Shown piece after piece: positions 1-64,000 of a DNA stretch of 64,000 nt. The notes beneath the pieces are model-generated. The model did no database searches and was not told the DNA's origin. It was given only the letters and a program-made list of their open reading frames with translations. The number at the start of each line of letters is the position of its first letter. Within the stretch, counting starts at the first letter, position 1. The translations under genes were made by a program, and so were the position numbers. This DNA is from Schmidtea polychroa. Its lineage: Eukaryota. The stretch covers positions 43,214,001 through 43,278,000 of the forward strand of contig CM097887.1 in assembly GCA_044892525.1 (NCBI GenBank). Direction: 5' to 3'.

Positions 1-448
1 CATATTGTTGGAATTCGGCACATATAATAACAGTATTCACCTCTAATCTCTACCAATCGATTTTCTATGATCCTTCGGATAATATGGTTCTTTTTTAAAT
101 TCTTCTAAATATATAATATTCTTTCAAACATAATAGGTATTTTTATAAAATTAGTTCTTCATCGGCTTACTGTCAGTTTTTTTATTGTTTTCTATGAGAC
201 TAATAGCCTACTTTTTGAGTTTTCTTCTTTTATACTCGAATTTTACTCTTAAATAATGATTCTCTGCTTAAACAATCTCTTTTGACAAATTCCTCGATTG
301 TCATTTAGAAATGTAATAATATTTATTTTTCATTCGCTTGGTTCCTCTATGGTTATTAATCATCATGTCATAATAATAATGGTTTTCTAATTTCTTTTAT
401 CATTGTTTACTCAGCTCGAGTTTTTCTTTATTAATTACCAATATTCGG

Positions 449-449
<1 letters not shown>

Positions 450-502
<53 letters not shown>
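450..502. repeat. (TA)n microsatellite
   Basis: Perfect AT dinucleotide run of about 52 bp; explains the IYIYIY stretch in ORF 400..594. Confidence 0.98.
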
Positions 503-505
<3 letters not shown>

Positions 506-2039
506 ATTTTCCGACGATTATCCTTCTCGGTTTCATGATAACAAATTGCCAAAGAATGTTTTGCAATTGAAAGTTCGTTCTTAATTTTTGCCAAATAATT
601 ATTTATAAAAATAAATAAATAATTTCCTATAGATATTTTTTTGAAAAAACTATTTATTTGTGATTAAAAAAAATCTTATGATTGTGAAAATCTTAGAAAT
701 TTGGTATAAAACTTCTCAAATCATTTATTGTCTCCTACTTTTTTATATTATATGAGATGGATTATGTATATTAATTAAATGATCCGAACAGGGGTTGAAT
801 AAAGTGATTGAATGTATTAGTTTTGAGCATTGTGTCTGCGAATAATAAACTGAATTTTTGAATTCTTTAATGTGCACATCTGATTTATTCCTATATTTAA
901 ATGAGCTTTTTTAATTCATTTTGTGTAAATAATTTATTTTGTTAATTTTAACGTATTAATCTAATAATATTTTATTATATTTAAAAGTAAAAAATATAAT
1001 TTATTATAAATAAATTATATTTATATTATGATATAAGCACAATGATGATTTCAGTTCTTTATTTTGTCATTGTTATTGTTATATCAAAAACAAAATACTT
1101 ATATGGCTATATTAGTAAAATCCCATGATATTTTTCTAATTTTTATAAATGGTAAAAATATAAATTAACTAAACTTGTATATTTTTCGTTGTCAAAATTT
1201 TTTATTATTTCTACTGCTTGTTTTTATGTCTTGAAATCGCTTGTACTTTTTTAAAAACAAATTTCATGTTTGACATAAATAAGGATTTTCGCTTTGATAG
1301 GAAACATTAAAATGCAGTGAGAAAGGAATTCCGTGTGGCACAGGAATTTTCAGACAGAACTGTTTATCGATACTGACATTAATGTGACCAAGTAAATCAA
1401 ATTCTCGGTTTTGGCTGTACAATTCATTAAAATAAAATTAATTACATGAAAACTTTTCAAATTCAATCTGATATATATTTTAAATTTTTAATTATGGTAA
1501 TAATATCGACGAATTTTTCACTGTTTGAATAAATAGGATGTGTCAAATTGTAGTTTGTCATTTTTGATTTTAGTTTTGTTAGAATTTACATGTTCTGATA
1601 TTTATTGAAATGCTTGTTCTGATAATTTATGGTGATAATTTTTGAAATGGCTCCGTTTTTTATAATGCATTGATTTTTGAAAAGTTGACTTGATAGAAAA
1701 CTGCCAAAAATTGTAGTTATATCTAATTTACTGATCCATTATCATCTAACTGTTAATGAAGGGTAGAGAAGGATTCAATATGTTTATTGAATCTTTTGAA
1801 GCGTAAACTTTTCTCAACATTTTTTATTTAATTTTCATAATAATTTGAATGAAATTGACTAATAAAATTTTATAACTCGAAATTGTACAGGAATACTTGA
1901 AACATCCAGAGACAATTTTTGTATAACTCATTACTTTTAGAAAATTGGGTTGATTAGTTTTACAAGATTTTCAAAAGAATTTTGAATAGAATGAAAAATT
2001 AAAAATATGAAACACTTATTCAAATTAGAAAAGAATTTA

Positions 2040-3932
2040 AAGATTCCATTCGACGATCAGTAATTTCTGGATCAAACATCAATTCCAAAGCATCGTCATA
2101 TAGCCGAAATATTATCTCGGAGAAAATGGAAAAAGGTTTAGGCCCTTAGAATATAAAAACGACTTCGGGAATTGGAGCCACCAACAAGTGTCAATGCAAT
2201 GAAGACAATGACATTTAATGCAAGTGAAGGATGGCTGACAGGATTCCTAAAAAGGCAAGCATTTCATAATGTAAAAATAAAAGGAGAAGTAGCATCAGCA
2301 GATGAAAATGCTGCAAAGAGTTATCCAGAAAAATTCATAAAAATAATTGAACACGGTGGCTATACGCCAGACCAGGTAGTTAAAGCCGATGAGACGGGAT
2401 TATTCTGGAATAAAATGCCTTCCAGTACAGTGGCGTACCAAGGATTTCTGGGGCCCTTGTGCAGATTTTGGGACGCACAAAATATTTGTCGAACGAAGTG
2501 ATCCGATGTCGTTATACCGCCATTTTGAATCGAGTAGGCAAGTAAATTGGATTTGACGTTTTATTAATAAACAAGTCCTCATCACATAAAAAAAAACCAA
2601 CGTCAAGTAAAGCAAATAATTTAATAGATGAATGGGTGTGACATATGTGGTTTACAACTATATCCAATATAGATTCCTAATAATATTAAATGTATAAACC
2701 GTCCAAACTGTGGTTGCTGTCTTAATAAAAACAAAACAAACGCCAAAGCGATGCTTGGTTTGATGACAATCGGGGAATTTATAATGCTCGAACGTATAAA
2801 TTTTACTAATTTTTCGTCCTGGGCCCTTGTGCCGTGCACAACCTGCACAACCTATTGCTACGCCACTGCTCCAGTACCTACATTGCTAAATCAGAAAATT
2901 CTGCTGGCGGTTTCAAAGCCGCTAAGGATCGAGTAATGTTTTTATTGTGTAGTAACGCATCTGGAGATAAGATTTTAAAGCCACTGTTAATCAACAGGTC
3001 ATTAATGCCACGAGCTTCTTTTGCCATAAAACAACTGCGGACTTCTACCTTAAATGCTTGTTAGAAGAAAATATGGCCAGCATGAGTTAAAATTAGTAAC
3101 TCTGTAATACAAAATGCAGTTGTGTGTTCAGAAATTGTAACACTTTCACACGAAATAGGTCGTGAGGGCTTTGAAAATATGCAAGTTACGGATATAGAGG
3201 AGTTGATGCTTGAAAAACTTGATTGAAGCTATAACAGTTAAAAGGTATTAATGAGAACCATAGTGACGAAGATGAAGGTGAAGGTGAAATACATCAACTA
3301 ACTTCTGATTTAATTCGCGATGGCTTAAAATTTGGTACCAGTAATGGAACAATTTTTTCTCACTCGTGATCCTAACGTGGAACGTGCATTAAAATTCCAA
3401 CGGAATTTACAGGTTTGTATGGCTGGCTATCAAGGACTTTATAAGGAAGTTAAAAAGGCAAAAACCCAACAGCTTATAACAGATTTTATCATAAGAAAAC
3501 CAATATCAGATTTGGTAGACCTAAGTGATAAAAGCAATTTTAGCCAGTCTATAATAAACGTGCACGCTTATTATAAAGTAGTGATAATAAATATTAGTTG
3601 CTAAATAAGACTTATATTTCCAATTTGAATTTAATTTATATGTATTTATGAACTAAAATTTTATTTGTTTTTTACTTATGGATTAAAATTACTATTATTA
3701 TCTATTTTTAATAAAAACATGTATGGATTATATTTTCTAAAACTTATATAATATGGTTTCAAGATTTACTATTTTTTTTGCACGGATTTTAGAACAACTA
3801 ATTATTGCTTTTTCTATTTTACACGGTTTTCTATAATTGTAGAACACATCCTCAATTTTACTATGGTTAACATGTCTTTTTTTCCACGATTTTCGTTCGA
3901 ACGTATCTACCGTGTAAAAAAAGAGTTGAGTA
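2040..3932 (+). mobile_element. Decayed Tigger/pogo DNA transposon (CENP-B HTH + DDE_1 transposase pseudogene), interrupted by a hAT MITE
   Basis: ORF 2172..2501 has FNASEGWLTGFLKRQ and ADETGLFWNKMPSS; ORF 2834..3064 continues with TYIAKSENSAGGFKAAKDRVMFLLCSNASGD. These are hallmark Tigger motifs. The acidic C-terminal remnant ends KAKTQQLITDF (~3460-3490). Element boundaries are approximate. Confidence 0.88.
2428..2868. mobile_element. Non-autonomous hAT element (441 bp) nested in the Tigger transposase
   Basis: TIR CAGTGGCGTA...TACGCCACTG; 8-bp TSD ttccagta/ctccagta. Removing it restores the Tigger frame MPSS-TYIAK. Confidence 0.9.
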
Positions 3933-4582
3933 TATATATATTCTTTCATTAATATCCGTAGTTGACATTTAAATTTTGTCTTTCACATTTAATTCATACA
4001 GCTTAATGTTGTGATTAGTGAAAGAAAGCTAATTTTATAAATATCACAATATCCGTTATTTAAAGGTACAATTAAAAATGTTTGCAATTACAATTGTTTA
4101 AGCTGACATCTAAATTTATTTATTCAGAATAAGTTGCAATATGTTTTAATTTCTTCAAAATTTTCATTTAAATAATAAACAAAGTTTAAAAAATGAGATT
4201 TTTCAGTTGAACAACTGTTGTTGTTAGTTGTGTATTTTTTTATTATTTTGTTTCCTTTCTCTGATTCATGTACTTTTTGGCACCACTTTTATCTTTTGAC
4301 TTCGATGAAGTGTAAATTAAAGGAGCTCAAAAACTGGACATTGAATTTCATATAAACATTCTGCTGTTGAACCAAAAACATTTATAGATTTCAGATCTAT
4401 GATAGTGGAATGTTAAAACCTAAATTTCATATCTTACTATGAAAATTTCTAATAGATCCCATGTAAAGAACTCGTTTTTTTTAAATTTAGCTAAATTGTC
4501 TAAAAGTCAATTCAAAATGTATATTTTGAATGAAAAATGTGAAGTTCTATTGAAATAATGATATTCGGATTAATCATTGTAG

Positions 4583-4661
4583 TAGAATGGATACTACCAA
4601 ATGGATGTGTTTGAGCAGTGTGAGATGTATTTGTAATGGAATATTTGATTGTCCTGATCCC
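4583..4661 (+). CDS. Possible LDLa-like exon of the downstream membrane-protein gene
   Basis: After a candidate AG acceptor it reads RMDTTKWMCLSSVRCICNGIFDCPDP, resembling the LDLa C-x-G-x-x-D-C-x-D motif. The donor site was not resolved. Confidence 0.3.
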
Positions 4662-4860
4662 TTATATTATATTAAGCAACTCCTTATAATTATTGTTTAA
4701 TAATACATGCATGTTTGTTTGATGAATGATGAATATCCGGGAATTCAGTTTATCTCATTATTTATTTTTCCCAATAATACATAAGCTATAGACATTAAAA
4801 AATCTTTAACTTAATTAATGAAACTTCCCTATTTCAAATCTTGAAATTATTTTGTCTTAA

Positions 4861-5471
4861 CCCCTTTACCGGTAGACCCGAGGATACTCGTCAAGCCGAA
4901 ACCGGCTGATAACCGGTAGACCCGAATATACTCGGCTAAACATAAATACGTCGTTCTAGGTCATTTAGAAACATCAAACCATAATAACCATGCACTCTAC
5001 TACAACTCTAGCCCTGCTGAGGGCAAGAATGTATGGCAGGGCTAAACAAAATAAAAAATTATACAAAAAACATTTCCCATGAAATCTCAGAAAACGTTTC
5101 AAACCTCAATGTAGCTGTATTACCCCATCGCTATAAGCTAAATCATCACAACAACTATTATTATGCTCTTCTAGTGTCTATTTCAGGTCATACAAAAAAA
5201 TTCTTACAAAAGGTTGGAGCAAAAGACACAAAAACTTGCAAAACAATTGTTCTTCTTATTCAGTACCTTGTTATCCACTACTCATTACTTTACAACAATA
5301 CTAAAAACTGCTTTATTTGTTATTAATTAGTTAACTGTTATTCGTTATTAGTTGTTCGTTATTGTTGATAAGGATGTTTGAAAAATAATTAAAAGATTAA
5401 TTTTTTTATAGTCGCAAATAAAGTCGCCAATTAAGGGTCGATTTCAGAAAAGGAAGTTGACGGTAAAGGGG
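4861..5471 (+). mobile_element. piggyBac-type non-autonomous element, family PB-a copy 1 (611 bp)
   Basis: TTAA on both sides; TIR CCCCTTTACCG; near-identical copies at 12414-13024 and 54127-54785. Confidence 0.95.
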
Positions 5472-6170
5472 TTAATGTGATATGTAATATTCTGTAAATG
5501 TTGTCAGCCTTACTGGAATATAATTTGAATAAGCTTTCTTTTAGATGGCCCCTATAACAAATATCTGCAACTATCAAATTTGACGAAACTCTTTGTGTAA
5601 CCCAAAAAAAAAAATTTTTTTCTTAAAATAAGTGCGATTTGTGTAAGGATCAAGCGTTGACAGACAGTATTTCACCTGAGGTGCTTTCTTTTGTAGATTT
5701 TTTAAGAGATAGTAAATATTATCAGTAAAATCTTGTTGCTTAACTTTTTTGACTACAAACAAATTATTGATCCCTCGGGGCCCCACGTAATTATGGAATG
5801 TTTGTTAGTGTGTTTTGAGTGAAATGAATTGTAATAGAAATAACAAATATAGAATTGTTATAGACCAAATATCTATGTTTATTATAAATATTTGAATTTA
5901 TAAATTATTATCAACAAAACAGTTGCTAGTCATAAATAATTTAATACAATATTGACATTCAAGTCACTTTTTCGATAATACAATGGTGAGGGTCCCCTTG
6001 ATCATGGTCCCTTACTTGGTCTCGTGATATGCATACTTATATTTACTTCACTAATGGGAGTCTGTGACATAGTGAAATCTGATGAATTAAAATTTAATTA
6101 CAAATTTGTATCATATTATCATTTTTAGATTTCCAACTTTCTCTTCATTTTTTAGTTTTATTGTTTATAG

Positions 6171-7314
6171 AAAAACGAAATGGTCGACAAATATTAGTCA
6201 AAAGTACAACGAATGGAACTACATAACTTTTCCAGTCAATTTTAAGGTCTCAAATATTGATTTAAAGAGTGACCTGGAGTATTCTTCACTAGAAATAAGT
6301 GGACATTCGATTTGTGTCGATAATTTCACAGTTTCCAAATTTCCTTGTCGATTTACAAAAAACTTTTTCAATAACAATTTTTCATCCGATCAAAATATTT
6401 GGCTTACTCCACCTATAAGCCTTCTATTAGCGATTATCGCACTGATGGTCGCATTGGTGTTGATCGGTGTTTCTTTGAGTTTTATTTGTGCAAAAAGAGC
6501 TCAAAGGAATTTACAGCGGTGTAAACAAACATCTCGTCGTAACAAGACGATGAGAAATGATAGATTATCTCTTCAAAATTCAGTAAATATTGACGCAACA
6601 GTTAATAGTAATTACGACATTGACACATTCGGTTCCAGTGTTCGATTTCCTAATCAAAATCGCTGCTTACCGGCTGTTGTTCATGTTCGAAGTAATCCGC
6701 AGTTATTTTGCTATTCGCGACATCATTCGTTTCTCGCTTCAAAATCTGTCGAAAGCAACGAGACGAATCCGAATTGTCGATTTTCTCTTGCTCTGACTGA
6801 AGATGCTCAAGTTCAGTTGTTGACAAACAGCAATTTAACGAATGCGAGTCCGCCAGTGTCTAGTGATTTGTCATCCAGGAATTTGCCCATCATTCGACAG
6901 CAATCTTTCACCACTACAATTAGTCATGAAAGAACTCCATCTCCGACTGAACAGAATTCTCGAGCTGAAACCTCTATTCAACAACGACCTCAATCAATTG
7001 TTGTCGTGCCGAGTTTTTGTGCTCCAATAATTGATCAATCCGAGTCTGATCTGTCCTTGGAATCAGTTCATCTCCAGCAAATCCCTCTCGCTGGTAGCAG
7101 ACTCGATAGATCTCGTCCGATTCGCGAGTCCATGAATATTGGCTATGTCAGCGATAATAGTCCTTATGATTTGCCTCATTACGATGCAGCTTTGGAACTG
7201 TTAGCGGCACACAAAATGAAATTGGCTCAATCTATAATTTCTAATGACCAATCATCGGACGTTGCTAATAACAACAATTCCGATGATTTCGATCAGTTCG
7301 GTTCGATCGATTGA
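6171..7314 (+). CDS. Terminal coding exon(s) of a single-pass type I membrane protein; probable MAM-domain C-terminus, TM helix and long Ser-rich cytoplasmic tail
   Basis: Within ORF 6106..7314 (402 aa). Acceptor ttgtttatag at 6161-6170. KWSTNISQKYNEWNYITF...HSICVDNFTVSKFPC resembles the MAM C-terminal pattern W..G....W....IAIDDI....C. TM segment ISLLLAIIALMVALVLIGVSLSFIC is followed by KRAQR. LPHY (L/PPxY-like) motif near the C-terminus. The domain call is by eye. Confidence 0.7.
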
Positions 7315-8245
7315 TAGAGAAATAGAATATTCTATTTTTGCTAGTGCTTCTTCACAATTTTATTAATTTTTAAATATTGATTAAATGATTTTATTCATTG
7401 ATTATGTGATTGATTATTTGTTGAGATTGTAAATATGAGAAATCGATTCTCTGGGATTAGACAATAATTGGAATAGATTGATGATTCATTTATATATTAT
7501 AAATATATTTATATTTATATTTATAGAGTAATTATGAAGTTAAATTAGATTTATCTTAAAAAGTTTTAATTTAATGTAAATTTGTTGAAAGATTTATTTC
7601 TGATTTAGCCTTATCAGATCTTTGTTATTCTCAATATATTGATACGAGTTAATTTGATTTTCTATTGATTGTTTTAATTAAATCAATTTCGATTTATCAA
7701 TTAGATTAATTAATCATTGTCAATAATCATGGTGAAATCAAAGTTGTGATTGGAACCATATCGGATCAATTTGCGGAAGTTATATCTGACAGATGAATAT
7801 TAATTGGAGTATTAATTGGCTGATTATTCCGTAAAGGTTTGGAATTTAATTTAATTTAATTTCGAATAAATATTCGAACAATCATTACACAAAATTTATG
7901 TATTAAAACAAATTAGTAAAATTGAATATTCCTTGTTTATTAATGAAGTTGGATAAAATTTTTGATATGAAATCTTGTTTTTATGCCCTTCATTTAAAGA
8001 TTAATGATCAAAGGAAATATTTGTAGCAAAGTGTAAATTGATAAAAACGTAAGGTGACGATTTTAAAGATATAATGATAATTTTTTTTTAAATAAAATAA
8101 TTGTTGAATCTATATTATACACCAAAAATAGATGAAATTAGAAGAATACTCCAGTTCCTTTAGGGAAATTTGATATGAAAAAGTGTTTAAAATAATCATT
8201 AAATTATATATTTTTTCATGTAAAATTTGGATTTATGGATTAGAT

Positions 8246-8381
8246 TAAGGGTGGACAAGTGTGGCTCTTTGATGAGATGTGTGGCTCCCATTGAGATCTG
8301 ATTTTTTAGGGTTGTGGCTCTTTGTAATACAGGGAAAATAGTGTATTTGGCTCTTGAGGACCTCATGCGTGCTCACCCCTG
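8246..8381. mobile_element. hAT/Buster-type MITE (136 bp)
   Basis: Ends TAAGGGTGGAC...GCTCACCCCTG; 8-bp TSD gattagat/gattagac with central TA, typical of Buster. Confidence 0.7.
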
Positions 8382-8469
8382 GATTAGACTGATTTAAACG
8401 TTAAATGGTTTGTCAAAGATTGAGATATTACAAAACATAAGATGATATTTGAAGCGATACGTTACTAGG

Positions 8470-8883
8470 CAGAGGTGAGCTTTTTTCTTTGAGAATCCTA
8501 TGAACTAGTACCCTAGTAATGTGTCACCCCTATAACTTAACTTCTATAACTTTATGTGTGTACTAGCATACTGGCTAAAATGGAGTGCGTAATGTTTTGG
8601 AAAAGCCTTTCAGAAAACGTCACACCTTCGTGCTTTATCGTGAGTATTCGAGTGATTGTACATCCAAGTTCAAAATATTTAGTTGAGCGACATGATATTC
8701 GAAATTTTATCGTCATTGCTTGATGGGCATGACTTCGTCGATTTACAAATGTATGTAATGAAAATGATTTCAAGGTATTATATTTTCTTTTTGAAAAAAT
8801 AGTTACCAAAAAGAACAAGGGGCTCGCAAATCATAGAATAATTTAACAAAGGGCTCGTGCGAGCCTCCTATAGTTCACTACTG
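8470..8883. mobile_element. hAT/Buster-type non-autonomous element
   Basis: Ends CAGAGGTGAGCT...AGTTCACTACTG; imperfect 8-bp TSD ttactagg/gtactaag. Confidence 0.55.
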
Positions 8884-9865
8884 GTACTAAGTAGATGTGA
8901 GTTTTCTTATTCACCACCAGTTATAGTGGATCCCACAGCGATAGATCATTGCTTGAGTCAGTAATTTTTATATGACATAAACCCCATTTAAAATAATTTT
9001 GGTAGGAAATTTATTTCAGAAGAATCATTAAAATTTTGGAAAGGCTTCATTGGCAAAATCATAAAAAATATCAAGATATAACTTTTGCACATAACTTATT
9101 CATATTTCCACCGGAAGTAAGTTAAATTCGATAAAAAATAGATTTTTGGCAATTTTTGAAATTTTTGAAAAATATAAAAATGGTTGAGAATAGTTAGATG
9201 TATCCCAGTTATACATAGATCAATACCTTCCACAAGAAAAAGTAGCTCAACTTTGTATATAAGTCAATTTAAACTCATGTTAATTGTAACCAAGGCAACC
9301 CTGAAAATAGTAAATTTAGGTACAATAAAGTCTGGTTATAGGCAATTTCAGGTCATTGACGTCGATTTAAGGTCACTTAAGTTCAAAATGTAGAAAATAA
9401 CATAAAAAATAAGTAAGTCAATTTAAGTAAAGTGACCAGACATTTTTTTTTGGAATGTTGGACATATTCAAATCAAAACCGCATTATCTGTGGCGTTTGA
9501 TCATTTTATACGAAAACTCTGCATGAATACACAATAATAAAGTGTGCATTATGGAATACTATGACAAAAACAGTTTTTTTTATTCACTAGAAGTGTGTAA
9601 ATTGCATATTTACATTTTTAAAGACTATACTTATTATTTAATTCAGCTGATGATATTGTACACAACTTACACTGTAAAATATTCTATTACACAACTATAC
9701 ATTCTATGGAAAAAGATCAAAAAATTCTCTGCTTTCTCTTTTTTTGAAAATATTAAAAGCGAAAGTGTTAAAAGTGTTACATATCCAATGTGGGACAAAC
9801 CACTCAAATCCGGGACATCTGGTCACTTTATATTAAGGTCAAATTTAAAGTTACGTAGTTGACGT

Positions 9866-10493
9866 CAAAGCCGTAGCTATGGAAAATGGCGCCCGGGCGT
9901 GATTATAATTTGGCGCCCCTGGTGCCAAAACAATCCACCACTCCCATTAATTGTGTACTTACAGGAATGGAATTGGTCTTGAAGAGTCAAATTAAGATGC
10001 AAAGCTATACAATGCTTAACCAAACTTATATTATAACGAAAACCAATTAATTATAAATATGTATTATACATGTGTATATACATTAATATTGGACATTTAT
10101 TTACTTCGTATTTATTAAACCTTTATTATATATAAACTACTGTATCGGGCATTTCGATATCTATAACCATTATCATAAATTGTCCTTCCTTCTTTCAAAC
10201 GATTTTCAAGATCTTTCCAGGCTAGGTAGCATTTTCTATGCTCAAAACTGTTTTCATGATCAGCCACCTTTGGATTTAGTCGCCCGTTTGCAAAAACCTT
10301 TAGATAGACCAGCAAACCATTTTTTTTAGTTTAACTTTTGAAAACAGTAAACATGGAAAGCAGAATATAAAAATTTAATATGAAAAAAGAAAGAAAAGCA
10401 AAAAAAAATTAAATGATCATTTCACAGTTTTGGCGCCCTTCGACTCTGCGCCCCGGCGGTCACCCCATTCGCCACCCCTTAGCTACGGCTCTG
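9866..10493 (-). mobile_element. hAT deletion derivative (ZMYM1-like transposase group), copy 1
   Basis: TIR CA(A/G)AGCCGTAGCTA; TSD gttgacgt/ggtgtcgt; internal HENSFEHRKCYLAWKDLENRLKEGRTI remnant (ORF 10115..10315); related copy at 58655-59359. Confidence 0.85.
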
Positions 10494-12023
10494 GGTGTCG
10501 TATAAAATTATATAAGGTTACATAAGAATAAAGTATTATAGAATGAAATAGTTAACATACAAATTAAGTAGATTAACGGTCAAAGTCAAACTAAGGCTAA
10601 ATAAAGTTAGTAATAAGTTATAAATAATTAAAATGTACATACTACGTATAAGTTAGGTGTTAGTTATCATTTTTAATTATGTGAAATTATGTGTTAATGT
10701 AAAGGTTATCTTATTAACTATTTTTAATTATTTTATTTTTCTCTAGTTTCACGACACTAGATTTCCACCTTGAAATTGTTTTTAAAAAATGAGTAATTAT
10801 GGTCATTTAAAATCTTTACAATATTTTTTGTTTTCAAATGACTTAATGAATAAAATTAATTTTTTAAAGTGATTGTTTTTAATGCGATTTCTTATTTCTT
10901 ACTTCAAGCTTATTTTACTCTCATCGATCACCGAATAGGAATATCAACAGAATTGTATCAAGTCTTGTGCGTTGTACCGATGACATAAAAATAAGCTCGA
11001 AATTAACATCACTAAATCGCATTGAATATCGCCTTGTTGGGGTTCTTAAAATTAAAATTCACAAATAATTAAAAATGGAATATTTAAAATTCAAAATCAA
11101 GAAATTATCGAATTAAAAGTTGAAAAACCGGTCGTATGCGGATGAAATGATGGAGAAGATCATGGTGAGAATGGATTTATCAGATTGTGCTCAGAAAGGA
11201 AACGTACAAAAACAGAAAATCGTTAATTAATTAATTAAGGAAGACCAGAGATAAGTAAACAAACTAAGTTGGAAAACCATTATCATGGCAGCATGAGTAA
11301 TGGGGCAAACTGAAAAAGATTATCATAACGAGACAAGCCGGGACAATTAAATTTTACATTCAACGAAGGAGAAATTGAAAAGAATACGATGCAAAGAATG
11401 TCAAGAGGGAAACACCATTAATCATTCAAATTTAGAAACAATCGGCATTTTCCTTGGGTAGGTACGATTAAAGGGGGAAATAAGTCAGCAGATAGAATTA
11501 ATAGAAAAATAAAAGATTTCAAAGAAGTGAAAGGATTAAAGAAAAGTGATTATTATTGCAGAACCAAAGTGGTTACAGTGTGACTTATTGAATAGTCAGA
11601 ATAGGCTTTTTATTGCGATATTCGGAGTTTTGGAAATTGTAGATTTACGAATTTGTTTGACTAATTGTTTTTACAGAACACGTTGAGTCAAAAACACCCA
11701 CTTTAATATTCACTAGTTTGAAAACACAACAACCTTTACAATATTTTAGTAATTTGCACTACATTTATCATTATAAATTCGACGGGGTGATTCATCTTGT
11801 TAATTAACAGGCAAAAATAAAAATTGGTAAAAACAATGTTAACACAATTAACGAAATAAATATAAATTAAAACTTGTTTAGCAAAAAACTAATTTCAGTC
11901 AACCTAAAATACCGAATTCCAGTCATATATTTATATATTATATATTTATCATATCAATATTGTACAGAGTAAAAACGATAATATATTTAATAACAGGAAT
12001 TGAACAACAATGAATAAAGCAAA

Positions 12024-12283
12024 TCATTTGAACCAGGATTTGGAGCCTCGGAATGATGCTCTCCGAGACGACTCGGAGCCCCTATTACTTTTACTCACTC
12101 CACGGGAAGAAGATTCAGACCACTTTTTATTTCTTTCTGGACTCCTGTCTCTTTCCAGTGGTTTTAGGAGCATCGATTCACCTCCATCTTAACGGAAAAT
12201 ATACAATTTCTAATTCCAATCCAAATTTTTTCTACTTCTCGATATTCCTTTGGGATTACTGTTGTACAGGTCTCGAAACCCTC
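12024..12283 (-). CDS. Last two exons (12236-12283, 12024-12187) of TASOR-like gene A
   Basis: 48-bp GT-AG intron 12188-12235. The spliced frame reads GFRDLYNSNPKGISRNGGESMLLKPLERDRSPERNKKWSESSSRG...SKSWFK*. The terminal exon is 164 bp, the same length and phase as the gene B terminal exon, and both share GES.LLKP..R.R. Linkage to the DUF3715 exons is inferred from the collinear paralogy. Confidence 0.7.
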
Positions 12284-12413
12284 CTGAATACAATTTTTAT
12301 CAAAAAATAATTGCAACTTCAGAAATTGATTATTCTGGATTTACTTTAAAGTAATTTTTATATCAAAATGTCAGATTAGTACTGAGTAATATTTCAATCA
12401 AATCTATTATTAA

Positions 12414-13024
12414 CCCCTTTACCGTCAACTTCCTTTTCTGAAATCGACCCTTAATTGGCGACTTTATTTGCGACTATAAAAAAATTAATCTTTTAATTAT
12501 TTTTCAAACATCCTTATCAACAATAACGAACAACTAATAACGAATAACAGTTAACTAATTAATAACAAATAAAGCAGTTTTTAGTATTGTTGTAAAGTAA
12601 TGAGTAGTGGATAACAAGGTACTGAATAAGAAGAACAATTGTTTTGCAAGTTTTTGTGTCTTTTGCTCCAACCTTTTGTAAGAATTTTTTTGTATGACCT
12701 GAAATAGACACTAGAAGAGCATAATAATAGTTGTTGTGATGATTTAGCTTATAGCGATGGGGTAATACAGCTACATTGAGGTTTGAAACGTTTTCTGAGA
12801 TTTCATGGGAAATGTTTTTTGTATAATTTCTTATTTTGTTTAGCCCTGCCATACATTCTTGCCCTCAGCAGGGCTAGAGTTGTAGTAGAGTGCATGGTTA
12901 TTATGGTTTGATGTTTCTAAATGACCTAGAACGACGTATTTATGTTTAGCCGAGTATATTCGGGTCTACCGGTTATCAGCCGGTTTCGGCTTGACGAGTA
13001 TCCTCGGGTCTACCGGTAAAGGGG
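12414..13024 (-). mobile_element. piggyBac-type non-autonomous element, family PB-a copy 2 (611 bp, inverted)
   Basis: TTAA flanks; TIR CCCCTTTACCG; reverse complement of 4861-5471 with very few differences. Confidence 0.95.
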
Positions 13025-13141
13025 TTAATTAGCTGGTCTACCCGGCGTTGCGCTTGCACATAAGTCGTATAAGAGATTGCTATATTTTATTAAATGCACT
13101 TGAATTTTCAAAATTAATTATATATCGTCAACATTTATTAA

Positions 13142-13446
13142 CCTTTTGAGGACGACGGGCTCAAAATTTTTTATTCCCCAAAGGTGCAATTTTGCCATAA
13201 AAAATGAAGTTTTCCTAAATTGATTTTCAACACTCCACCTTACTGCAAATCGAGATACACTGACGATTATATGAAGAGTATTGAAGACGTATAATTAAAA
13301 ATATGGCTATTTTGACAACTATTACAAGCTGTAGAATATATTGGTGCAAATTAGAAGTTTTTGGCATTGAGTGGACTAGAGTCGAATTTCGCCCTCAAGA
13401 CCAAAATAAAGTTGTGCGACTGTAGTCGCACAGCGCCTTCAAAGGG
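13142..13446. mobile_element. piggyBac-type MITE (305 bp)
   Basis: TTAA flanks; imperfect TIR CCTTTTGAGG / CCCTTTGAAG. Confidence 0.65.
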
Positions 13447-13694
13447 TTAAGCATGTGAAAATTAAAAAATAAGGAACATGAACGACAGTAGGTTTTGATT
13501 AGGAAATCGAACACTGGAACTGAATGTGTCAATGTCGTAATTACTATTAAAAAATTCAAAATCTACCCAAAAAATTTATTAAATTCAAAATTTTGAGGTC
13601 AGTGTCATCATTTGGAGGACAGTTTAAGCCAAATTCTGAGGTCAGGGTTGATTTTAGGTCTTTCGAAGATCAAAGTCCAATTTTCGCAATTTAA

Positions 13695-13916
13695 ACCTTT
13701 AATGCACATGCCCGAACGTAACTCGGGTAAGTGTTACTGGCAAATTTGTGCATGCTCGAGAGAGACTCGGGTATACGAAATATAAAGTTTTGTTTAAGAT
13801 TCACTAGCGACTATATCTGGGGCTGTGTAATAAATTTATGAAAAAAAGCCGAGATGTGAATTTGTAGCGTAAAAATGATTTATTTTTGCCGTTGTATAAA
13901 AAAATACGTTAAAGGG
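13695..13916. mobile_element. piggyBac-type MITE (222 bp)
   Basis: TTAA flanks; TIR ACCTTTAATG / CCCTTTAACG. Confidence 0.6.
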
Positions 13917-14100
13917 TTAAAGGTCATAGAAATTTTTAAGGTCAACCCCCTAACCAACAATTTAAGGTCAAATTTAAATTTTTCTGATTTTTCCCTTACT
14001 TATAGCCCTTTAATACAAAGACATATGCAATATATATATACATTATAAGAACATTTTTTCCAATTTCACCACTGATTTTTTTCCATTGAATTTATTAAAA

Positions 14101-14175
14101 AAGAGCTTGAAGACTATAAATCAGTAATATATCGATGTTTTTGATATATTACTGACTTATAGTCTTCAAGCTCTT
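14101..14175. repeat. Near-perfect 75-nt hairpin (33-bp arms, 1 mismatch, 9-nt loop)
   Basis: aagagcttgaagactataaatcagtaatatatc-gatgttttt-gatatattactgacttatagtcttcaagctctt. Confidence 0.9.
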
Positions 14176-15417
14176 CTACATTTATATATATATATATATA
14201 TAGGGTTGCATGTGTATTACATGTGTATTTTTATTATTTTTAATAATATTTGGAAATTAATGTCGTCGAATAATATATGGAAAATATAAATTCAAAATTC
14301 AAATTGAAAAAGGAAAAACTAAGCAACACAAAAAAATCAACTAGAAGAAATAAGGAAATTAAAAGCTGTAAATTAAACAATCCAATTTTACAACTATCCT
14401 AAAACGCAGCAAATACAAGAAATAGTAAAAATTCTTAATATCCCCCTATATTATTACGAAAAGAGAAAAGCAAAGTTATCCACAGGTTCAAGAAATATCA
14501 AATCAACGAGATCAAGTGTTTATAGTTTAATCAAACATTATATTATTCGTTATCAAGCAATTCAGAACAATTAAAGGTTTTTTAGTTTATATTAAACGAA
14601 TAAAATAGTTTATAATTTAATCCTATTGTTGTTAATCCTTTTTATTGCATTCTTCACACAGGCACCCAAGCAGTCCCAAAACAGATTTTAAAGGATACTT
14701 CTGGGCTCTTACAATCTCTTAGTATACACCTACAACTGATTAAAACATATAAATATCAAAACATACAAATTTCGCAAGACCTCAAACCTATTCAATTTTA
14801 CGATCAAAATAAATTTGTATTAATTTCATATTTTTAAAATGTGTTAAAAATATTTTAATAGAACTCAATATTTATTATCTATATTTCGGTGAACAATGCC
14901 CATCGCCAGAATTCAATGTATTGATATAGCCTATTTTAGGTATTATTAAATTACAAAAATTTTAATTTTTCAAAAAAATAATCATAACAGAACAGCAAGC
15001 TGTCATTTCTCAATGTGATCAGAAAGGAATATGTAATAAAAAACATATGATTGGTATAAAAGTGTGATCTGTGAGAATAAACGAAATTTTACAGTACTCA
15101 AGTTGTTACACGGGAAAGGTTGACAGTTTTACCAAATAGGTCAACCAATAATTCTTATTAATGACGATATTTTAACACGATATTTCTCAAACTGTGTTCC
15201 CAAAATGTTTGAAAAAATAAAAGATTTCAAAGTTATTAGATTGTAAAACAGAAATAAGATTGACAACATTGACAACAAAATATGAAAAAGTTTATCAAAT
15301 AATATATCCAGATTCCAATGATAAAGTAAAGTAGTAATCCTGTTCAAATTTCTCGTTAGAAAATTTAATAAGCATTTGCTTTTATTTCTGACTTCCATTT
15401 TCTATGACATTTTAAAA

Positions 15418-16114
15418 CAGGGACTGAAACCGAACCCGAACCCTGTTGAACCCAGAAACTCATGCAGGTTCAAGTTCATAAATTTAATAAATTTATTCTG
15501 TGAATTTTTTAGAAAAAAAAGAGGACAAAAAAGTAGTAAAGTTTTCGTATTCGTTAATGTTGCCAAGCTTATTTTCTTAAAGTAGCTTACTACGATACAA
15601 AGTTTCTCGTGTTCATTAATGTTTCCTAACGATTTTGTTTTTATTATTTGGAATTTTGACTTTCTATGATTAAAGTTTAATAATAATCATTATTTAACCA
15701 TTTAATTTAAACGTGTTTTTTTGTTTGTTAAATTCTATATTAAATTTAATTTTAAAATTGTTTTGAGGAAAATAAAGTAAGTACATAAACATACTTAAAA
15801 GAAAAAAGTATTTTAAAATTTTGGGAGCAACGTAAAATACAAACACCTTTACTATATCAGTGGCCTAAATAATATTTGCAGTCCCTGTTAAGCAAGTTAG
15901 GGCTTTTTCAGTTTTAAAATGTATACTATCACCTCAACGAGCAAATCTAACAGAAGAGAACTTAAAAAATATTTTAACTGTTTAATTAAATGAAAGATTT
16001 TTGGGAAAATAAATAAAAGATAGTGCTTTTTTTCTAAATTTTAAACCCGATTTTTTTATTTTAATTAACCCGAACCTGAACCTGAACCCAATTTTTTCCG
16101 GGTTTCTGTCCCTG
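15418..16114 (+). mobile_element. hAT deletion derivative
   Basis: TIR CAGGGAC(T/A)GAAACC; AACCCG subterminal repeats; TSD ttttaaaa/ttataata; decayed dimerisation domain IFAVPV...RAFSVLKCILSPQRANLTEENL at ~15870-15990. Confidence 0.8.
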
Positions 16115-16431
16115 TTATAATAATATGTAATTTTTTTTTAATTTAACATTTTCGCTTTTTTAAATTACAAAGTTATTTTGCTAAAAAATGTTACATCGAA
16201 ATTACAAATAAAATATTGAAAAATTATAGATATTTTAAATAATTTCAATTTTATCAGAGAATTTCGCACTAAGAATCAAAAATTTTAAATTTATTTTAAA
16301 AACAGATTCAAGTTACTCTTATTATCTTAATATTTTATGGCCTATTTCAAATATAATATTTTTGGTCATCAGTATTTTGATTAAGTTGATTATAATTAAG
16401 AAAAATGAAAAAATAAAAAAGTATATTTTAC

Positions 16432-16548
16432 CATCATTCGGATAGTTTGGACCATAATTAATGGTTCTCCATGAATCGTCTACTGATGTCGGTTTTTCAA
16501 TATCATATAGTTCTTTATTTATTTCAGGTGCAATCACCTTTCGAGAAT
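16432..16548 (-). CDS. Internal exon of TASOR-like gene A
   Basis: AG/GT bounded, 117 bp, phase 1-1: DSRKVIAPEINKELYDIEKPTSVDDSWRTINYGPNYPNDG. Paralogous to gene B exon 40156-40236 (W..INYG). Confidence 0.7.
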
Positions 16549-17051
16549 CTGGAAATATGTATTGTAACAATTAGCTTAGTAATGCCATTTCCCTCTAATT
16601 TCATTCAATATTTCTTAGAAAAGCTAAAAATATATTTAACGTGTAGAAAACTGTTTCTTGTCACTGCAAAATAATTTGTTAAAATTTTATTTTCACCGCC
16701 AAATTTCTTTTGTTAACCAAACAAACACAGAAACATATTCAAATTTTAAAATACAACTGGTTCAAATAATTTTGTTCGTAATTCTTTTCAAAATTTTTCA
16801 ATAATTCAAAATTTCTATCTATCAATAAATTGGAAAAGTGTTCCACTTTGGCATTTGAACTTGTCTCCAAAAATTTTGAAACGAACTCAAACCGATAATG
16901 AAAATTCTTGAAACCACTTAACAGAATTAGTTAATACTATCATAATTTTCGCCATATAAGACGTTCTTTTCTATTTAAAAAATGTCTTATAAGTCGAATG
17001 CTTCTTATAAGCCGACGAAAATGGAAAATATACAATAACATTTACAAAATA

Positions 17052-17908
17052 CAGTCGATTCCGCTTAACACAAGATTTACGGAACCTGTCAATTTGACGG
17101 ATTCAATTTTTAAAATTAAATATACAAAAGAAATATCATTTTTTCCAATTTTTTTTATGTTGATTATTAATGACACAATGATACGCGAATATATCACTAT
17201 CCTTTTCTTTGTCGCCATTTTCGCTTAGGGGAAATGTGTTGTATATATCTATTTTTACGGACACCCGTCAAATTGTCTTCTAATGTCAGTAAATCTAGTG
17301 TTAATTAGGACACCTCTATATTGGGACAGCCGCTTAATTGTGGCAGTACATCAATACACCTAGAATTTTCAACATTAGATAACAATTTACCATGTTACGA
17401 TGATAATGAAGACTGAGGATTCAATTGTAGAAGGCATTAAATCAAAACATGAAAAATTAGACGAAGAAAAATTAGACATGTGCCTGTGACTAACCAGGAG
17501 GCAAAAAAATGTATGGCCGTGTTACAGCGTTATTTTATGCAGGAAGAAAATGAAGGGAGCCCTACATCCGCACTGAATATCTGTGCTGATTATGTACAAG
17601 TGAAATGTTACAAAAACAAAAGACAGGCTACACTTGACTCATTTTTGCATTGAATTAAATTGTATGTACCTACCCATTTATTATTTTAATTAGAAAATTT
17701 TTTTTCTTAAGTTTTTTTGTAATTTATATGATAATTTATATTACCTATATGTAATTTACAGTTTCTAAGAGTTTATAAAATAAAATTATTGAAAAAAATA
17801 TGCATTGTTTAATTTTATGTGTGTATCAATAAATTTTAAATGTGAAATTCGCTTAATTAGGACAAAATGCCCAAGTCCCGATGTGTCCCAATTAAGCGGA
17901 ATCGACTG
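17052..17908 (+). mobile_element. Tigger/pogo internal-deletion derivative (857 bp)
   Basis: TA TSD; TIR CAGTCGATTCCGCTTAA; C-terminal remnant NQEAKKCMAVLQRYF...KRQATLDSFLH*. Confidence 0.88.
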
Positions 17909-20900
17909 TACAACAAAATATATCAGACAATTAAAGTCTATTACTTTCCTAACATATTAGAAATAAAGACAAATTTGTCTAATATGAAAATTCACTTAAT
18001 ATCAAGTTTTTACGGAGCACTGGCAAAATAACCACCTAATATACACAAAATAGAATGCCTCATAATAGCAAAATTTGCTTTACAGCATAAACTTCTCAAT
18101 GACCAATATGTAGGCATGTGTGCTGGCAAAATCTACATGTATTTTTACCCTCCATTTCCACTTACCGCCTTACACACAAAGTACGCTATGGATCGGCATG
18201 CTCACAATCCCTGTATTCATATTAGGTGGCTTCAATAGGTTACCATTAACACGTTACCAGCCAAAATGTTGAGAAAAAATTGTCCTCCTGGGCCAATTCG
18301 GTTGTTCGGCTAATATTACATTCATGGCAGTCCACGTGGTTAAATATAATGGGGTAAGTAAAACATGGCACAAGTGTCTCGCGGCTCAAACGCACGAAAA
18401 TCTGAGACACAAAATACATGTCTCATGACAACTAACTTGTTAACTAGACTTTATTAAAATCACCCAAATGTAACATTGGGTGTCTGATTGAGTGTATTCA
18501 AACGATTGACACTGGCTCCTTATTGATATGATTACAAAATGACTAATTGACTGTTAGAAAAAATTACTGTAAATCAATTATCTGATACTTTGAGATTACG
18601 AACTTCTAGGGGTAAATTGGCCTAATAACAAGTTTTTCTGACATTTTCTTACTTGCTAATAAAGCAAATTCTATTTTATATTATAATTTAACAACAAAAC
18701 ACATAAGTGGTTTTCGACATTTTTTGACTAATTCGATCAATCATTTTCACTTAATTTGACAAAAATTATTTATTGAGAATTTTTAATTACAATCCAGCTT
18801 CTGATAATAAATCAAATTTCTAAACTTCGGAATTATTTCAAAAACAAATACAAGAGGAAACATTACACTAATTTTCACAAGAAATAAATTATTGAATACA
18901 AATATTAAACAATTCTTTGAATGATTCTATTTATTTTCTCAGTCAATCTTGTTTCTGGTTAAATCATTATATGCATCCTTGTAAATTAAACAACTACTCA
19001 TTGTTTTCTGCATCTTTCAAATTTTCGAAATAAAAATCAGAACTAGTACATTCTGACTTTGAAACTTATTTTTCATTTTTCGTGGATATTACGAAAAATA
19101 ATTACTTATTACCCGAGTTTCCTAAACTTTTTGATTTGCCTACAGAGTCGTACTAATAGGCCTAACAACCCTCGTATAGTGGGGTTCCAAATTTAGAAAG
19201 CTGCAACTGTTCACATCATGCAGATGAGATATGTATTAAGTATTGAACGAGACTAAATTCGACAATTAAACACTCAGTGTGTTGTGGTGGAGTTCATCGT
19301 GAAAAGATTAGGAGAAAACGCGTTTTGCAATAACTTCAGGTTTTTTCCACAGAATATTTTAAGTAATTAATAAAAAGGGACCGCTATAAATTTTTGATAG
19401 CGATATTCCAAAAATTGTTGGAAAATCAATAGTTTTCAGAAGAGTATAAAATGTTTCCTCGTTTTAACTAATTAAAATCAAAGTCTTAACCTATTTAAAT
19501 AATAGGTATGTGTAAGCCCAGAAATTTTTGCAATATTCTTTTCTGAATGCGAAAAGAAATCGAGAAATTTAATGTTTGAAAATGTATTGGAACGGAATTA
19601 TTTTTAAGAATTGCAAATTCGTTTCCAATCTAGAAAGACGTTTAACACAGTTCAATGTACTAAATTCGTTGTGCTCTTATTGTAAAAATTACCACTTGTA
19701 TGCTCATTTTAAATATCACTTTTCGTTCTTAAATATAGTTTTAAGGATAATTTGACCCAATAAGAACAGTTCAGTCGATTTCCGCGCCATCTCCATTTCC
19801 ACAATACCGCTTCATTCCATATCATTTTTAAATATTAATTCGCCCATTGGTTGCTTTACAGATTTCGAATTTTAAGTTTGTTTCATACTTCATTTACAAA
19901 TCTATTCCTTTTCATCCGCTTTTTTATTTTCCCTCGATTCTTATGATCGACTGATGGTGTAAATATTATAATATGTTACTTCGCTGCAACATTCTTTCGA
20001 GTCTTATCATTTTGAATTTCTTGATTAACTTTCTTGATTTCCTTTTTAAGAGCAAAGTTTTATATCTTTTACATTTTTTACATTTCATTGTTTGATTGTA
20101 ATTTTTATTGGGATCAAATCGGTGAGATACATTTTCTAAGTTTTAATTTTAAAATACATCGAATTATCAAATTATCGAATTGGTTTGAACCCTAATAGTA
20201 ATTGAATTATATGCTTAAATAGAAATAACTGGGTTCGACTATAATATCATTTCTTTTATGATAATAATGATACTAAGATGCCCTAATTAATCGGCAAAAT
20301 TGTGAAATGTTATTCGAATTCTTTTTCGTAAAGTTTCATGATAATTTTGAGAGATCATTTAAATGTCTTCATTATCTAATTTAATATATTTTAGAACATT
20401 TGAATAATCGAAAACAATTTCTCCCTGTATCAATTCAATAAACTCAATGAGAAATAACTGGCTATCCACTTATTATTAACAAATGACAAATTAATAAAAT
20501 TTAGAACTGTTCTAATTAATTATTTTATTCACCAGTAGTTACAGTTATTCTTTTAGTAAATATTGTCGAAGTTCAAAATCTAATTTTGATCCTGAATAAA
20601 AATTCTTAAATTGTATTGGAACTCCCCTTAATTTCAATCAAGGTCAATTAATAATGGTAGAGCATATCATTAATAACATGTTGACGACAGTGAAATTTTA
20701 CCTTTTTGATTTAACAAAATTAATTCACCATAAATTGTGAATTTTTAGCGTAAGATTGAATATTTTTGAAAATAATTTGGTATTTACTATTAGTGTGAAA
20801 TATAAAAAAAACAGCTTCTTTCATTTAACGTCACCTAAGTCATAGTCATTTACGATATTATCTGTTCCTTTTCTGCACAACTTATAGAGTTGTAAAATTT

Positions 20901-21385
20901 AAGTCAGTATATTCCTCGAAATTATATTCAAAATTTTTAAGTATCATTTTTTTCAAATTTTCAAATGACGTTCTTTGTAATGGTTAAAAATATCGAAAAT
21001 TAACAAATAACATGTTAGGGTTTGTTGTTTAATTTGTGTTTTTCTACCACTTTCTGTATTATAAATGATGATTTAAATTTAGAAAAAACATCAACACGCG
21101 AGTTGTGTATGCTCGTATACTATAAGCTTATTGTTTTTCTTATATTTTGAGTGACATCCATTAAAACTAGGTATTGAACTGTCTGTGTTTTATATTATAC
21201 AACAATATGGAAAGGTTTTACAAACCCTTTCAATGCGCAAATCTAGTACAAGCGCAAAACGGTGATATAAATATATGCGGGAAGCCCACATATGCCTATT
21301 CTTTACGTATGTATTTTCAAATAAACAGTAATATATAATCATAATTATTAAATATGTTCCTGGACATATGAACATTATCCTTTAA

Positions 21386-21504
21386 CCTCTTAAGTGGTTT
21401 ATTTCGTAAAACGGTCCTACTGGTTGGAACGCGAAAATGTTTTGATTTAAATTGAATGGGGTTTTTTTGACGAGCGTCTGTAAACGGTTTTAGTTGTTAA
21501 AGGG
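21386..21504. mobile_element. Possible short TTAA/piggyBac-type MITE
   Basis: ttaa-CCTCTTAA...TTAAAGGG-ttat; degenerate. Confidence 0.35.
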
Positions 21505-23130
21505 TTATATATCAAAAAATTTTAAAATGTGAACTATGTTTCAATCCTCTTATTTGAATGATATATATATATATATATAAAATGATTACCAACAAGCCAG
21601 AATCAGAGGTTAAAAAAGAAATTTCTTAGAACAAAAAGAATTTTGTTTATTCAATTTTCTTTGTCGTAGTAACACCAGAGTTGTGAAAAACTGTCGAAAT
21701 CATGATTTTACCGATCGAATATCAAAATGTGATAAATTTCTTTAGTTTGTAATAAACCAACAATGTAGCGGTCAATCTAGCAGATGAATTCTCCATCTTT
21801 ATCAACTGTGAAAATGGGGTAAATGAATTCAGAAGATGTCTCACATAAGTTTAATATGACGATAGAGAAGATCTACCACTTGAAATTGTTAAATTTAGTT
21901 TAGGAGAGCGAAGGATACCATACACAGCTTCCAGATTCGGTGTTGGCTTTAATTGTGCTTTAATTGTGTTTATTATTCGTGCCTCATCTCCTCCCTGGTG
22001 AAGTGGTGGAAAAGGCTCGCATCACCTGTGAAAACAACATCGACATCTTGAAGGAGCATAGAGACAAGTTATTGTGTAATATTCACACAGAAGATGAAAT
22101 TCCACTTAGTGCATAAATCACGGAGTCCAATAATGATTCTGATTAGTGAAAATTACCTGTTGAGAAACTGTCAGTCGATATGATATCAGGGACTTATCAT
22201 CGCCCGATACTCATGCTTTTCATCTTCTGAGGCGCAAAGGCGTTCTGCAGATGGATCTTACTGACTAGTCAGTTAAGATTAATGCCGAGTACTACAGTAA
22301 CATTGTGACTACAGCCAGAAAGAAGAGAAGACAGGCAAAGCTTCTCCATGAATCATACATAGAAAAATACTGTTTATCCGTGTTAAAACAAAAAACTCCT
22401 ATTGTTTTTTTATTTCCATTTTAGACCAGGAATTTATTGAACATACCACGTATGTGTAAGAAATAAATTCCACATTAACCAGAAATTCTTGCAATGATAT
22501 TCTCCTTTTTACCTTTGGATCCAAGTCAATAAATTTGATAACTTAAAACTAAATCTTATCTTCTATATTTTGGATAAGATCTCTATTGGTATTTGTAATT
22601 TTCTAACAGTACTTGTTTCGTTTCCGGTAATCAAAATTTTGTCATATTAACAGCTTGTTATAAAATTTATTCCAAAGTTGATGGGTAGTCATGTCGCGTA
22701 ATAATCATTATCAATGAAACATCCCTGTAGATACAGAACTTGTAAAATTTCTGTAAAATGTCATGGTGGGAAACAATAAAACAAGTGCCAATTCATATTG
22801 TTAAGTTCATATTTCCAATATTTTTAATATAACAGTGATCAAAGTATATCCAATATATAACTATTAAAAATATATAATTATGGTTCATATTTCCATTTTA
22901 CAGTAAAAATTTATTCAACATCATTGTGATTACATGAATTGCGGTAATAAAATGATTTCTCTTAACAATTAATTGTAATAAGCAAATAATATTCTGGCTT
23001 AATATTTGCCGAAAAAATAACAGAAATTAACATAATTTTGTCATTTAGAACAGTCAGTTTTGATGTCTCCTGTGTTCTTTAAATAATTAATTACTTAAAT
23101 AATTGTGTTTGAATTTTAAGTCCATTTATA

Positions 23131-24172
23131 TAAGGGAGTATTGATATATAGTTGGCCTACATGTTTTCGAAGTAATCCCCTTTCATTTGTATATATTTAA
23201 TGTATCGATCGAAATGAAATTCTTATTAGGAAAGAATATTGTTATTCAGTTCTATAAAACACGAATCTACAGCATCGTTTACCATCTCGTTTGTCTTAAA
23301 TTTCCATCATTTCAATGATATTGTATGTGCCGGACAGAGATAATAATCAGATAGAGCAAAATAAGGAGAATATAACGTATTGTCGAAAATCTCAAAGCCG
23401 ACTTCATTGATTTTTTGGTAGGACAAATTTGACCCGAAGTTTGGTTACAATGAAGGCGTAATATTCTTCAGTAATCGAATTTCCATTCTCCAAGTAACCT
23501 GCGAAAACTATGCCATCCATATTCCAGAAAAGGAAAGCAAACATTTTTCTACATACGAAATTTTGGAGTCGGAGAACCAGCATCTTTGTATTCTATTGAT
23601 TTTTCTTTAATTTCATCCATCGTAATTAGGTTATCCAAAAAGTTTGATTTTCTATCATTAAATTGAGTATTAATCATTGTCACTCGAATTTTGTCATTAT
23701 TGAGATATTTGTGTATCTATTTTCTCATTTCCAATTCAACCTGAACTATATAGAAAACGCGTTCATATGAAATATTCAGAGTCTCTAATATGTATTTTAG
23801 GACGACTTATCTATTATCCAAGATCTTACATCATAGATAGCATCAATGTTTTCAATGATCTCTTCTAGATCATATTATTTTTCCTTCCACATTTAAGATC
23901 AACAACCAAGCTTTTATTGGGTTGAATAGGATATGATGGCCATTGATATCCTAATAATGTTAGCAGGTAGTCCTTTCAAATATGTTACTTAATGACTGAA
24001 CAATATTTGATTTAGCAAAAGTTCCCAATTTTTAATCACAATTTTAAAATGACAACCATTTCTGCTAAAAAAACCTAGCACGTGTGAATGTTAAAACTTA
24101 CTTCCATAGAAACGCTATTTAATTTTGTTTGCTTGAAATTATCGAGGCCAACTATTTATCAATAACTCCTTA
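23131..24172 (-). mobile_element. Decayed mariner transposon
   Basis: 28-bp TIR TAAGG(GAG/AGT)TATTGATA(T/A)ATAGTTGGCCT with TA flanks. Minus-strand remnants FLDNLITMDE, FWNMDGIVFAGYLE and LYSPYFALSDYY match the mariner YSPDLAPSDY motif. Confidence 0.85.
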
Positions 24173-24672
24173 TATATTTCCATTTCATTTGCTCGATAAA
24201 TGTTACAATATATAAATTCTTAAACATCTCCATGGTACTAATCTTTGTATTCAAAAAGTAGATTGTTTAACATATTGGTTGCTATGAGATAACCGAACAA
24301 CTCAGTTGTCCACCTAATTCAAAAGGCTGTCTCTTTTATAGATCTCGAGCAGACCCGATGTCGACGTGCACATGATCTCTCTGTTTATTCTAGCTTATAA
24401 ATATATGATATCTCGATTTGGTCTCTATGCGTTTTCTCGGTTCTCCTATAATGTGTTTGTTCAATTATTGATAGCAACACATCATCATTTCCAGGTGACA
24501 AATTAAATAAGATATTTGGTATAAATTGGTACCGATCAGTATTGTGCAAAAAATTACAAATTTACTTTTTACAAACCTTACCCTAACGATATATGATATG
24601 TTGGCAAATGACAATATTCAATTTTAAAAAAAATTAATTTCAACAAATATGAAATTCAAATAAAATGTTTAC

Positions 24673-27600
24673 CTTCCGCATCTATATTTTGAGTTGAAGA
24701 TTTTTTGTAATCTGAATATTGACGATCCCAAAATGAAATCGGTGTATGTTGAGACACCGGTTTTAATAATGCTAATGGACTTGGATAAGTCATAGAAAAC
24801 TTGTTTTCTTCTGCGCCAATTGCGTCTAATTTTTCATAAATCGGTTTATATTTAAAAATCATTGCAGCCGAAGGGCAGCAATGTCTCGGACGAATTACAG
24901 GATCCAAATTACCATTGGCAAATTCATAGAGAAAGACCTATTATAATAGTTGATTTGCACATAACAACAGTTTCCATGAAAACAATAAAGCTTAATGTCC
25001 TACCAGAGATTTAATATATTGAACAGAATCATTTTCTTTTGGATCTGGTCTCTCTTCACATATATGGGAGTCAAATTTTGGAGTAGGCGCTAGAAGAACT
25101 TTTGGATCATGCATGGCAACAATCTTTCTTTTACCAAGCATGTACTAATGAAATGAAAATTAAATTAAATTAAGTAGCTGCTGATTCAACAGTTTCCACA
25201 GATTTTTGTTATCGAATATATTGAATCCAAATCAACAATATATTGGACAATAATTTCGCAAACAGAAACTTTAATTAATCCATATTCATAAACCGCCTTT
25301 GACACACAAAAAAAAATCCAAAACTAAAAAATAGATTATTTTATAATATTCCTTAGTGAATATAAGATAGATTAAATTGAAACTTGTCATGTTTTTTCTT
25401 GGTCCTTTTCTAAACTTATTATACCACGCACATTTTCTTGTTTTTTTCAAAATAAAATGCAAGTTTTGATTTCTCTTGCACTTCCTTTGGAAACCCATAA
25501 CTTCTACGTATACTGTCAAATCACAACTTATTAATAAGTAGTCACAAATAAATCCCTTCAACAAATAGCTCTTATTAACACTTAAACTATGTTTTAGTAA
25601 AAAAATACGGCCAAATTTCCATAGGACAGGTGTTATTTCATGACACCAACGAGCAAATCCAGTCTATTAAAACAATGAAGATGTAATAAAATTTCTTCAA
25701 CAGATTTATTGATAATCTTTTCTTTGAAAATTAAAATTCATTCTGTTAATTATATATATTTCCATTTTACTATTAATCCGATGATTACATAGATTTCTTG
25801 ATTTTTATAGGTCAGCAAATTACTAAAAGCATTGAATAAAGTATTACATAAATAATTACAAACACATGTAATTATTTTGACTAAATTATAGTATTTATAA
25901 TCAGTATTACAATGATTTCACGATTAAGTCGGAAAAACTGAAAAATAATTAAAAAATTTACACCAGGCTTGCCCAACTCAAATGTTTCCGCAGGCTGCAT
26001 ATAAAATATGTAAATTAAAACGTAAAAATAAAAATTTCACGTTAGAAGGTTATTTGTTTTTCTTAATATTTTTTTAAGTTTACTCCAATTTACTCAGAAT
26101 TTGGTTGTAGATTTCTGTCCAAAATTGATTCTTGAAATTTTCTCTCAATAGAATTTCATTTTCGAAAAAAATGACCAATGCATATATGTCAGAGTGCACA
26201 ACCCTTTTGGCCAAGGGCCGAAATGTATTTTTTTAGAGTATTTTTTTTGTCTAATTCTAACTCTAATCTAGTTAGATGGTTGGGACTGGATTCTCTTAAC
26301 GATTTTATCAATGTTTGGTTGTAATTCAGTTGTTGCAATCTTCAAAATAGAGTTGAGGTTGCTATCAGTGAGGTTTGATCTCCGTTTATTTTTATTGAGT
26401 TTCATGATTGAGAATGTAGGTATGTAGGTACTTCCAAGCTGTGAAAACAACTTTAAAGCCATGCCCTTAATTTTGCCATATTTGTCTGGACAAAGATAAA
26501 ATTTCCGTGATTCACGAGAAGTATATTTTTTGACTTGCCACGAGGGCCGCGGTTCTGCATCCATGATATATGTGGATCAGAAAGAGCTGATAAGATTGTA
26601 TCCTATACATTCCAGTGTAGTACATGACGAAACCCAGTTTTACACTATTTCATTTGATTTGTTAATTATAATTTTGTATGAATAAATATCATTTTCTAAA
26701 CTCGTCGAAGGCTGTATGTTGAAAAGGCCTGATTACAGATTAAAGCTATGGCGATTTCCATAAAATATTTCAAATAGGACGATTGTGGTGTTTTATAAGA
26801 ATATATTGGACTTTGGAAAGTATAATATTATCAATTATATTTTGAATTTTATTGCTATCGAAATTTTCAACTCTTATATTCCTTCCAATCCAGTATTTTT
26901 TAATACCCCAAAGAAGACATTGGTTTATACATTTTCCGTTTTTTATTGTCAGAATATTTTAAATATTTTTTACTCTATTCATCATTATAATTTCTTCAAT
27001 ATCTGACAATCAAAAAACCATTTCGTTACATTCTATATTATTTAATCATTAATTTTTTTTCCAAATTATTCAATTTTATTAACATTTGTAATTGTACCAG
27101 GAAAAATATTCTAGAAATCTTTGATAAGGGATTTGTAGAACATCTTTTCGTGCCACCTGAAAATTAAAATATTTAATTATTCAAGCCATTCAAGTTTCAA
27201 GAAAGTCCGTTCTATAATTCTTAGTTGTATTGTAAAATGTCAAAATAATATGTTAATGTCCTGAAATTCTAATAATTTAATTTTGAATTATAGAAATTAT
27301 AATGTTTTTGTCATTCACCAGTGATCAACCACTCCAATTTCACATAGAATTACAATTTTTAATTGTAAAATGAAGTATAAATTATATTTATTTACATATT
27401 TCTCCTTTGACAATTTCACCTTTATAACAAGCTGAAACGTTTCGTTTTATTCATGTTAAATTTAATCATAAAATACAAAAAATATTTTATGAATAAATTT
27501 CAATAAAGAGTATGTTAACTTCGATCAAAATTTATAAAATATATCACAAGATAATGCAAAATTCAGATACATTACACATTGCATAGTTTTTTGAATTGCA

Positions 27601-30278
27601 AATAATCGCCTATTTCATTTTTAATCCCAAGGGAAAACTTTTAGGTTGAGTCAATTTTGTCTTTAAATAGTCCTCTTAATCACTAGATATGTTCTCAATC
27701 TCAGTAGATAAATCAACTATCCTAATAACTTCACCTGTTAAATCTGTCGCATTTAATCACCAAAGAAAATCCGACATCAATTTTATGTTTTTTGTATTTG
27801 TGAATTATACAAAAACTCCAGCCATTTTCATTGAATCATTGTAAAGATGATAAAGATGTTAATCTGCTTAATTGAGTTCTCTTTTTAATTTAAAAGCTGA
27901 AAAATGTGTGCGGCTAATGTCAGAACTTTGTTGTTCCAGTTGTTTACAGCACAAGGTCCAATCTGTTTTTAAATGAATAACGTTTCCAAATCAATTTTTA
28001 CATATTTTCGTAAATATTAGTCGTTTTTGTTTATGATCTTTTAAACATAAAACTATTTTTCTAATTTTTTCAATAGAAATCATCAAATCAGTGATATGAA
28101 ATGTTTCCTCATTTAAAATTGTATTAACTACAAAATTCATCATATTTATAATCACTAGACCCAGAATCATTTGCTTCTTCGTCATTTTCATTTTCCATAT
28201 TTTTCACTTCATTGCTTTCATTTTTGAATTCAGATAAATAGCTTATATAGAACTGAAATTAGAGTCAGACTTCTTCGTTTCTTATTGATTCCATTCTTTT
28301 TATCTTTATAATATTTCTGTAATAACAAAGCATAATTGTTGATCTATTGGTAAAAAATCTTTCCAACTTTATTCATCACACTTGCTCCATCCGTTATAAT
28401 AATTCGAGATTAATTCTTTGAGTGGTAAATTTTCATTTTTCGTTGTCAAAATGTTATTTGTTTCACTTTTTAAATTTAAAATTTTTAAGATTAAAATTCT
28501 TAAATTAAATCTACTTATAGTAAAATTCTCTAGTTGTTTATACTACTGTATAATTTTTCGAGGAATTCGTAATTGTTATATTTTTTTTATATTTTTATAT
28601 TCTTTTTTAGTTTAAAATCATTATAATCCAGAAATCACGGGAATATTTTAGTAGAATACTGGGATTGCCAATCTTAGTGTCAATTTTGTAAAAAGAAATT
28701 TGATAAAACCGTTTCAAATAATTGTATTGTAAATAGAATAAACTTATAAATAGCAACTGAAAAACAAAAATTAATCTATTTGACCAATAAATATTGACAT
28801 TTTGTCTAATATATTGAATGGACTAATTTAAAGCTCTGTGAAGCATCATATCTTAAATAAGTGTAAATTAATGACTAAAGGCAATATCAAGCCTTTAATC
28901 AAAATTGACACAATAAGTTGTACTTTAAAAAAAATAAATAATAAGAGTTGATTTGATTGATATTTCGACCATTAATCAAAAGATGTAATCAATACTAGCT
29001 TAGGATTTTTTATATTCTAAAATATTTCTCCATAATTTCCCTTAAACGGTTGATTTCTTTGCAGTGTGTTATGAGAATTCGGTTTATTCAGTCGCGATAA
29101 TTAAACATGAATCTTTCAATTGTAATTTCAAACATTTAATAACTTTATTTTCTTTTCAAAAAACTTGATTCTTATCAAGTGATTAATTGATCAATACGAT
29201 TGATTTTGTTGTTCAAATATACTTCTATTTAGTTCGTATGGAAATTAATAAATCTAAAGATTGATTTATCCAATTAACTCAATCTTTATTTGATAAAATA
29301 ATTTACTCGTTGATTTAATGTGTATCAAAATAATGTATCACAATTTATTATAACAAACTGACGAGAAATCAACAAATTTCGTTAAAATAAATAGTCTATA
29401 AAAATCTAACTAAGAAAAAGCAACTTGAGTAAAGATTACCGTATATACTCGTGTATAAGCCGAGAAATTTTGGGCAATTTTTTAAGCTAATTTTTTCCAT
29501 TCGGCTTATATACGGGTAACAAAAACCAATATTTTTTGCCAGCCAAAAAAACATTAATTTTAATTAAAAAATCATATTTAATTTAACTTGATTTTGGACA
29601 AAAAATTGACTATAAAAACTCACTTCGGCTTATACACGAGTATATACGGTATATTGAATACCATAAGATTTAATAATAAAATAAATAATTCAATTAATTA
29701 AAATTTAATAAGTTAATTAACTAATAAATAATTACCTTGAACAAAATAAGTACTAATTCATCTCCTGCCACGATTTTACCTCTTGCTTCTGTCAAGCACA
29801 CATCAGCATTTTGACTAATGTGCACACCGGCAACATTATATCCCAAATAATTATAAGGACACATTTTTACTTCTAAGCCGTCATGAGCAACTTTGTCAAT
29901 CATTTTTTCTTTAATTGTTGCAAGAAAGCCATATCTGACGTCCCAATGTTCAGAATACGAGGATTTCTCTTCTAATTCTTTGCTTTTTTCTAAAATATTA
30001 ATCAAAATGGTGGTTGTTTATGTTTAATACCTTTAAATTCACGTTCAAATAAGGGATTTGTGATTATTAATGCTTTTTGCAAATCCCAAGATTGTGATAA
30101 ATCAAATGAATCATTCACAAATGTCTTAGAAAGTTTTTGAAACATATCATATGTCTCTCGACTACTTCCTGGAACTTCACTGATATAATCTAGTTATAAA
30201 GCAAATAAATCAATGAATTTCTAATATCAAAAACTACTTACATGCATTTGATTCTAAAATTGAGTTTGATGAGTGCAT
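24673..30278 (-). CDS. TASOR: TASOR-like gene A, 5' exons encoding a DUF3715 (pseudo-PARP) domain; exons 30242-30278 (ATG), 30031-30189, 29736-29989, 25004-25144, 24673-24937
   Basis: Five GT-AG-bounded exons splice into one open frame of 285 codons: MHSSNSILESNAYYISEVPGSSRETY...ALIITNPLFEREFKEKSKEL...RYGFLAT...DGLEV...YLGYNVAGVHISQNAD...LILFKYMLGKRK...APTPKFDSHI...VFLYEF...RPRHCCPSAAMIFKYK. The motif order matches TASOR DUF3715 as recalled (PGSREF, NELLEKEFTEKRREL, YAFL, GLHV, LG...GVYLSRYAD, IFKIMKGK, DPTPKHECHV, YFYEY, RPRHVCPYAVVSFTYK). DUF3715 is shared with TASOR2/TEX15, so orthology is not proven. Confidence 0.88.
26190..26564 (-). mobile_element. hAT/Buster (Charlie, GTF2IRD2/EPM2AIP1-like) 3' remnant in an intron of gene A
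   Basis: ORF 26268..26564: KLFSQLGSTY...FSIMKLNKNKRRSNLTDSNLNSILKIAT..LQPNIDKIV; terminal CAGAGTGCACAACC at 26190. Confidence 0.8.
27430..28420 (-). pseudogene. Heavily decayed hAT transposase, same family as the element at 30504-33549
   Basis: Minus-strand remnants IITDGASVMNKVGK..QQLC, EKIRKIV and KQLEQQSSDIS align with ITTDGASVMTKVGK, KKIRKVV and NQLTEQNTALS of the near-intact transposase; many stops. Confidence 0.7.
29439..29649. mobile_element. Tc1/mariner-pogo-type MITE (211 bp)
   Basis: TA TSD; perfect 25-bp TIR CCGTATATACTCGTGTATAAGCCGA. Confidence 0.92.
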
Positions 30279-30503
30279 TTTTAATTTTTTATTTAGAAAT
30301 TGTATTATTCTTAATGACGATTTAAATATTTTTTTTTTAATTTAAAACAAATGCATACACAAAAAGACCAAATAAATGTTAATATTTTCATTTCAAATTA
30401 TATTATAAATTTCATTTCATGATTTAAAATACTAAAATTTTTTTTCCACCAAAAATTATGTTTTTAATTAAAAGAAATAATCAAACTTCGATTTCATTGT
30501 GAT

Positions 30504-33500
30504 TAGGGCTTGCAATACCGGATCAAATTTTCAAAACCGGTATTTCGGTATTTCATTATATTTATACCGGGATCCCGGTATTAATACCGGTATTTAAGAA
30601 AAAACAAAAAAAAGCAAAACTACACCGCAAAAAATAGAAAAAAAAATATTTATAAAGAAAATAAAATATTTAATTCAATAACGAATAATTCGAAACAATA
30701 AACTTTTTTTTAAAGTGCCACAAAAGACAAAAAAAATATAAAATAAAAAAAGAGTAATAATATAATTAATAATATATAAGAATAATAAGTCCTATGTCCT
30801 ATTGTTGTGATTTGCCTTTAAAATATGCCCTCAAAAATGTTAAACTATCAAGAGTTTTGTCGAATTTTTGTGCACAGCAGCCCTGCTGCTGAAAAGGCTC
30901 TTTCGGACTCGACGCTAGTTGGTGGTATGGACATAAGGCAGTCATATACTAGTTGAAGATATTTTCCTCTAATATGTTCTACTTCGAAGTATGCTAGTTC
31001 CTGTTTTATAACTTTATAAAGTACTTTAGAATTCATCGTTTTTGAAATTCCACTTGCAGTATTCATCACATTAACTTTCTTGGAAATTGCCATTTCTAGT
31101 TTTTCTTTCATTGTCATCGAACTTAGAATTTCTGGCTCAGAATCAGCAGATAACTCAGAAACGTCGATGGAAGAGGCTCCTATGTTTTCAATATCGATGA
31201 CATCGATAGTATATAAGCGTTCCAATAAATTTATAATTATTTTTATAATTGTTGCGTTGTTAATTCGATTAAAAATTTCATTTTGGTCGTCATCTGCTGA
31301 TTCAGTAGGATTGTGCAGGTATTGTAGTAGACTCGATAAATCAGTACACCTTTGTTTTATAATTAGCTCTTCTTTGAATTCATTACTTAAAGCAGTATTC
31401 TGTTCTGTCAATTGATTAAACATAAATAGTAAAGCTGCATCTGCGCTAAGAAGAGTAGCATCTTGACGACAACAAGCTTCAACAGTTAATTTGATTGGAA
31501 GAAGAACTGAAATAACTGATGAAATAACTAAAGAAAAATCAATTTCCGAAAATGATATTTCGGCATTTAAATTTAAATCAATCAAAGCCTTTTGTATGCA
31601 GTTCTTTAACTGGACAAAGCGTTCTAGCATGGCAAGTAAGCTATTCCAACGTGTTTTAGAATCTAGAATTAAATTCAGTTCCTTTCCAAATTGTTCTTTA
31701 ACATGTTTCTGTAAAGCTTTATCATTTTTCATTGGCGAACGTCTGAATAGCTTCACAACTTTTCTTATTTTTTTAATCAATGGACCTATCTGTTCATGAA
31801 TAATTAAACAGTCAATTGCATTGTTTTCTTGAAGTATGGATAAACTATTATCATCAAGATCACTATCATTTTCATCACTTGTATGCTGGTTATCATCTTC
31901 GTTACAATTAGAATGTTCATTTTCTAAATTTTGGTGTATCATATTTATATATAAAACCTTAATGACAGCCAATTGAATTCCGTGAACTAAGCAAAGTTGT
32001 TTCCTTGCACAAATCAACTTTCCAACTTTGGTCATGACAGATGCACCATCGGTTGTAATGCACACAATGTGTTTATTTAAAGAAACTTGGAATAATTTAA
32101 GCCTTTCTTCAACGAGGGCAACACACTTTTCTGCAGGCAATGATCCTTGCACACGAACTAATCCTAAGTTCCAGAATTTCTTGATGCCAGCATGAACATT
32201 TATATTTAAATAACGTGGGTTTTTTACCGATGTCCATTCATCAAATGTAAGACTAAATCGTTGTCCCGAAAGAATTTGAGATTCTAACTCTTTAATCATA
32301 TTTGCACGAATTTTTTCACTGTACTGCACAACTAAAATTTTTATAGAGTTTATAGATTTTGGTATATTTTCATACCCTCTGGCAGTTAAACCTTTTCTGA
32401 TATCCACGGAAGTGCAAAATATGTTAAACGACAAACCGTCACATGTCGTCATACGAGCTAAAACTGCAGACAAAGAATTGTTCGTTTCCGAAACGAAAAA
32501 TGTTGTTATTTTCCCGCTAGAAACTTTGTTCACTTTAGAAGTTGATGGTTCTGGCTCAATTTCAATCAGAAGGTTGGAGATCGGAGCATTCCTTTTTTTT
32601 AAATTAATTTGGTGGAGAGTCTTTAGGTGGGTATGCAAACCACTTGTACTACCTCCTTGCGTCTTTATTACTTTGTTACACTTCTTACATTTTGAAATTT
32701 GTCCCTTTTTCTCACGAAGAAAATAGAACCATACGGAATTTTCATCAGCTGATTTTTCCTCAAAAACATAGTTTTCCATGGCTAAAAAAACAGCGTTTTA
32801 ACTTTAAGTAAATTACAGAATTTTTTGAATATTTGTACCCACTTATTAAAACGGCAGAAATCTTGCTATTCTTTATTATTATTTATTATTTTTAATTTTT
32901 AAAAAACCCGCAGCAGTGCGCTATGATAGCGCCGCTATCTATATAAATATATAGAAAATAAAAATTTTACTTATACAATAATTAATTTTCACACTTTTAA
33001 CTTACCTTTACCTATCTGCTATTTATCAATTGAATTAATGATTATTAATTATAATTATGATTTTAAATATTTTTTAACTTTTATATTATACAAACACAAT
33101 TCTCTAAATTTTCAAAAACTTTACAACTGAACTAACTAACTATTCTTTATAAAATAAAAAACATAGCTTCAATATTGAAAATTTGGAAAAATAGAAAACA
33201 ATAATTTCCCATAGAAACGGCTTGCTATGTTGTGTCTTTTTTAGTATTTTTTTAGTATTAGAAAAATTAACGTACAAAAAGGCTCTTTCTTAATGTAAAA
33301 AAAACAAATTACTTCAGTAGGGCCACCTGTACGTAAATTTCAAAATTAGATTTAATCTTTAAATATGACAACACCTAAACATATGCTAATTACTTATAAA
33401 AAATAAAATAGTTAAATAAAAATGATATGAATGTTAACTTACAGCAAAAAAATTTAATACCGGATACCGGTATTAAGTGGTCATTAATACCGGTATTGAA

Positions 33501-33549
33501 CGGTATTAAAAATGTCGGTAATACCGGGATCCCGGTATTGCAAGCCCTA
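30504..33549 (-). mobile_element. Near-intact hAT DNA transposon (3046 bp, Ac/hobo-type TAGGG ends)
   Basis: TIR TAGGGCTTGCAATACCGG; perfect 8-bp TSD ATTGTGAT; ATACCGGTAT subterminal repeats; 643-aa transposase ORF. Confidence 0.97.
30848..32779 (-). CDS. hAT transposase with N-terminal BED zinc finger (C-terminus frameshifted)
   Basis: BED finger VW.YF...CKKC...G.STSGLHTHLKTLH; catalytic LTFDEWT, ITTDGASVM, CLVH, TRWNS, PTSVESERAFS. The expected tail KTLDSLTFLRAYF is in another frame (30799-30860). Confidence 0.95.
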   Translation of the reverse strand: MENYVFEEKSADENSVWFYFLREKKGQISKCKKCNKVIKTQGGSTSGLHTHLKTLHQINLKKRNAPISNLLIEIEPEPSTSKVNKVSSGKITTFFVSETNNSLSAVLARMTTCDGLSFNIFCTSVDIRKGLTARGYENIPKSINSIKILVVQYSEKIRANMIKELESQILSGQRFSLTFDEWTSVKNPRYLNINVHAGIKKFWNLGLVRVQGSLPAEKCVALVEERLKLFQVSLNKHIVCITTDGASVMTKVGKLICARKQLCLVHGIQLAVIKVLYINMIHQNLENEHSNCNEDDNQHTSDENDSDLDDNSLSILQENNAIDCLIIHEQIGPLIKKIRKVVKLFRRSPMKNDKALQKHVKEQFGKELNLILDSKTRWNSLLAMLERFVQLKNCIQKALIDLNLNAEISFSEIDFSLVISSVISVLLPIKLTVEACCRQDATLLSADAALLFMFNQLTEQNTALSNEFKEELIIKQRCTDLSSLLQYLHNPTESADDDQNEIFNRINNATIIKIIINLLERLYTIDVIDIENIGASSIDVSELSADSEPEILSSMTMKEKLEMAISKKVNVMNTASGISKTMNSKVLYKVIKQELAYFEVEHIRGKYLQLVYDCLMSIPPTSVESERAFSAAGLLCTKIRQNS

Positions 33550-36221
33550 ATTGTGATGGCTGCTGCCCCATCTTTGCTTTGGAAACAAACATTCTTGATA
33601 GGCAATTAATTAAGCAAGCAGTCAAAATAAGATTTATATACAATTTACAATCAGATTACTCGACAATTTTTGAAACTGGAATATTACGTGTTTAAAATAA
33701 TAGAAAAACAAGAGAAAACTGTTGGGCTAGAATTGATTTCTAAACTCCATGTTAGGAAGGGGACAAAAAGTGTCAGTACACAACACGCATACCCAGCATT
33801 AAGTTTACTTGAATGAAAATATATAAAAACACCAAATAAGCAATGATAATAAAGAGATAATATACCCAAAAATAAAACATCTTAATTAAAAATATCACAA
33901 TTAAGAAGTATCACACAAAAACTTAGTCAAATATAACCGAAATACAATAAAACAACAAAAACAAATTCGAATAAAGTCGATTAGTAAAAATTAAAAAGAA
34001 AAATTTAAAAAAATCTCCATAATATCTTTTGGAAGGAAAATTAGATCAAAATTTTCAATAAAAATCCAGAACAATCCATAATTCATCATGGCCGCTAAAC
34101 GACCCAAAAAAATTTATAAAAAAATAAAAGTTTTAGTTTAAAATATAAAAATTTTTAAAAAAAATTCACAAAAAACAAGTTTAAACTAAGAAATAGATTA
34201 AATTTAGCATGGAATGTTCTGGAAATGCTGAAATCTATCATGGAAGAAAATTTTAATAAAAATAATTCAAAAATAAAAACAAAAATTCTTACGGAAAAAT
34301 CACCATCAAAATCGATTAAAATTAAAAATCGAATGTTCTAGAATTAAAATAATTCGAATTTGTTTTACTGCATCAATGCACGCATGCATACTTGCACATA
34401 AAAAAAAGGGTATATAAAATAACACATTTCGTCATTGATCTTGATTTTTCTGAGATTGTAAGTAAGGATTTTTTAATAATATATGATTTATTATGGTTAT
34501 ATATGATTCTTCTTTTTTAATTTTTATCTTCAAATCTTTATCAATGATTTAGAGATATTGACTGAGATCCTCGTTGTTGACAATTTCAACACGAGATCCC
34601 AACAAATCCAGCTTCTATGCTAGTGTATGAGGTTCATAACCTGCAAATGCAAAAATTGAAATGATTTACGAACCCGGAGTGGCGGTTGACTGCACTAAGT
34701 ATACGGTGTAGTGTATCGCTTGAAAATACTTCGTGGTGACCAACTTAGTTTGGTGATAAATATGTTTCAAATTAATTTATTTGGGGTTACAGCGGGCTTT
34801 TTGGTTCGGCTGTAGCTGTATTGTTTACATAACAATAGGGCTTATCGTAGTGAGCACAGTGTGGCCACGAAAATAAGCAAATTTTTATTAATTGACCATT
34901 TTCTCGCAAGTAAATGATACACCTAAACTAACATTAACAATTTTGTGAACTACACACCACTAAGAATATATAAACGGGAAATATCCCAGACTCAATTATG
35001 ACACAGTGCCAAGCAAAGTAGCCTATTAATCTCTAATCTGAAATTGTAAATTTTGCTATTTATCTAATCACTACTCATTCATGCTAGCGACTCTTGCCAC
35101 TAAAATGGTTTTGTGTTATTATAATACACTATTATTGTCTAAATATGATCTAATCTTGAAGAATATTTTGAATAGGACCTTTTTTTCATTAAAATCTCTT
35201 TATGCTATCGTAATTCACCATTGATAACTCTTATCCAAATATGACTTATTCGTTTCCATAAAATACCTTACATTTCTATAGTTCACTGTCGACAAATGTT
35301 AGATTCTATAAAACACTTTGACATCGCCATAATTCATCATTGATATAGTTTAGTATTTAATAATTTTCATAAAATGTTCTTATATTATCATAAGGTATCA
35401 TTTATATATCTTTTTGCTTATGAATATCCTAAAATGCTTACATGTTGCCATAATATACTACTGATACCTTGATACATTCTATTACGTATAATTTTCATAA
35501 AATACCGTATTTTAGCGGTAATTTCCACTACAGATATTTCATCCTGACTACTAACTTAAGTGCTTCTATGGGATTTTAAAATGATGTGCACTCCTAGTCT
35601 CAAAGTTTTTTAATACTGAAATGCACAATTTTTTTTCAAAACAACAATTCTTTCAAATGTTTAAGCCACAAGTTAATTGATTCTAATTTACTTTGGATTT
35701 AGCGTTAAAGTTCATTTTCCTACTTTTTTTGGTTTGTAATTTTGTTGGAATATATTAATTGATGTTCCCTATTGAAAACTACGTTCTACTAACAGTTTCC
35801 TTTTCTTCCATTACACAACAATCCAGGTAGAACCACGCAAACTCAATTTCCTAAAATAATCTTGTACACGCGTATCTTTCCAGAAATATTAACCGTGTCA
35901 GTGGTCAGTTGAATTGTTAACGCAACTCAAAATATGGCATTTCCCAAGTTAATATAAGAAATTAATCATTTAAAAATGACATAACTAAGCCAGACAAAAA
36001 AATTGTATTCCGATTATAGCCAAATACAAAATTATTAAAGCCCAAGAGTTAATCTGTAAAATTTTATATTTTAAATCTTCTCCCATGCTGTAGAACTTCC
36101 AATAGTCTTTAAAAGGACAGGAAAATTGTCAAAAATATAATTTTGAAATTAAACCTATCAAAAGGCAATATGAAACAACTTAAATCATCATTTATGTTTG
36201 TAATCAACTTGAATAACTTAA

Positions 36222-36438
36222 CCCTTTAGATGCCGCGAGATTTTAGTACGGTCGTGCACTACAGGCCGGAAATTTTCGGGCAAAACTAAAATTGATTTTA
36301 TATTACATTATGTAAAATACTTGACCTCAGCTAGTTAAAAAATGCAAAGTATAGCGAGTTTGCACACTCATTTTGTATGAGCGGCATGGCGCGCACGGAA
36401 ATACAGAGCGTGTTAACACGCATATGGCATCTAAAGGG
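36222..36438. mobile_element. piggyBac-type MITE (217 bp)
   Basis: TTAA flanks; perfect 13-bp TIR CCCTTTAGATGCC. Confidence 0.92.
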
Positions 36439-36698
36439 TTAAATCATTTATTAATTATTTGCCAAAAAAATTTCATCACCAATCTTAAATTTACCATTAG
36501 CAGATGAAAAATGCAGAGATCAAAATACGAATGAAATAAATAAGATTAAGATTATATTTCATAAAATGATAATTTAAATTACATTTAACACGATACCAAT
36601 AAACAATAAATACAAAATTTCATGAATGCAGCTTGTGTAACACAACTGGATCGAAATTTTCTAGAACAAGAACAACTGCATACGAACAACTTATTATT

Positions 36699-36947
36699 TT
36701 AAAGAGGTTTATTGCTCATCAATTGATTATACTTTTGTCCACCATACAATGAAATTCCAGTTTTCCACCTGTTAGTTCTGTCGGCTTTATTGTCCTTCCA
36801 AATTCCAACTCTATCAACAAGCCGTTCACGACCTTGTGGTTTTAGAATTAGTGATTCTCCAACTGGATTTATAAAGCGTCAAATTGATAATCAGTTAATA
36901 ACAAATTTTCAGTCCATTGGCATAATAAGTAACACCGCTGGATAATT
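36699..36947 (-). CDS. Last two exons (36903-36947, 36699-36862) of TASOR-like gene B
   Basis: The terminal exon is 164 bp, phase 1: GESLILKPQGRERLVDRVGIWKDNKADRTNRWKTG...SNKPL*. It is paralogous to 12024-12187. The penultimate exon has a weaker donor. Confidence 0.65.
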
Positions 36948-37047
36948 CTTATTTTGTAATTATTCAACGCATTAAACGTGTCAAATTTAATAAAAACCAT
37001 ATAATTTTCAAGAAAAATAGGATAGAAAATTAAATAAAATACAAATA

Positions 37048-37160
37048 TGCCAATAAACATTAATCATTAAATATTTATTATGCCAATAAACATTATTATT
37101 AATCAATAGATATTTATTATACCAACAAACATTATTAATTATCAATAAATATTTATTAAA
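37048..37160. repeat. AT-rich minisatellite, about three 33-39-bp units
   Basis: tgccaataaacatta...atatttatta repeated; seen as NKYLLI.NNV.W in ORF 37008..37316. Confidence 0.75.
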
Positions 37161-38627
37161 TAATTCAATTTGCAAAAATATGACAATTGTGTTGAGTATA
37201 AAGACTATTGACATTAATATAATCCAGTACAAGAAATAAGTTATTATTTGTTTTAATCTTGTAACATTGTTTCGACTGCCTTGAACGAATGTCAAAATTG
37301 AAAACAGAAATTTCAAAGAATATCAAGTGATTCTAATTGGTTATTCCATGCAAAAAAGTTATTTAAAAAAAAATCCGATTGATAAAATTTCACAATAAAT
37401 ATTGGAGAGATAAGAGAAAGTATATGATCATCGATAATATTGAAAATTACTGTCTCAGCGGAAAGGTTTAAAAAGTACAGAATAACTATAAATTTAAAAC
37501 AAGGTTGTTTTTGTGTATAGTAAATAAAATTTATATCATCTGGAATTCATTGATGTGAGCTAAAACACGATCTATAATGGTCAATTTATGTTATGTTATA
37601 ATTATTATTCGACACTTGAAACATTTCAAATTTTATTTTTTTTATAATTTTAATCGATAATGTTAAGAATAAGATACAAAATTAATTAATACACAAAATC
37701 TGCCGTTGAATAATTTAGTTAACCAACAAGACGAATATAGTAATAATACTTTCATTAATATTAACCAATAATCTCATATATCAGAGTTTAACAATTTCAT
37801 ATAAATTATTATTAAAAAAAATTATTTATCATAACAATTTTCAATATTCTTTCTTTATTCTTTCGTATTATGCGAATAAACATGACTAATAATCAAAAAA
37901 TCCTTATTAAACAAGAATACAGATTTGCAAATTTGAGCATATATATGTTGAGCCTGATGTCACAATCTTAGAGTGCGAGTTTTAACATGTCAGTACAGTG
38001 AGTTAATTATTTTCTACATGTTTTAATCTAATATTTAACTATTCGTATGATAACTATTCGCTGAAATTTATAGAGAAGCTATTGAGCATAAGTAATGACA
38101 TTAAAAAATTAAAAGGTTAAACATGATAAAAATCATTTAATTTTTTGTTCACCTTGGATCTGTTTTAATTTTCTTTATTAAGACTGTAGATCAATTTGTT
38201 CGGTATTGACCTTTTAAGACATTTTATAAAAAAAATGGCTTAAAAAGGCAATGATGGAAAATTGAAATTGTTTCTACACATAAAATGACAAAAAGGGAGT
38301 TAACAACGAAATCATTTAAACAAATATTAACGTAAATAATAAATCAGAGATTTTTATGAAAAATAAATGTAATGTATCGATAAAGTTATAAATTATCCGA
38401 ACAAGTCGAAATGTCTAAAATAGAATTTAAAAACACTTGAATATATTTTTTTAAATATACTTTTTTAATTACCAACACCATATTTTATTTGATTTATTGT
38501 CAGATATCTATCCATTAATTATGAAAATTACTTGATACCTACATAAATGTTTTCCACCTGATATATCAACAGGCTTATAAATTCCTTATTTTGCTTATTT
38601 TTGGCAAACAACAAAAAATCACTTTAA

Positions 38628-39508
38628 CCTTCCTAAGACCAGGTGGGATAATAGCATCATATTTTTTTGAAAATTTCTGCTAAATCTAGAACCTACCGCA
38701 ATCAACCACTAGTTATTCCCAAGGTGATCATTTATAGGACATCGACACCAACGCGAAAGATCGATCAAAATAACAAAAAAACGTGTTTTTAACAATTAAA
38801 ATGAAACATAAAAATTTATGTAAAAAAGTAAGTATTAAAAAATAACAAATATCTAACATTGACAAGATATCCATTTTCGTTTTCCATTGCTACAATCTCG
38901 TTATCTCCATTTCTCACGAGACGATGAATATTAATACAGATGTATTAATATCCATAAACAAAGAAAACATCAACAATTAATATTAAAATACAAATTTATG
39001 TGACTATGTTTAACTGGATCTATCCGGAATCGACGGGGAAATGACAATCGGCTATGCCCTAATCATTTAATAGTACTTTGCATCAATTTATCACAAAAAA
39101 GAATCTTGTTCGCATTTATTGCAAAGAATCTGCACGCGGTACAAATTTACACAAAGTTGGTTATTCACGCCATAATATAAACCGCATCATTTGCGCATAC
39201 TCGTGAATAAGATCACAAATGTCGAAAATTATGTAATAAATGTTCAGAATTTGTGTGTATAGAACATTCCACTAGCATTATAATATGTAAAACTTGTGAT
39301 AAGAAATGTGTTACTATATATAAGAAATATTAATTTTGTAAACACTTGTTTCTGTATTATGTTTGTATTTTATAGAATATATTTTCTTTTTATACATTAA
39401 AATTATTAAAAACCTTTAAACTAGCAATAGCACAGTGAAAAAGTATTGGGGTACAAATTTACCTCAAGTGGTCTCCCATGTAAGAAATTTGAACCGGTCT
39501 TAGGAAGG
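38628..39508 (+). mobile_element. piggyBac internal-deletion derivative (881 bp)
   Basis: TTAA flanks; TIR CCTTCCTAAGACC; C-terminal Cys-rich domain remnant DHKCRKLCNKCSEFVCIEHSTSIIICKTC at ~39210-39300. Confidence 0.92.
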
Positions 39509-39865
39509 TTAAAAAGTGAAATTTGTTTCGAAAATAGATTGTATTTCAAACAATGCCGAACCTTTCATTTATTATATAATTGCGACAATCATAAATAAGA
39601 ATTTCGTTTCCAATCACAAGAACAAGCTCTATAGTGTTGTTATTCATTTACAAAATCATACTAGATCCAATTCAATAGGAGGAGTGAAATCAAAAAAAGT
39701 TTCATTAGAGGAAATGATAAAGTATTCACTATTAATGTTGCATTTATGGAAATATTTCAATTATTAAATGAAGGAAATTAAATGACTTTATTAAAATTAC
39801 TTTTATTATAACAGCATATTTTTTATAGTTCTAAAAATATATAAGAAAGTTAATTTCAAAATTGA

Positions 39866-40031
39866 NNNNNNNNNNNNNNNNNNNNNNNNNNNNNNNNNNN
39901 NNNNNNNNNNNNNNNNNNNNNNNNNNNNNNNNNNNNNNNNNNNNNNNNNNNNNNNNNNNNNNNNNNNNNNNNNNNNNNNNNNNNNNNNNNNNNNNNNNNN
40001 NNNNNNNNNNNNNNNNNNNNNNNNNNNNNNN
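39866..40031. other. Assembly gap (166 N) inside gene B
   Basis: Run of N. Confidence 0.99.
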
Positions 40032-40155
40032 ATCATGATTCAGTGTCAATTACTTTAAAATTGATTTTAATGTTCCACCAGTAACTTTTTTTACATTAAT
40101 ATTTACTAAGCAGTAAATATTAATTAGAACAGGTAATAGATAATCATAAACTCAC

Positions 40156-40236
40156 CAGATTGATTAAAAGCGTCCCCATAATTTATTGGCTTCCACTGGT
40201 CAGATTCCGATATTTTCTGGAGGAAATTTGATGAAT
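40156..40236 (-). CDS. Internal exon of TASOR-like gene B
   Basis: atgttag|...|gtgagt, 81 bp, phase 1-1: DSSNFLQKISESDQWKPINYGDAFNQSG; paralogue of 16432-16548. Confidence 0.7.
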
Positions 40237-40861
40237 CTAACATAAAAATAAATCATGTCCCAGTTTTATATTTATTGTAGGACAACAGAAAACTATGTTG
40301 CATTTTATCTTTACAAAAAAAAACAATCGACCACGGTGTCGAAGCTACAGAGAGCCACAATTATCCAAATATGGCCCCAACTTACAATTTATATTTTTTT
40401 GAATATTCGTTTGCTCAGTCCAAAAGAAAGAATATTATATTCTAGCTTCCTATAATCAATTCGACCCTAAAATTGACCTTTAACTATTACTTAATTTTCT
40501 GCTAAAATTCAATACTGGAAAAGAATGCTGAAATATTGTTACAAAAACACATAAAATTAGATGTCGTACCTCAACACCAAAAAAAATTCAATATTATGAC
40601 TAAGTGAACCTTTGAGAGTTAATGAATAAACAAAAGGGAATTATAATTTATCCGCTTTAGAAAACATTCCAAACAGATCAAACAATGCAATCCAATATTG
40701 AATACAAATGCAGACGTCTTAGAAATCTTTTAAAACAAACCATATGATATAAAGATTAAGCTTTATATTGTTGACACTTTGCCTACCCAGTGCATCATAC
40801 GTGACACACAATCACTGGAAATAGATAATCGAACAATACTTGGACAGACAAAGGGTTAAAG

Positions 40862-41692
40862 CAGTGCTCTTCAACCTTTCGCAGTCGTCGGAACCCTTCC
40901 AAAAACTTTCGCAGTCGTCGGAACCCTTCCAATAAAAATTTCCCCATGTATATGTGGGCATGTATATATGTATTCAATTGGGGTTGTCGATGTGGTAATT
41001 TATAAAAAAATAATGCACTTTATAATATAAAATTATTTTATTTAAATAATTAATGGCAAAAATATAAAGTTTAACATAAAAAAAATAGAAATTTGATATT
41101 AAATGGTACTCAATGACTAGGTTGAGCCTGTTTTTTGCTACAAATTACATTGAAATCTGGTACAATTCTTGTAATTTGTAGCCTCATTTCATTTTCAGCA
41201 TCTAATTTATTTCTGTATTTTGTTTTTGTGGCAATATATAGCGAGAAAGATCTTTCACACATATAAGTGGTCACAAATGGCATCAAAATTTTAATAGCTT
41301 TTTTTGCGAGGTCAGGAAATTGGCAAAACATTTCAAGCCTATGATTATTCCTATGATTATAAATTTATTTTTAGAAACTATATTCAAATTTCAAAGGATT
41401 ATATATTGAAATTTAAAGAAAAAATCGAATTATTCTCAAATATTTTTGATAATTTATACTTTTCTTACATTTTTAGTAAATAAAAAAAATTTCAATGTCA
41501 TTGTAGCATTTCATAAATTTTCAAGGCGTAAAATTTTACAACAGAAAATTTTCAATGTATAAAATATAAATTATTATATGTTTATTTATATTGAAAACTT
41601 TTTTTATAAGAAATCATAAAATTTGTTCGCGGAACCCATAATTTTTTATACGGAACCCAAGGGTTCCGCGGAACCCAGGTTGAAGAACACTG
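40862..41692 (-). mobile_element. hAT/Buster deletion derivative (831 bp)
   Basis: TIR CAGTG(C/T)TCTTCAACCT; perfect TSD GGTTAAAG (central TA); C-terminal transposase ORF 41110..41331 with PFVTTYMCERSFS...KTKYRNKLD...KQAQPSH. Confidence 0.95.
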
Positions 41693-43539
41693 GGTTAAAG
41701 GAATGATGAGTTAAAAGTTGACCTGGAAAAGGATTAAGGACCGATTGCAGAGGAAATTAAGAATTCAATACAGCTTCAGTTTAGGCCAAAAATCAACATA
41801 TATATTATATAATTAAAAAAAATAAAAAAATTTATTATCCATTAATCGAAACTCTTCTCTCACTTAATACATATTGAGCAGCAAAGGTTTAACTTGTCAT
41901 TTACTTATTTAAAATTATTATATAGCAACATGCCGATATGCCTAAGTTACAAACCAACATTCTCATGATAACTGTTATTATAAATTGTGTCAATACATCA
42001 CATAATTTTTCACTGTCTAAAACTAAAACGGGCTAAAGAACTTATTTTGATTTTCAACTCTGATTTCTTTTTACTTTCAATTGACATTATTTATTGACAT
42101 ATTTATTAAAAATTAATTATGAATCAGTAAAGATATTGAAGTTTTTTTGATATCTTCATCGATTTATAGTAAATTTTTTAATATTATTTTTCGTAGGTAA
42201 AGATTTTCTCCAAATGACGGTATAATGTGATTGAATTTTTTTCATCAAGATTCAAATAGTACTTATATACTCGGAAGAACTACTATTAGGAGGAAAACGG
42301 TATTGATTCCGAAGGCTTTCGAAAATAACTTGATAAGAAATGTGCTTTACAGACAAAGGTAATTTGAATAAAAGCTCCATGAACTACAAATAACCAACTA
42401 AAAGTAAAATCAGATTTCGAGAAAATTGTAGAGTTGAATCTCGACGAGGGCAGTCTTAACACGTTTGCAAATTTCAAAATAAAATTTAGTTAGATCATAC
42501 TAGACACCTTAATTTCTATCAAGCGATTTAGATTACAGCACTGACTAATATTGTTAACAGTATTTCATTTTTAAGAATTATGCTTTTGATTTTAAAATTT
42601 AAACTTTAGTATTAGTAATCGCTTTCATGAAATAAAAATAAAATTTACTTTTTGTTTCCTTGATTGATTTGTTTTGATTGTATATTGTAGTTGGTTTTAA
42701 GTTTCCTATTATTATTATTTAGAAAAATATTAAATATATGGACAAAGAAAGTGTATTATTAAAAATAACTATGAAAAAAAACTAAAATATATAAAGAAGA
42801 TCCAAAAACAAAATTTATCGATTAACAAAACTATTTTGAAGTCTACTAATTATCGAAATTTTTAAAACTTATAATATTTGATAGGAAATATTTAAAACAT
42901 TACCATTTCATGAGCTGAAAGAAAATTAGCAATTATATGGAACTTTACCACAGTAAAATCAATGCTATTTTAAACGTATCCCCCAATTTATGACACTATA
43001 TAGTAACGAACAAAAGGAAGATTGTACTTTTACACTTGATGAACTTAAAAGTAAATATTCGCACGCGAATTCAGGAACATATCCGATTGAAAGGCTTGAA
43101 TTATATAGTTGAGCATGGGAAAATGTATAAAGATGTAACTGACTTAAAATCTTTGAAAATTTTATATGAAAACTTTAATAATAAATGGGAAAGAATTTTA
43201 TGTGAGGAATTGGTTATTATGCGGGGCCCAAAACAGCAAATGATAAGTGAGGCCCATTCCCATGGCAGCAGACGAGGAGCGAGACCCATGCAAAAATTTG
43301 CATTTCTACGTAAAATAATGAAAAATTAAAAATTAAATTACTTAAATTTTTACTCTATAACAGCGTTGACACATCAATAATTACAGTTATATTCATTTAA
43401 CTGAAGATCATAAAACTAAAAAAAAATTAAGTTAAAATGTTTTGTTTTGGCATGCTAATTGACAGTTCATATATAACTCTACATTATAAACTATATACAC
43501 TATAGCGTTGGTTTGGTTGTATCTTTACTTCCACCTTGT

Positions 43540-43770
43540 TTTTACAACTCACAAGCAAATTTTGCGAGTTTTGACGACTGCAAAATCTGAAATAAGTTCA
43601 TTATTGTCAAGATCCTTAGCAAGATCCTTCTCAATAGACAAAATAGCTAAGTTACTGAGCCGATCTTGAATCATTGTTGATCGCATAAAGGTTTTAATAA
43701 GTTTTAGTTTCGTAAACCTTCTTTCTCCGGAACCAACAGTGACAAGAATAGTTAGAAGTATGTTTAGTCA
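43540..43770 (-). pseudogene. hAT (ZMYM1-like) transposase C-terminal remnant
   Basis: LLTILVTVGSGERRFTKLKLIKTFMRSTMIQDRLSNLAILSIEKDLA...ELISDFA. Confidence 0.8.
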
Positions 43771-43874
43771 AAACACGTTTATATAGGTTCATGAGGCGTT
43801 AGTCAGTATCGCATTTTATTGTTAGTATGTATTGAGTAATTGTGTATGTGTTGAGTCCCTGTATATATTTTGCA

Positions 43875-44420
43875 TAGTGTTTCTTAACCCTTTTCAAAGC
43901 CCGCGCCCCTTCGAATTTTATAGTGATTTAGCACCCCAAATTTGTTGGGGATCCCAGGTTTAAATTAAACGCCATATCAAAAATTTAAATGAATTCTAAT
44001 ACTTTTTTTCTACATTTGAAAGTGAATAATTACAATTCAAAATATACAAAATTTAATGTGAAATTTTTTGTTATTTTTTCTAATAATTTCTTGGTAGCGA
44101 GGAAATTTTTGAAAGCGCATGTTATCACTCGCATTTAGTCGATTTCTATTTTATTTTTAACATTTCCTAAAACTGAAAATCCTGCTTCGCAGAGGTAGGT
44201 AGTAGCGAATAGAACAAGTAACTCCAACGCAATCTTATCAAGACTCTAGTTGCGTACACCAAAAATTTGCAAGAGTTGACTTTTCAAAAAACATAGCATC
44301 ACGTGCTCTACTTTGAAGTTCAATGAGATCATCTTGCAGTAAATCTTCATTATCAATGTCATTAATATTGAAAAGAAATGGATCCATCTCCGATCCATAC
44401 TCATTTTCCGTCGAAAAATA
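43875..44420 (-). mobile_element. hAT/Buster 3' remnant
   Basis: ALELLVLFATTYLCEAGFS...KNKNRNRLNAS...QKISH*; terminal TAGTGTTTCTTAACC. Confidence 0.75.
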
Positions 44421-45136
44421 ACTATCAAATGATTTTTAATTTCTGAACAGATAGTAGATTTCGAAATAGTGCGGCACAACAAAATGTCACAATACCTACT
44501 TCAATTTGACTGTTTCGCCCCCCCCAGAAATCTTATCCCGCGCCATTAGTGGTGCATGCGCCCCTGGTTTAATTATTTATTGTATGCATGATCAGTAAAG
44601 GAAAAGCCTACAGTAATTGGTTAGATGTGGACACTAGAGAAGATATTTGTTAGAATATGACTGATAAAATGATTATGGAATCCATTTGCCGTTACGAAGA
44701 TTTTCAAGAAGAAACCGAAGAAAGTGCCAGTGGGATAACTGATATACCGCTGACAACAAAAGAAGCAATAGCAACCATGGAAACTGTTATAAAATGAGCT
44801 GAATCAAAAGAAAATATTAGCAGTGACAGATACAGAAGTTATAAAAAAGCGAACCAACAAAATTATTTACTTTTTTTAAGCGTGATTGAGTAATTGAAAT
44901 GATGCAGAATACAGATATTTTAGTCAAGTTATAGACAGTGTTTATTTTTACATATATGTACTTATTAAGATGTATGTGAATTTCTATAATTATTTAGGTA
45001 TCCTCATCATACACCAGGCTTAACACGAATAGATTCTGCTAGATCACCAAGTCAAGCGAAAATAACAAACGCATAGAAATAGGAGTCTCGTCTCATCAGT
45101 TCGGGCGAATATTACCATTCCGTGTTAATCGAGGGA

Positions 45137-45140
<4 letters not shown>

Positions 45141-45212
<72 letters not shown>
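45141..45212. repeat. (TA)n microsatellite
   Basis: About 72-bp perfect TA run abutting the element at 45213. Confidence 0.98.
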
Positions 45213-45214
<2 letters not shown>

Positions 45215-45980
45215 ATTTCCCAGAGAAAAGTAAATTTTTACCAATTAAAAGTAAATTTTTCCCAAATAAAAGTAAATTTTTCCCATTTAAAAGTAAATTT
45301 TTCACAATTAAAAGTAAATTTTAAATTGCAACCATAAATAACAAAAATTAATTTAAAATTTAAAAAAATATTGAAAATGTGTTTTAATATTATGTTCTGT
45401 TAAAATATGTTTACCGCCAAAATAGCATAGGAATAAAGTTTTTAAAACCATAATGGAAGAAGAAAATTTAACAGACAGACATGATTCATTTATCATTTTC
45501 TCTCACCATATTCCTACATGATTAATCCGATTGAATCCGCTTTTTCGAAAATAAAAATGTATTGTGCATGGAATGTTAAGTACAGAAAATGTTGGAAATC
45601 TATCTCAAATGATTACTAATGCATCAACACAAGTGACTTCTGATGATGCACCAGGATTTTTTAGGCTAATGTCTAGAAATATAACAAATGCAGCTGCAGG
45701 TTTGCCTTACCATCATGTGTAAATAAAATTTAATGCTTACTTATGAACCTTGTAATAATATTTGTTTAATTATATTTACTTGTTATAATAAATAATTTTT
45801 GTTTAAATTACTATACTTTTAAATGGGAAAAATTTACTTTTAAAAGGGAAAAATTTACTTTTAAATGGGAAAAATTTACTTTTAAAAGGGAAAAATTTAC
45901 TTTTAAATGGGAAAAATTTACTTTTAAATGAGAAAAATTTACTTTTAATTGGGAAAAATTTACTTTTCTCTGGGAAATGA
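45213..45980 (+). mobile_element. IS630/Tc1-type deletion derivative with long TIRs built of 21-bp tandem repeats
   Basis: Termini CCATTTCCCAGAG...CTCTGGGAAATGA in (TA)n; about 5 left and 7 right copies of AAAAGTAAATTTTTCCCATTT; internal SPYSYMINPIESAFSKIK motif (DDE_3 catalytic E region). Confidence 0.85.
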
Positions 45981-46135
45981 TATATATATATATAATAAAA
46001 TTAATAATTATTTTTATTTAAATTAAAGATATTTTGATAGCATGGGAAAATTGGAAATGCTAATAAGCAGTGTGAGACAAATAACAATTTAATTGTTTTT
46101 TAAATATAGAAAGTCTTTTACATAATTTAATAGAG

Positions 46136-46456
46136 CAGGGGTGCCCATTAGGTCGATCGCGAAGGATTTTTTAGTAGATCTTCATAAAAAAAATATTTTT
46201 TATATAAATTTAGATTTTATATAAAATTTCTGTTTTATGCTTAAATATTTTGCCAATTTTCATGTTCTGTGTTCCATTTCTATGGTAATACTAAATAACA
46301 TTTTTTAATTTTGATTTCACCATTTCCAAAATGTTATTTAGTTTAATTTAATTTTGTTTATTTAGTTTAAATATTATGTAAGTATTAAAAAAGTAGATCG
46401 CATACACATTTTGGATGTGAATGTAGCTCTCCTAGAAAAATTAGTGGGCACCCCTG
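46136..46456. mobile_element. hAT/Buster MITE (321 bp)
   Basis: TIR CAGGGGTGCCCA; perfect TSD TAATAGAG. Confidence 0.93.
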
Positions 46457-47111
46457 TAATAGAGTAACTAGATTTGAATTCAGAATTCATTTTGTCCTAG
46501 ATTATTGATTGAAAATATTGGAATTTTATAAAAATATCATTGTCTAAATCCTTATTGTGTTCTGATTAAGTGATTCGACAGTCATTGATAGGCATCTATA
46601 ATAAACGTGTGTTTGATATTCTTATCGAGCTTGTATGTATGTGAACTTTGCCAAAGTGCTCCATAAACACCCCAAGTGTCACTAGCGCTCAATAGGAAAT
46701 CTCAGCATACAGACTATTGGCGATGAAGAGAGAAAATCCAGATCAGCAGTATCATGTATTATTTTGATGCTTCTCGGTAATTAAATTGGATGTATGACAA
46801 TGCATATTTCCCTGTCATTTATTCTTAATAATTTGAACTTGTCACAGTAATAATAATAATACGAGGCTCGTGTTAATTACTTTCCACGGAACACAGTTTG
46901 GAAAATGCTGCATTAATGATAATAAATGTGGAAAGCGGTGGGATACAAACAGGGCATTTCCAAAAAAGGGAATAGATGGATTAACAATGTCCTTTTTAAC
47001 AACGTAAGTCCTCAGTGTTAATATAATGACTCATCTATAAGAGATTCAATGGGTAAAGTAATATGGGAAACATTTTAAAGCAATTATTACATAGAATTTA
47101 TATATCAATAC

Positions 47112-48941
47112 CTTCATTATTATATTTTGAATACGATTCATTCCAGGGAGGTTTTGGTAGACGAGGATTTTTTGAATTTGACATAAATGAATTTTTAGTG
47201 TGAAAAGGTGTATCCAATGATTCAGATTCAGTCAAATCTAATATTTCCGATGGTGCCAAACTTTCAAAAATCAAGGCTCCTATCGGAACACAGTGTTTAG
47301 GTCGAATAACGGGATCGTAAAGATCGTCGGAAAATTCATAGAGATAGACCTATGTTTATGTTAACAAAAAATATTTCAATGTAAAAAAGAGAAATACTAG
47401 TGATTTAATGTATTGTATAGCATGTTTTTCATTGGGAATAGGACGTTCTTCACAGACATGGGAATCGAAGTTCGGAGTAGGCGCTAGAAGAACTTTCGGA
47501 TCATACATGGGAACCATCTTTCTTTTACCGAGCATATACTGTCAACAAATACAATTTAACCGACCATTACTCGAATTTTAATTCATTTCGAATTATTAAC
47601 CAATCAGAATGAATAGCAAATCAGAATTATTAAAACTAGTAAATGTTTCTAACGAAGTACCATTTTTCGTTTCACTAATTCATCTACCCTATTATATACA
47701 ACCACATTCGTATTAAACAAATAATGCAAAGGATTTATGATTTCTTTTGTGATGCATCATTACATTGCTATTGTAGGACTTCAATATGACTTTAAAACTG
47801 AGATTATTTGAGTTTCGTATACAAATTTTGTGTCCTTTAGGTTTTGGTCAATGGGACTAACGAATGAAACACCTATGAAATAATGACGTTGCAGTAACGG
47901 ATTGGATAAATATACTCTTAACAAAAACAATTCAAAGTTGCATTTAAATCCTTCTATTAAAAAGCTATTTATATATAAAATTTATATTTATACTGTTACG
48001 CATTTATCAATCATATTGATCACATTAACAAAAAATAACCATGGGGAATATAATTCTAAATGGCTAAATTCCTAACTGGAACTCTTTGCTGATATTGGAG
48101 TAAAAAACACATAGGGTGTAATCAGGTAATAAACACTCGTTAAATTGAAATTACTTTAAAGATAGTATTAATATTAATTAAGTGAATAGACAAACTATCA
48201 TATCTATTTATAATATGTTACATATCCTTAATATAACCCTATATTGAAACAGAAAGAAGTACAATGCCGCCATTTTACTTTATGCATGTTAGACATACAA
48301 CTTCGACTACGTGTTTTTATGTCACGACTATATTTCTGTAGGTTTTTTATCTAAATTCAATACATTTCCCTCGCGAAATCACTTTAAACATTTTTCAAAA
48401 TAATTCCTAATTTACTTTGAAAACTATTAGAGTAATTTCTTCTGAATTGAATTTATTGCGAGCTTCGTTTAAACATACATCGGCATTCATGCTGATATGG
48501 ACTCCGGAAGTACAATGGCCTAGATAGTTATATGGACGCATTTTAATCTCCAATCCTTCTTCGGCTAATTTGTCTATTAATCCATTATTATTCGTTGCGA
48601 GAAATCCGAATCGAACATCCCAATTGTCGGAATAATACGCTCGTTCTCTAATTTCATCCCGCTTTTCTGTGAAGATAATTGTTTAACTATATAATTTTTT
48701 TTAATTAAAACCATTGAATTCTCGTTCGAAACTTTTATTTTGGATGATAAAAGCATTTTTTAAATTCCACGAGTCCTCTATATGTACAGAATGATTTAGA
48801 TTTGTAGAACTTATGTTTTCAATTAATTCATAAGTTTCATTACTTTCTATAGGAATTTCATCAACATGATCTATAAGAAGAATTAGAAAATTTTAAGTTT
48901 TCACAATTACTTACAAGGTTTAATATCTTGGAGATTTAACG
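47112..48941 (-). CDS. TASOR: TASOR-like gene B, exons encoding a DUF3715 (pseudo-PARP) domain; exons 48915-48941, 48712-48870, 48416-48666, 47398-47538, 47112-47349
   Basis: GT-AG introns in the same positions and phases as gene A (159- and 141-bp exons identical in length). Open spliced frame ...AFIIQNKSFEREFNEKRDEI...RFGFLAT...EGLEI...YLGHCTSGVHISMNAD...LIVFKYMLGKRK...APTPNFDSHV...VYLYEF...RPKHCVPIGALIF. About 59% aa identity to gene A in the largest exon (50/85, hand count). Start codon not located. Confidence 0.88.
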
Positions 48942-49193
48942 CTAACATTAATAATAAAATTTATAATAAAATTATTAAATACAATATAGGCAGAAAATGT
49001 TTACAAATTATAACAAATTTATAAGTTTAAAGTATAATATTTTTTAGGGTATTAATTTTAAATATTAATTATGAATTCCAAATTTTATTAAAGTGAATGA
49101 AACGGTAATTATTTGAATATTTTAATTATTATTTTTAGATTTTCTAATGCCGTTTTTTCATCGTATTTATATTTCAAACATCTTACTTGTTTG

Positions 49194-49967
49194 CAGGCGG
49201 CACCCAGGGGCTCACGGGCTTGAGCCCCTAAGCTCATATAAAAATCATTACTTTTATTTCAATGTGTACTCAATTTAATAAGTGAAATTATCTAAATTAT
49301 TATCTAAAAATGTGACCGGCAAGTGATGAACCCAATGCTACACCGCTGCTTGCACTGACAAGCCAGGAATGAGTGTGAAAAAGACTCTTTGAAAATCTGG
49401 AAAAAATTTTCTTTTGTCCGGTTATGCCATGTTGTGTGTGAATCGACCTTAAGTTGGCAAAATAATAAAAATTGATATGGGTGGCGTTGACTGTGTAAGC
49501 GGCACACTTTGTAGTAAATACTGTATACTCTGCAAGTTTATTAATCATTTTGCATTCGCATATTCTTGTTGACAGTTCACGTTGTGTGCAAGCACTTTGT
49601 GCAACGTTACTTCTGTAAATAATGGATGATAATCGAATAAATGGGTTGGCTTTGTTGAACATCGACCAAGAAGTTGACTTAAATGTAGATTACATACTCA
49701 AAGAATTAGCACAACATAAACGAAAATTTAATATAAAATACTTAATACTAATTTTATTATTTATATAATTTGTATTTGTATAAGTTATTAAAAACAATGA
49801 AAATTTATCCAAATATGTGTATGAATTTATCCCTTTCTATACAAAATGAATATAAAATATTTTAATCAGTATTATATTAAAAATATTTAAATTGAACTTG
49901 GCTATTATTAATATAACTGTTATTTTATTTGGGCTCCAGCTTAACGAAAAACCTGGGTGCGCACCTG
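49194..49967 (+). mobile_element. hAT deletion derivative (P52rIPK/ZMYM1-like group)
   Basis: Ends CAGGCGGCACCCAGG...CCTGGGTGCGCACCTG; remnant MDDNRINGLALLNIDQEVDLNVDYILKELA; TSD not clean. Confidence 0.75.
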
Positions 49968-52055
49968 TATTGGTTGCATTCAAATATTGGTAAATACGTA
50001 TGCTCTATTCAATTTTATGAAATGGGTTTCAAAGATTTCGAATTAATTTTGAATTTTTAGTTATTTCAGTGTTGGTGTTTCAAGAATTTGTTGTTCAAGA
50101 TTCAGTTAGCAGACAAAATCAAATAGTGGCGTGGTTGTGTGAAGTCAGAATAAGCCTTCAAGAACGTCAAGGATGACTACTGCATCAACCGCATACATAC
50201 TCGTGCGGTCTGTGTATATTGTTACTACATGCAGGGACTGAGTACACTAGAAAAATGAGTCCTCTATTTCGAACTGCGCTGTTGGTGCATTCCTAAGGTT
50301 TTAGAACTTCCGATAGAAGTTCATACGTCATATGCGATGATTTGAAATATTAGTGTAAGAGTTACAGTTGATCGGGCTTCTTGGAACCGAAGGATGAGGA
50401 ATTAGCGCAGTTATTTGCAATGGCAAACAAAGCCTATACAAACAACAGAAGACGAACGAAGACGGAAAAATATAAAAATCTAACAGCACACTTATATACA
50501 CTTCTACACTAAATTCATAATGACAGTTTATCTAATTTGAAATCCGAAGCATTCAAGTTGAAGTAAAATATGGGACGCTATCCTGAAGGCTAGGGCACTA
50601 AAATGGAGTTGGCTTGGAGTTTAGCTAGCCATCGTGCCTTAGCTAGTAGTCGATGGGGACAGTTTTTGTTAGATGATTATTTTGCTGTTCCTTGGTAGCA
50701 TTTTATCAGACGTCGGGGTTATAAGCAGGGGTTTCATACTTTTCAGTAGAGGAGCAATCTGCTTGCACTTCTGATTTGACTCAGATATCATGCGATGGAT
50801 CGGGATGACTTCAAGTATGGTAGAGCCTTCGAGTAGGGGCAGATAATTCCATATATGTTCGACAGAGTAGCTGGTGCTGATTGTGAATAAAGTTTTATGG
50901 TGCATAATGTATTTTCCTTGGAGATCTAAAGTTAATTTCCCTTTAAATTTAATGTTGCAAATCCCTGTTTGTTGATTCCATATTTTACTTAACCCTAGAA
51001 TTTTATTTAGGAGATTAATACCAATAAATTAGAATTAATTTAATTTATTTTAGCCTTCTTTCATAATTTGTTAATTACGTTACGAAAAAAGCTTTCTGTT
51101 ATATTTTATGTTCGGATCGCTTAAACTGATTTTTTACTGGAACGATGATGATTTAATCCCCAAATTGATGGTTATGACATTTGTTATGAGATTTTCGATT
51201 TATTTCATTTAGATTTAGAATAATATTCTCGTTTATTAATAGTTCAGATATTTGTTTTCCCATTTTTTAGTTTCCTCGACCAGCAATAGATTTGAAAAAG
51301 CACTCAACAAAGGTAACGTGAATCTCTCAAACCTTCATGATACTTAATAGGCTATTAGTGTTAAATTCTATGAATAGACACTAATTATTGATCTGGTCTC
51401 GTTAGTTACTGATATCAGATATCTGTTGGCGGGAAAATAAGATATACGATTATCATGGTGTCAATTTGAGAAAAGTTTGATCCTATTTCTCGACGATATC
51501 GATCCAGGCTTTGGGCCTTCAAATCTTTTCGCTATCCTGACATCTTTAGTGCCTATTAGTCATCGAGACATTCTGATTTTTCGATATTATATTAAATCTG
51601 CGCGATTCATTAATTTATTCTAGACCCGAATCAGAACACCTGCCACACTCATGACACACCTATTCCGGAGGCTATCCTGAATCAACGCCCGCTGCCTACC
51701 ACTTCGGGTAGTATAAATCTGCTACTAAGGCCTCAGGTGTAATCTCGTCCATGCTTGCACTTCCCTGATTTCGAACATGAAATCTAATTGACCATTTAGG
51801 TGTTAATCAGTGAACTTATCTGTCAGACCAGAGTGTGATAGGGCTTGTTCCACTCTACTATCATCCGGCAGGACACCTCTTGATTTGTCTATCTTTACAC
51901 TAGTTTTGACCTGTTAAGGTAACCCTCAAAGTAAGCATATGCTGGTCACCAAATTAGTATGCTGAAATGTTTGGGCTGTCTCGAAAAATGCATATCGAAA
52001 TCATATAACAATATAAATGAAATAAGCTACTATGTTACATTAAAGGTTTTATTAA

Positions 52056-52295
52056 CCCTCTCCGTGTAAAAAATAATGCTGATATTTATAGTGACCCGTT
52101 CTATTCCCACAAAAACAGTTACAAAATGTGCCTTCAGCTTCATCCCGATGGATTCAAAGCTGGAAAAGGGACACATCTTTCTGTTTTCTTTTTCATAATG
52201 CGCGGTGAAAACGATGTACTTTTGCAATGGCCTATGAAACTTGAAGTGACATCTTGCTTTAATGTCGAATATATTCGACAAATATACGGAGAGGG
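52056..52295. mobile_element. piggyBac-type TTAA element (240 bp) carrying a host TRAF fragment
   Basis: TTAA-CCCTCTCCGT...ACGGAGAGGG-TTAA (14-bp perfect inversion including TTAA). Confidence 0.9.
52081..52260 (+). pseudogene. TRAF-family MATH/TRAF-C domain coding fragment
   Basis: Open frame DIYSDPFYSHKNSYKMCLQLHPDGFKAGKGTHLSVFFFIMRGENDVLLQWPMKLEVTSCF matches the TRAF signature S.PFY....YKMC....P.G...GKGTHLS.F...M.G..D.LL.WP....VT. Not in the supplied ORF track. Confidence 0.9.
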
Positions 52296-52788
52296 TTAAT
52301 ATAAAAATGAAACTTTACAATTATAAAATGGGAACAATGACATAATTATTCATATACTGATTGCATAATATAATATTAAAAAAAATTAACAATCAGTAAT
52401 TACCGTTAAGTTGTCAAACAAAAATAATGAACAGTTTCAGTAGAATCGAAAAAGGTTCAATTTCAAAATATAAGTGTTTTCAGTTCGTTCCATCTGTCAA
52501 ATCGAGGCCTTAATAAATTGACAGTAAGTTACTGCCACCAATATTTTTAGCCGAGAGTTTTCTAATCGCCATCTTCCTTTTCGGCATTTTCTATGTCTTT
52601 CTAATTATTTTGGCGTTTTGCGATGCTATTTAAAAATGTTTCATGTGCTACTGGTTGTCGTTTCTTTATTTCAGGTAGTTCTGTTTTATTTTTAATTATT
52701 TTTTAATTAAATTTTCTTGTTTGGTTGATGCTGATTACTTTTAATTTAGTAACATTTTGGGTTTTATGCTATGTAGGTCTGATTTCGG

Positions 52789-53212
52789 CAGTGCTCGAAG
52801 TGGAACAAAATATGTGCCGGGATAGGCATGCTGTGGCACCCGGGATTCCAGGCTTTTATGCAGAAATTTTCAGTTGGGGGTGTTGCAAAACTTTGGGGGG
52901 TGTCCAACAAATTTTTTGGGGGGGGTGTCCACCCATTTAATCATAAATTTCAGAATATACCTACCTATCCATTACTGCTGCTTGGGAAATTCTTAATTGA
53001 ATAGAGAATAGAGAATAAAGAATATATATATATATATATATATATGGATGTACTATGTGTGACCTTAATTGCAGTATTTGTGTGCCTATAAAATGAAATA
53101 AGTACCGGGATAAACCTATAGATTATATGAAATGAAGTGCCGGGATGCAATTCCGCCTACATAATCAATGCCGGGATAATATCCCGGCTATCCCGCCTCA
53201 CTTCGAGCACTG
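52789..53212. mobile_element. hAT MITE (424 bp)
   Basis: TIR CAGTGCTCGAAGTG; perfect TSD GATTTCGG; CCGGGAT subterminal repeats. Confidence 0.93.
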
Positions 53213-53520
53213 GATTTCGGGAACCTCTTCATTATATTTCCAGGTCACTTACTCTTTTTTTATTTAACAACTCAACGCTTAGAACAACATCAGTGAAATC
53301 AGCTGTTTTATCTATTTATTTAAGAATATAAAAATTAAATTCAGTCAATTTTTTAATAAATACTATGTCAATTGAAAGGAAATCAGAGTTGTGTTGTGCC
53401 TAATAAAAATGTTACCTTATAAAAATACCAAAATAATAATTATTTTTTAAAATATGTATAAAAATAAATCAAAAAATAAAAAGTACTACATTAAAACATT
53501 AATATTCTCCTATAAATCCT

Positions 53521-55269
53521 TTAATTCAAATTATTATTATTTTCTCCACTTCGTCTTAAACTTGGAAGACTGAGTCCATGTATGGTAGTGCTGCTTCTCG
53601 ATATGTTGGCCATTTTTATCATATAATTATATCTAAACTCTCCTAATTGATGAATTTCTTCGCTGGAGAGGTTAGAAATTTCGGGGGTATAATCATTTAT
53701 TAATAAATTAGAATTGGGATTTAGACCAGAATAACCTAAAAACAAACTGACAGGAGCGTCATTAATAGCTCCATGAAATTTAATGTTATATTCATAAATC
53801 ATTCTTTTTAAGATTATAACCCAACATTCCGTATCTCTTTCTTACATAACAGACAAAAGCATTCTTTTTTGAGTAAAGTTAAAACGCTCAACTTGAACCT
53901 GTGATTCAGGGTGATTTGGGGCTCCGAATATTTGTCTAACGTTAAAGCTATTACAAAAAAATGAAATAACTCTGTTTTTGAATTCAGAACCATTATCTGT
54001 GTGTATTTCATTCGGGATAAATCCAGACAAAAATAAATCTTCTAAATGTATAAAGACTTCCAAAGCGGTCTTTGAAGCACAAGGATAAGCCAATGCGAAC
54101 TTAGTAGCACAATCTATCACCGTTAACCCCTTTACCGTCAACTTTCTTTTCTGAAATCGACCCTTAATTGGCGACTTTATTTGCGACTATAAAAAAATAA
54201 TCTATTAATTATTTTTCAAACATCTTTATCAACATTAACGAACAACTAATAACGAATAACCATTAACTAATTAATAACAAATAAAGCAGTTTTTAGTATT
54301 GTTGTAAAGTAATGAGTAGTGGATAACAAGGTACTGAATAAGAAGAACAATTGTTTTGCAAGTTTTTGTATCTTTTGCTCCAACCTTTTGTAAGAATTTT
54401 TTTGTATGACCTGAAATAGACACTAGAAGAGCATAATAATAGTTGTTGTGATGATTTAGCTTATAGCGATGGGGTAATACAGCCTGATTGAGGTTTGAAA
54501 CGTTTTCTGAGATTTCATGGGAAATGTTTTTTGTATAATTTTTTATTTTGTTTAGCCCTGCCATACATTCTTGCCCTCAGCAGGGCTAGAGTTGTAGTAG
54601 AGTGCATGTTATTATGGTTTGATGTTTCTAAATGACCTAGAACGACGTATTCACGTTTAGCCGAGGATACTCGGGTCTACCGTGCTGCAGTACGCTTTCA
54701 AATATATAAAGCGAGTTAACTCGGGTCTACCGGTTATCAGCCGGTTTCGGCTTGACGAGTATCCCCGGGTCTACCGGTAAAGGGGTTAAAATGTACTTAA
54801 ATCCGTCGTTTTGGGTTTCGAAATTCAACATGTAAGTTATGTCCATCTGAAAACGATCCATTTTATTTATTATTATAATTGGTGTAATGGATGATGAGGT
54901 AGTTTCTACTGTTCTTCTGGAACAGATACAACATATATCAAGCACAAGTTTTACGTCTTCTTACTTAATATTATAATATCTGCATTGTAATTCTTTATAA
55001 ATAGCCTCTAGACACCTATGCGAAGCTAAATGGACCTCTTCAACGCATAACATTTTCTTTGGATCATTGTAATCTTTAATATATTCTAACAAAATATTAT
55101 TTTCCATTTGAATAAAAATTATGTTATTTAATATCTTCATTCTAGTTGCTTTTTTAAAAAATAAATTTCGTTGTGATTTTGTATCGAAATCAGGTAAATT
55201 TCCGTTAACCATAAAATTTACATAAGAGTTGTATTCTGCTTCCGTATTTATTTGAATTCTTGCAGGCAT
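53521..55269 (-). pseudogene. Integrase-like transposase (HHCC zinc finger + D,D35E), ~361 aa, disrupted by two in-frame stops and a piggyBac MITE
   Basis: ORFs 54961..55269, 54727..54945, 53842..54141 and 53521..53802 join in one frame once the MITE and one TTAA are removed: HLASH...CCIC; RFQMDIT; KYIL|TVIDCATKF; HTDNGSEF-(35)-VERFN; YN..FH.AI...P..LFLG. Confidence 0.9.
54127..54785 (-). mobile_element. piggyBac-type non-autonomous element, family PB-a copy 3 (659 bp)
   Basis: TTAA flanks; TIR CCCCTTTACCG; extra ~50 bp between TCGGGTCTACC direct repeats. Confidence 0.95.
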
Positions 55270-55491
55270 TAGAATTATAAAAAATATATTATATCTTTAA
55301 AATCAATTTATAATTTATATTAAAAAATTATAATTATTTTGGTATTTTTATTAGGCAACATTTTTATTAGGCACCACTAAAGAAATCAGAGTTGAAAATT
55401 AAAAAAAGTTCTTATAGTATGAAAATTAAAAGAATTTAACTACATTCAAAAAGAGTATATTTTGTTTGAAGAACGACATAATAAAAATATA

Positions 55492-55728
55492 CTCCCTCTG
55501 TCCAAAAATGATAGTCCAGTTTGACTTTAAATCGTAATTTCTTTTATACGTAACAGTGATACTTAAAATGCAGTTTTGTTATTTGTTCAATCAATAAAAT
55601 AAAATTATTTAATGTGCTTTCACTGTAAAAGGTTTTAGAAAACCGTACAATTTTTTTATATTCTCTAATGACAATCATTTTGGGAAAAAGGCTAAAATGC
55701 AACTGGACTATCATTTTTGGACAGGGAG
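55492..55728. mobile_element. Tc1/mariner MITE with Stowaway-like termini (237 bp)
   Basis: TA TSD; ~30-bp TIR CTCCCT(C)TGTCCAAAAATGATAGTCCAGTT. Confidence 0.88.
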
Positions 55729-56553
55729 TATGTATTAGCTACTAATTGAATTTAAAACGGGCTATTTAAACGTTTAAATGAAACTTAGGGTTTCACTTTT
55801 TAATGTGATAAAGACAAGAAAACATTTTGTGTTCTCCAAGAAATGGATCGAGTATGAAGATATTTTTGATTTTCATTTAAATTTGAAATATCTCCCATTT
55901 ATGAAATATAGTTTATCCGGTTTTCTATAGTTAAGTTTAACTTAATAATTTGAATATTTGCTTAATAATCATTGTGAAATAACTAGTTTTAATATTTTGC
56001 TTGCTTTCCATGTGTGGGTTTGTGGCTGCTGGCATAATTTCATCTCCTTGACAATTGACATTCTATAATTACCTGATCGTCACTTGATCGCTTGAATTTC
56101 AACGATCACAACCTCAATCAAAACACGATTTCGACAAGTAACGTTGGTTTTGAGTAGTCTGGATAAAAGTTCAGGATTCCTCTGGTTCAGTATGTCGATA
56201 CAAGGCACTTTACTGTTATCCATTAAGGTTGCCCCTCATAATCATCACACTTTTTCAAAACTCTGTAAAATTTAAAGCACTAATCATTCAAAAATCTAGT
56301 TTGATTGTGGATAATAAGACGAAGATTTAGTTTACTTAATTTTTTAAAAATTTACATAGTTTTTTTCTAATTGGGATATATCATAGTCCCTTACTGTGAA
56401 TGAAATAGTTCCTTCTTCATTTATTACTTTTACACTATTAATTTTGATCGAATTCTATTGTAATATTGAAAAGGCTTACAATTGGAAAAATTTTCAAGAT
56501 GCATTGCTAGAATAATTTATACTTCTGTACAAGAATGGAAAATACCGTTAGAT

Positions 56554-56918
56554 CAGAGATGAGCAACCTGCGGCCCGCTGTTTTTTTGTATATATTAAAA
56601 ATAGTGATTTAATAATAAATAAATTTAATTGTAATTTTTAATAATTGGTTCATAATAAATACTTTAAAGCTTGTTTTTTTACTATCTTAAATTTTCAGAG
56701 TTTACTTTATTTTTACAATTTAGTTATATGTAAATATATGTAAATATTTATATATATTTATAATAAGAAGAGGCATAAATAAGAATTTAAAAAACGAAAA
56801 TCTATCAAATGACGATCATTTTTTCTAAAATATCTTATATAAATTACTTAGATTCTAATATGTGGATATATTATTTTATATGTGGCCCACGCAAGATCAT
56901 TTGGGTTGACCACCCCTG
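56554..56918. mobile_element. hAT/Buster MITE (365 bp)
   Basis: Ends CAGAGATGAGCAACC...GGTTGACCACCCCTG; TSD cgttagat/tgttagat. Confidence 0.85.
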
Positions 56919-57000
56919 TGTTAGATTAAAGGCGTGTTGTAGTTTTATAGTCATTTTTAAACCTCAACAGATGTTTCAAACAGACAGGGAAATCCTAAAT

Positions 57001-57342
57001 CAGTAGGAATCAATGTTCCGCGAAAAAAATGACATTTTATATTTAAATTTGGATTTAAGATACATATCATCAAAAACCTCAATTAACTTTTTTTATAAGA
57101 TGATTCAATAAGAAAGCCGTTACACAGATATATAAACATACAAATATAAGTGTTTTTATTGCTTGTAATTGTTGCGCATGGTATTTTCTTTGCTTATAAG
57201 AAGGCATTGTTTACATTTATGACAGATTTATAGTAATTTGTGATTGGTCACTCATTGTGGGCAAGTATTTTTTTGTCAGTGTTCCGCGTAAAAAAATCAT
57301 GTGAATGGTGTTCCGCGCTTTTATATTAATTTAGAACCACTG
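57001..57342. mobile_element. hAT/Buster MITE (342 bp)
   Basis: Ends CAGTAGG...CCACTG; perfect TSD TCCTAAAT; GTTCCGCG subterminal motif. Confidence 0.85.
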
Positions 57343-58654
57343 TCCTAAATTATCCAAATATTTTTCATTAATCATTTCTTTATAATTAATTTTGTTGTAA
57401 AAGTAATATTAAAATGGAACGAAACGTTATATTTTAAAAATCCAAAATATCATTTATTCTATTATAGACAATGATAGGATTTTGTCGAGCTGCTAAATCA
57501 CTTGCAAATAATATTCTTCTTGAAATGGAATCTTCTGATGATGATACTGATAGTGACATAACTATTCCTCAAGGTAACACAAATGAGGAAAATGATAGTA
57601 ACATGGATATGAAGATGTAATTGTGAATATACCTGATGAGTCTTAACTTGAAAGTTGTTTCATTACCAGAATGTATTCACCCTGCTGCTCCAAATCAACT
57701 TATTCAAATTTCCCATAGTTTTTTCGCGATATTATCTGCAGTTATTGAACACATTAGAGTAAACTATACGTATCTTAAGAAGTAACCAATTATTCGAAAA
57801 ATAAATCGTTTTCCTTTTTTGTTTCGGGATATGATATATATCATTACCTATAATTTCTAATGTTTCTAATGCTATGATTAATTGTAATTTCTGTCTTGTT
57901 AACTGACACGGCTTACACTTTTGAATTAGTTCCGTTGCATCTTTTGTGGAATTAGGCCGCTTATTTTATCCCAATGTGTTTTATTTTTGCATGTATCGTT
58001 TGAACGAAATACTAATTTGATATATTTTGAAACGACATACTGATAAAGATTTACCTTAGAATAATGTAATTATATCAAAATTATTCCTACCTTGTAGTAA
58101 ATACTGTCTTTTCTTTGATAGAATCTTCTAATTCTTATTGAAAATATTTTGCACCTTTGTCTGCACCAAGCATAAGAAAAAACTTGACACCGTGAACTAT
58201 ATTTAATTAATTTTTAATACATCAATTAAAACAAATCTTGAATTATTTAGCATTTATTCATTAAAGTTTTTCTTCACTAGAAATCAATTAATTTCTTAAA
58301 TATTCATGGAATTGTCTTTGTAATTACCAGACGGCCCGTATCTCTAAAAATAAAAATTTCAAATTAAAAAAATGAAAGAAATATGAATTAATTTTAACAT
58401 AATTAGGATTTGTTAGTCTTAAATAAATAACTAAATAAATGTGTTAAGGATATTTATAACAATCAATTACTAAGCTAAACTTTACTTAAAAATTTTTCTT
58501 AATTTTTAATATCAATTTAAAAATGATAAATACATTTTAAATCCACGGATAATGGAAATTATGTCGATTATTAAAATACTAAGTTTGTTTAAATATTCGA
58601 TATTTAATTTGAATTTAAATAAAGATTATAATTTTAATGAATATTGAAAACAAC

Positions 58655-59359
58655 CAGAGCCGTAGCTAGGGGGTGGCGAATGGAGCGACCGCCCGGGCGC
58701 CGAGTCGAAGGGCGCCAAAACTGTGAAATGATCATTTAAAGTTTTTTTGCTTTTCTTTTTTTCATATTGAATTTTTATATTCTGCTTTCCATGTTTACTG
58801 TTAACAAAAGTTAGACTAAAACAAAACTGTTTTGCTGGTCTATCTAAAGGATTTTGCAAACGGGCGACAAAATCCGAAGGTGGCTGATCATGAAAACAGT
58901 TTTGAGCATAGAAAATGCTAATTAGCCTGGAAAGATCTTGAAAATCATTTGAAAGAAGGAAGGACAATTGATGATAATCTTTAATTTAATTTATTTTTAA
59001 TTTCTTTTATTTAGAATTTAATTTTAAATGTTAAAGTTGATCACTTGATCTTCTCAAATATATTATAATAGTAACCTTAATAGGAACTTAATGATCAAAA
59101 CTCTGAACTTAGGTTTAATAAATACGGATTAATGTATATTAATGTATATACACATGTATAATAAATATTTATAATTAATTGATTTTCGTTATAATATAAG
59201 TTTGGTTAAGCATTGTATAGCTTTGCATCTTAATTTGACTCTTCAAGACCAATTCCATTCTTGTAAGTACATAATTAATGGGAGTGGTGAATTCTTTTGG
59301 CACCAGGGGCGCCAAATTTCAATCTCGCCCGGGCGCCATTTTCCCTAGCTACGGCTCTG
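58655..59359 (+). mobile_element. hAT deletion derivative (ZMYM1-like group), copy 2
   Basis: TIR CAGAGCCGTAGCTAG; perfect TSD AAAACAAC; homologous (inverted) to 9866-10493. Confidence 0.93.
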
Positions 59360-59649
59360 AAAACAACTAATTGATTTATTCGTTTTAAAATTTAAGTGAT
59401 TTTTCTATTTCATTTTTTCCTTCTTTTACTGAAAATAAAAGACAAGCAACTACACACTTAAAAATGGGATTAAAAGATACAAAATTAAATAAATAAATTG
59501 TAAATTAGCTATTTAAATTAGAAATGATGGGCTTGAGCATGTTTTTTAAATGTAGAATAGCATGTAAAATATATTATTTAAAAAAACTATTTTTATTTAA
59601 TTTTACTGGCCCTTTATTTAATTTAATTATGTTGATACATAATGTTTTT

Positions 59650-60000
59650 TATCTGGACAATTCCTACTGATATGTCCGCTTCTGTGACATGTCCAGCACT
59701 CTATCTTACTTCTTACTGGACATTCTATTTTCGTGTGGTCTATTTTGTGGCATAGCCATCACTCTGGTTTTTCTCGTCGCCTGAATTCTTTTCTTTCATC
59801 TTTCTGCTTGTACTGTCCTCTTCTCTGTGGATCCTGATAGACCATTATTGCATAACTTTTCATAGCGTTGATCTGATCTCTCTGCCTGTCCACTTTATCC
59901 ATCAGAATTAATGTTTCCTTTATCTCCGCTGTGCTTTTTATGTTCCCCAATATTACTTTTTTCTCAACTTCTTTATTCTCAGCACATACTATCAACATAA
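59650..60000 (-). pseudogene. Ty3/Gypsy gag fragment with two CCHC zinc knuckles
   Basis: ORF 59759..59998, then *WLCHKIDHTKIEC and CWTCHRSGHISRNC. Confidence 0.8.
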
Positions 60001-60694
60001 TTCTATCAACCTGACTGGTCTAGCTAATATTGATGCAAAACTGACACCAGTTCAATTTTTCTTAGCTAGTTTTCGATTCTAGGAAAATTTGGAGCAGAAA
60101 ATTAGCATAAAAATGAAATTAATTGAATATCAGCCTTTGTTTTCTTAGGTAATTAGTATTAAAACAAAATATAACTATAAAAACAATTTTTAAAATCACA
60201 CAACCATAAAAATTGATTTATACGGGAAATGCTTATTTATGGAAATTTATTTATTGAATTCTTATTAGATTCGACAGCACAAATTTGAACAAACTTTGCA
60301 AAAATACATGAAAGATAAATAAAAAACAGGAAATGATCTCTAACACAAAAACCCATGAGTAAGAGAACAAGTATACATCTGGTTAGAAAACACCGGGCAC
60401 CCCAGAGGGTGGCATCAGCTAGAGCGTGCGATACCTAAAAATTACTACGTTTTTCATAATAATAAAACAATGATGCTGTTATATGGTTAAATAAAAATGT
60501 TTGATAATTAATTAGTAATTAATAAAAATCAGTTTCATGTTACTATTTGTCCTCCGAAATTCCCTCACTGCATTATTTATTTACCCTTTATTCCATACGA
60601 CATAAACTTTATCGGTAGTTTAAATGAAAATAAACGAAATGTTAAAATATTTTATTAAATTGTAGATAACAATAATATTTATTTAATTATTTAC

Positions 60695-60812
60695 CTTGGT
60701 AAAAAAATTATTTCTCGATCTGAATATTACCGGCATCGTATGTATATTGGGGGGGATACGGCCATACTCATGGTTTGTAGTCCTATACATCGGGTTAGTG
60801 ATTGGCAATCTG
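60695..60812 (-). CDS. Isolated exon resembling PIERCE1/PIERCE2 (ciliary microtubule inner protein, DUF4490)
   Basis: gattatag|...|gtaaat; RLPITNPMYRTTNHEYGRIPPNIHTMPVIFRSRNNFFTK resembles PIERCE1 [22 protein letters not shown] as recalled. Flanking exons not found. Confidence 0.55.
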
Positions 60813-62024
60813 CTATAATCTTTTTCTAATAAATATTTTAATTAATATTAAAATATATTATAATTTAATTATCCATTGCTAAGAAATTTCTCATCTTGCT
60901 AAGTTTCATCGGCTGTTTTACATTATTTTATTGAGTTTTTGGAAATTTTTTTAAAAAATTATTTAATATTTATTATTAAAAATAATTATTTTACTTAATT
61001 TCTTAATTGCATTCTAAATTGGTAATTCTCGCTCATAAACGCAATCTCAAATTACGGTTCAAATGTACAAATCTGTTATTATTATTATTGGGACAAAATC
61101 CTGATGGAACGATTTAATAGTTAGTTCAGACCCGGCCACAGATATAAGCGCTCTAAGCAGCGTGTCACAACCGATATCAGATTCACGGGAAGTTCATAAA
61201 TAATCCCATTGTAATATGATTTCAATTCTCGCTGACTTTCTTTTACCCTGATACATATGGTTTTACACCGTTTGTACGAATATACAATGCTTCACTTTCA
61301 ATAGGGATGCTACCCATTACCCACGCCATCTATTAATAATGACAATATTGTTATGTGTATGCTATTTTTATGCGACAATTACGTGACATTATTGTAAATT
61401 TGTCATCCATGGTACTCATACCGTATGTATGATCAAATCCTAAATCCATAATATTGTTAGGAGAATATTGTTTACCATATAATAACGGAGACCCTAAATA
61501 CATGTAGTTCCTAGATCATGGTCTAAAAGGCCTACTAGTTAATCCGGCACTGATCGAAACCATCATATCATGTAATCAACACATAGATTTTAAGGGTGAC
61601 CCAACAAAACAGTCGAAGACAGATTCGCCCCAACAAATTATTTTCTTAAAATCAATATTCACAATGCCTGCTGCTTTGTTCGACTTTCTCATCCAAATTC
61701 ACTAATCAAAATTTTGATGGGCTGTTTTCTTTTAGCTTATTTATCGGTTCTTATTTAATTGAGGTGTTTTATCAGGATTGTTTATTCTTGGACAATTTTG
61801 TCGGGTGTAGTCTTCAGAAACCACTGGCCTGGGCAATAAAATTACAAATAAAAGATAAAAACTTTCTAGTTTTTCTAATTTTGTTATATAGCTTAAATTT
61901 AAACGTAAAAAAGAAAAATTTTGAATACGTAATATTATTCAAGAGAAACATAGATATTAATAAAAGAAAGTGCAAGATATTTATAAATATTTGTGGAAAA
62001 TTGAATATCAAAAAATAAAGTTTT

Positions 62025-63920
62025 TTTTTGTTGCGTGTTTCTAATTTTACTAACACATCTTCTACGTCAAATTTCCTCCTTGTTTGTTCTTCTTGTTCTT
62101 CCTTTACCTGTTTTTCTTTTGACCCGTACCATTTCTCCCTACTAATCTTTTTTCCAAAAACTATCTCTGCCGGGCTTATTCCGGTCGTTTTTTGTTTGGT
62201 TGCATTTAATGTAAATTCGACTTCTGGTAGTATCTCTGCCCAATCCGTCTTCCTTCTGTCTCGTAAAGTAGCATTTATCAGCTCTCGTATTGTCCTGAAT
62301 TGCCTTTCTATCTGTCCATTTGTTTGGTGATGGTATGGACTCGAAAAACATAACTTAATATCAAGTTTTCTTGTGAATTCTCTCAACATTCCTGATTCCA
62401 ACGCCTTCCCACAATCAACTCTTATCTCTTTTGGGCACCCATATCTTAAAATCCATTTTTCTAAAATCCTTTTCTTTATTGTTTCTTCGTCTTGCCTTGT
62501 TATAGCTGCCAGGACTTGATACTTACTATACTGGTCTATTATACCCAATATATACTTCTTACGTCGTTTTGTTTCTTGCATTGGCCCACATATATCCACG
62601 AATATAATTTCGAACATTTCGGTTGATTCTAGTTTTTTTTACTGGTTCCTTCGTTGTAATTGTTATAGCCTTGGTTTTTTGACAAGTCTCACAACTTCGA
62701 ATACTTTCCTGAATCTGACTCCACAGGTTTTTCCCAATATATCTATCTTTCATATAATCAGCTATCTTCTCGACTCCAGCATGACATAATAGCCTTTATG
62801 GTTTCTTGTATCTCGTTTTCAGGTATCATCGTTTTCTTTCGTAATTTTTCTTCCAAATTTATTCGTTGATTAGTGCTTCGACCTTCTCTGATCGAGTCTA
62901 GTAATCTAGATTTTATCTTTCCTTTCTTAGCTTTTTTGTGAGCCATTTGACATTGAACACACGTTTCACATTTAGTTCTGGACACCATGTCTGCATTTTG
63001 GTGATTAACACCTTTTCTATATTCAACTATTATATCCAAACTGCTCAAATAATTGATCCAGGTTTGGAATTGTGAAGTAATTGGCTTCTTGGTTGTCATC
63101 ATAGAAGTGATCGCCTTGTGGTCTGTCCTTAGCGTGAATCTTCTTCCGTAGAGATAGTGCTTAAAATAAATACAAAAATAGTATACCGCCAATAGTTCCT
63201 TCCTTGTAATGCAATATCATTTTTCATGGTTCGTCATCGAGTGTGATCCATAAGCAATTACTCTCTCCTTTCCATCTTTATCTCTTTGCGAAAGCACTGC
63301 TCCAATGGTATCAAAACTGGCATCAGTATCTAAAATGAACTCCTTTCTCAGATCCGGAGAGCATAGTGTTGGTGCCGTTGTGAGTGCTAACTTCATTCCC
63401 TCGAATACGTTATTCGTTCCTTCAGTCCATTCCAGTTTTTTGTTACTCAGACCGCTACATAATTGTTCTAACATCCTTGCTTTCATTGCATACTCACTGA
63501 TGAATCTTCTATAATAATTGCAAATTCCTAGAAAGCTTCGAAGTTTCTTTATGCAATTTGGCTTACCAAAGTTTTGCATAGCCTGAATCTTAGAAGAATC
63601 GGTTTTTACTCCTTCTTTACTGATTATGTGTCCTAAGAATCTGATTTCTTTCTTTATTATTTGACACTTTTCTGGGTTAATCTTTAGTCCTGCTTCATCG
63701 ATCGCTTTTAATACTACACTGAGTATTGTATGATGTTTTTCTTTACTATTCGAATAAATCAGAATGTCATCCACATAGACCATTGCCTATTACCTTTGTC
63801 ATCATTTCCTGGAACGTACCTGGTGCTGCAGCAATTCCGAACGGCATGAAACAGTATTGCCCTTTCTTTGTTGAGAATGCTGTTTTCTCTTGCGATTCTT
63901 CGTCTAACTGCACTAACTAT
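62025..63920 (-). mobile_element. Decayed Ty3/Gypsy pol (RT-RNaseH-integrase)
   Basis: KTAFST..GQY..MPFG; VYVDDILIYS; LDTDASFDTIGAVLSQ; RTDHKA; H...H...CETC; FVDICGP...VDCGK...NGQIERQFR. The domain order RT-RH-IN indicates Gypsy. Stops and frameshifts present; no LTR recognised. Confidence 0.95.
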
Positions 63921-64000
63921 GGAAATTCAATAAAGACTTTGATTTTTCGTTCAGTTATCATGCATAGTACAAGTTATTGTATTATCTGAAATGTTATTGA

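Follow-up and report, generated by a model that had tools for sequence, protein, structure and literature searches.

Two paralogous genes lie on the minus strand of the window (the whole 64,000-nucleotide stretch of Schmidtea polychroa DNA analysed here), arranged in tandem head-to-tail with gene B upstream (48948-36699) and gene A downstream (30278-12024). The paralogous parts were located by a translated self-comparison of the window, which returned six collinear paralogous blocks, and the splice sites were placed by reading the sequence. Each gene has been modelled as seven exons with GT-AG introns throughout (12/12 over both genes) and with intron phases of 1, 1, 0, 0, 1 and 1 in A as in B. 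From the first to the seventh, the exons measure 34, 159, 251, 141, 238, 81 and 164 bp in B and 37, 159, 254, 141, 265, 117 and 164 bp in A, those of 159, 141 and 164 bp being equal in size between the two. When joined, the exons of B form an uninterrupted 1068-nt open reading frame from ATG to stop (355 aa), and those of A form one of 1137 nt (378 aa), in agreement with the preliminary description of a same-strand pair with matching exon sizes, phases and open spliced frames. Both genes, read as DUF3715-only, have been delimited on the basis of the joined frame, a match to a Macrostomum lignano protein (P0002) and a profile score.

Gene B starts with a putative 34-bp exon (48915-48948) placed by sequence reading, which carries the ATG, ends in phase 1 and is followed by the donor GTAAGT; it is the shakiest and least certain exon, its likeness to A exon 1 being weak (3/12 residues). 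Exon 2 (159 bp, 48712-48870) matches A exon 2 in length and phase and at 44% identity (E 4e-16), while exon 3 (251 bp, 48416-48666), the core exon encoding the first half of DUF3715, shares 59.0% identity with its counterpart, the value of about 59% first reported, and exon 4 (141 bp, 47398-47538) shares 77% (E 2e-26). Exon 5 (238 bp, 47112-47349) encodes the end of the domain, with a conserved LYEF...RPKHCVP motif, and the start of the tail, and together with exon 4 it aligns with residues 147-222 of P0002. Exon 6 (81 bp, 40156-40236, phase 1 to 1) is bounded by AG and GT, is collinear with A exon 6 (E 0.001) and ranks first in an equal-length exon-pair scan, and exon 7 (164 bp, stop included, 36699-36862) has the length and entry phase of A exon 7. 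In gene A, exon 1 (37 bp, 30242-30278, with ATG and donor GTAAGT) derives from sequence reading and the joined model, and the core exon 3 of DUF3715 (254 bp, 29736-29989) has both edges coinciding within one residue with exon edges of a Lingula anatina gene. The remaining A exons were recognised from paralogy to B and the joined model: exon 2 (159 bp, 30031-30189), exon 4 (141 bp, 25004-25144), exon 5 (265 bp, 24673-24937; domain end with LYEF...RPRHCCP and tail start), exon 6 (117 bp, 16432-16548, phase 1 to 1) and exon 7 (164 bp, stop included, 12024-12187), with a Ser/Arg/Lys-rich end. The W..INYG motif in exon 6 and the GES.LLKP..R.R motif in exon 7, both previously pointed out, are found in the two genes. 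Exon 1 and the direct joins between exons 5, 6 and 7 are predicted only from splice signals, phase and conservation between the paralogues.

Sequence comparison identifies the domain of A and B as DUF3715, alternatively named RDTS, the TASOR-type pseudo-PARP and a catalytically dead PARP fold that TEX15 carries too, with Pfam support obtained via relatives. Taken alone, the core exon falls under the 28.5-bit Pfam cut-off in both copies (18.2 and 14.6 bits), B exon 3 giving a sub-threshold match over profile positions 15-79 of 150 (E 0.0026, 18.2 bits). An exon 3 profile found 13 matches among 1.84 billion proteins, and all 10 of those submitted to a Pfam scan were DUF3715 (nine above the cut-off and one just below); the full-length relatives found via the core exon score 62-75 bits. 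By blastp, B matches P0002 at E 7e-47 (35% over 211 aa) and A at E 2e-45 (37% over 204 aa), in each case across the whole DUF3715 span of that protein, and a hidden Markov model for which only relatives were used gives 138 bits for A and 121 bits for B, shuffles matching in 0/400 cases. Among solved structures, P0002 matches the TASOR pseudo-PARP 6TL1 (E 1e-13), and a family profile combining relatives and window exons has 6TL1 as its sole match in the PDB (E 3e-26), with no match to ZAP, RCD1 or active PARPs at an E of 1 or better. A fold search with a low-confidence AF2 model of P0002 likewise places 6TL1 at the top, ahead of PARP10, PARP14 and RCD1. The Pfam scores of the relatives, their matches to A and B (E 1e-45 to 1e-47) and the profile link to 6TL1 only thus uphold the original DUF3715 assignment.

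Several features of the TASOR pocket can be followed into A and B. In TASOR, L184 occupies the position of the PARP histidine (PMC7532188), and the equivalent residue is Leu in both proteins (GFLAT), a feature held in common with the human TASOR domain (6TL1), as is the extended beta8-beta9 loop, which comprises 16 residues in A/B and 14 in TASOR. A conserved YE[YF]...RP[RK]H.CP motif aligns to this loop. Differences from TASOR consist of an aromatic Phe in place of Y305, His in place of Y217 and the two additional loop residues. The histidine is the only catalytic-triad position mapped with confidence, and catalysis has likely been lost, as judged at this one key residue.

Past DUF3715, both proteins end after a basic, low-complexity tail of 127-150 aa containing the two motifs described above. 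SPOC, DomI, DomII, PIN and TEX15 domains are absent from A and B, so that, as read from their sequences, they are stand-alone DUF3715-only pseudo-PARPs rather than TASOR-type scaffolds. For this reason the label "TASOR-like" used in the preliminary description does not apply in its published sense, which denotes a DUF3715-SPOC-DomI architecture (PMC10578480), the tails of A and B being without SPOC or DomI. The assembly functions of TASOR sit in its SPOC, DomI and PIN domains, all of them missing here.

The best explanation for these proteins is one whereby their pseudo-PARP domain would perform no ribosylation and would serve as an interaction or effector module in nuclear RNA-directed transposon silencing, in the manner of TASOR and TEX15. 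Docking of A and B onto the partners which TASOR's extra domains recruit in vertebrates would fall to the tail motifs, with the two proteins perhaps specialised for different tissues, stages or targets. With all parts weighed together, this explanation is reasonably probable as a whole, the transposon-silencing role of A and B being in itself a tentative proposal. The chief alternative, somewhat unlikely, leaves the structure identical and differs in pathway alone: A and B would be stand-alone pseudo-PARPs acting outside transposon silencing, perhaps as an RNA-binding or antiviral cofactor after the fashion of ZAP/PARP13, or as a transcription-factor hub resembling plant RCD1. Consistent with such a role, every HUSH-assembly domain of TASOR is missing, PARP10, PARP14 and RCD1 are also returned by the fold search on the P0002 model, and the molecular function of DUF3715 is unsettled even for TASOR and TEX15 (PMC10578480). 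Nonetheless, TASOR is the sole solved sequence relative (E 3e-26, with ZAP, RCD1 and active PARPs giving none at E <=1), the TASOR-specific extended beta8-beta9 loop is retained together with the RPRH.CP motif, and both characterised DUF3715 proteins work in RNA-directed transposon silencing (PMC10578480), where the domains of TASOR and TEX15 swap for each other in silencing LINE-1 (PMC10578480).

A genuine TASOR-type scaffold architecture (DUF3715-SPOC-DomI and so on) for A and B, with additional exons overlooked in long introns or the assembly gap or too divergent to be recognised, is improbable. Introns 3, 5 and 6 are indeed long (3.3-8.1 kb introns), one of them with an unread gap, the gene models are predicted from DNA rather than transcripts, and SPOC-DomI TASOR-like proteins do occur in invertebrates. 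However, the two seven-exon joins are complete reading frames with equal phases and homologous 164-bp stop exons, and neither other conserved exons nor Pfam matches after DUF3715 were found in the window. The scan for exon pairs of equal length and phase yielded none beyond exon 6, the open intronic pieces tested were transposase remnants or had no family match, and the C-terminal halves of relatives match nothing in the window. The gap itself, a run of N (39866-40031), lies inside B intron 6, starting 124 nt past the exon 6 donor, and no exon runs into it from the upstream flank, where all frames are closed within 0-6 codons and open stretches are without AG. Since exon 6 ends and exon 7 starts in phase 1, as do those of gene A, which has no gap, the B model stays in frame whatever the gap holds, and gene A has no counterpart for any exon wholly inside it. 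The closest relatives are short as well (488 and 622 aa), and their short architecture appears real, given that their tails are of low complexity and that the Lingula gene, whose neighbours are unrelated, is bounded by a convergent unrelated gene 1 kb downstream.

It is less probable still that one or both copies are unexpressed pseudogenes that merely look intact. The spliced proteins are identical at 47.8% of positions over 314 aa (E about 1e-92), a likeness well above chance; at the DNA level only 268 bp are similar, at 73%, and the introns are unalignable. Overall dN/dS by the NG86 method is about 0.19, exon 4 giving 0.16; dS is at least 2, which is saturated. In a tree with Macrostomum, the contig L001, Lingula and one environmental sequence, A and B form a sister pair with 99% bootstrap. 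As each other's closest relatives, they indicate a duplication that arose within their own lineage, and the saturated synonymous sites indicate that it is old, both of which had been proposed beforehand along with the retention of two intact DUF3715 copies. The introns are full of transposon remnants, and an apparently complete hAT DNA transposon (30504-33549, minus strand) lies outside both genes, within the 6.4-kb spacer and at 226 bp upstream of the gene A ATG; its open 643-aa frame with zf-BED and hAT dimerisation domains, perfect terminal inverted repeats and perfect 8-bp target-site duplication suggest that it is young. Despite the saturated synonymous divergence, neither copy has a stop or frameshift over its seven exons, the splice sites and phases are preserved in both, and dN/dS stands at 0.19. 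Both copies are retained under purifying selection. The gene structure, homology, intactness and constraint of the pair are shown with high confidence.

Very improbable is the view that A and B are active mono-ADP-ribosyltransferases, which could appeal to the PARP-like fold, to a pocket unlike that of TASOR on account of the His at the Y217 position in both, and to the unmapped catalytic glutamate position; against it stand the Leu at the catalytic, NAD-binding histidine position, matching inactive TASOR, and the active PARPs, which are undetectable by sequence. An assembly artefact behind the second copy, whether from a collapsed or duplicated haplotype or from mis-joining at the gap within gene B, is extremely improbable, as anticipated in the preliminary description, with just 48% of residues in common, unalignable introns, DNA likeness confined to that short stretch and an intronic gap with all seven B exons in order on either side.

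The nearest named relatives of the pseudo-PARP pair are one flatworm and one brachiopod protein, which point to a probable spiralian origin of this AT-rich animal genome. Across the whole domain, identity is 35-37% for the Macrostomum lignano "TASOR pseudo-PARP domain-containing protein" (PAA83647.1 / A0A267GDX0, 488 aa) and 30-35% for Lingula anatina LOC106162540 (XP_013395306.1, 622 aa). Like A and B, both carry DUF3715 at the N-terminus and continue into a low-complexity tail (P0002 and P0013), although the tail sequences are unrelated: that of Macrostomum is rich in Ser/Ala/Gln/Pro and that of Lingula in Tyr/Gly/Asn, and neither W..INYG nor GES.LLKP occurs in them. Two Lingula exons, encoding aa 55-140 and roughly aa 141-188, match window exons 3 and 4, and contig L001 shares with A and B a phase-0 intron that follows "..FK". 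The Macrostomum gene has no second called gene within a distance of 10 kb.

Among known systems, DUF3715 and TASOR-like proteins were described throughout Metazoa in 2023 (PMC10578480) and cnidarian DUF3715-only proteins in 2026 (bioRxiv 10.64898/2026.09.07.749791), and the suggestion that such proteins were studied mainly in vertebrates, with an undescribed system at this locus, was therefore overstated. The pair is a real, if rather ordinary, extension of a family whose occurrence across animals was known before. The invertebrate "TASOR-like" proteins (Schopp et al. 2023) resemble A and B in having an N-terminal DUF3715 in a non-vertebrate animal, but their defining SPOC-DomI part is missing from A and B. 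In the cnidarian "truncated Tex15 homologs" (bioRxiv 10.64898/2026.09.07.749791), DUF3715 is the sole recognisable domain, as in A and B; these belong to a different phylum, were assigned to the TEX15 branch with branch-specific profiles, and have not been reported as a tandem pair. Unlike TASOR, A and B have only 355 and 378 aa, with the domain followed by a short low-complexity tail. TASOR and TASOR2 are described as large scaffolds at separate loci with distinct targets demonstrated (PMC11532391), whereas A and B are small proteins of a tandem gene pair. The vertebrate TASOR/TASOR2 system (HUSH and HUSH2) likewise has two kept, diverged DUF3715 paralogues per genome, a duplication independent of the one described here, since A and B are sisters.

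Translated self-comparison of the window, which has a G+C content of 29%, revealed six collinear blocks on the minus strand, belonging to two neighbouring paralogues: gene B (~48.9-36.7 kb) upstream and gene A (~30.3-12.0 kb) downstream. Splice sites were set by reading the sequence around each paralogous block. On the minus strand, the exons of B are located at 48948-48915 (exon 1, 34 bp), 48870-48712 (exon 2, 159 bp), 48666-48416 (exon 3, the core exon, 251 bp), 47538-47398 (exon 4, 141 bp), 47349-47112 (exon 5, 238 bp), 40236-40156 (exon 6, 81 bp) and 36862-36699 (exon 7, 164 bp), and once joined they form a complete ATG-to-stop frame of 355 aa. The exons of A, on the same strand, are found at 30278-30242 (exon 1, 37 bp), 30189-30031 (exon 2, 159 bp), 29989-29736 (exon 3, the core exon, 254 bp), 25144-25004 (exon 4, 141 bp), 24937-24673 (exon 5, 265 bp), 16548-16432 (exon 6, 117 bp) and 12187-12024 (exon 7, 164 bp), with a complete ATG-to-stop frame of 378 aa. 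All 12 introns are bounded by GT-AG and follow the phase series 1,1,0,0,1,1 in both genes. At 41-66 nt, introns 1, 2 and 4 count as mini-introns; introns 3, 5 and 6 measure 0.9-8.1 kb. The short exons (34-265 bp) are scattered across 12 kb in B and 18 kb in A of transposon-rich, AT-rich DNA. Once spliced, the two proteins share 47.8% identity across 314 aa (E ~1e-92). The preliminary description had reported a pair of intact genes with exons of equal length (159, 141 and 164 bp), 59% identity in the core exon and two shared motifs, W..INYG in exon 6 and GES.LLKP..R.R in exon 7; each of these observations was reproduced, and the pairing is confirmed by the two complete frames, the GT-AG introns and the equal phases. 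A single gene carrying two DUF3715 domains was also considered, given that a splice from B exon 6 to A exon 2 would join two phase 1 junctions, and it was rejected because A and B each keep their own ATG exon and a homologous last exon bearing the stop. The least certain parts of the gene models, as read from the sequence, are exon 1 and the direct joins between exons 5, 6 and 7.

The only run of N in the window (39866-40031) is located inside intron 6 of B, where it begins 124 nt past the exon 6 donor. On its upstream flank all frames are shut within 0-6 codons and no AG is present, which indicates that no exon enters the gap from that side; on its downstream flank the frames are shut after 2-19 codons. 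The end of B exon 6 and the start of exon 7 are both in phase 1, the same as in gap-free A, and the reading frame of B is thus independent of the gap. An exon wholly within the gap may exist, and would be without a counterpart in A.

The identification of the encoded domain depends on the assembled proteins and their relatives. When scanned exon by exon against Pfam, for which the DUF3715 (PF12509) cut-off is 28.5 bits, the core exons alone gave weak, sub-threshold matches of 18.2 and 14.6 bits over profile positions 15-79 of 150, and exons 2, 4, 5 and 7 taken singly gave no match. A profile built from the two core exons retrieved 13 matches from 1.84 billion representative proteins (best 65 bits), all of them too distant to be an annotation of this genome itself, including a 488-aa protein (P0002) and a 241-aa protein (P0003) from Macrostomum lignano and a 622-aa protein from Lingula anatina (P0013). 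All ten of the matches that were scanned hit Pfam DUF3715, the full-length ones at 62-75 bits; P0002, named in UniProt as a "TASOR pseudo-PARP domain-containing protein", covered profile positions 1-150 with a score of 75 bits. After splicing, A and B align with P0002 over the whole DUF3715 span (E 2e-45 and 7e-47, respectively; 35-37% identity over 204-211 aa) and with the Lingula protein at E 1e-22 to 1e-28. An HMM made only from these Pfam-matched relatives scored 138 bits for A and 121 bits for B over residues ~50-235, with none of 400 shuffled controls reaching E <=10. Word-indexed protein searches with residues 1-240 of P0002 and with a family alignment (A2) returned only the query. Taken at the sequence level, these matches argue strongly that A and B carry a DUF3715 domain along its whole length.

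Structural comparison points in the same direction. Searched against the PDB, P0002 matched one structure, 6TL1, the crystal structure of the human TASOR pseudo-PARP (DUF3715 or RDTS) domain (E 1e-13), and a profile of the relatives together with the window exon pieces matched 6TL1 alone (E 3e-26), with no active PARP retrieved at an E of 1 or better. The domain of A and B is accordingly best described, at the level of sequence profiles, as a predicted PARP-like fold whose nearest match is the pseudo-PARP of TASOR. An AlphaFold (AF2) model of P0002, for which the translated row of an environmental or run-assembly contig (L001) was left out of the alignment, is of low confidence, having a mean pLDDT of 43 and being based on a shallow alignment. 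Its best structural match was 6TL1, with PARP10, PARP14 and RCD1 next, and it lends weak backing to a PARP-like fold. The earlier assignment to DUF3715 consequently holds, on the Pfam-matched relatives, the scores of 138 and 121 bits with the relatives-only HMM and the 6TL1 match at E 3e-26.

Residues characteristic of the TASOR pseudo-enzyme were located by mapping positions through the 6TL1 construct (residues 110-332, with 261-269 deleted; PMC7532188) and through the profile alignment. TASOR L184 occupies the position of the PARP histidine, which an L184H mutant "restores" (PMC7532188). Both A and B have a leucine aligned to this residue (GFLAT), and a histidine (GVHIS) aligned to TASOR Y217. 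Among human PARPs, an extended beta8-beta9 loop (Y303-H316) is found only in TASOR, where it is needed for silencing (PMC7532188). In the alignment, the corresponding loop of A and B (LYEF...RP[RK]H) comprises 16 residues (TASOR has 14, and the annotated members of the human PARP family have 5), a phenylalanine is aligned at the TASOR Y305 position and the RP[RK]H.CP motif is conserved. A and B hence appear to keep the TASOR-type extended loop with its aromatic residue. Judged from the leucine at the histidine position and from the loop, the two proteins look like TASOR-type dead PARPs.

Beyond the domain, A and B continue for only 127-150 aa as a low-complexity, basic tail (pI 8.8) with few hydrophobic residues, ending in a Ser/Arg/Lys-rich stretch in A, and its conserved content is limited to W..INYG and GES.LLKP..R.R. 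No SPOC domain was found after DUF3715 in the tail, in Pfam scans of exons 5 and 7 or in intronic scans, although the SPOC of TASOR is not easily recognised from sequence. DomI, as well as DomII and PIN of vertebrate TASOR, are absent from the two predicted proteins, which end 127-150 aa past DUF3715, and Pfam detected no TEX15 domain in the post-domain exons 5 and 7 of proteins that are too short for one. A scan of the introns for exon pairs of equal length and phase yielded nothing beyond exon 6, the C-terminal halves of the relatives had no tblastn match in the window, and of the open intronic pieces tested, one proved to be a remnant of a mariner element and two to be hAT remnants, the others having no family match. 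The nearest relatives follow a matching plan, with DUF3715 and then a low-complexity tail. In Lingula, an unrelated convergent gene occurs 1 kb downstream, which indicates that the short form in that organism is not a fragmented model. Neither tail motif was found in contig L001. A and B are, on this reading of their sequences, DUF3715-only proteins. The TASOR-like scaffold that the preliminary description had proposed is not borne out, both SPOC and DomI being absent and the tail being this short.

The two copies have been retained under constraint. The dN/dS between A and B (NG86) is 0.19 overall, falling to 0.16 in exon 4, and both genes are under purifying selection. Synonymous divergence is high, with a pS of 0.70-0.87 and a dS that either reaches 2 or more or cannot be computed, and the duplication is old. 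The DNA of the two genes can still be aligned over just 268 bp, in the region of exons 4 and 5, at 73% identity. Neighbour-joining of the domain sequences grouped A and B as sisters with 99% bootstrap, which places the duplication within this organism's lineage; the tree has a thin sampling of seven sequences (A, B, L001, Lingula, two from Macrostomum and a single environmental one), with TASOR and TEX15 left out. An old, lineage-specific duplication, supported by the sister grouping and the dS values, and intact copies with complete frames and a dN/dS of 0.19, not near 1, had both been anticipated before the database searches.

Alongside the conservation between the paralogues, intron positions in relatives lend credence to the splice models. 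Around the core exon, A and B share them with the gene of Lingula (L003 10001-15111), where the exons for aa 55-140 and ~141-188 correspond, within one residue, to window exons 3 (84-85 aa) and 4 (47 aa). Of these core-exon introns, L001 (590-1191) retains only the downstream one, an identical phase-0 intron after "..FK", and Macrostomum (L002 12109-12507) is without it, exons 3 and 4 being fused. This pattern of intron loss and retention might be of use as a marker in phylogenetic work on the DUF3715 family.

The surroundings of the two genes are rich in mobile elements. The 6.4-kb spacer between A and B holds an apparently complete hAT DNA transposon (30504-33549, minus strand), with an intact ORF of 643 aa on the same strand as A and B, zf-BED and hAT dimerisation domains, and terminal inverted repeats and an 8-bp target-site duplication that are both perfect. 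The element is probably recent, and 226 bp separate its end from the ATG of gene A, which is located downstream. This ORF was considered as an exon of A or B and dismissed, being a hAT transposase with inverted repeats and a target-site duplication around it. Its closest database proteins reach a maximum of 51% identity and come mostly from unnamed contigs, the named ones including insects and a frog, and an exact-sequence look-up of the ORF found no record. Within the introns, a mariner-type DDE fragment (23407-23592, minus strand) is located in A intron 5, and B intron 5 contains two hAT-dimerisation fragments (41113-41364 and 43552-43767, minus strand) together with an (AT)36 run and two arrays of 21-bp units in opposite orientation (45140-45967; arrays at 45226-45322 and 45814-45967), which resemble subterminal repeats such as a non-autonomous element would carry. 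A repeat family of ~620-680 bp is present in three copies (4857-5482, 12401-13028 and 54111-54789), two of them 99.8% identical and the third ~90%, with one copy within A intron 6. An inverted pair at 9856-10498 and 58650-59369 is 91-92% identical and has one open piece with a weak, sub-threshold Med21 match. Remains of an LTR-retrotransposon-type pol, with reverse transcriptase, RNase H and integrase core, occupy 61814-63783 (minus strand); they are spread over at least three separate open pieces, implying at least two interruptions, and the element may extend beyond the window. An open frame of 402 aa on the plus strand (6106-7314) has weak RAMP and TarH matches below the cut-off, and as a short segment reappears at 13465-13575, the frame may be repeat-derived. 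Scans for Rfam families and for tRNAs gave no hits.

With exons this short and this widely spread, and with nothing above 50% identity to the core exon in the library of 1.84 billion proteins, A and B probably lack annotation in public data or are present there only in fragments, and the genome, or at least A, B and the hAT ORF, seem to be absent from the public protein sets searched. The nearest DUF3715 relatives, the 29% G+C and the 41-66-nt mini-introns hint at a flatworm-like or spiralian animal. A literature search on TASOR in planarians and other flatworms gave nothing relevant among its top matches. The appeal of these genes lies mainly in their minimal architecture, their retention as a pair and the likelihood that annotations have missed them.

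As for function, TASOR and TEX15 are the only characterised DUF3715 proteins, and both act in RNA-directed transposon silencing with domains that are interchangeable (PMC10578480). Since both silence transposons, A and B would most likely act without catalysis, as effector or adaptor modules in a nuclear silencing pathway; the tail motifs would dock them onto partners, and the two copies would be sub-specialised. Similarity to TASOR and TEX15 suggests this reading only tentatively. Against it, the assembly functions of TASOR reside in domains that A and B lack, and other pseudo-PARPs have unrelated jobs. No MPP8-, Periphilin- or SETDB1-like gene was found within the window. A bolder and rather unlikely version takes A and B as minimal stand-alone RDTS proteins, in which a pseudo-PARP and two docking motifs would be enough to join an RNA-directed transposon-silencing pathway in a flatworm-like animal, without the TASOR or TEX15 scaffold; the two specialised copies could then be divided, for example, between stem cells or soma and germline, or between two element classes. 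Were this the case, they would offer the simplest natural system for finding DUF3715 binding partners. The DUF3715/RDTS domain is essential to HUSH and piRNA-directed silencing. Small, near domain-only proteins kept in two constrained copies show that use of DUF3715 extends beyond the large scaffolds of vertebrates, and A and B are potentially convenient for structural and interaction studies.

Compared with known systems, A and B differ from active PARP/ARTD enzymes, which carry an NAD+-binding His and Tyr and a catalytic Glu, in having a leucine at the histidine position. By the published definition, "TASOR-like" proteins have a DUF3715-SPOC-DomI arrangement (Schopp et al. 2023, PMC10578480), whereas A and B are without both SPOC and DomI. 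TEX15 has one or more C-terminal TEX15 domains, none of which was detected in A or B. A and B represent no new kind of system, given that DUF3715 proteins across Metazoa, DUF3715-only forms included, have already been described. The DUF3715-only architecture is shared with cnidarian genes that have been called truncated Tex15 homologues (bioRxiv 10.64898/2026.09.07.749791).

What the first reader, a model, noticed from the sequence alone, without database searches (positions are those of the whole stretch)
52052..52299. piggyBac-type element composed almost entirely of a captured TRAF MATH-domain fragment
Seen: TTAA-CCCTCTCCGT and ACGGAGAGGG-TTAA enclose 240 bp. About 180 bp of this is an uninterrupted frame encoding the most conserved TRAF-C/MATH strands (YKMC, GKGTHLS, WP). 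It has no stops and no flanking TRAF exons, and sits in an otherwise TE-filled region. Established: gene-fragment capture is well known for Pack-MULE, CACTA and Helitron elements and, to my recollection, much less for piggyBac. TRAF family expansion has been reported in planarians. Inference: this is a 'Pack-piggyBac' that mobilises TRAF coding DNA. It could seed TRAF expansion or produce TRAF-directed small RNAs.
Basis: partly seen in the sequence, partly recalled or inferred. Interest (0 to 1): 0.75.

Follow-up and report, generated by a model that had tools for sequence, protein, structure and literature searches.

The report
TRAF gene fragment inside piggyBac-type ends
A 240-base mobile-element shell of the piggyBac type (TTAA duplication plus matching inverted ends) really does enclose a 175-base piece cut from the middle of a TRAF gene's last exon. 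Only this one copy can be seen, so it is an uncommon passenger-carrying mini-transposon rather than a shown driver of TRAF gene expansion.

Summary
TTAA (52052-52055 and 52296-52299) flanks 13-nt inverted ends, 10 of them perfect and starting CCCT. Between the ends, 52077-52254 encodes the N-terminal 46% of a TRAF MATH domain (Pfam E 1.6e-18). The whole element is open in that frame.

The ends are not chance. The window holds six TTAA + CC-start inverted-end structures; 300 simulated windows held none. One other family has two copies differing at 1 of 619 bases at different TTAA sites.

The MATH piece is 93% identical in protein to P0152, an unnamed coiled-coil+MATH protein. It is 75% identical in DNA to a related gene (L001) with RING, TRAF zinc finger, coiled coil and MATH. 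There it matches only the middle of a 615-base terminal exon, with sharp edges. No other TRAF sequence lies in the 64 kb. So it is a gene fragment, not a local exon.

Best reading: a non-autonomous piggyBac-superfamily element carrying a host gene fragment.

Not shown: a second copy, a matching transposase-bearing partner, the donor gene, expression or small RNAs. This genome is not in any collection I could reach. Seeding new TRAF genes is unlikely from less than half a domain.

The parts
52052..52055 (.). left TTAA (target-site duplication)
52056..52068 (+). left terminal inverted repeat, 13 nt (first 10 perfect, starts CCCT)
52069..52076 (+). 8-nt A-rich spacer with no similarity to TRAF genes
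   Evidence: in-register comparison with L001
52077..52254 (+). TRAF MATH-coding fragment: Pfam profile positions 3-60 of 125; 54/58 residues identical to P0152; 75% DNA identity to L001 1232-1405. No stop or frameshift. Two changes at sites invariant in 7 relatives.
52255..52282 (+). right subterminal stretch with no TRAF similarity; holds an 18-nt perfect palindrome at 52263-52280
52283..52295 (-). right terminal inverted repeat, 13 nt
52296..52299 (.). right TTAA (target-site duplication); its TAA closes the open frame
52021..52299 (+). open frame of 92 codons running through the left flank, the whole element and into the right TTAA. The part outside the MATH match is short enough to be open by chance.

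Best explanation
This is a miniature, non-autonomous DNA transposon of the piggyBac superfamily whose interior is a passenger: a 175-178-base piece from the middle of the terminal exon of a TRAF-family gene (RING, TRAF zinc finger, coiled coil, MATH).

Shown:
- Two 13-nt inverted ends starting CCCT and a duplicated TTAA.
- An interior of 21 non-TRAF bases on the left, the TRAF piece, and about 41 non-TRAF bases on the right.
- No transposase and no further TRAF sequence nearby.
- Other piggyBac-type mini-elements in the same window, one family with near-identical copies at different TTAA sites.

Inferred:
- A transposase supplied by an autonomous piggyBac-like element elsewhere recognised the ends and inserted the unit at this TTAA.
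- The TRAF piece replaced the interior of an older mini-element through a DNA-level copying or repair event, either before this insertion (then it travelled) or at this site (then it did not).
- The piece is inert as protein: under half a MATH domain, no upstream domains, and two changes at otherwise invariant residues.
For: - Anatomy.
- Significance of the ends: 6 observed, 0 in 300 simulations; expected 0.37.
- Fit to the published definition of piggyBac ends: TTAA duplication, 12-19-nt repeats, CC[C/T]T motif (PMC2872659; PMC5381638). CCCTC is listed as a recurrent motif (PMC10813416).
- Recent piggyBac-type activity in this genome: family A copies 4857-5475 and 12410-13028 differ at 1 of 619 bases and have different flanks.
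- TRAF identity.
- Donor-type gene architecture: L001 has a RING + zf-TRAF ORF, a 46-nt GT..AG intron and a 615-nt terminal exon holding the whole MATH domain.
- Sharp homology edges inside that exon.
- No other TRAF sequence in the window.
- MATH is encoded without interruption in genomic contigs of more distant relatives, L002 and L003.
Against: - Only one copy, and no second CCCTCTCCG end, is seen in 64 kb.
- No autonomous partner was found. None of the 13 catalogued S. mediterranea piggyBac types starts CCCTC, though only 5-nt motifs are listed and mini-elements were excluded there.
- The donor gene of the same genome was not found.
- piggyBac excision is normally precise, so the usual gap-repair route to gene capture is not the obvious one (general knowledge; precise excision is noted in PMC2872659).
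- The non-TRAF terminal stretches are very short (21 and about 41 bases). From my recollection of piggyBac end requirements, this is near the lower limit for efficient movement.
Confidence: 0.7

Rival explanations
1. Same shell, different donor. The MATH piece was copied from a MATH gene carried by a transposable element, not from a host TRAF gene. In planarians the giant Burro/GYPSM1-type gypsy-like retroelements carry such a gene inside ORF1 or as an upstream accessory ORF.
For: PMC6431247 reports that Burro elements are present in thousands of copies in S. mediterranea. They encode RING-like (AIR1), Smc and MATH_TRAF_C motifs. In a Dugesia/Girardia tigrina relative the MATH domain sits in a separate upstream ORF. 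Abundant donors make capture more likely. L001 is only 2 kb long, so its wider context is unknown.
Against: The closest relatives (P0152, P0037, P0153) are each single-member clusters seen on one contig. That is not what a thousand-copy element would give. L001 has two short GT..AG introns and a canonical RING, zf-TRAF, coiled-coil, MATH order. No multi-thousand-residue polyprotein with a single MATH match is among the best 150 of 3283 hits.
Confidence: 0.12
2. A decayed remnant of a TRAF pseudogene that happens to be bracketed by a chance inverted repeat with TTAA. There is no transposon.
For: TTAA is common in 29% G+C DNA. Only one copy is seen. About 3 TTAACCC sites per window are expected by chance, and 3 unpaired ones exist.
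Against: 300 simulations gave no TTAA + CC-start 10-nt inverted pair. The five other such pairs in the window behave as real elements. TRAF similarity drops from 9-13 of 15 bases to background within a few bases of each end region. No further TRAF remains lie within 52 kb upstream or 11.7 kb downstream.
Confidence: 0.05
3. The open frame is a working exon: an exonised fragment, or a short MATH-like peptide gene transcribed on the + strand.
For: 92 codons are open with no stop or frameshift in the MATH part. MATH-domain transcripts are many and well expressed in S. mediterranea (PMC6109357).
Against: It covers only profile positions 3-60 of 125. An invariant Gly and an invariant Ile are changed. 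The homology edges are not exon edges in relatives. No partner exons lie in the window. No protein of 43-138 residues in 5.8 billion shares words with it, though this genome seems absent from that collection. About 21 extra codons staying open is expected roughly one time in five at this base composition (my estimate frequencies).
Confidence: 0.05
4. Assembly artefact: a chimeric join placed TRAF sequence between two ends of a mini-element.
For: The region is repeat-dense, and an assembly gap lies 12 kb upstream.
Against: Both junctions are clean, the two ends and both TTAAs are intact, and nothing in the sequence marks a join. I could not test read support.
Confidence: 0.03

Closest known systems
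piggyBac-superfamily miniature inverted-repeat elements (for example coral CMITEs, PMC2872659)
   Same: TTAA duplication, short inverted ends with the CC[C/T]T motif, 100-250-base size, no transposase. The interior is unrelated to the autonomous element.
   Different: The origin of the CMITE interior is unknown; its authors only speculated about copying of host DNA. Here the interior is identifiable as a TRAF exon fragment. CMITEs are multi-copy; only one copy is seen here.
Pack-MULE / Pack-TYPE elements of plants (PMC8903248; reviewed in PMC13317346)
   Same: A non-autonomous DNA transposon shell whose interior is a fragment of a host gene, not a transposase.
   Different: Different superfamily (Mutator, CACTA and others, with 9-bp or 3-bp duplications and long ends) and a different kingdom. 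Pack elements are usually 1-2 kb, often hold several gene pieces with introns, and are amplified. This one is 240 bases, holds one piece from inside one exon, and its copy number is unknown.
Autonomous piggyBac families of planarians (PMC10813416, Table S2)
   Same: TTAA duplication and 12-18-nt ends. The end motifs of the other mini-elements in this window (CCCCT, CCCTT, CCTTC) all occur among the 13 S. mediterranea types.
   Different: No listed S. mediterranea type starts CCCTC. This element has no transposase, and no partner was found.
MATH_TRAF_C-bearing Burro/GYPSM1 giant retroelements of planarians (PMC6431247)
   Same: A mobile element of planarians that carries TRAF-like MATH coding sequence.
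   Different: Burro is a retroelement of more than 30 kb with a complete domain inside a polyprotein. This is a 240-base cut-and-paste shell with under half a domain. No gag/pol lies next to it.

Membership tests
piggyBac-superfamily non-autonomous element | TTAA target-site duplication directly flanking both ends | tested here: met
   52052-52055 and 52296-52299
piggyBac-superfamily non-autonomous element | Terminal inverted repeats of about 12-19 nt beginning CC[C/T]T (PMC2872659, PMC5381638) | tested here: met
   13 nt, 12/13 matching, first 10 perfect, starts CCCT. 0 of 300 simulations give such a pair.
piggyBac-superfamily non-autonomous element | Small size, no transposase coding capacity | tested here: met
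   240 bases; the only protein similarity is MATH
piggyBac-superfamily non-autonomous element | Several copies with the same ends at different TTAA sites | not testable with these tools
   One copy in the window. The end-pair pattern is absent from the metagenome, viral and prokaryote collections. This genome is not on record.
piggyBac-superfamily non-autonomous element | A transposase-bearing partner with matching ends in the same genome | tested here: inconclusive
   None in the window. The published S. mediterranea list has no CCCTC-start type, but gives only 5-nt motifs, and the species of the window is not proven.
Pack-type (gene-fragment-carrying) DNA transposon | Interior derived from a non-transposase host gene | tested here: met
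   52077-52254: 93% protein identity to P0152 and 75% DNA identity to the TRAF gene in L001. A TE-borne MATH donor is not fully excluded.
Pack-type (gene-fragment-carrying) DNA transposon | Parent gene present elsewhere in the same genome, with the fragment's edges as breakpoints rather than gene ends | tested here: inconclusive
   The edges fall inside the terminal exon of the nearest relative with DNA. The parent in the same genome could not be reached.
Pack-type (gene-fragment-carrying) DNA transposon | Amplification or movement after capture | not testable with these tools
   Single copy visible; no other genome sequence of this species is available
Functional TRAF gene | Complete MATH/TRAF-C domain | tested here: not met
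   Only profile positions 3-60 of 125. Relatives match positions 2/3/4-125.
Functional TRAF gene | Upstream coiled coil, with or without RING and TRAF zinc fingers, in the same locus | tested here: not met
   tblastn of 13 relatives, including full-length ones, finds nothing else in 64 kb

The most novel reading that the evidence does not exclude
The element is one member of an amplified family of piggyBac-type shells that copy and scatter TRAF MATH-coding DNA through a planarian genome. It would be the first clear 'Pack-piggyBac'. Its copies would inflate MATH-domain counts and feed sense/antisense transcripts into the piRNA pathway that acts on TRAF genes.
Probability: 0.12. Interest if true: 0.7.

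Novelty: new variant of a known kind. Interest (0 to 1): 0.45.

Why it matters
Copying of host gene fragments by cut-and-paste transposons is well documented in plants (Mutator, CACTA and related) and for Helitrons. In the paper library I searched I found no documented case for the piggyBac superfamily; there was only a speculation for coral mini-elements. piggyBac normally excises precisely. A piggyBac-type shell with an identifiable exon fragment would therefore show that interior replacement can also happen in this superfamily, and would give a dated example once the donor is known. Both MATH/TRAF domains and piggyBac transposase domains are reported as expanded in Schmidtea mediterranea (PMC6109357), so fragments like this could contaminate domain counts. 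As it stands this is one small, probably inert copy.

Tried and rejected
Searches for other copies or relatives, all empty:
- Second copy in the window by blastn and tblastn: none.
- Word search with the 79-residue frame: no candidate.
- Exact look-ups of three window ORFs (57-aa frame, hAT transposase, family-A ORF): not on record. The genome is therefore absent from the collection, and the empty protein searches say nothing about copy number.
- End-pair pattern in the metagenome, viral and prokaryote collections: 0 hits each.
- Protein-guided metagenome scan: 0 confirmed.

Donor gene:
- DNA for the two closest proteins is unavailable: the P0037 file is too large and P0152 is not on record.
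- A second word search from P0152 found no closer donor.

Other checks:
- Paralogous empty site: the flanks are unique in the window.
- Rfam and tRNA scans of the window: nothing.
- Pfam on open stretches of the other mini-elements: nothing, so gene fragments are not a general feature of them.
- TTAACCCTAGAA at 50989 as the end of an enclosing element: no partner end found. The count of unpaired TTAACCC sites equals chance expectation, so I dropped it.
- Supplement of PMC5381638: not held.

Rejected readings:
- Local exon: no partner exons; the edges are internal to the relatives' exon.
- Long-hairpin small-RNA source: only a 16-bp terminal stem.

Slips, declared:
- I briefly read the stretch to the right of the MATH match in a second frame next to the first.
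- I wrote the two flanks of the element side by side.
None of these was saved, searched or used. All comparisons in this report rest on tool output or on motifs quoted in the cited papers.

Full report
**Observation**

- TTAA lies at 52052-52055 and 52296-52299.
- A 10-nt motif sits at 52056-52065, with its exact reverse complement at 52286-52295.
- 240 bases lie between the two TTAAs.
- The repeat finder extends the inverted pair to 22 nt at 91% when the TTAAs and two flanking bases are included.
- Within the element the ends are 13 nt with one mismatch.

The frame starting at 52057 has 79 codons without a stop. The open frame as a whole runs 52021-52299 and is closed by the TAA inside the right TTAA. 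Residues 9-65 match the Pfam TRAF/meprin MATH model at E 1.6e-18, above its curated cut-off, covering profile positions 3-60 of 125. They also match solved TRAF3, TRAF2, TRAF5 and TRAF1 chains at E 1e-14 to 2e-16.

**Is it more than chance?**

The exact 13-mer made of TTAA plus nine end bases occurs only at the two ends. With up to two mismatches, 0.37 matches were expected from shuffles and 3 were found.

I counted structures of the form TTAA + perfect 10-mer starting CC ... reverse complement + TTAA within 3 kb. The window has six. None appeared in 300 third-order Markov simulations of the window. The other five are clearly real mini-elements:
- Three copies of one family, at 4857-5475, 12410-13028 and 54123-54789. 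The first two differ at a single base of 619 and sit in unrelated flanks.
- A 225-base element at 36218-36442.
- An 889-base element at 38624-39512.

So this genome carries piggyBac-type non-autonomous elements, some of which moved very recently. The structure at 52052-52299 belongs to the same structural class.

**What the interior is**

The full-library protein search gave 3283 MATH-domain hits. The best single-domain hits are short coiled-coil + MATH proteins:
- P0152: 54 of 58 residues identical (93%).
- P0037: 84%.
- P0153: 81%.

None carries a name or an organism.

P0153 lies on a 2005-base Logan contig, L001. Its layout is:
- Upstream ORF 197-799, with RING and TRAF-type zinc-finger matches that lie below Pfam's curated cut-offs.
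- A coiled-coil piece at 833-973.
- A 46-nt stretch bounded by GT..AG, across which the P0152 alignment changes frame.
- A terminal exon at 1020-1634 that encodes the rest of the coiled coil and the whole MATH domain.

L001 is therefore unspliced DNA of a gene with the canonical TRAF order of domains.

The window matches L001 only at 1232-1405 (window 52077-52250, 75% identity, no gaps). In register, identity is 9-13 of 15 bases inside that span and at background outside it, on both sides. More distant relatives on long genomic contigs (L002, L003) also encode the MATH domain without interruption.

The piece is thus cut from the interior of an exon, and its edges are breakpoints, not splice sites. 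Thirteen TRAF relatives, including full-length ones, find nothing else in the 64 kb. That excludes a local TRAF gene, unless its other parts lie more than 11.7 kb downstream or beyond the window's start 52 kb upstream, which contradicts the uninterrupted exon of the relatives.

**State of the fragment**

There is no stop or frameshift in the 58 matched codons. There are two changes at positions invariant in all seven aligned relatives: a Gly-to-Ser change in the conserved GYK motif, and Ile to Leu. At one position the fragment keeps a His that is shared with more distant TRAFs but not with its three closest relatives. The donor was therefore probably a paralogue or an older state of that gene family, not P0152 itself.

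The roughly 21 codons outside the match staying open is unremarkable at this base composition. The fragment holds under half of the eight-stranded MATH fold and none of the upstream domains, so a working TRAF product is not expected.

**What the non-TRAF parts are**

- Left: the 13-nt end plus 8 A-rich bases.
- Right: about 28 bases containing an 18-nt perfect palindrome (52263-52280), then the 13-nt end.
- Neither matches anything else in the window.
- Folded as RNA, the element gives z = -6. This comes from the 16-bp terminal stem and small local hairpins, not from a long double-stranded arm.

**Surroundings**

- Downstream, 52789-53212 is a mini-element with 14-nt perfect inverted ends and an 8-base direct duplication of the flank, the hAT signature.
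- From about 53.5 to 55.3 kb on the minus strand lie fragmentary integrase-type remnants of an LTR retroelement. One of the family-A mini-elements lies among them.
- The 2 kb upstream has higher G+C (36%) and no annotation that I could obtain.
- The flanks of the element are unique in the window, so no paralogous empty site is available.

**Mechanism**

The best reading is a non-autonomous piggyBac-superfamily element with a passenger gene fragment.

Shown: the end and duplication signature, the identity and limits of the passenger, the absence of transposase, and the presence of recently moved elements of the same class nearby.

Inferred: insertion at this TTAA by a transposase supplied from elsewhere, and acquisition of the TRAF piece by a DNA-level copying or repair event that replaced the interior of an older mini-element. 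TRAF similarity stops inside the ends and nothing TRAF-like lies outside them. So the ends and the passenger most simply arrived together. Replacement in place cannot be excluded without other copies.

**Comparison with what is known**

Published definitions of piggyBac-type ends are met: TTAA duplication, 12-19-nt repeats and a CC[C/T]T motif (PMC2872659; PMC5381638). CCCTC is among the recurrent motifs (PMC10813416).

The catalogue of 13 Schmidtea mediterranea piggyBac types lists the start motifs CCCGC, CACTA, CCCTA, CCCTT, CCCCT, CCTTT and CCTTC. The other mini-elements of this window start CCCCT, CCCTT and CCTTC. That fits that species or a close relative, as does the 29% G+C, though the species is not proven. 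No listed type starts CCCTC, so the partner of this element is unknown.

TRAF/MATH and piggyBac transposase domains are both reported as expanded in S. mediterranea (PMC6109357).

For gene-fragment capture by piggyBac-type elements I found no documented case in the library, only a speculation for coral mini-elements whose interior has no known source.

One alternative for the donor comes from PMC6431247: the giant Burro retroelements of planarians carry MATH_TRAF_C. Three things speak against a Burro donor: the closest relatives each occur as a single copy, L001 has introns and the canonical TRAF domain order, and no polyprotein appears among the best hits. L001 is too short to settle it.

**What could not be done**

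This genome is not in any collection reachable here.
- Three exact look-ups of window ORFs failed.
- The end-pair pattern is absent from the metagenome, viral and prokaryote collections.
- The protein-guided metagenome scan confirmed nothing.

Copy number, the donor locus, presence/absence polymorphism, expression and small RNAs are therefore open. The assembly gap at 39866-40031 was left untouched.

I once read the stretch to the right of the MATH match in a second frame beside the first. I once set the two flanks of the element side by side. Nothing of this was saved, searched or used.

**Verdict**

The structure is a piggyBac-type shell around a TRAF exon fragment, a new variant of a known kind. 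Its mobilisation as a family, any role in TRAF expansion and any small-RNA output are not shown, and the expansion role is unlikely. Interest is moderate (0.45).

Noticed in passing
window 4857-5475, 12410-13028, 54123-54789: Three copies of one piggyBac-type mini-element family: TTAA-flanked, ends starting CCCCT, 619-667 bases. The first two differ at 1 of 619 bases in unrelated flanks, so movement was very recent. All three keep a 101-codon open stretch with no Pfam match. The third copy is 48 bases longer.
   Followed up: partly
window 36218-36442 and 38624-39512: Two further TTAA-flanked elements with perfect inverted ends of at least 12 nt, starting CCCTT (225 bases) and CCTTC (889 bases). 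These motifs are also listed for S. mediterranea piggyBac types.
   Followed up: partly
window 30504-33549: An apparently complete hAT transposon of 3046 bases. It has 18-nt perfect inverted ends, an 8-base direct duplication of the flank (30496-30503 / 33550-33557) and an uninterrupted 643-residue transposase ORF at 30848-32779 (-). The ORF has a BED zinc finger and a sub-cut-off match to the hAT dimerisation domain.
   Followed up: partly
window 52789-53212: A hAT-type mini-element 490 bases downstream of the finding. It has 14-nt perfect inverted ends, repeated GCCGGGAT-like subterminal motifs and an 8-base duplicated flank.
   Followed up: partly
window about 53500-55300 (-) and 61814-63783 (-): LTR-retroelement pol remnants. 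The first stretch has a fragmentary integrase core piece and holds one of the mini-elements above. At the window's end, reverse transcriptase, RNase H and integrase ORFs lie in separate frames. I did not count the breaks.
   Followed up: no
window 45226-45322 and 45814-45967: Two arrays of a 21-base tandem repeat, about 500 bases apart and in opposite orientation, next to a 73-base AT dinucleotide run. They produce many TTAA-flanked inverted pairs in the scan. Possibly the long inverted ends of another element.
   Followed up: no
window 50989-51010: TTAA followed by CCCTAGAA, the start motif type listed for PiggyBac-3 of S. mediterranea. It has no partner end in the window. The number of unpaired TTAACCC sites equals chance expectation.
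   Followed up: partly
window 6106-7314 (+): A 402-residue open frame, Ser/Asn-rich with one hydrophobic span and only a sub-threshold RAMP match. Possibly a host exon.
   Followed up: no
L001 (Logan SRR33002330), 197-1634: An unspliced TRAF gene of a related, unnamed organism with two very short GT..AG stretches (about 45 nt) between coding pieces. Gene callers split it into three ORFs, so protein collections hold only its MATH-bearing part, P0153.
   Followed up: partly

Follow-up and report, generated by a model that had tools for sequence, protein, structure and literature searches.

Target site duplications (TSDs) left by integrases with a retroviral-type HHCC zinc finger are held to be fixed at 4–6 bp by the geometry of the intasome (PMC10045372), and the lengths given in the same source are 4 bp for Ginger1, 4–5 bp for Ginger2, 6 bp for Polinton and 3–6 bp for LTR elements. 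Ginger2/TDD elements combine terminal inverted repeats (TIRs) of ~50–90 bp and TGT...ACA ends with one integrase-type gene, which has an H2C2 finger and a DDE core and is without the GPY/F motif; they leave a TSD of 4 bp (5 bp for TDD), prefer RTATAY targets, and are 2.7–6.7 kb when full-length (Table 2) (PMC2836005; PMC3575427). Longer duplications are known from transposases of other anatomy. The IS481EU/Banshee elements, reported only from parabasalids, have TGT...ACA ends, short TIRs and one DDE gene without HHCC, and their TSDs fall into 4-, 15- (15/16) and 25-bp classes (PMC10045372), while the prokaryotic IS1202 family, in which an N-terminal HTH replaces the HHCC, has target repeats of 16–17 bp in its ISTde1 subgroup and of 5–6 or 27–28 bp in the others (bioRxiv 10.1101/2022.12.17.520857). 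A step of ~10 bp in TSD length is known in IS481EU, IS481 and IS1202 (PMC10045372; bioRxiv 2022.12.17.520857), and Kojima and Bao found no clue to the origin of the long TSDs (PMC10045372).

The locus described here lies in a 64,000-nt stretch of DNA (the window), in which an integrase-type TIR element, one copy of what we call family A, spans positions 53392–55378. The copy is a dead one, from a compact family of TIR DNA transposons, and has the following features.

53343–53391, plus strand: left part of a short, high-copy host repeat that runs on to ~55416 (from read depth, with loose ends at 53343 and at 55416)
53376–53391, plus strand: left 16-bp copy of the TSD, 15/16 identical to 55379–55394, adjoining the element end
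53392–53449, plus strand: TIR on the 3' side of the gene, with a TGT terminus; 58-bp core, with weaker similarity on to 53481
53521–54126, minus strand: C-terminal half of the transposase gene, with the second D (53995–53997), the E (53887–53889) and a predicted helical tail without an SH3-type domain
54123–54789, no strand assigned: nested insert with its TTAA pair (54123–54126 and 54786–54789); 659 bp, non-coding, at 54127–54785, CCCC...GGGG
54790–55269, minus strand: N-terminal half of the transposase gene, with the ATG (55267–55269), an N-terminal extension, the HHCC (55032–54922) and the first D (54841–54843)
55321–55378, minus strand: TIR on the 5' side of the gene, its terminal base unlike that of most copies
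55379–55394, plus strand: right 16-bp copy of the TSD, one mismatch relative to the left copy, adjoining the element end

A first-pass annotation of this DNA had described TIRs of ~58 bp around a lone HHCC and D,D35E gene, without LTR, gag or reverse transcriptase (RT), and that description is borne out. The TIR arms are identical at 52/58 positions (70/89 if extended), and the window copy ends in ...ACT on the right where the majority of the other family A copies have ACA. The gene runs on the minus strand from 55269 to 53521 and gives 361 residues when read through its breaks, in which the HHCC, D, D and E can be read with 35 residues separating the E from the second D, and it matches Pfam rve at an E value of 5.9e-12. 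An uninterrupted family A copy (L002) is complete at 1309 bp from TIR to TIR with this one gene, and no gag, RT or LTR was found in the element; as PolB, ATPase and capsid genes are absent as well, a remnant of a Polinton/Maverick or of an LTR retrotransposon is rejected. What the earlier description did not include is that the gene in the window is broken three times, by TAA stops at 54961–54963 and 53842–53844 and by the 659-bp insert, which we take to be piggyBac-like with its CCCC...GGGG ends and TTAA duplication as hallmarks. A contig joint from 54121 to 54785, skipping exactly these 659 bp, is present in 4/4 sequencing runs. The window copy measures 1324 bp without the insert, which as foreign DNA makes up one third of the ~2 kb. 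The same non-coding TTAA element occurs in three copies in the window (54127–54785, 4861–5471 and 12414–13024) that are ~97% identical. Among the family A copies examined there is no intact gene, the longest stop-free transposase stretch being 199 aa.

The surrounding host repeat allows the duplication at this locus to be followed in its own right. The 16-mer is present once in 14 distinct uninterrupted matches of the host repeat, and the three matches that span a query with two copies require gaps of 10–16 nt. Since the repeat carries a single 16-mer when uninterrupted, the second was made at insertion. The read data hold no clean empty allele of the window copy, and the joints found there are those of other host-repeat copies.

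To place the flanking repeats, which had been noted at first pass as matching at 15/16 positions, within the family as a whole, a 19-nt exact end motif was searched genome-wide (781 Mb) and gave 129 occurrences, with 0 for a reversed-pattern control. Loci L001–L160 and L265–L324 were examined (the second end was absent in 23/60 of those fetched last), and removal of duplicates left 71 distinct two-ended family A loci. With a 15/16-bp TSD called where at least 12/15 or at least 13/16 positions match, 50 of the 71 loci carry one (36 of 15 bp and 14 of 16 bp, 27 of the 50 being perfect), compared with 6/4970 mismatched flank pairs in the control. Mismatches within the TSD pairs amount to 33/764 positions, and two of the 50 loci lie within AAT microsatellites and are little informative. 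Outside this class are 21 loci, six with repeats of 13, 14, 14, 14, 17 and 18 bp, one with 9 bp, and 14 with nothing clear, as would be expected of old copies (median pairwise identity 89%). The long TSD is therefore confirmed as a family-wide trait. A check of other copies for TSDs of 4–6 bp had also been proposed, and it gives 0/71 loci with an exact 5- or 6-bp TSD and no class at 4–6 or ~25 bp, the sole exact 4- and 25-bp matches belonging to one microsatellite. The target sequences are mutually unrelated, with AT-richness as their sole common feature and no target motif. Most family A copies are deletion derivatives of 230–800 bp. One locus (L266, G000:C1:82056342-82057142) has two ends of the same type, and each flank is the reverse complement of the other, which makes it an inverted duplication without TSD.

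LINE insertions typically have long TSDs, which counts in favor of LINE-type target-primed reverse transcription of the copies, and a local repair duplication has also to be considered. Both are at odds with the fixed TGT...ACA on both sides, the lack of tails, and two discrete lengths over 50 loci and three families; we give them practically no weight, and the census refutes them as the origin of the TSD.

Two related families in the same genome, B and C (~45–57% protein identity, TGT ends that differ from those of family A), also have TSDs of the 15/16-bp class, in 3/4 and 7/16 of their two-ended loci, respectively. At one place (L106/L143, G000:C3:118.90 Mb) one copy of C and one of B, separated by ~500 bp, are each flanked by a 15-bp TSD of their own. 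Family D (L076, L077, L092, L095 and L098), a TIR element of 1.6 kb with TGT ends, encodes an HHCC integrase that has a C-terminal domain and is ~26% identical over the alignment, and its TSD is exactly 5 bp in 5/5 copies. These short-TSD copies bear on the proposal that an ordinary 5-bp stagger is lengthened by 10–11 bases by the host, through nucleosome-paced repair or strand-displacement fill-in. One extra helical turn would be equally predicted in that case, but family D and the TA-targeting Ginger2 elements share the genome and its host repair, and repair would be expected to vary in length, yet the peak at 15–16 bp is sharp. We consider such lengthening highly improbable.

It is instead quite probable, in our judgment, that family A encodes an HHCC and DDE integrase that itself leaves the 15- and 16-bp TSDs, likely by joining strands about one helical turn wider than its 5-bp relatives do. 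The integrase would bind the TGT ends and excise the element in a cut-and-paste manner, and a concerted transfer of both ends to opposite strands with a 15–16-nt stagger would then leave gaps that are filled by host repair, giving the TSD. A spacing of 5 + 10.5 = 15.5 bases would fit the mixture of 15 and 16 bp and would place both cuts on one face of the helix. As a speculative hypothesis, the geometry of the complex may have changed when a short helical tail took the place of the SH3-type C-terminal domain. With a profile built from the C-terminal tails of 37 neighboring integrases, family D is matched at E 9e-28 and two tails of Gypsy at E 6e-6 and 3e-5, but no row among the 8 of the long-TSD clade scores better than E 2. 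The members of this clade all lack the C-terminal domain that the 5-bp group has. We read the tail in this profile as probably SH3-type, from that match and from one Pfam MLVIN_C match in a Gypsy row. A SCAND3-type Ginger2 element with short TSDs is likewise missed by the profile, so a miss alone is no predictor of a long TSD.

The anatomy of the protein is best seen in its intact relatives, which are matched by Pfam Integrase_H2C2 (PF17921) and PF00665, with PF17921 above the cut-off in P0001, P0156, P0157 and P0159 and just below it in P0158. The predicted structure of P0157 (pLDDT 91.6; an earlier fold from 9 sequences, with a pLDDT of 58, was set aside) is laid out as an N-terminal extension, a zinc finger, the integrase core and a short helical tail. 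Its best structural matches are foamy-virus intasome chains, namely prototype foamy virus (PFV) integrase (PDB 3oy9, 6rny), with a Z of ~22 for the core (21.9, rmsd 1.8, 165 aligned) at ~20% identity. The alignment reaches the N-terminal region at high rmsd and includes nothing beyond model residue ~300. PFV integrase differs in that retroviral TSDs are 4–6 bp, and the P0157 model differs in ending with the short helical tail.

In a profile search against 1.84 billion representatives the top match was an intact 360-aa protein (E 2e-109), KAG0442557.1, named 'Pro-Pol polyprotein' and annotated to the microsporidian Dictyocoela muelleri on a 24.8-kb contig, a record that could be host contamination. 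Four further relatives of 351–363 aa, which are unnamed, lie on contigs of 1.2–1.4 kb, which is the size of a whole element, and they are 44–52% identical to the window copy. The term 'animal lineage' used at first pass does not reach far enough, since annotation assigns the best named relative to the microsporidia. Sharing of transposons between microsporidia and their hosts has been reported for other superfamilies (PMC4202319), and this clade may add a case with a flatworm-type host. Enteropsectra breve proteins are found among the neighboring HHCC integrases. From the metagenome contigs, 80/113 loci were kept, with one true clade member (L161, Ga0114960_10189799), which is partial at 1079 bp without an element end and 49% identical; the others are weak (22–34% identity), and those translated are IS481-type. 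Searching for homologs by words, with a 132-aa fragment as the query, was fruitless where the profile search succeeded; in the ESM Atlas nothing beyond rve clusters of a generic kind turned up, and none of 27 pattern matches in viral contigs is a relative. High-copy 376-aa matches are, among the matches listed, Polinton integrases. By eye, the Polinton integrase of this genome matches Polinton-1_SM, from which the host would seem to be a planarian-type flatworm. The genome holds a high-copy Polinton family (L061–L065, L075 and L078) with ATPase, integrase and capsid-type ORFs, two members of which (L075 and L078) have an additional short ORF. TSDs were read in the families of this genome, and the outside clade members are known from protein or contig alone.

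Families A–C, KAG0442557.1 and the unnamed 351–363-aa proteins form one clade in every tree, with a support of 99 in the 172-row FastTree tree (11/183 rows were left out for short coverage), 100 in the 70-row mixture-model tree and 100/99 with 37 rows. The clade is separate from the Polinton and Gypsy rows of this genome. SCAND3-type Ginger2 rows form a clade of their own (100/99) apart from it in all trees, the SCAND3/KRBA2-type elements of this genome are located in TA runs, and a union of the two is nearly rejected (AU p 0.062); the 'KRBA2/SCAND3-like' of the first-pass annotation is unsupported as worded. Family D falls together with proteins of Enteropsectra breve and with unnamed ones, again apart from SCAND3-type Ginger2, and joining its group directly to the long-TSD clade gives p 0.017. 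The trees yield a firm clade and not its deep position, where unions with three IS481-type rows (p 0.46 in the careful 37-row analysis) and with Gypsy rows (p 0.18) are unrejected, on a backbone without resolution and with rows that do not include IS481EU, TDD/TDD-4 or Repbase Ginger2 sequences.

The IS481 union is also the place to weigh whether the TSD was inherited, the clade being an early branch in which the 15-bp mode seen in some IS481/IS481EU transposases was retained and the HHCC finger was gained or kept. Besides the value above, the same union reached p 0.80 on a quick tree that missed its own optimum, a union with the single IS481-type row L212 has p 0.25, and IS481EU shares both TGT...ACA and the 15/16-bp TSD (PMC10045372). 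However, in the free trees the IS rows stay on a branch of their own (IS481EU itself being outside the rows), the NCBIfam IS481 scores of the clade (84–114 bits, cut-off 224) are equaled by those of neighboring integrases (84–115), and the short and ~25-bp classes are absent. The ISNCY profile matches the clade only at E 0.003. Anatomy speaks more clearly than the tree, as the clade has the H2C2 finger and HHCC/H2C2 is missing from IS481EU, IS481 and IS1202, as it is from IS3EU and Polinton (PMC10045372). Inheritance of the long TSD seems to us unlikely.

Compared with the described systems, family A has the TIRs, TGT...ACA ends, single gene, H2C2 finger and GPY/F-free DDE core of Ginger2/TDD, and Repbase Ginger2 cores are similar by eye in the motif before the catalytic E (PMC10045372 Data S3), but its TSD is 15–16 bp instead of 4 or 5, it is without a target motif, and its length is 1.3 kb. 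With IS481EU it has in common the ends, short TIRs, the single DDE gene and the long TSD; unlike IS481EU, the clade has the HHCC, is found in an animal genome and shows a single TSD class, and membership is ruled out by the HHCC at 55032–54922. The clade works like Ginger2/TDD with the wrong TSD for that group, and has the TSD of IS481EU together with the finger that IS481EU lacks. Ginger1 is likewise an integrase-related TIR transposon, with a CCGG/CCGT 4-bp TSD, GPY/F and OTU/Ulp1 tails (PMC2836005), and family A has none of these features. IS3EU/GingerRoot, of the same general kind, has a 6-bp TSD, mostly TA ends and no HHCC (PMC6839031; PMC10045372), and is excluded by 0/71 exact 6-bp TSDs, TGT ends and the presence of HHCC.

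The suggestion that the element is possibly unclassified agrees with the papers searched, a scope that has most subscription journals and Repbase Reports outside it and within which no HHCC-integrase transposon with a 15–16-bp TSD is described; passages from PMC3845634, PMC12859917, PMC13343696, PMC4455052, PMC6839031 and PMC4202319 contain no such family. An unclassified Repbase/Dfam entry for family A may exist. We tentatively propose, at a little under even confidence, that the clade is an undescribed superfamily-level lineage common to microsporidia and an animal, the first retroviral-type HHCC integrase with a 15–16-bp stagger and the smallest at 1.3 kb, which would have lost its C-terminal domain and reached its stagger independently of IS481EU and IS1202. 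A long-TSD clade with a retroviral-type zinc finger and core breaks the 4–6-bp rule, and as TSD length is a main classifier of DNA transposons, annotation based on it would miss or mislabel such elements. The clade also offers small intact enzymes that are near to intasomes of solved structure, together with a 5-bp comparator and a candidate structural difference. If the proposal is true, these enzymes, and a relative with 5-bp TSDs that shares the genome, would make it directly testable how one fold sets TSDs that differ by a helical turn.

Several other features of the window were seen in passing. Directly to the right of the element is a ~250-bp MITE with 44-bp inverted arms (55486–55736), present in very high copy as judged by read depth, and ~1.1 kb to the left is a fragment of a TRAF-type MATH domain (52021–52299, Pfam E 2.5e-18). 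Farther away, a 649-aa open frame at 30848–32797 resembles a hAT-type transposase by eye, and at 61650–63786 a Gypsy pol region, also recognized by eye, is present in pieces.
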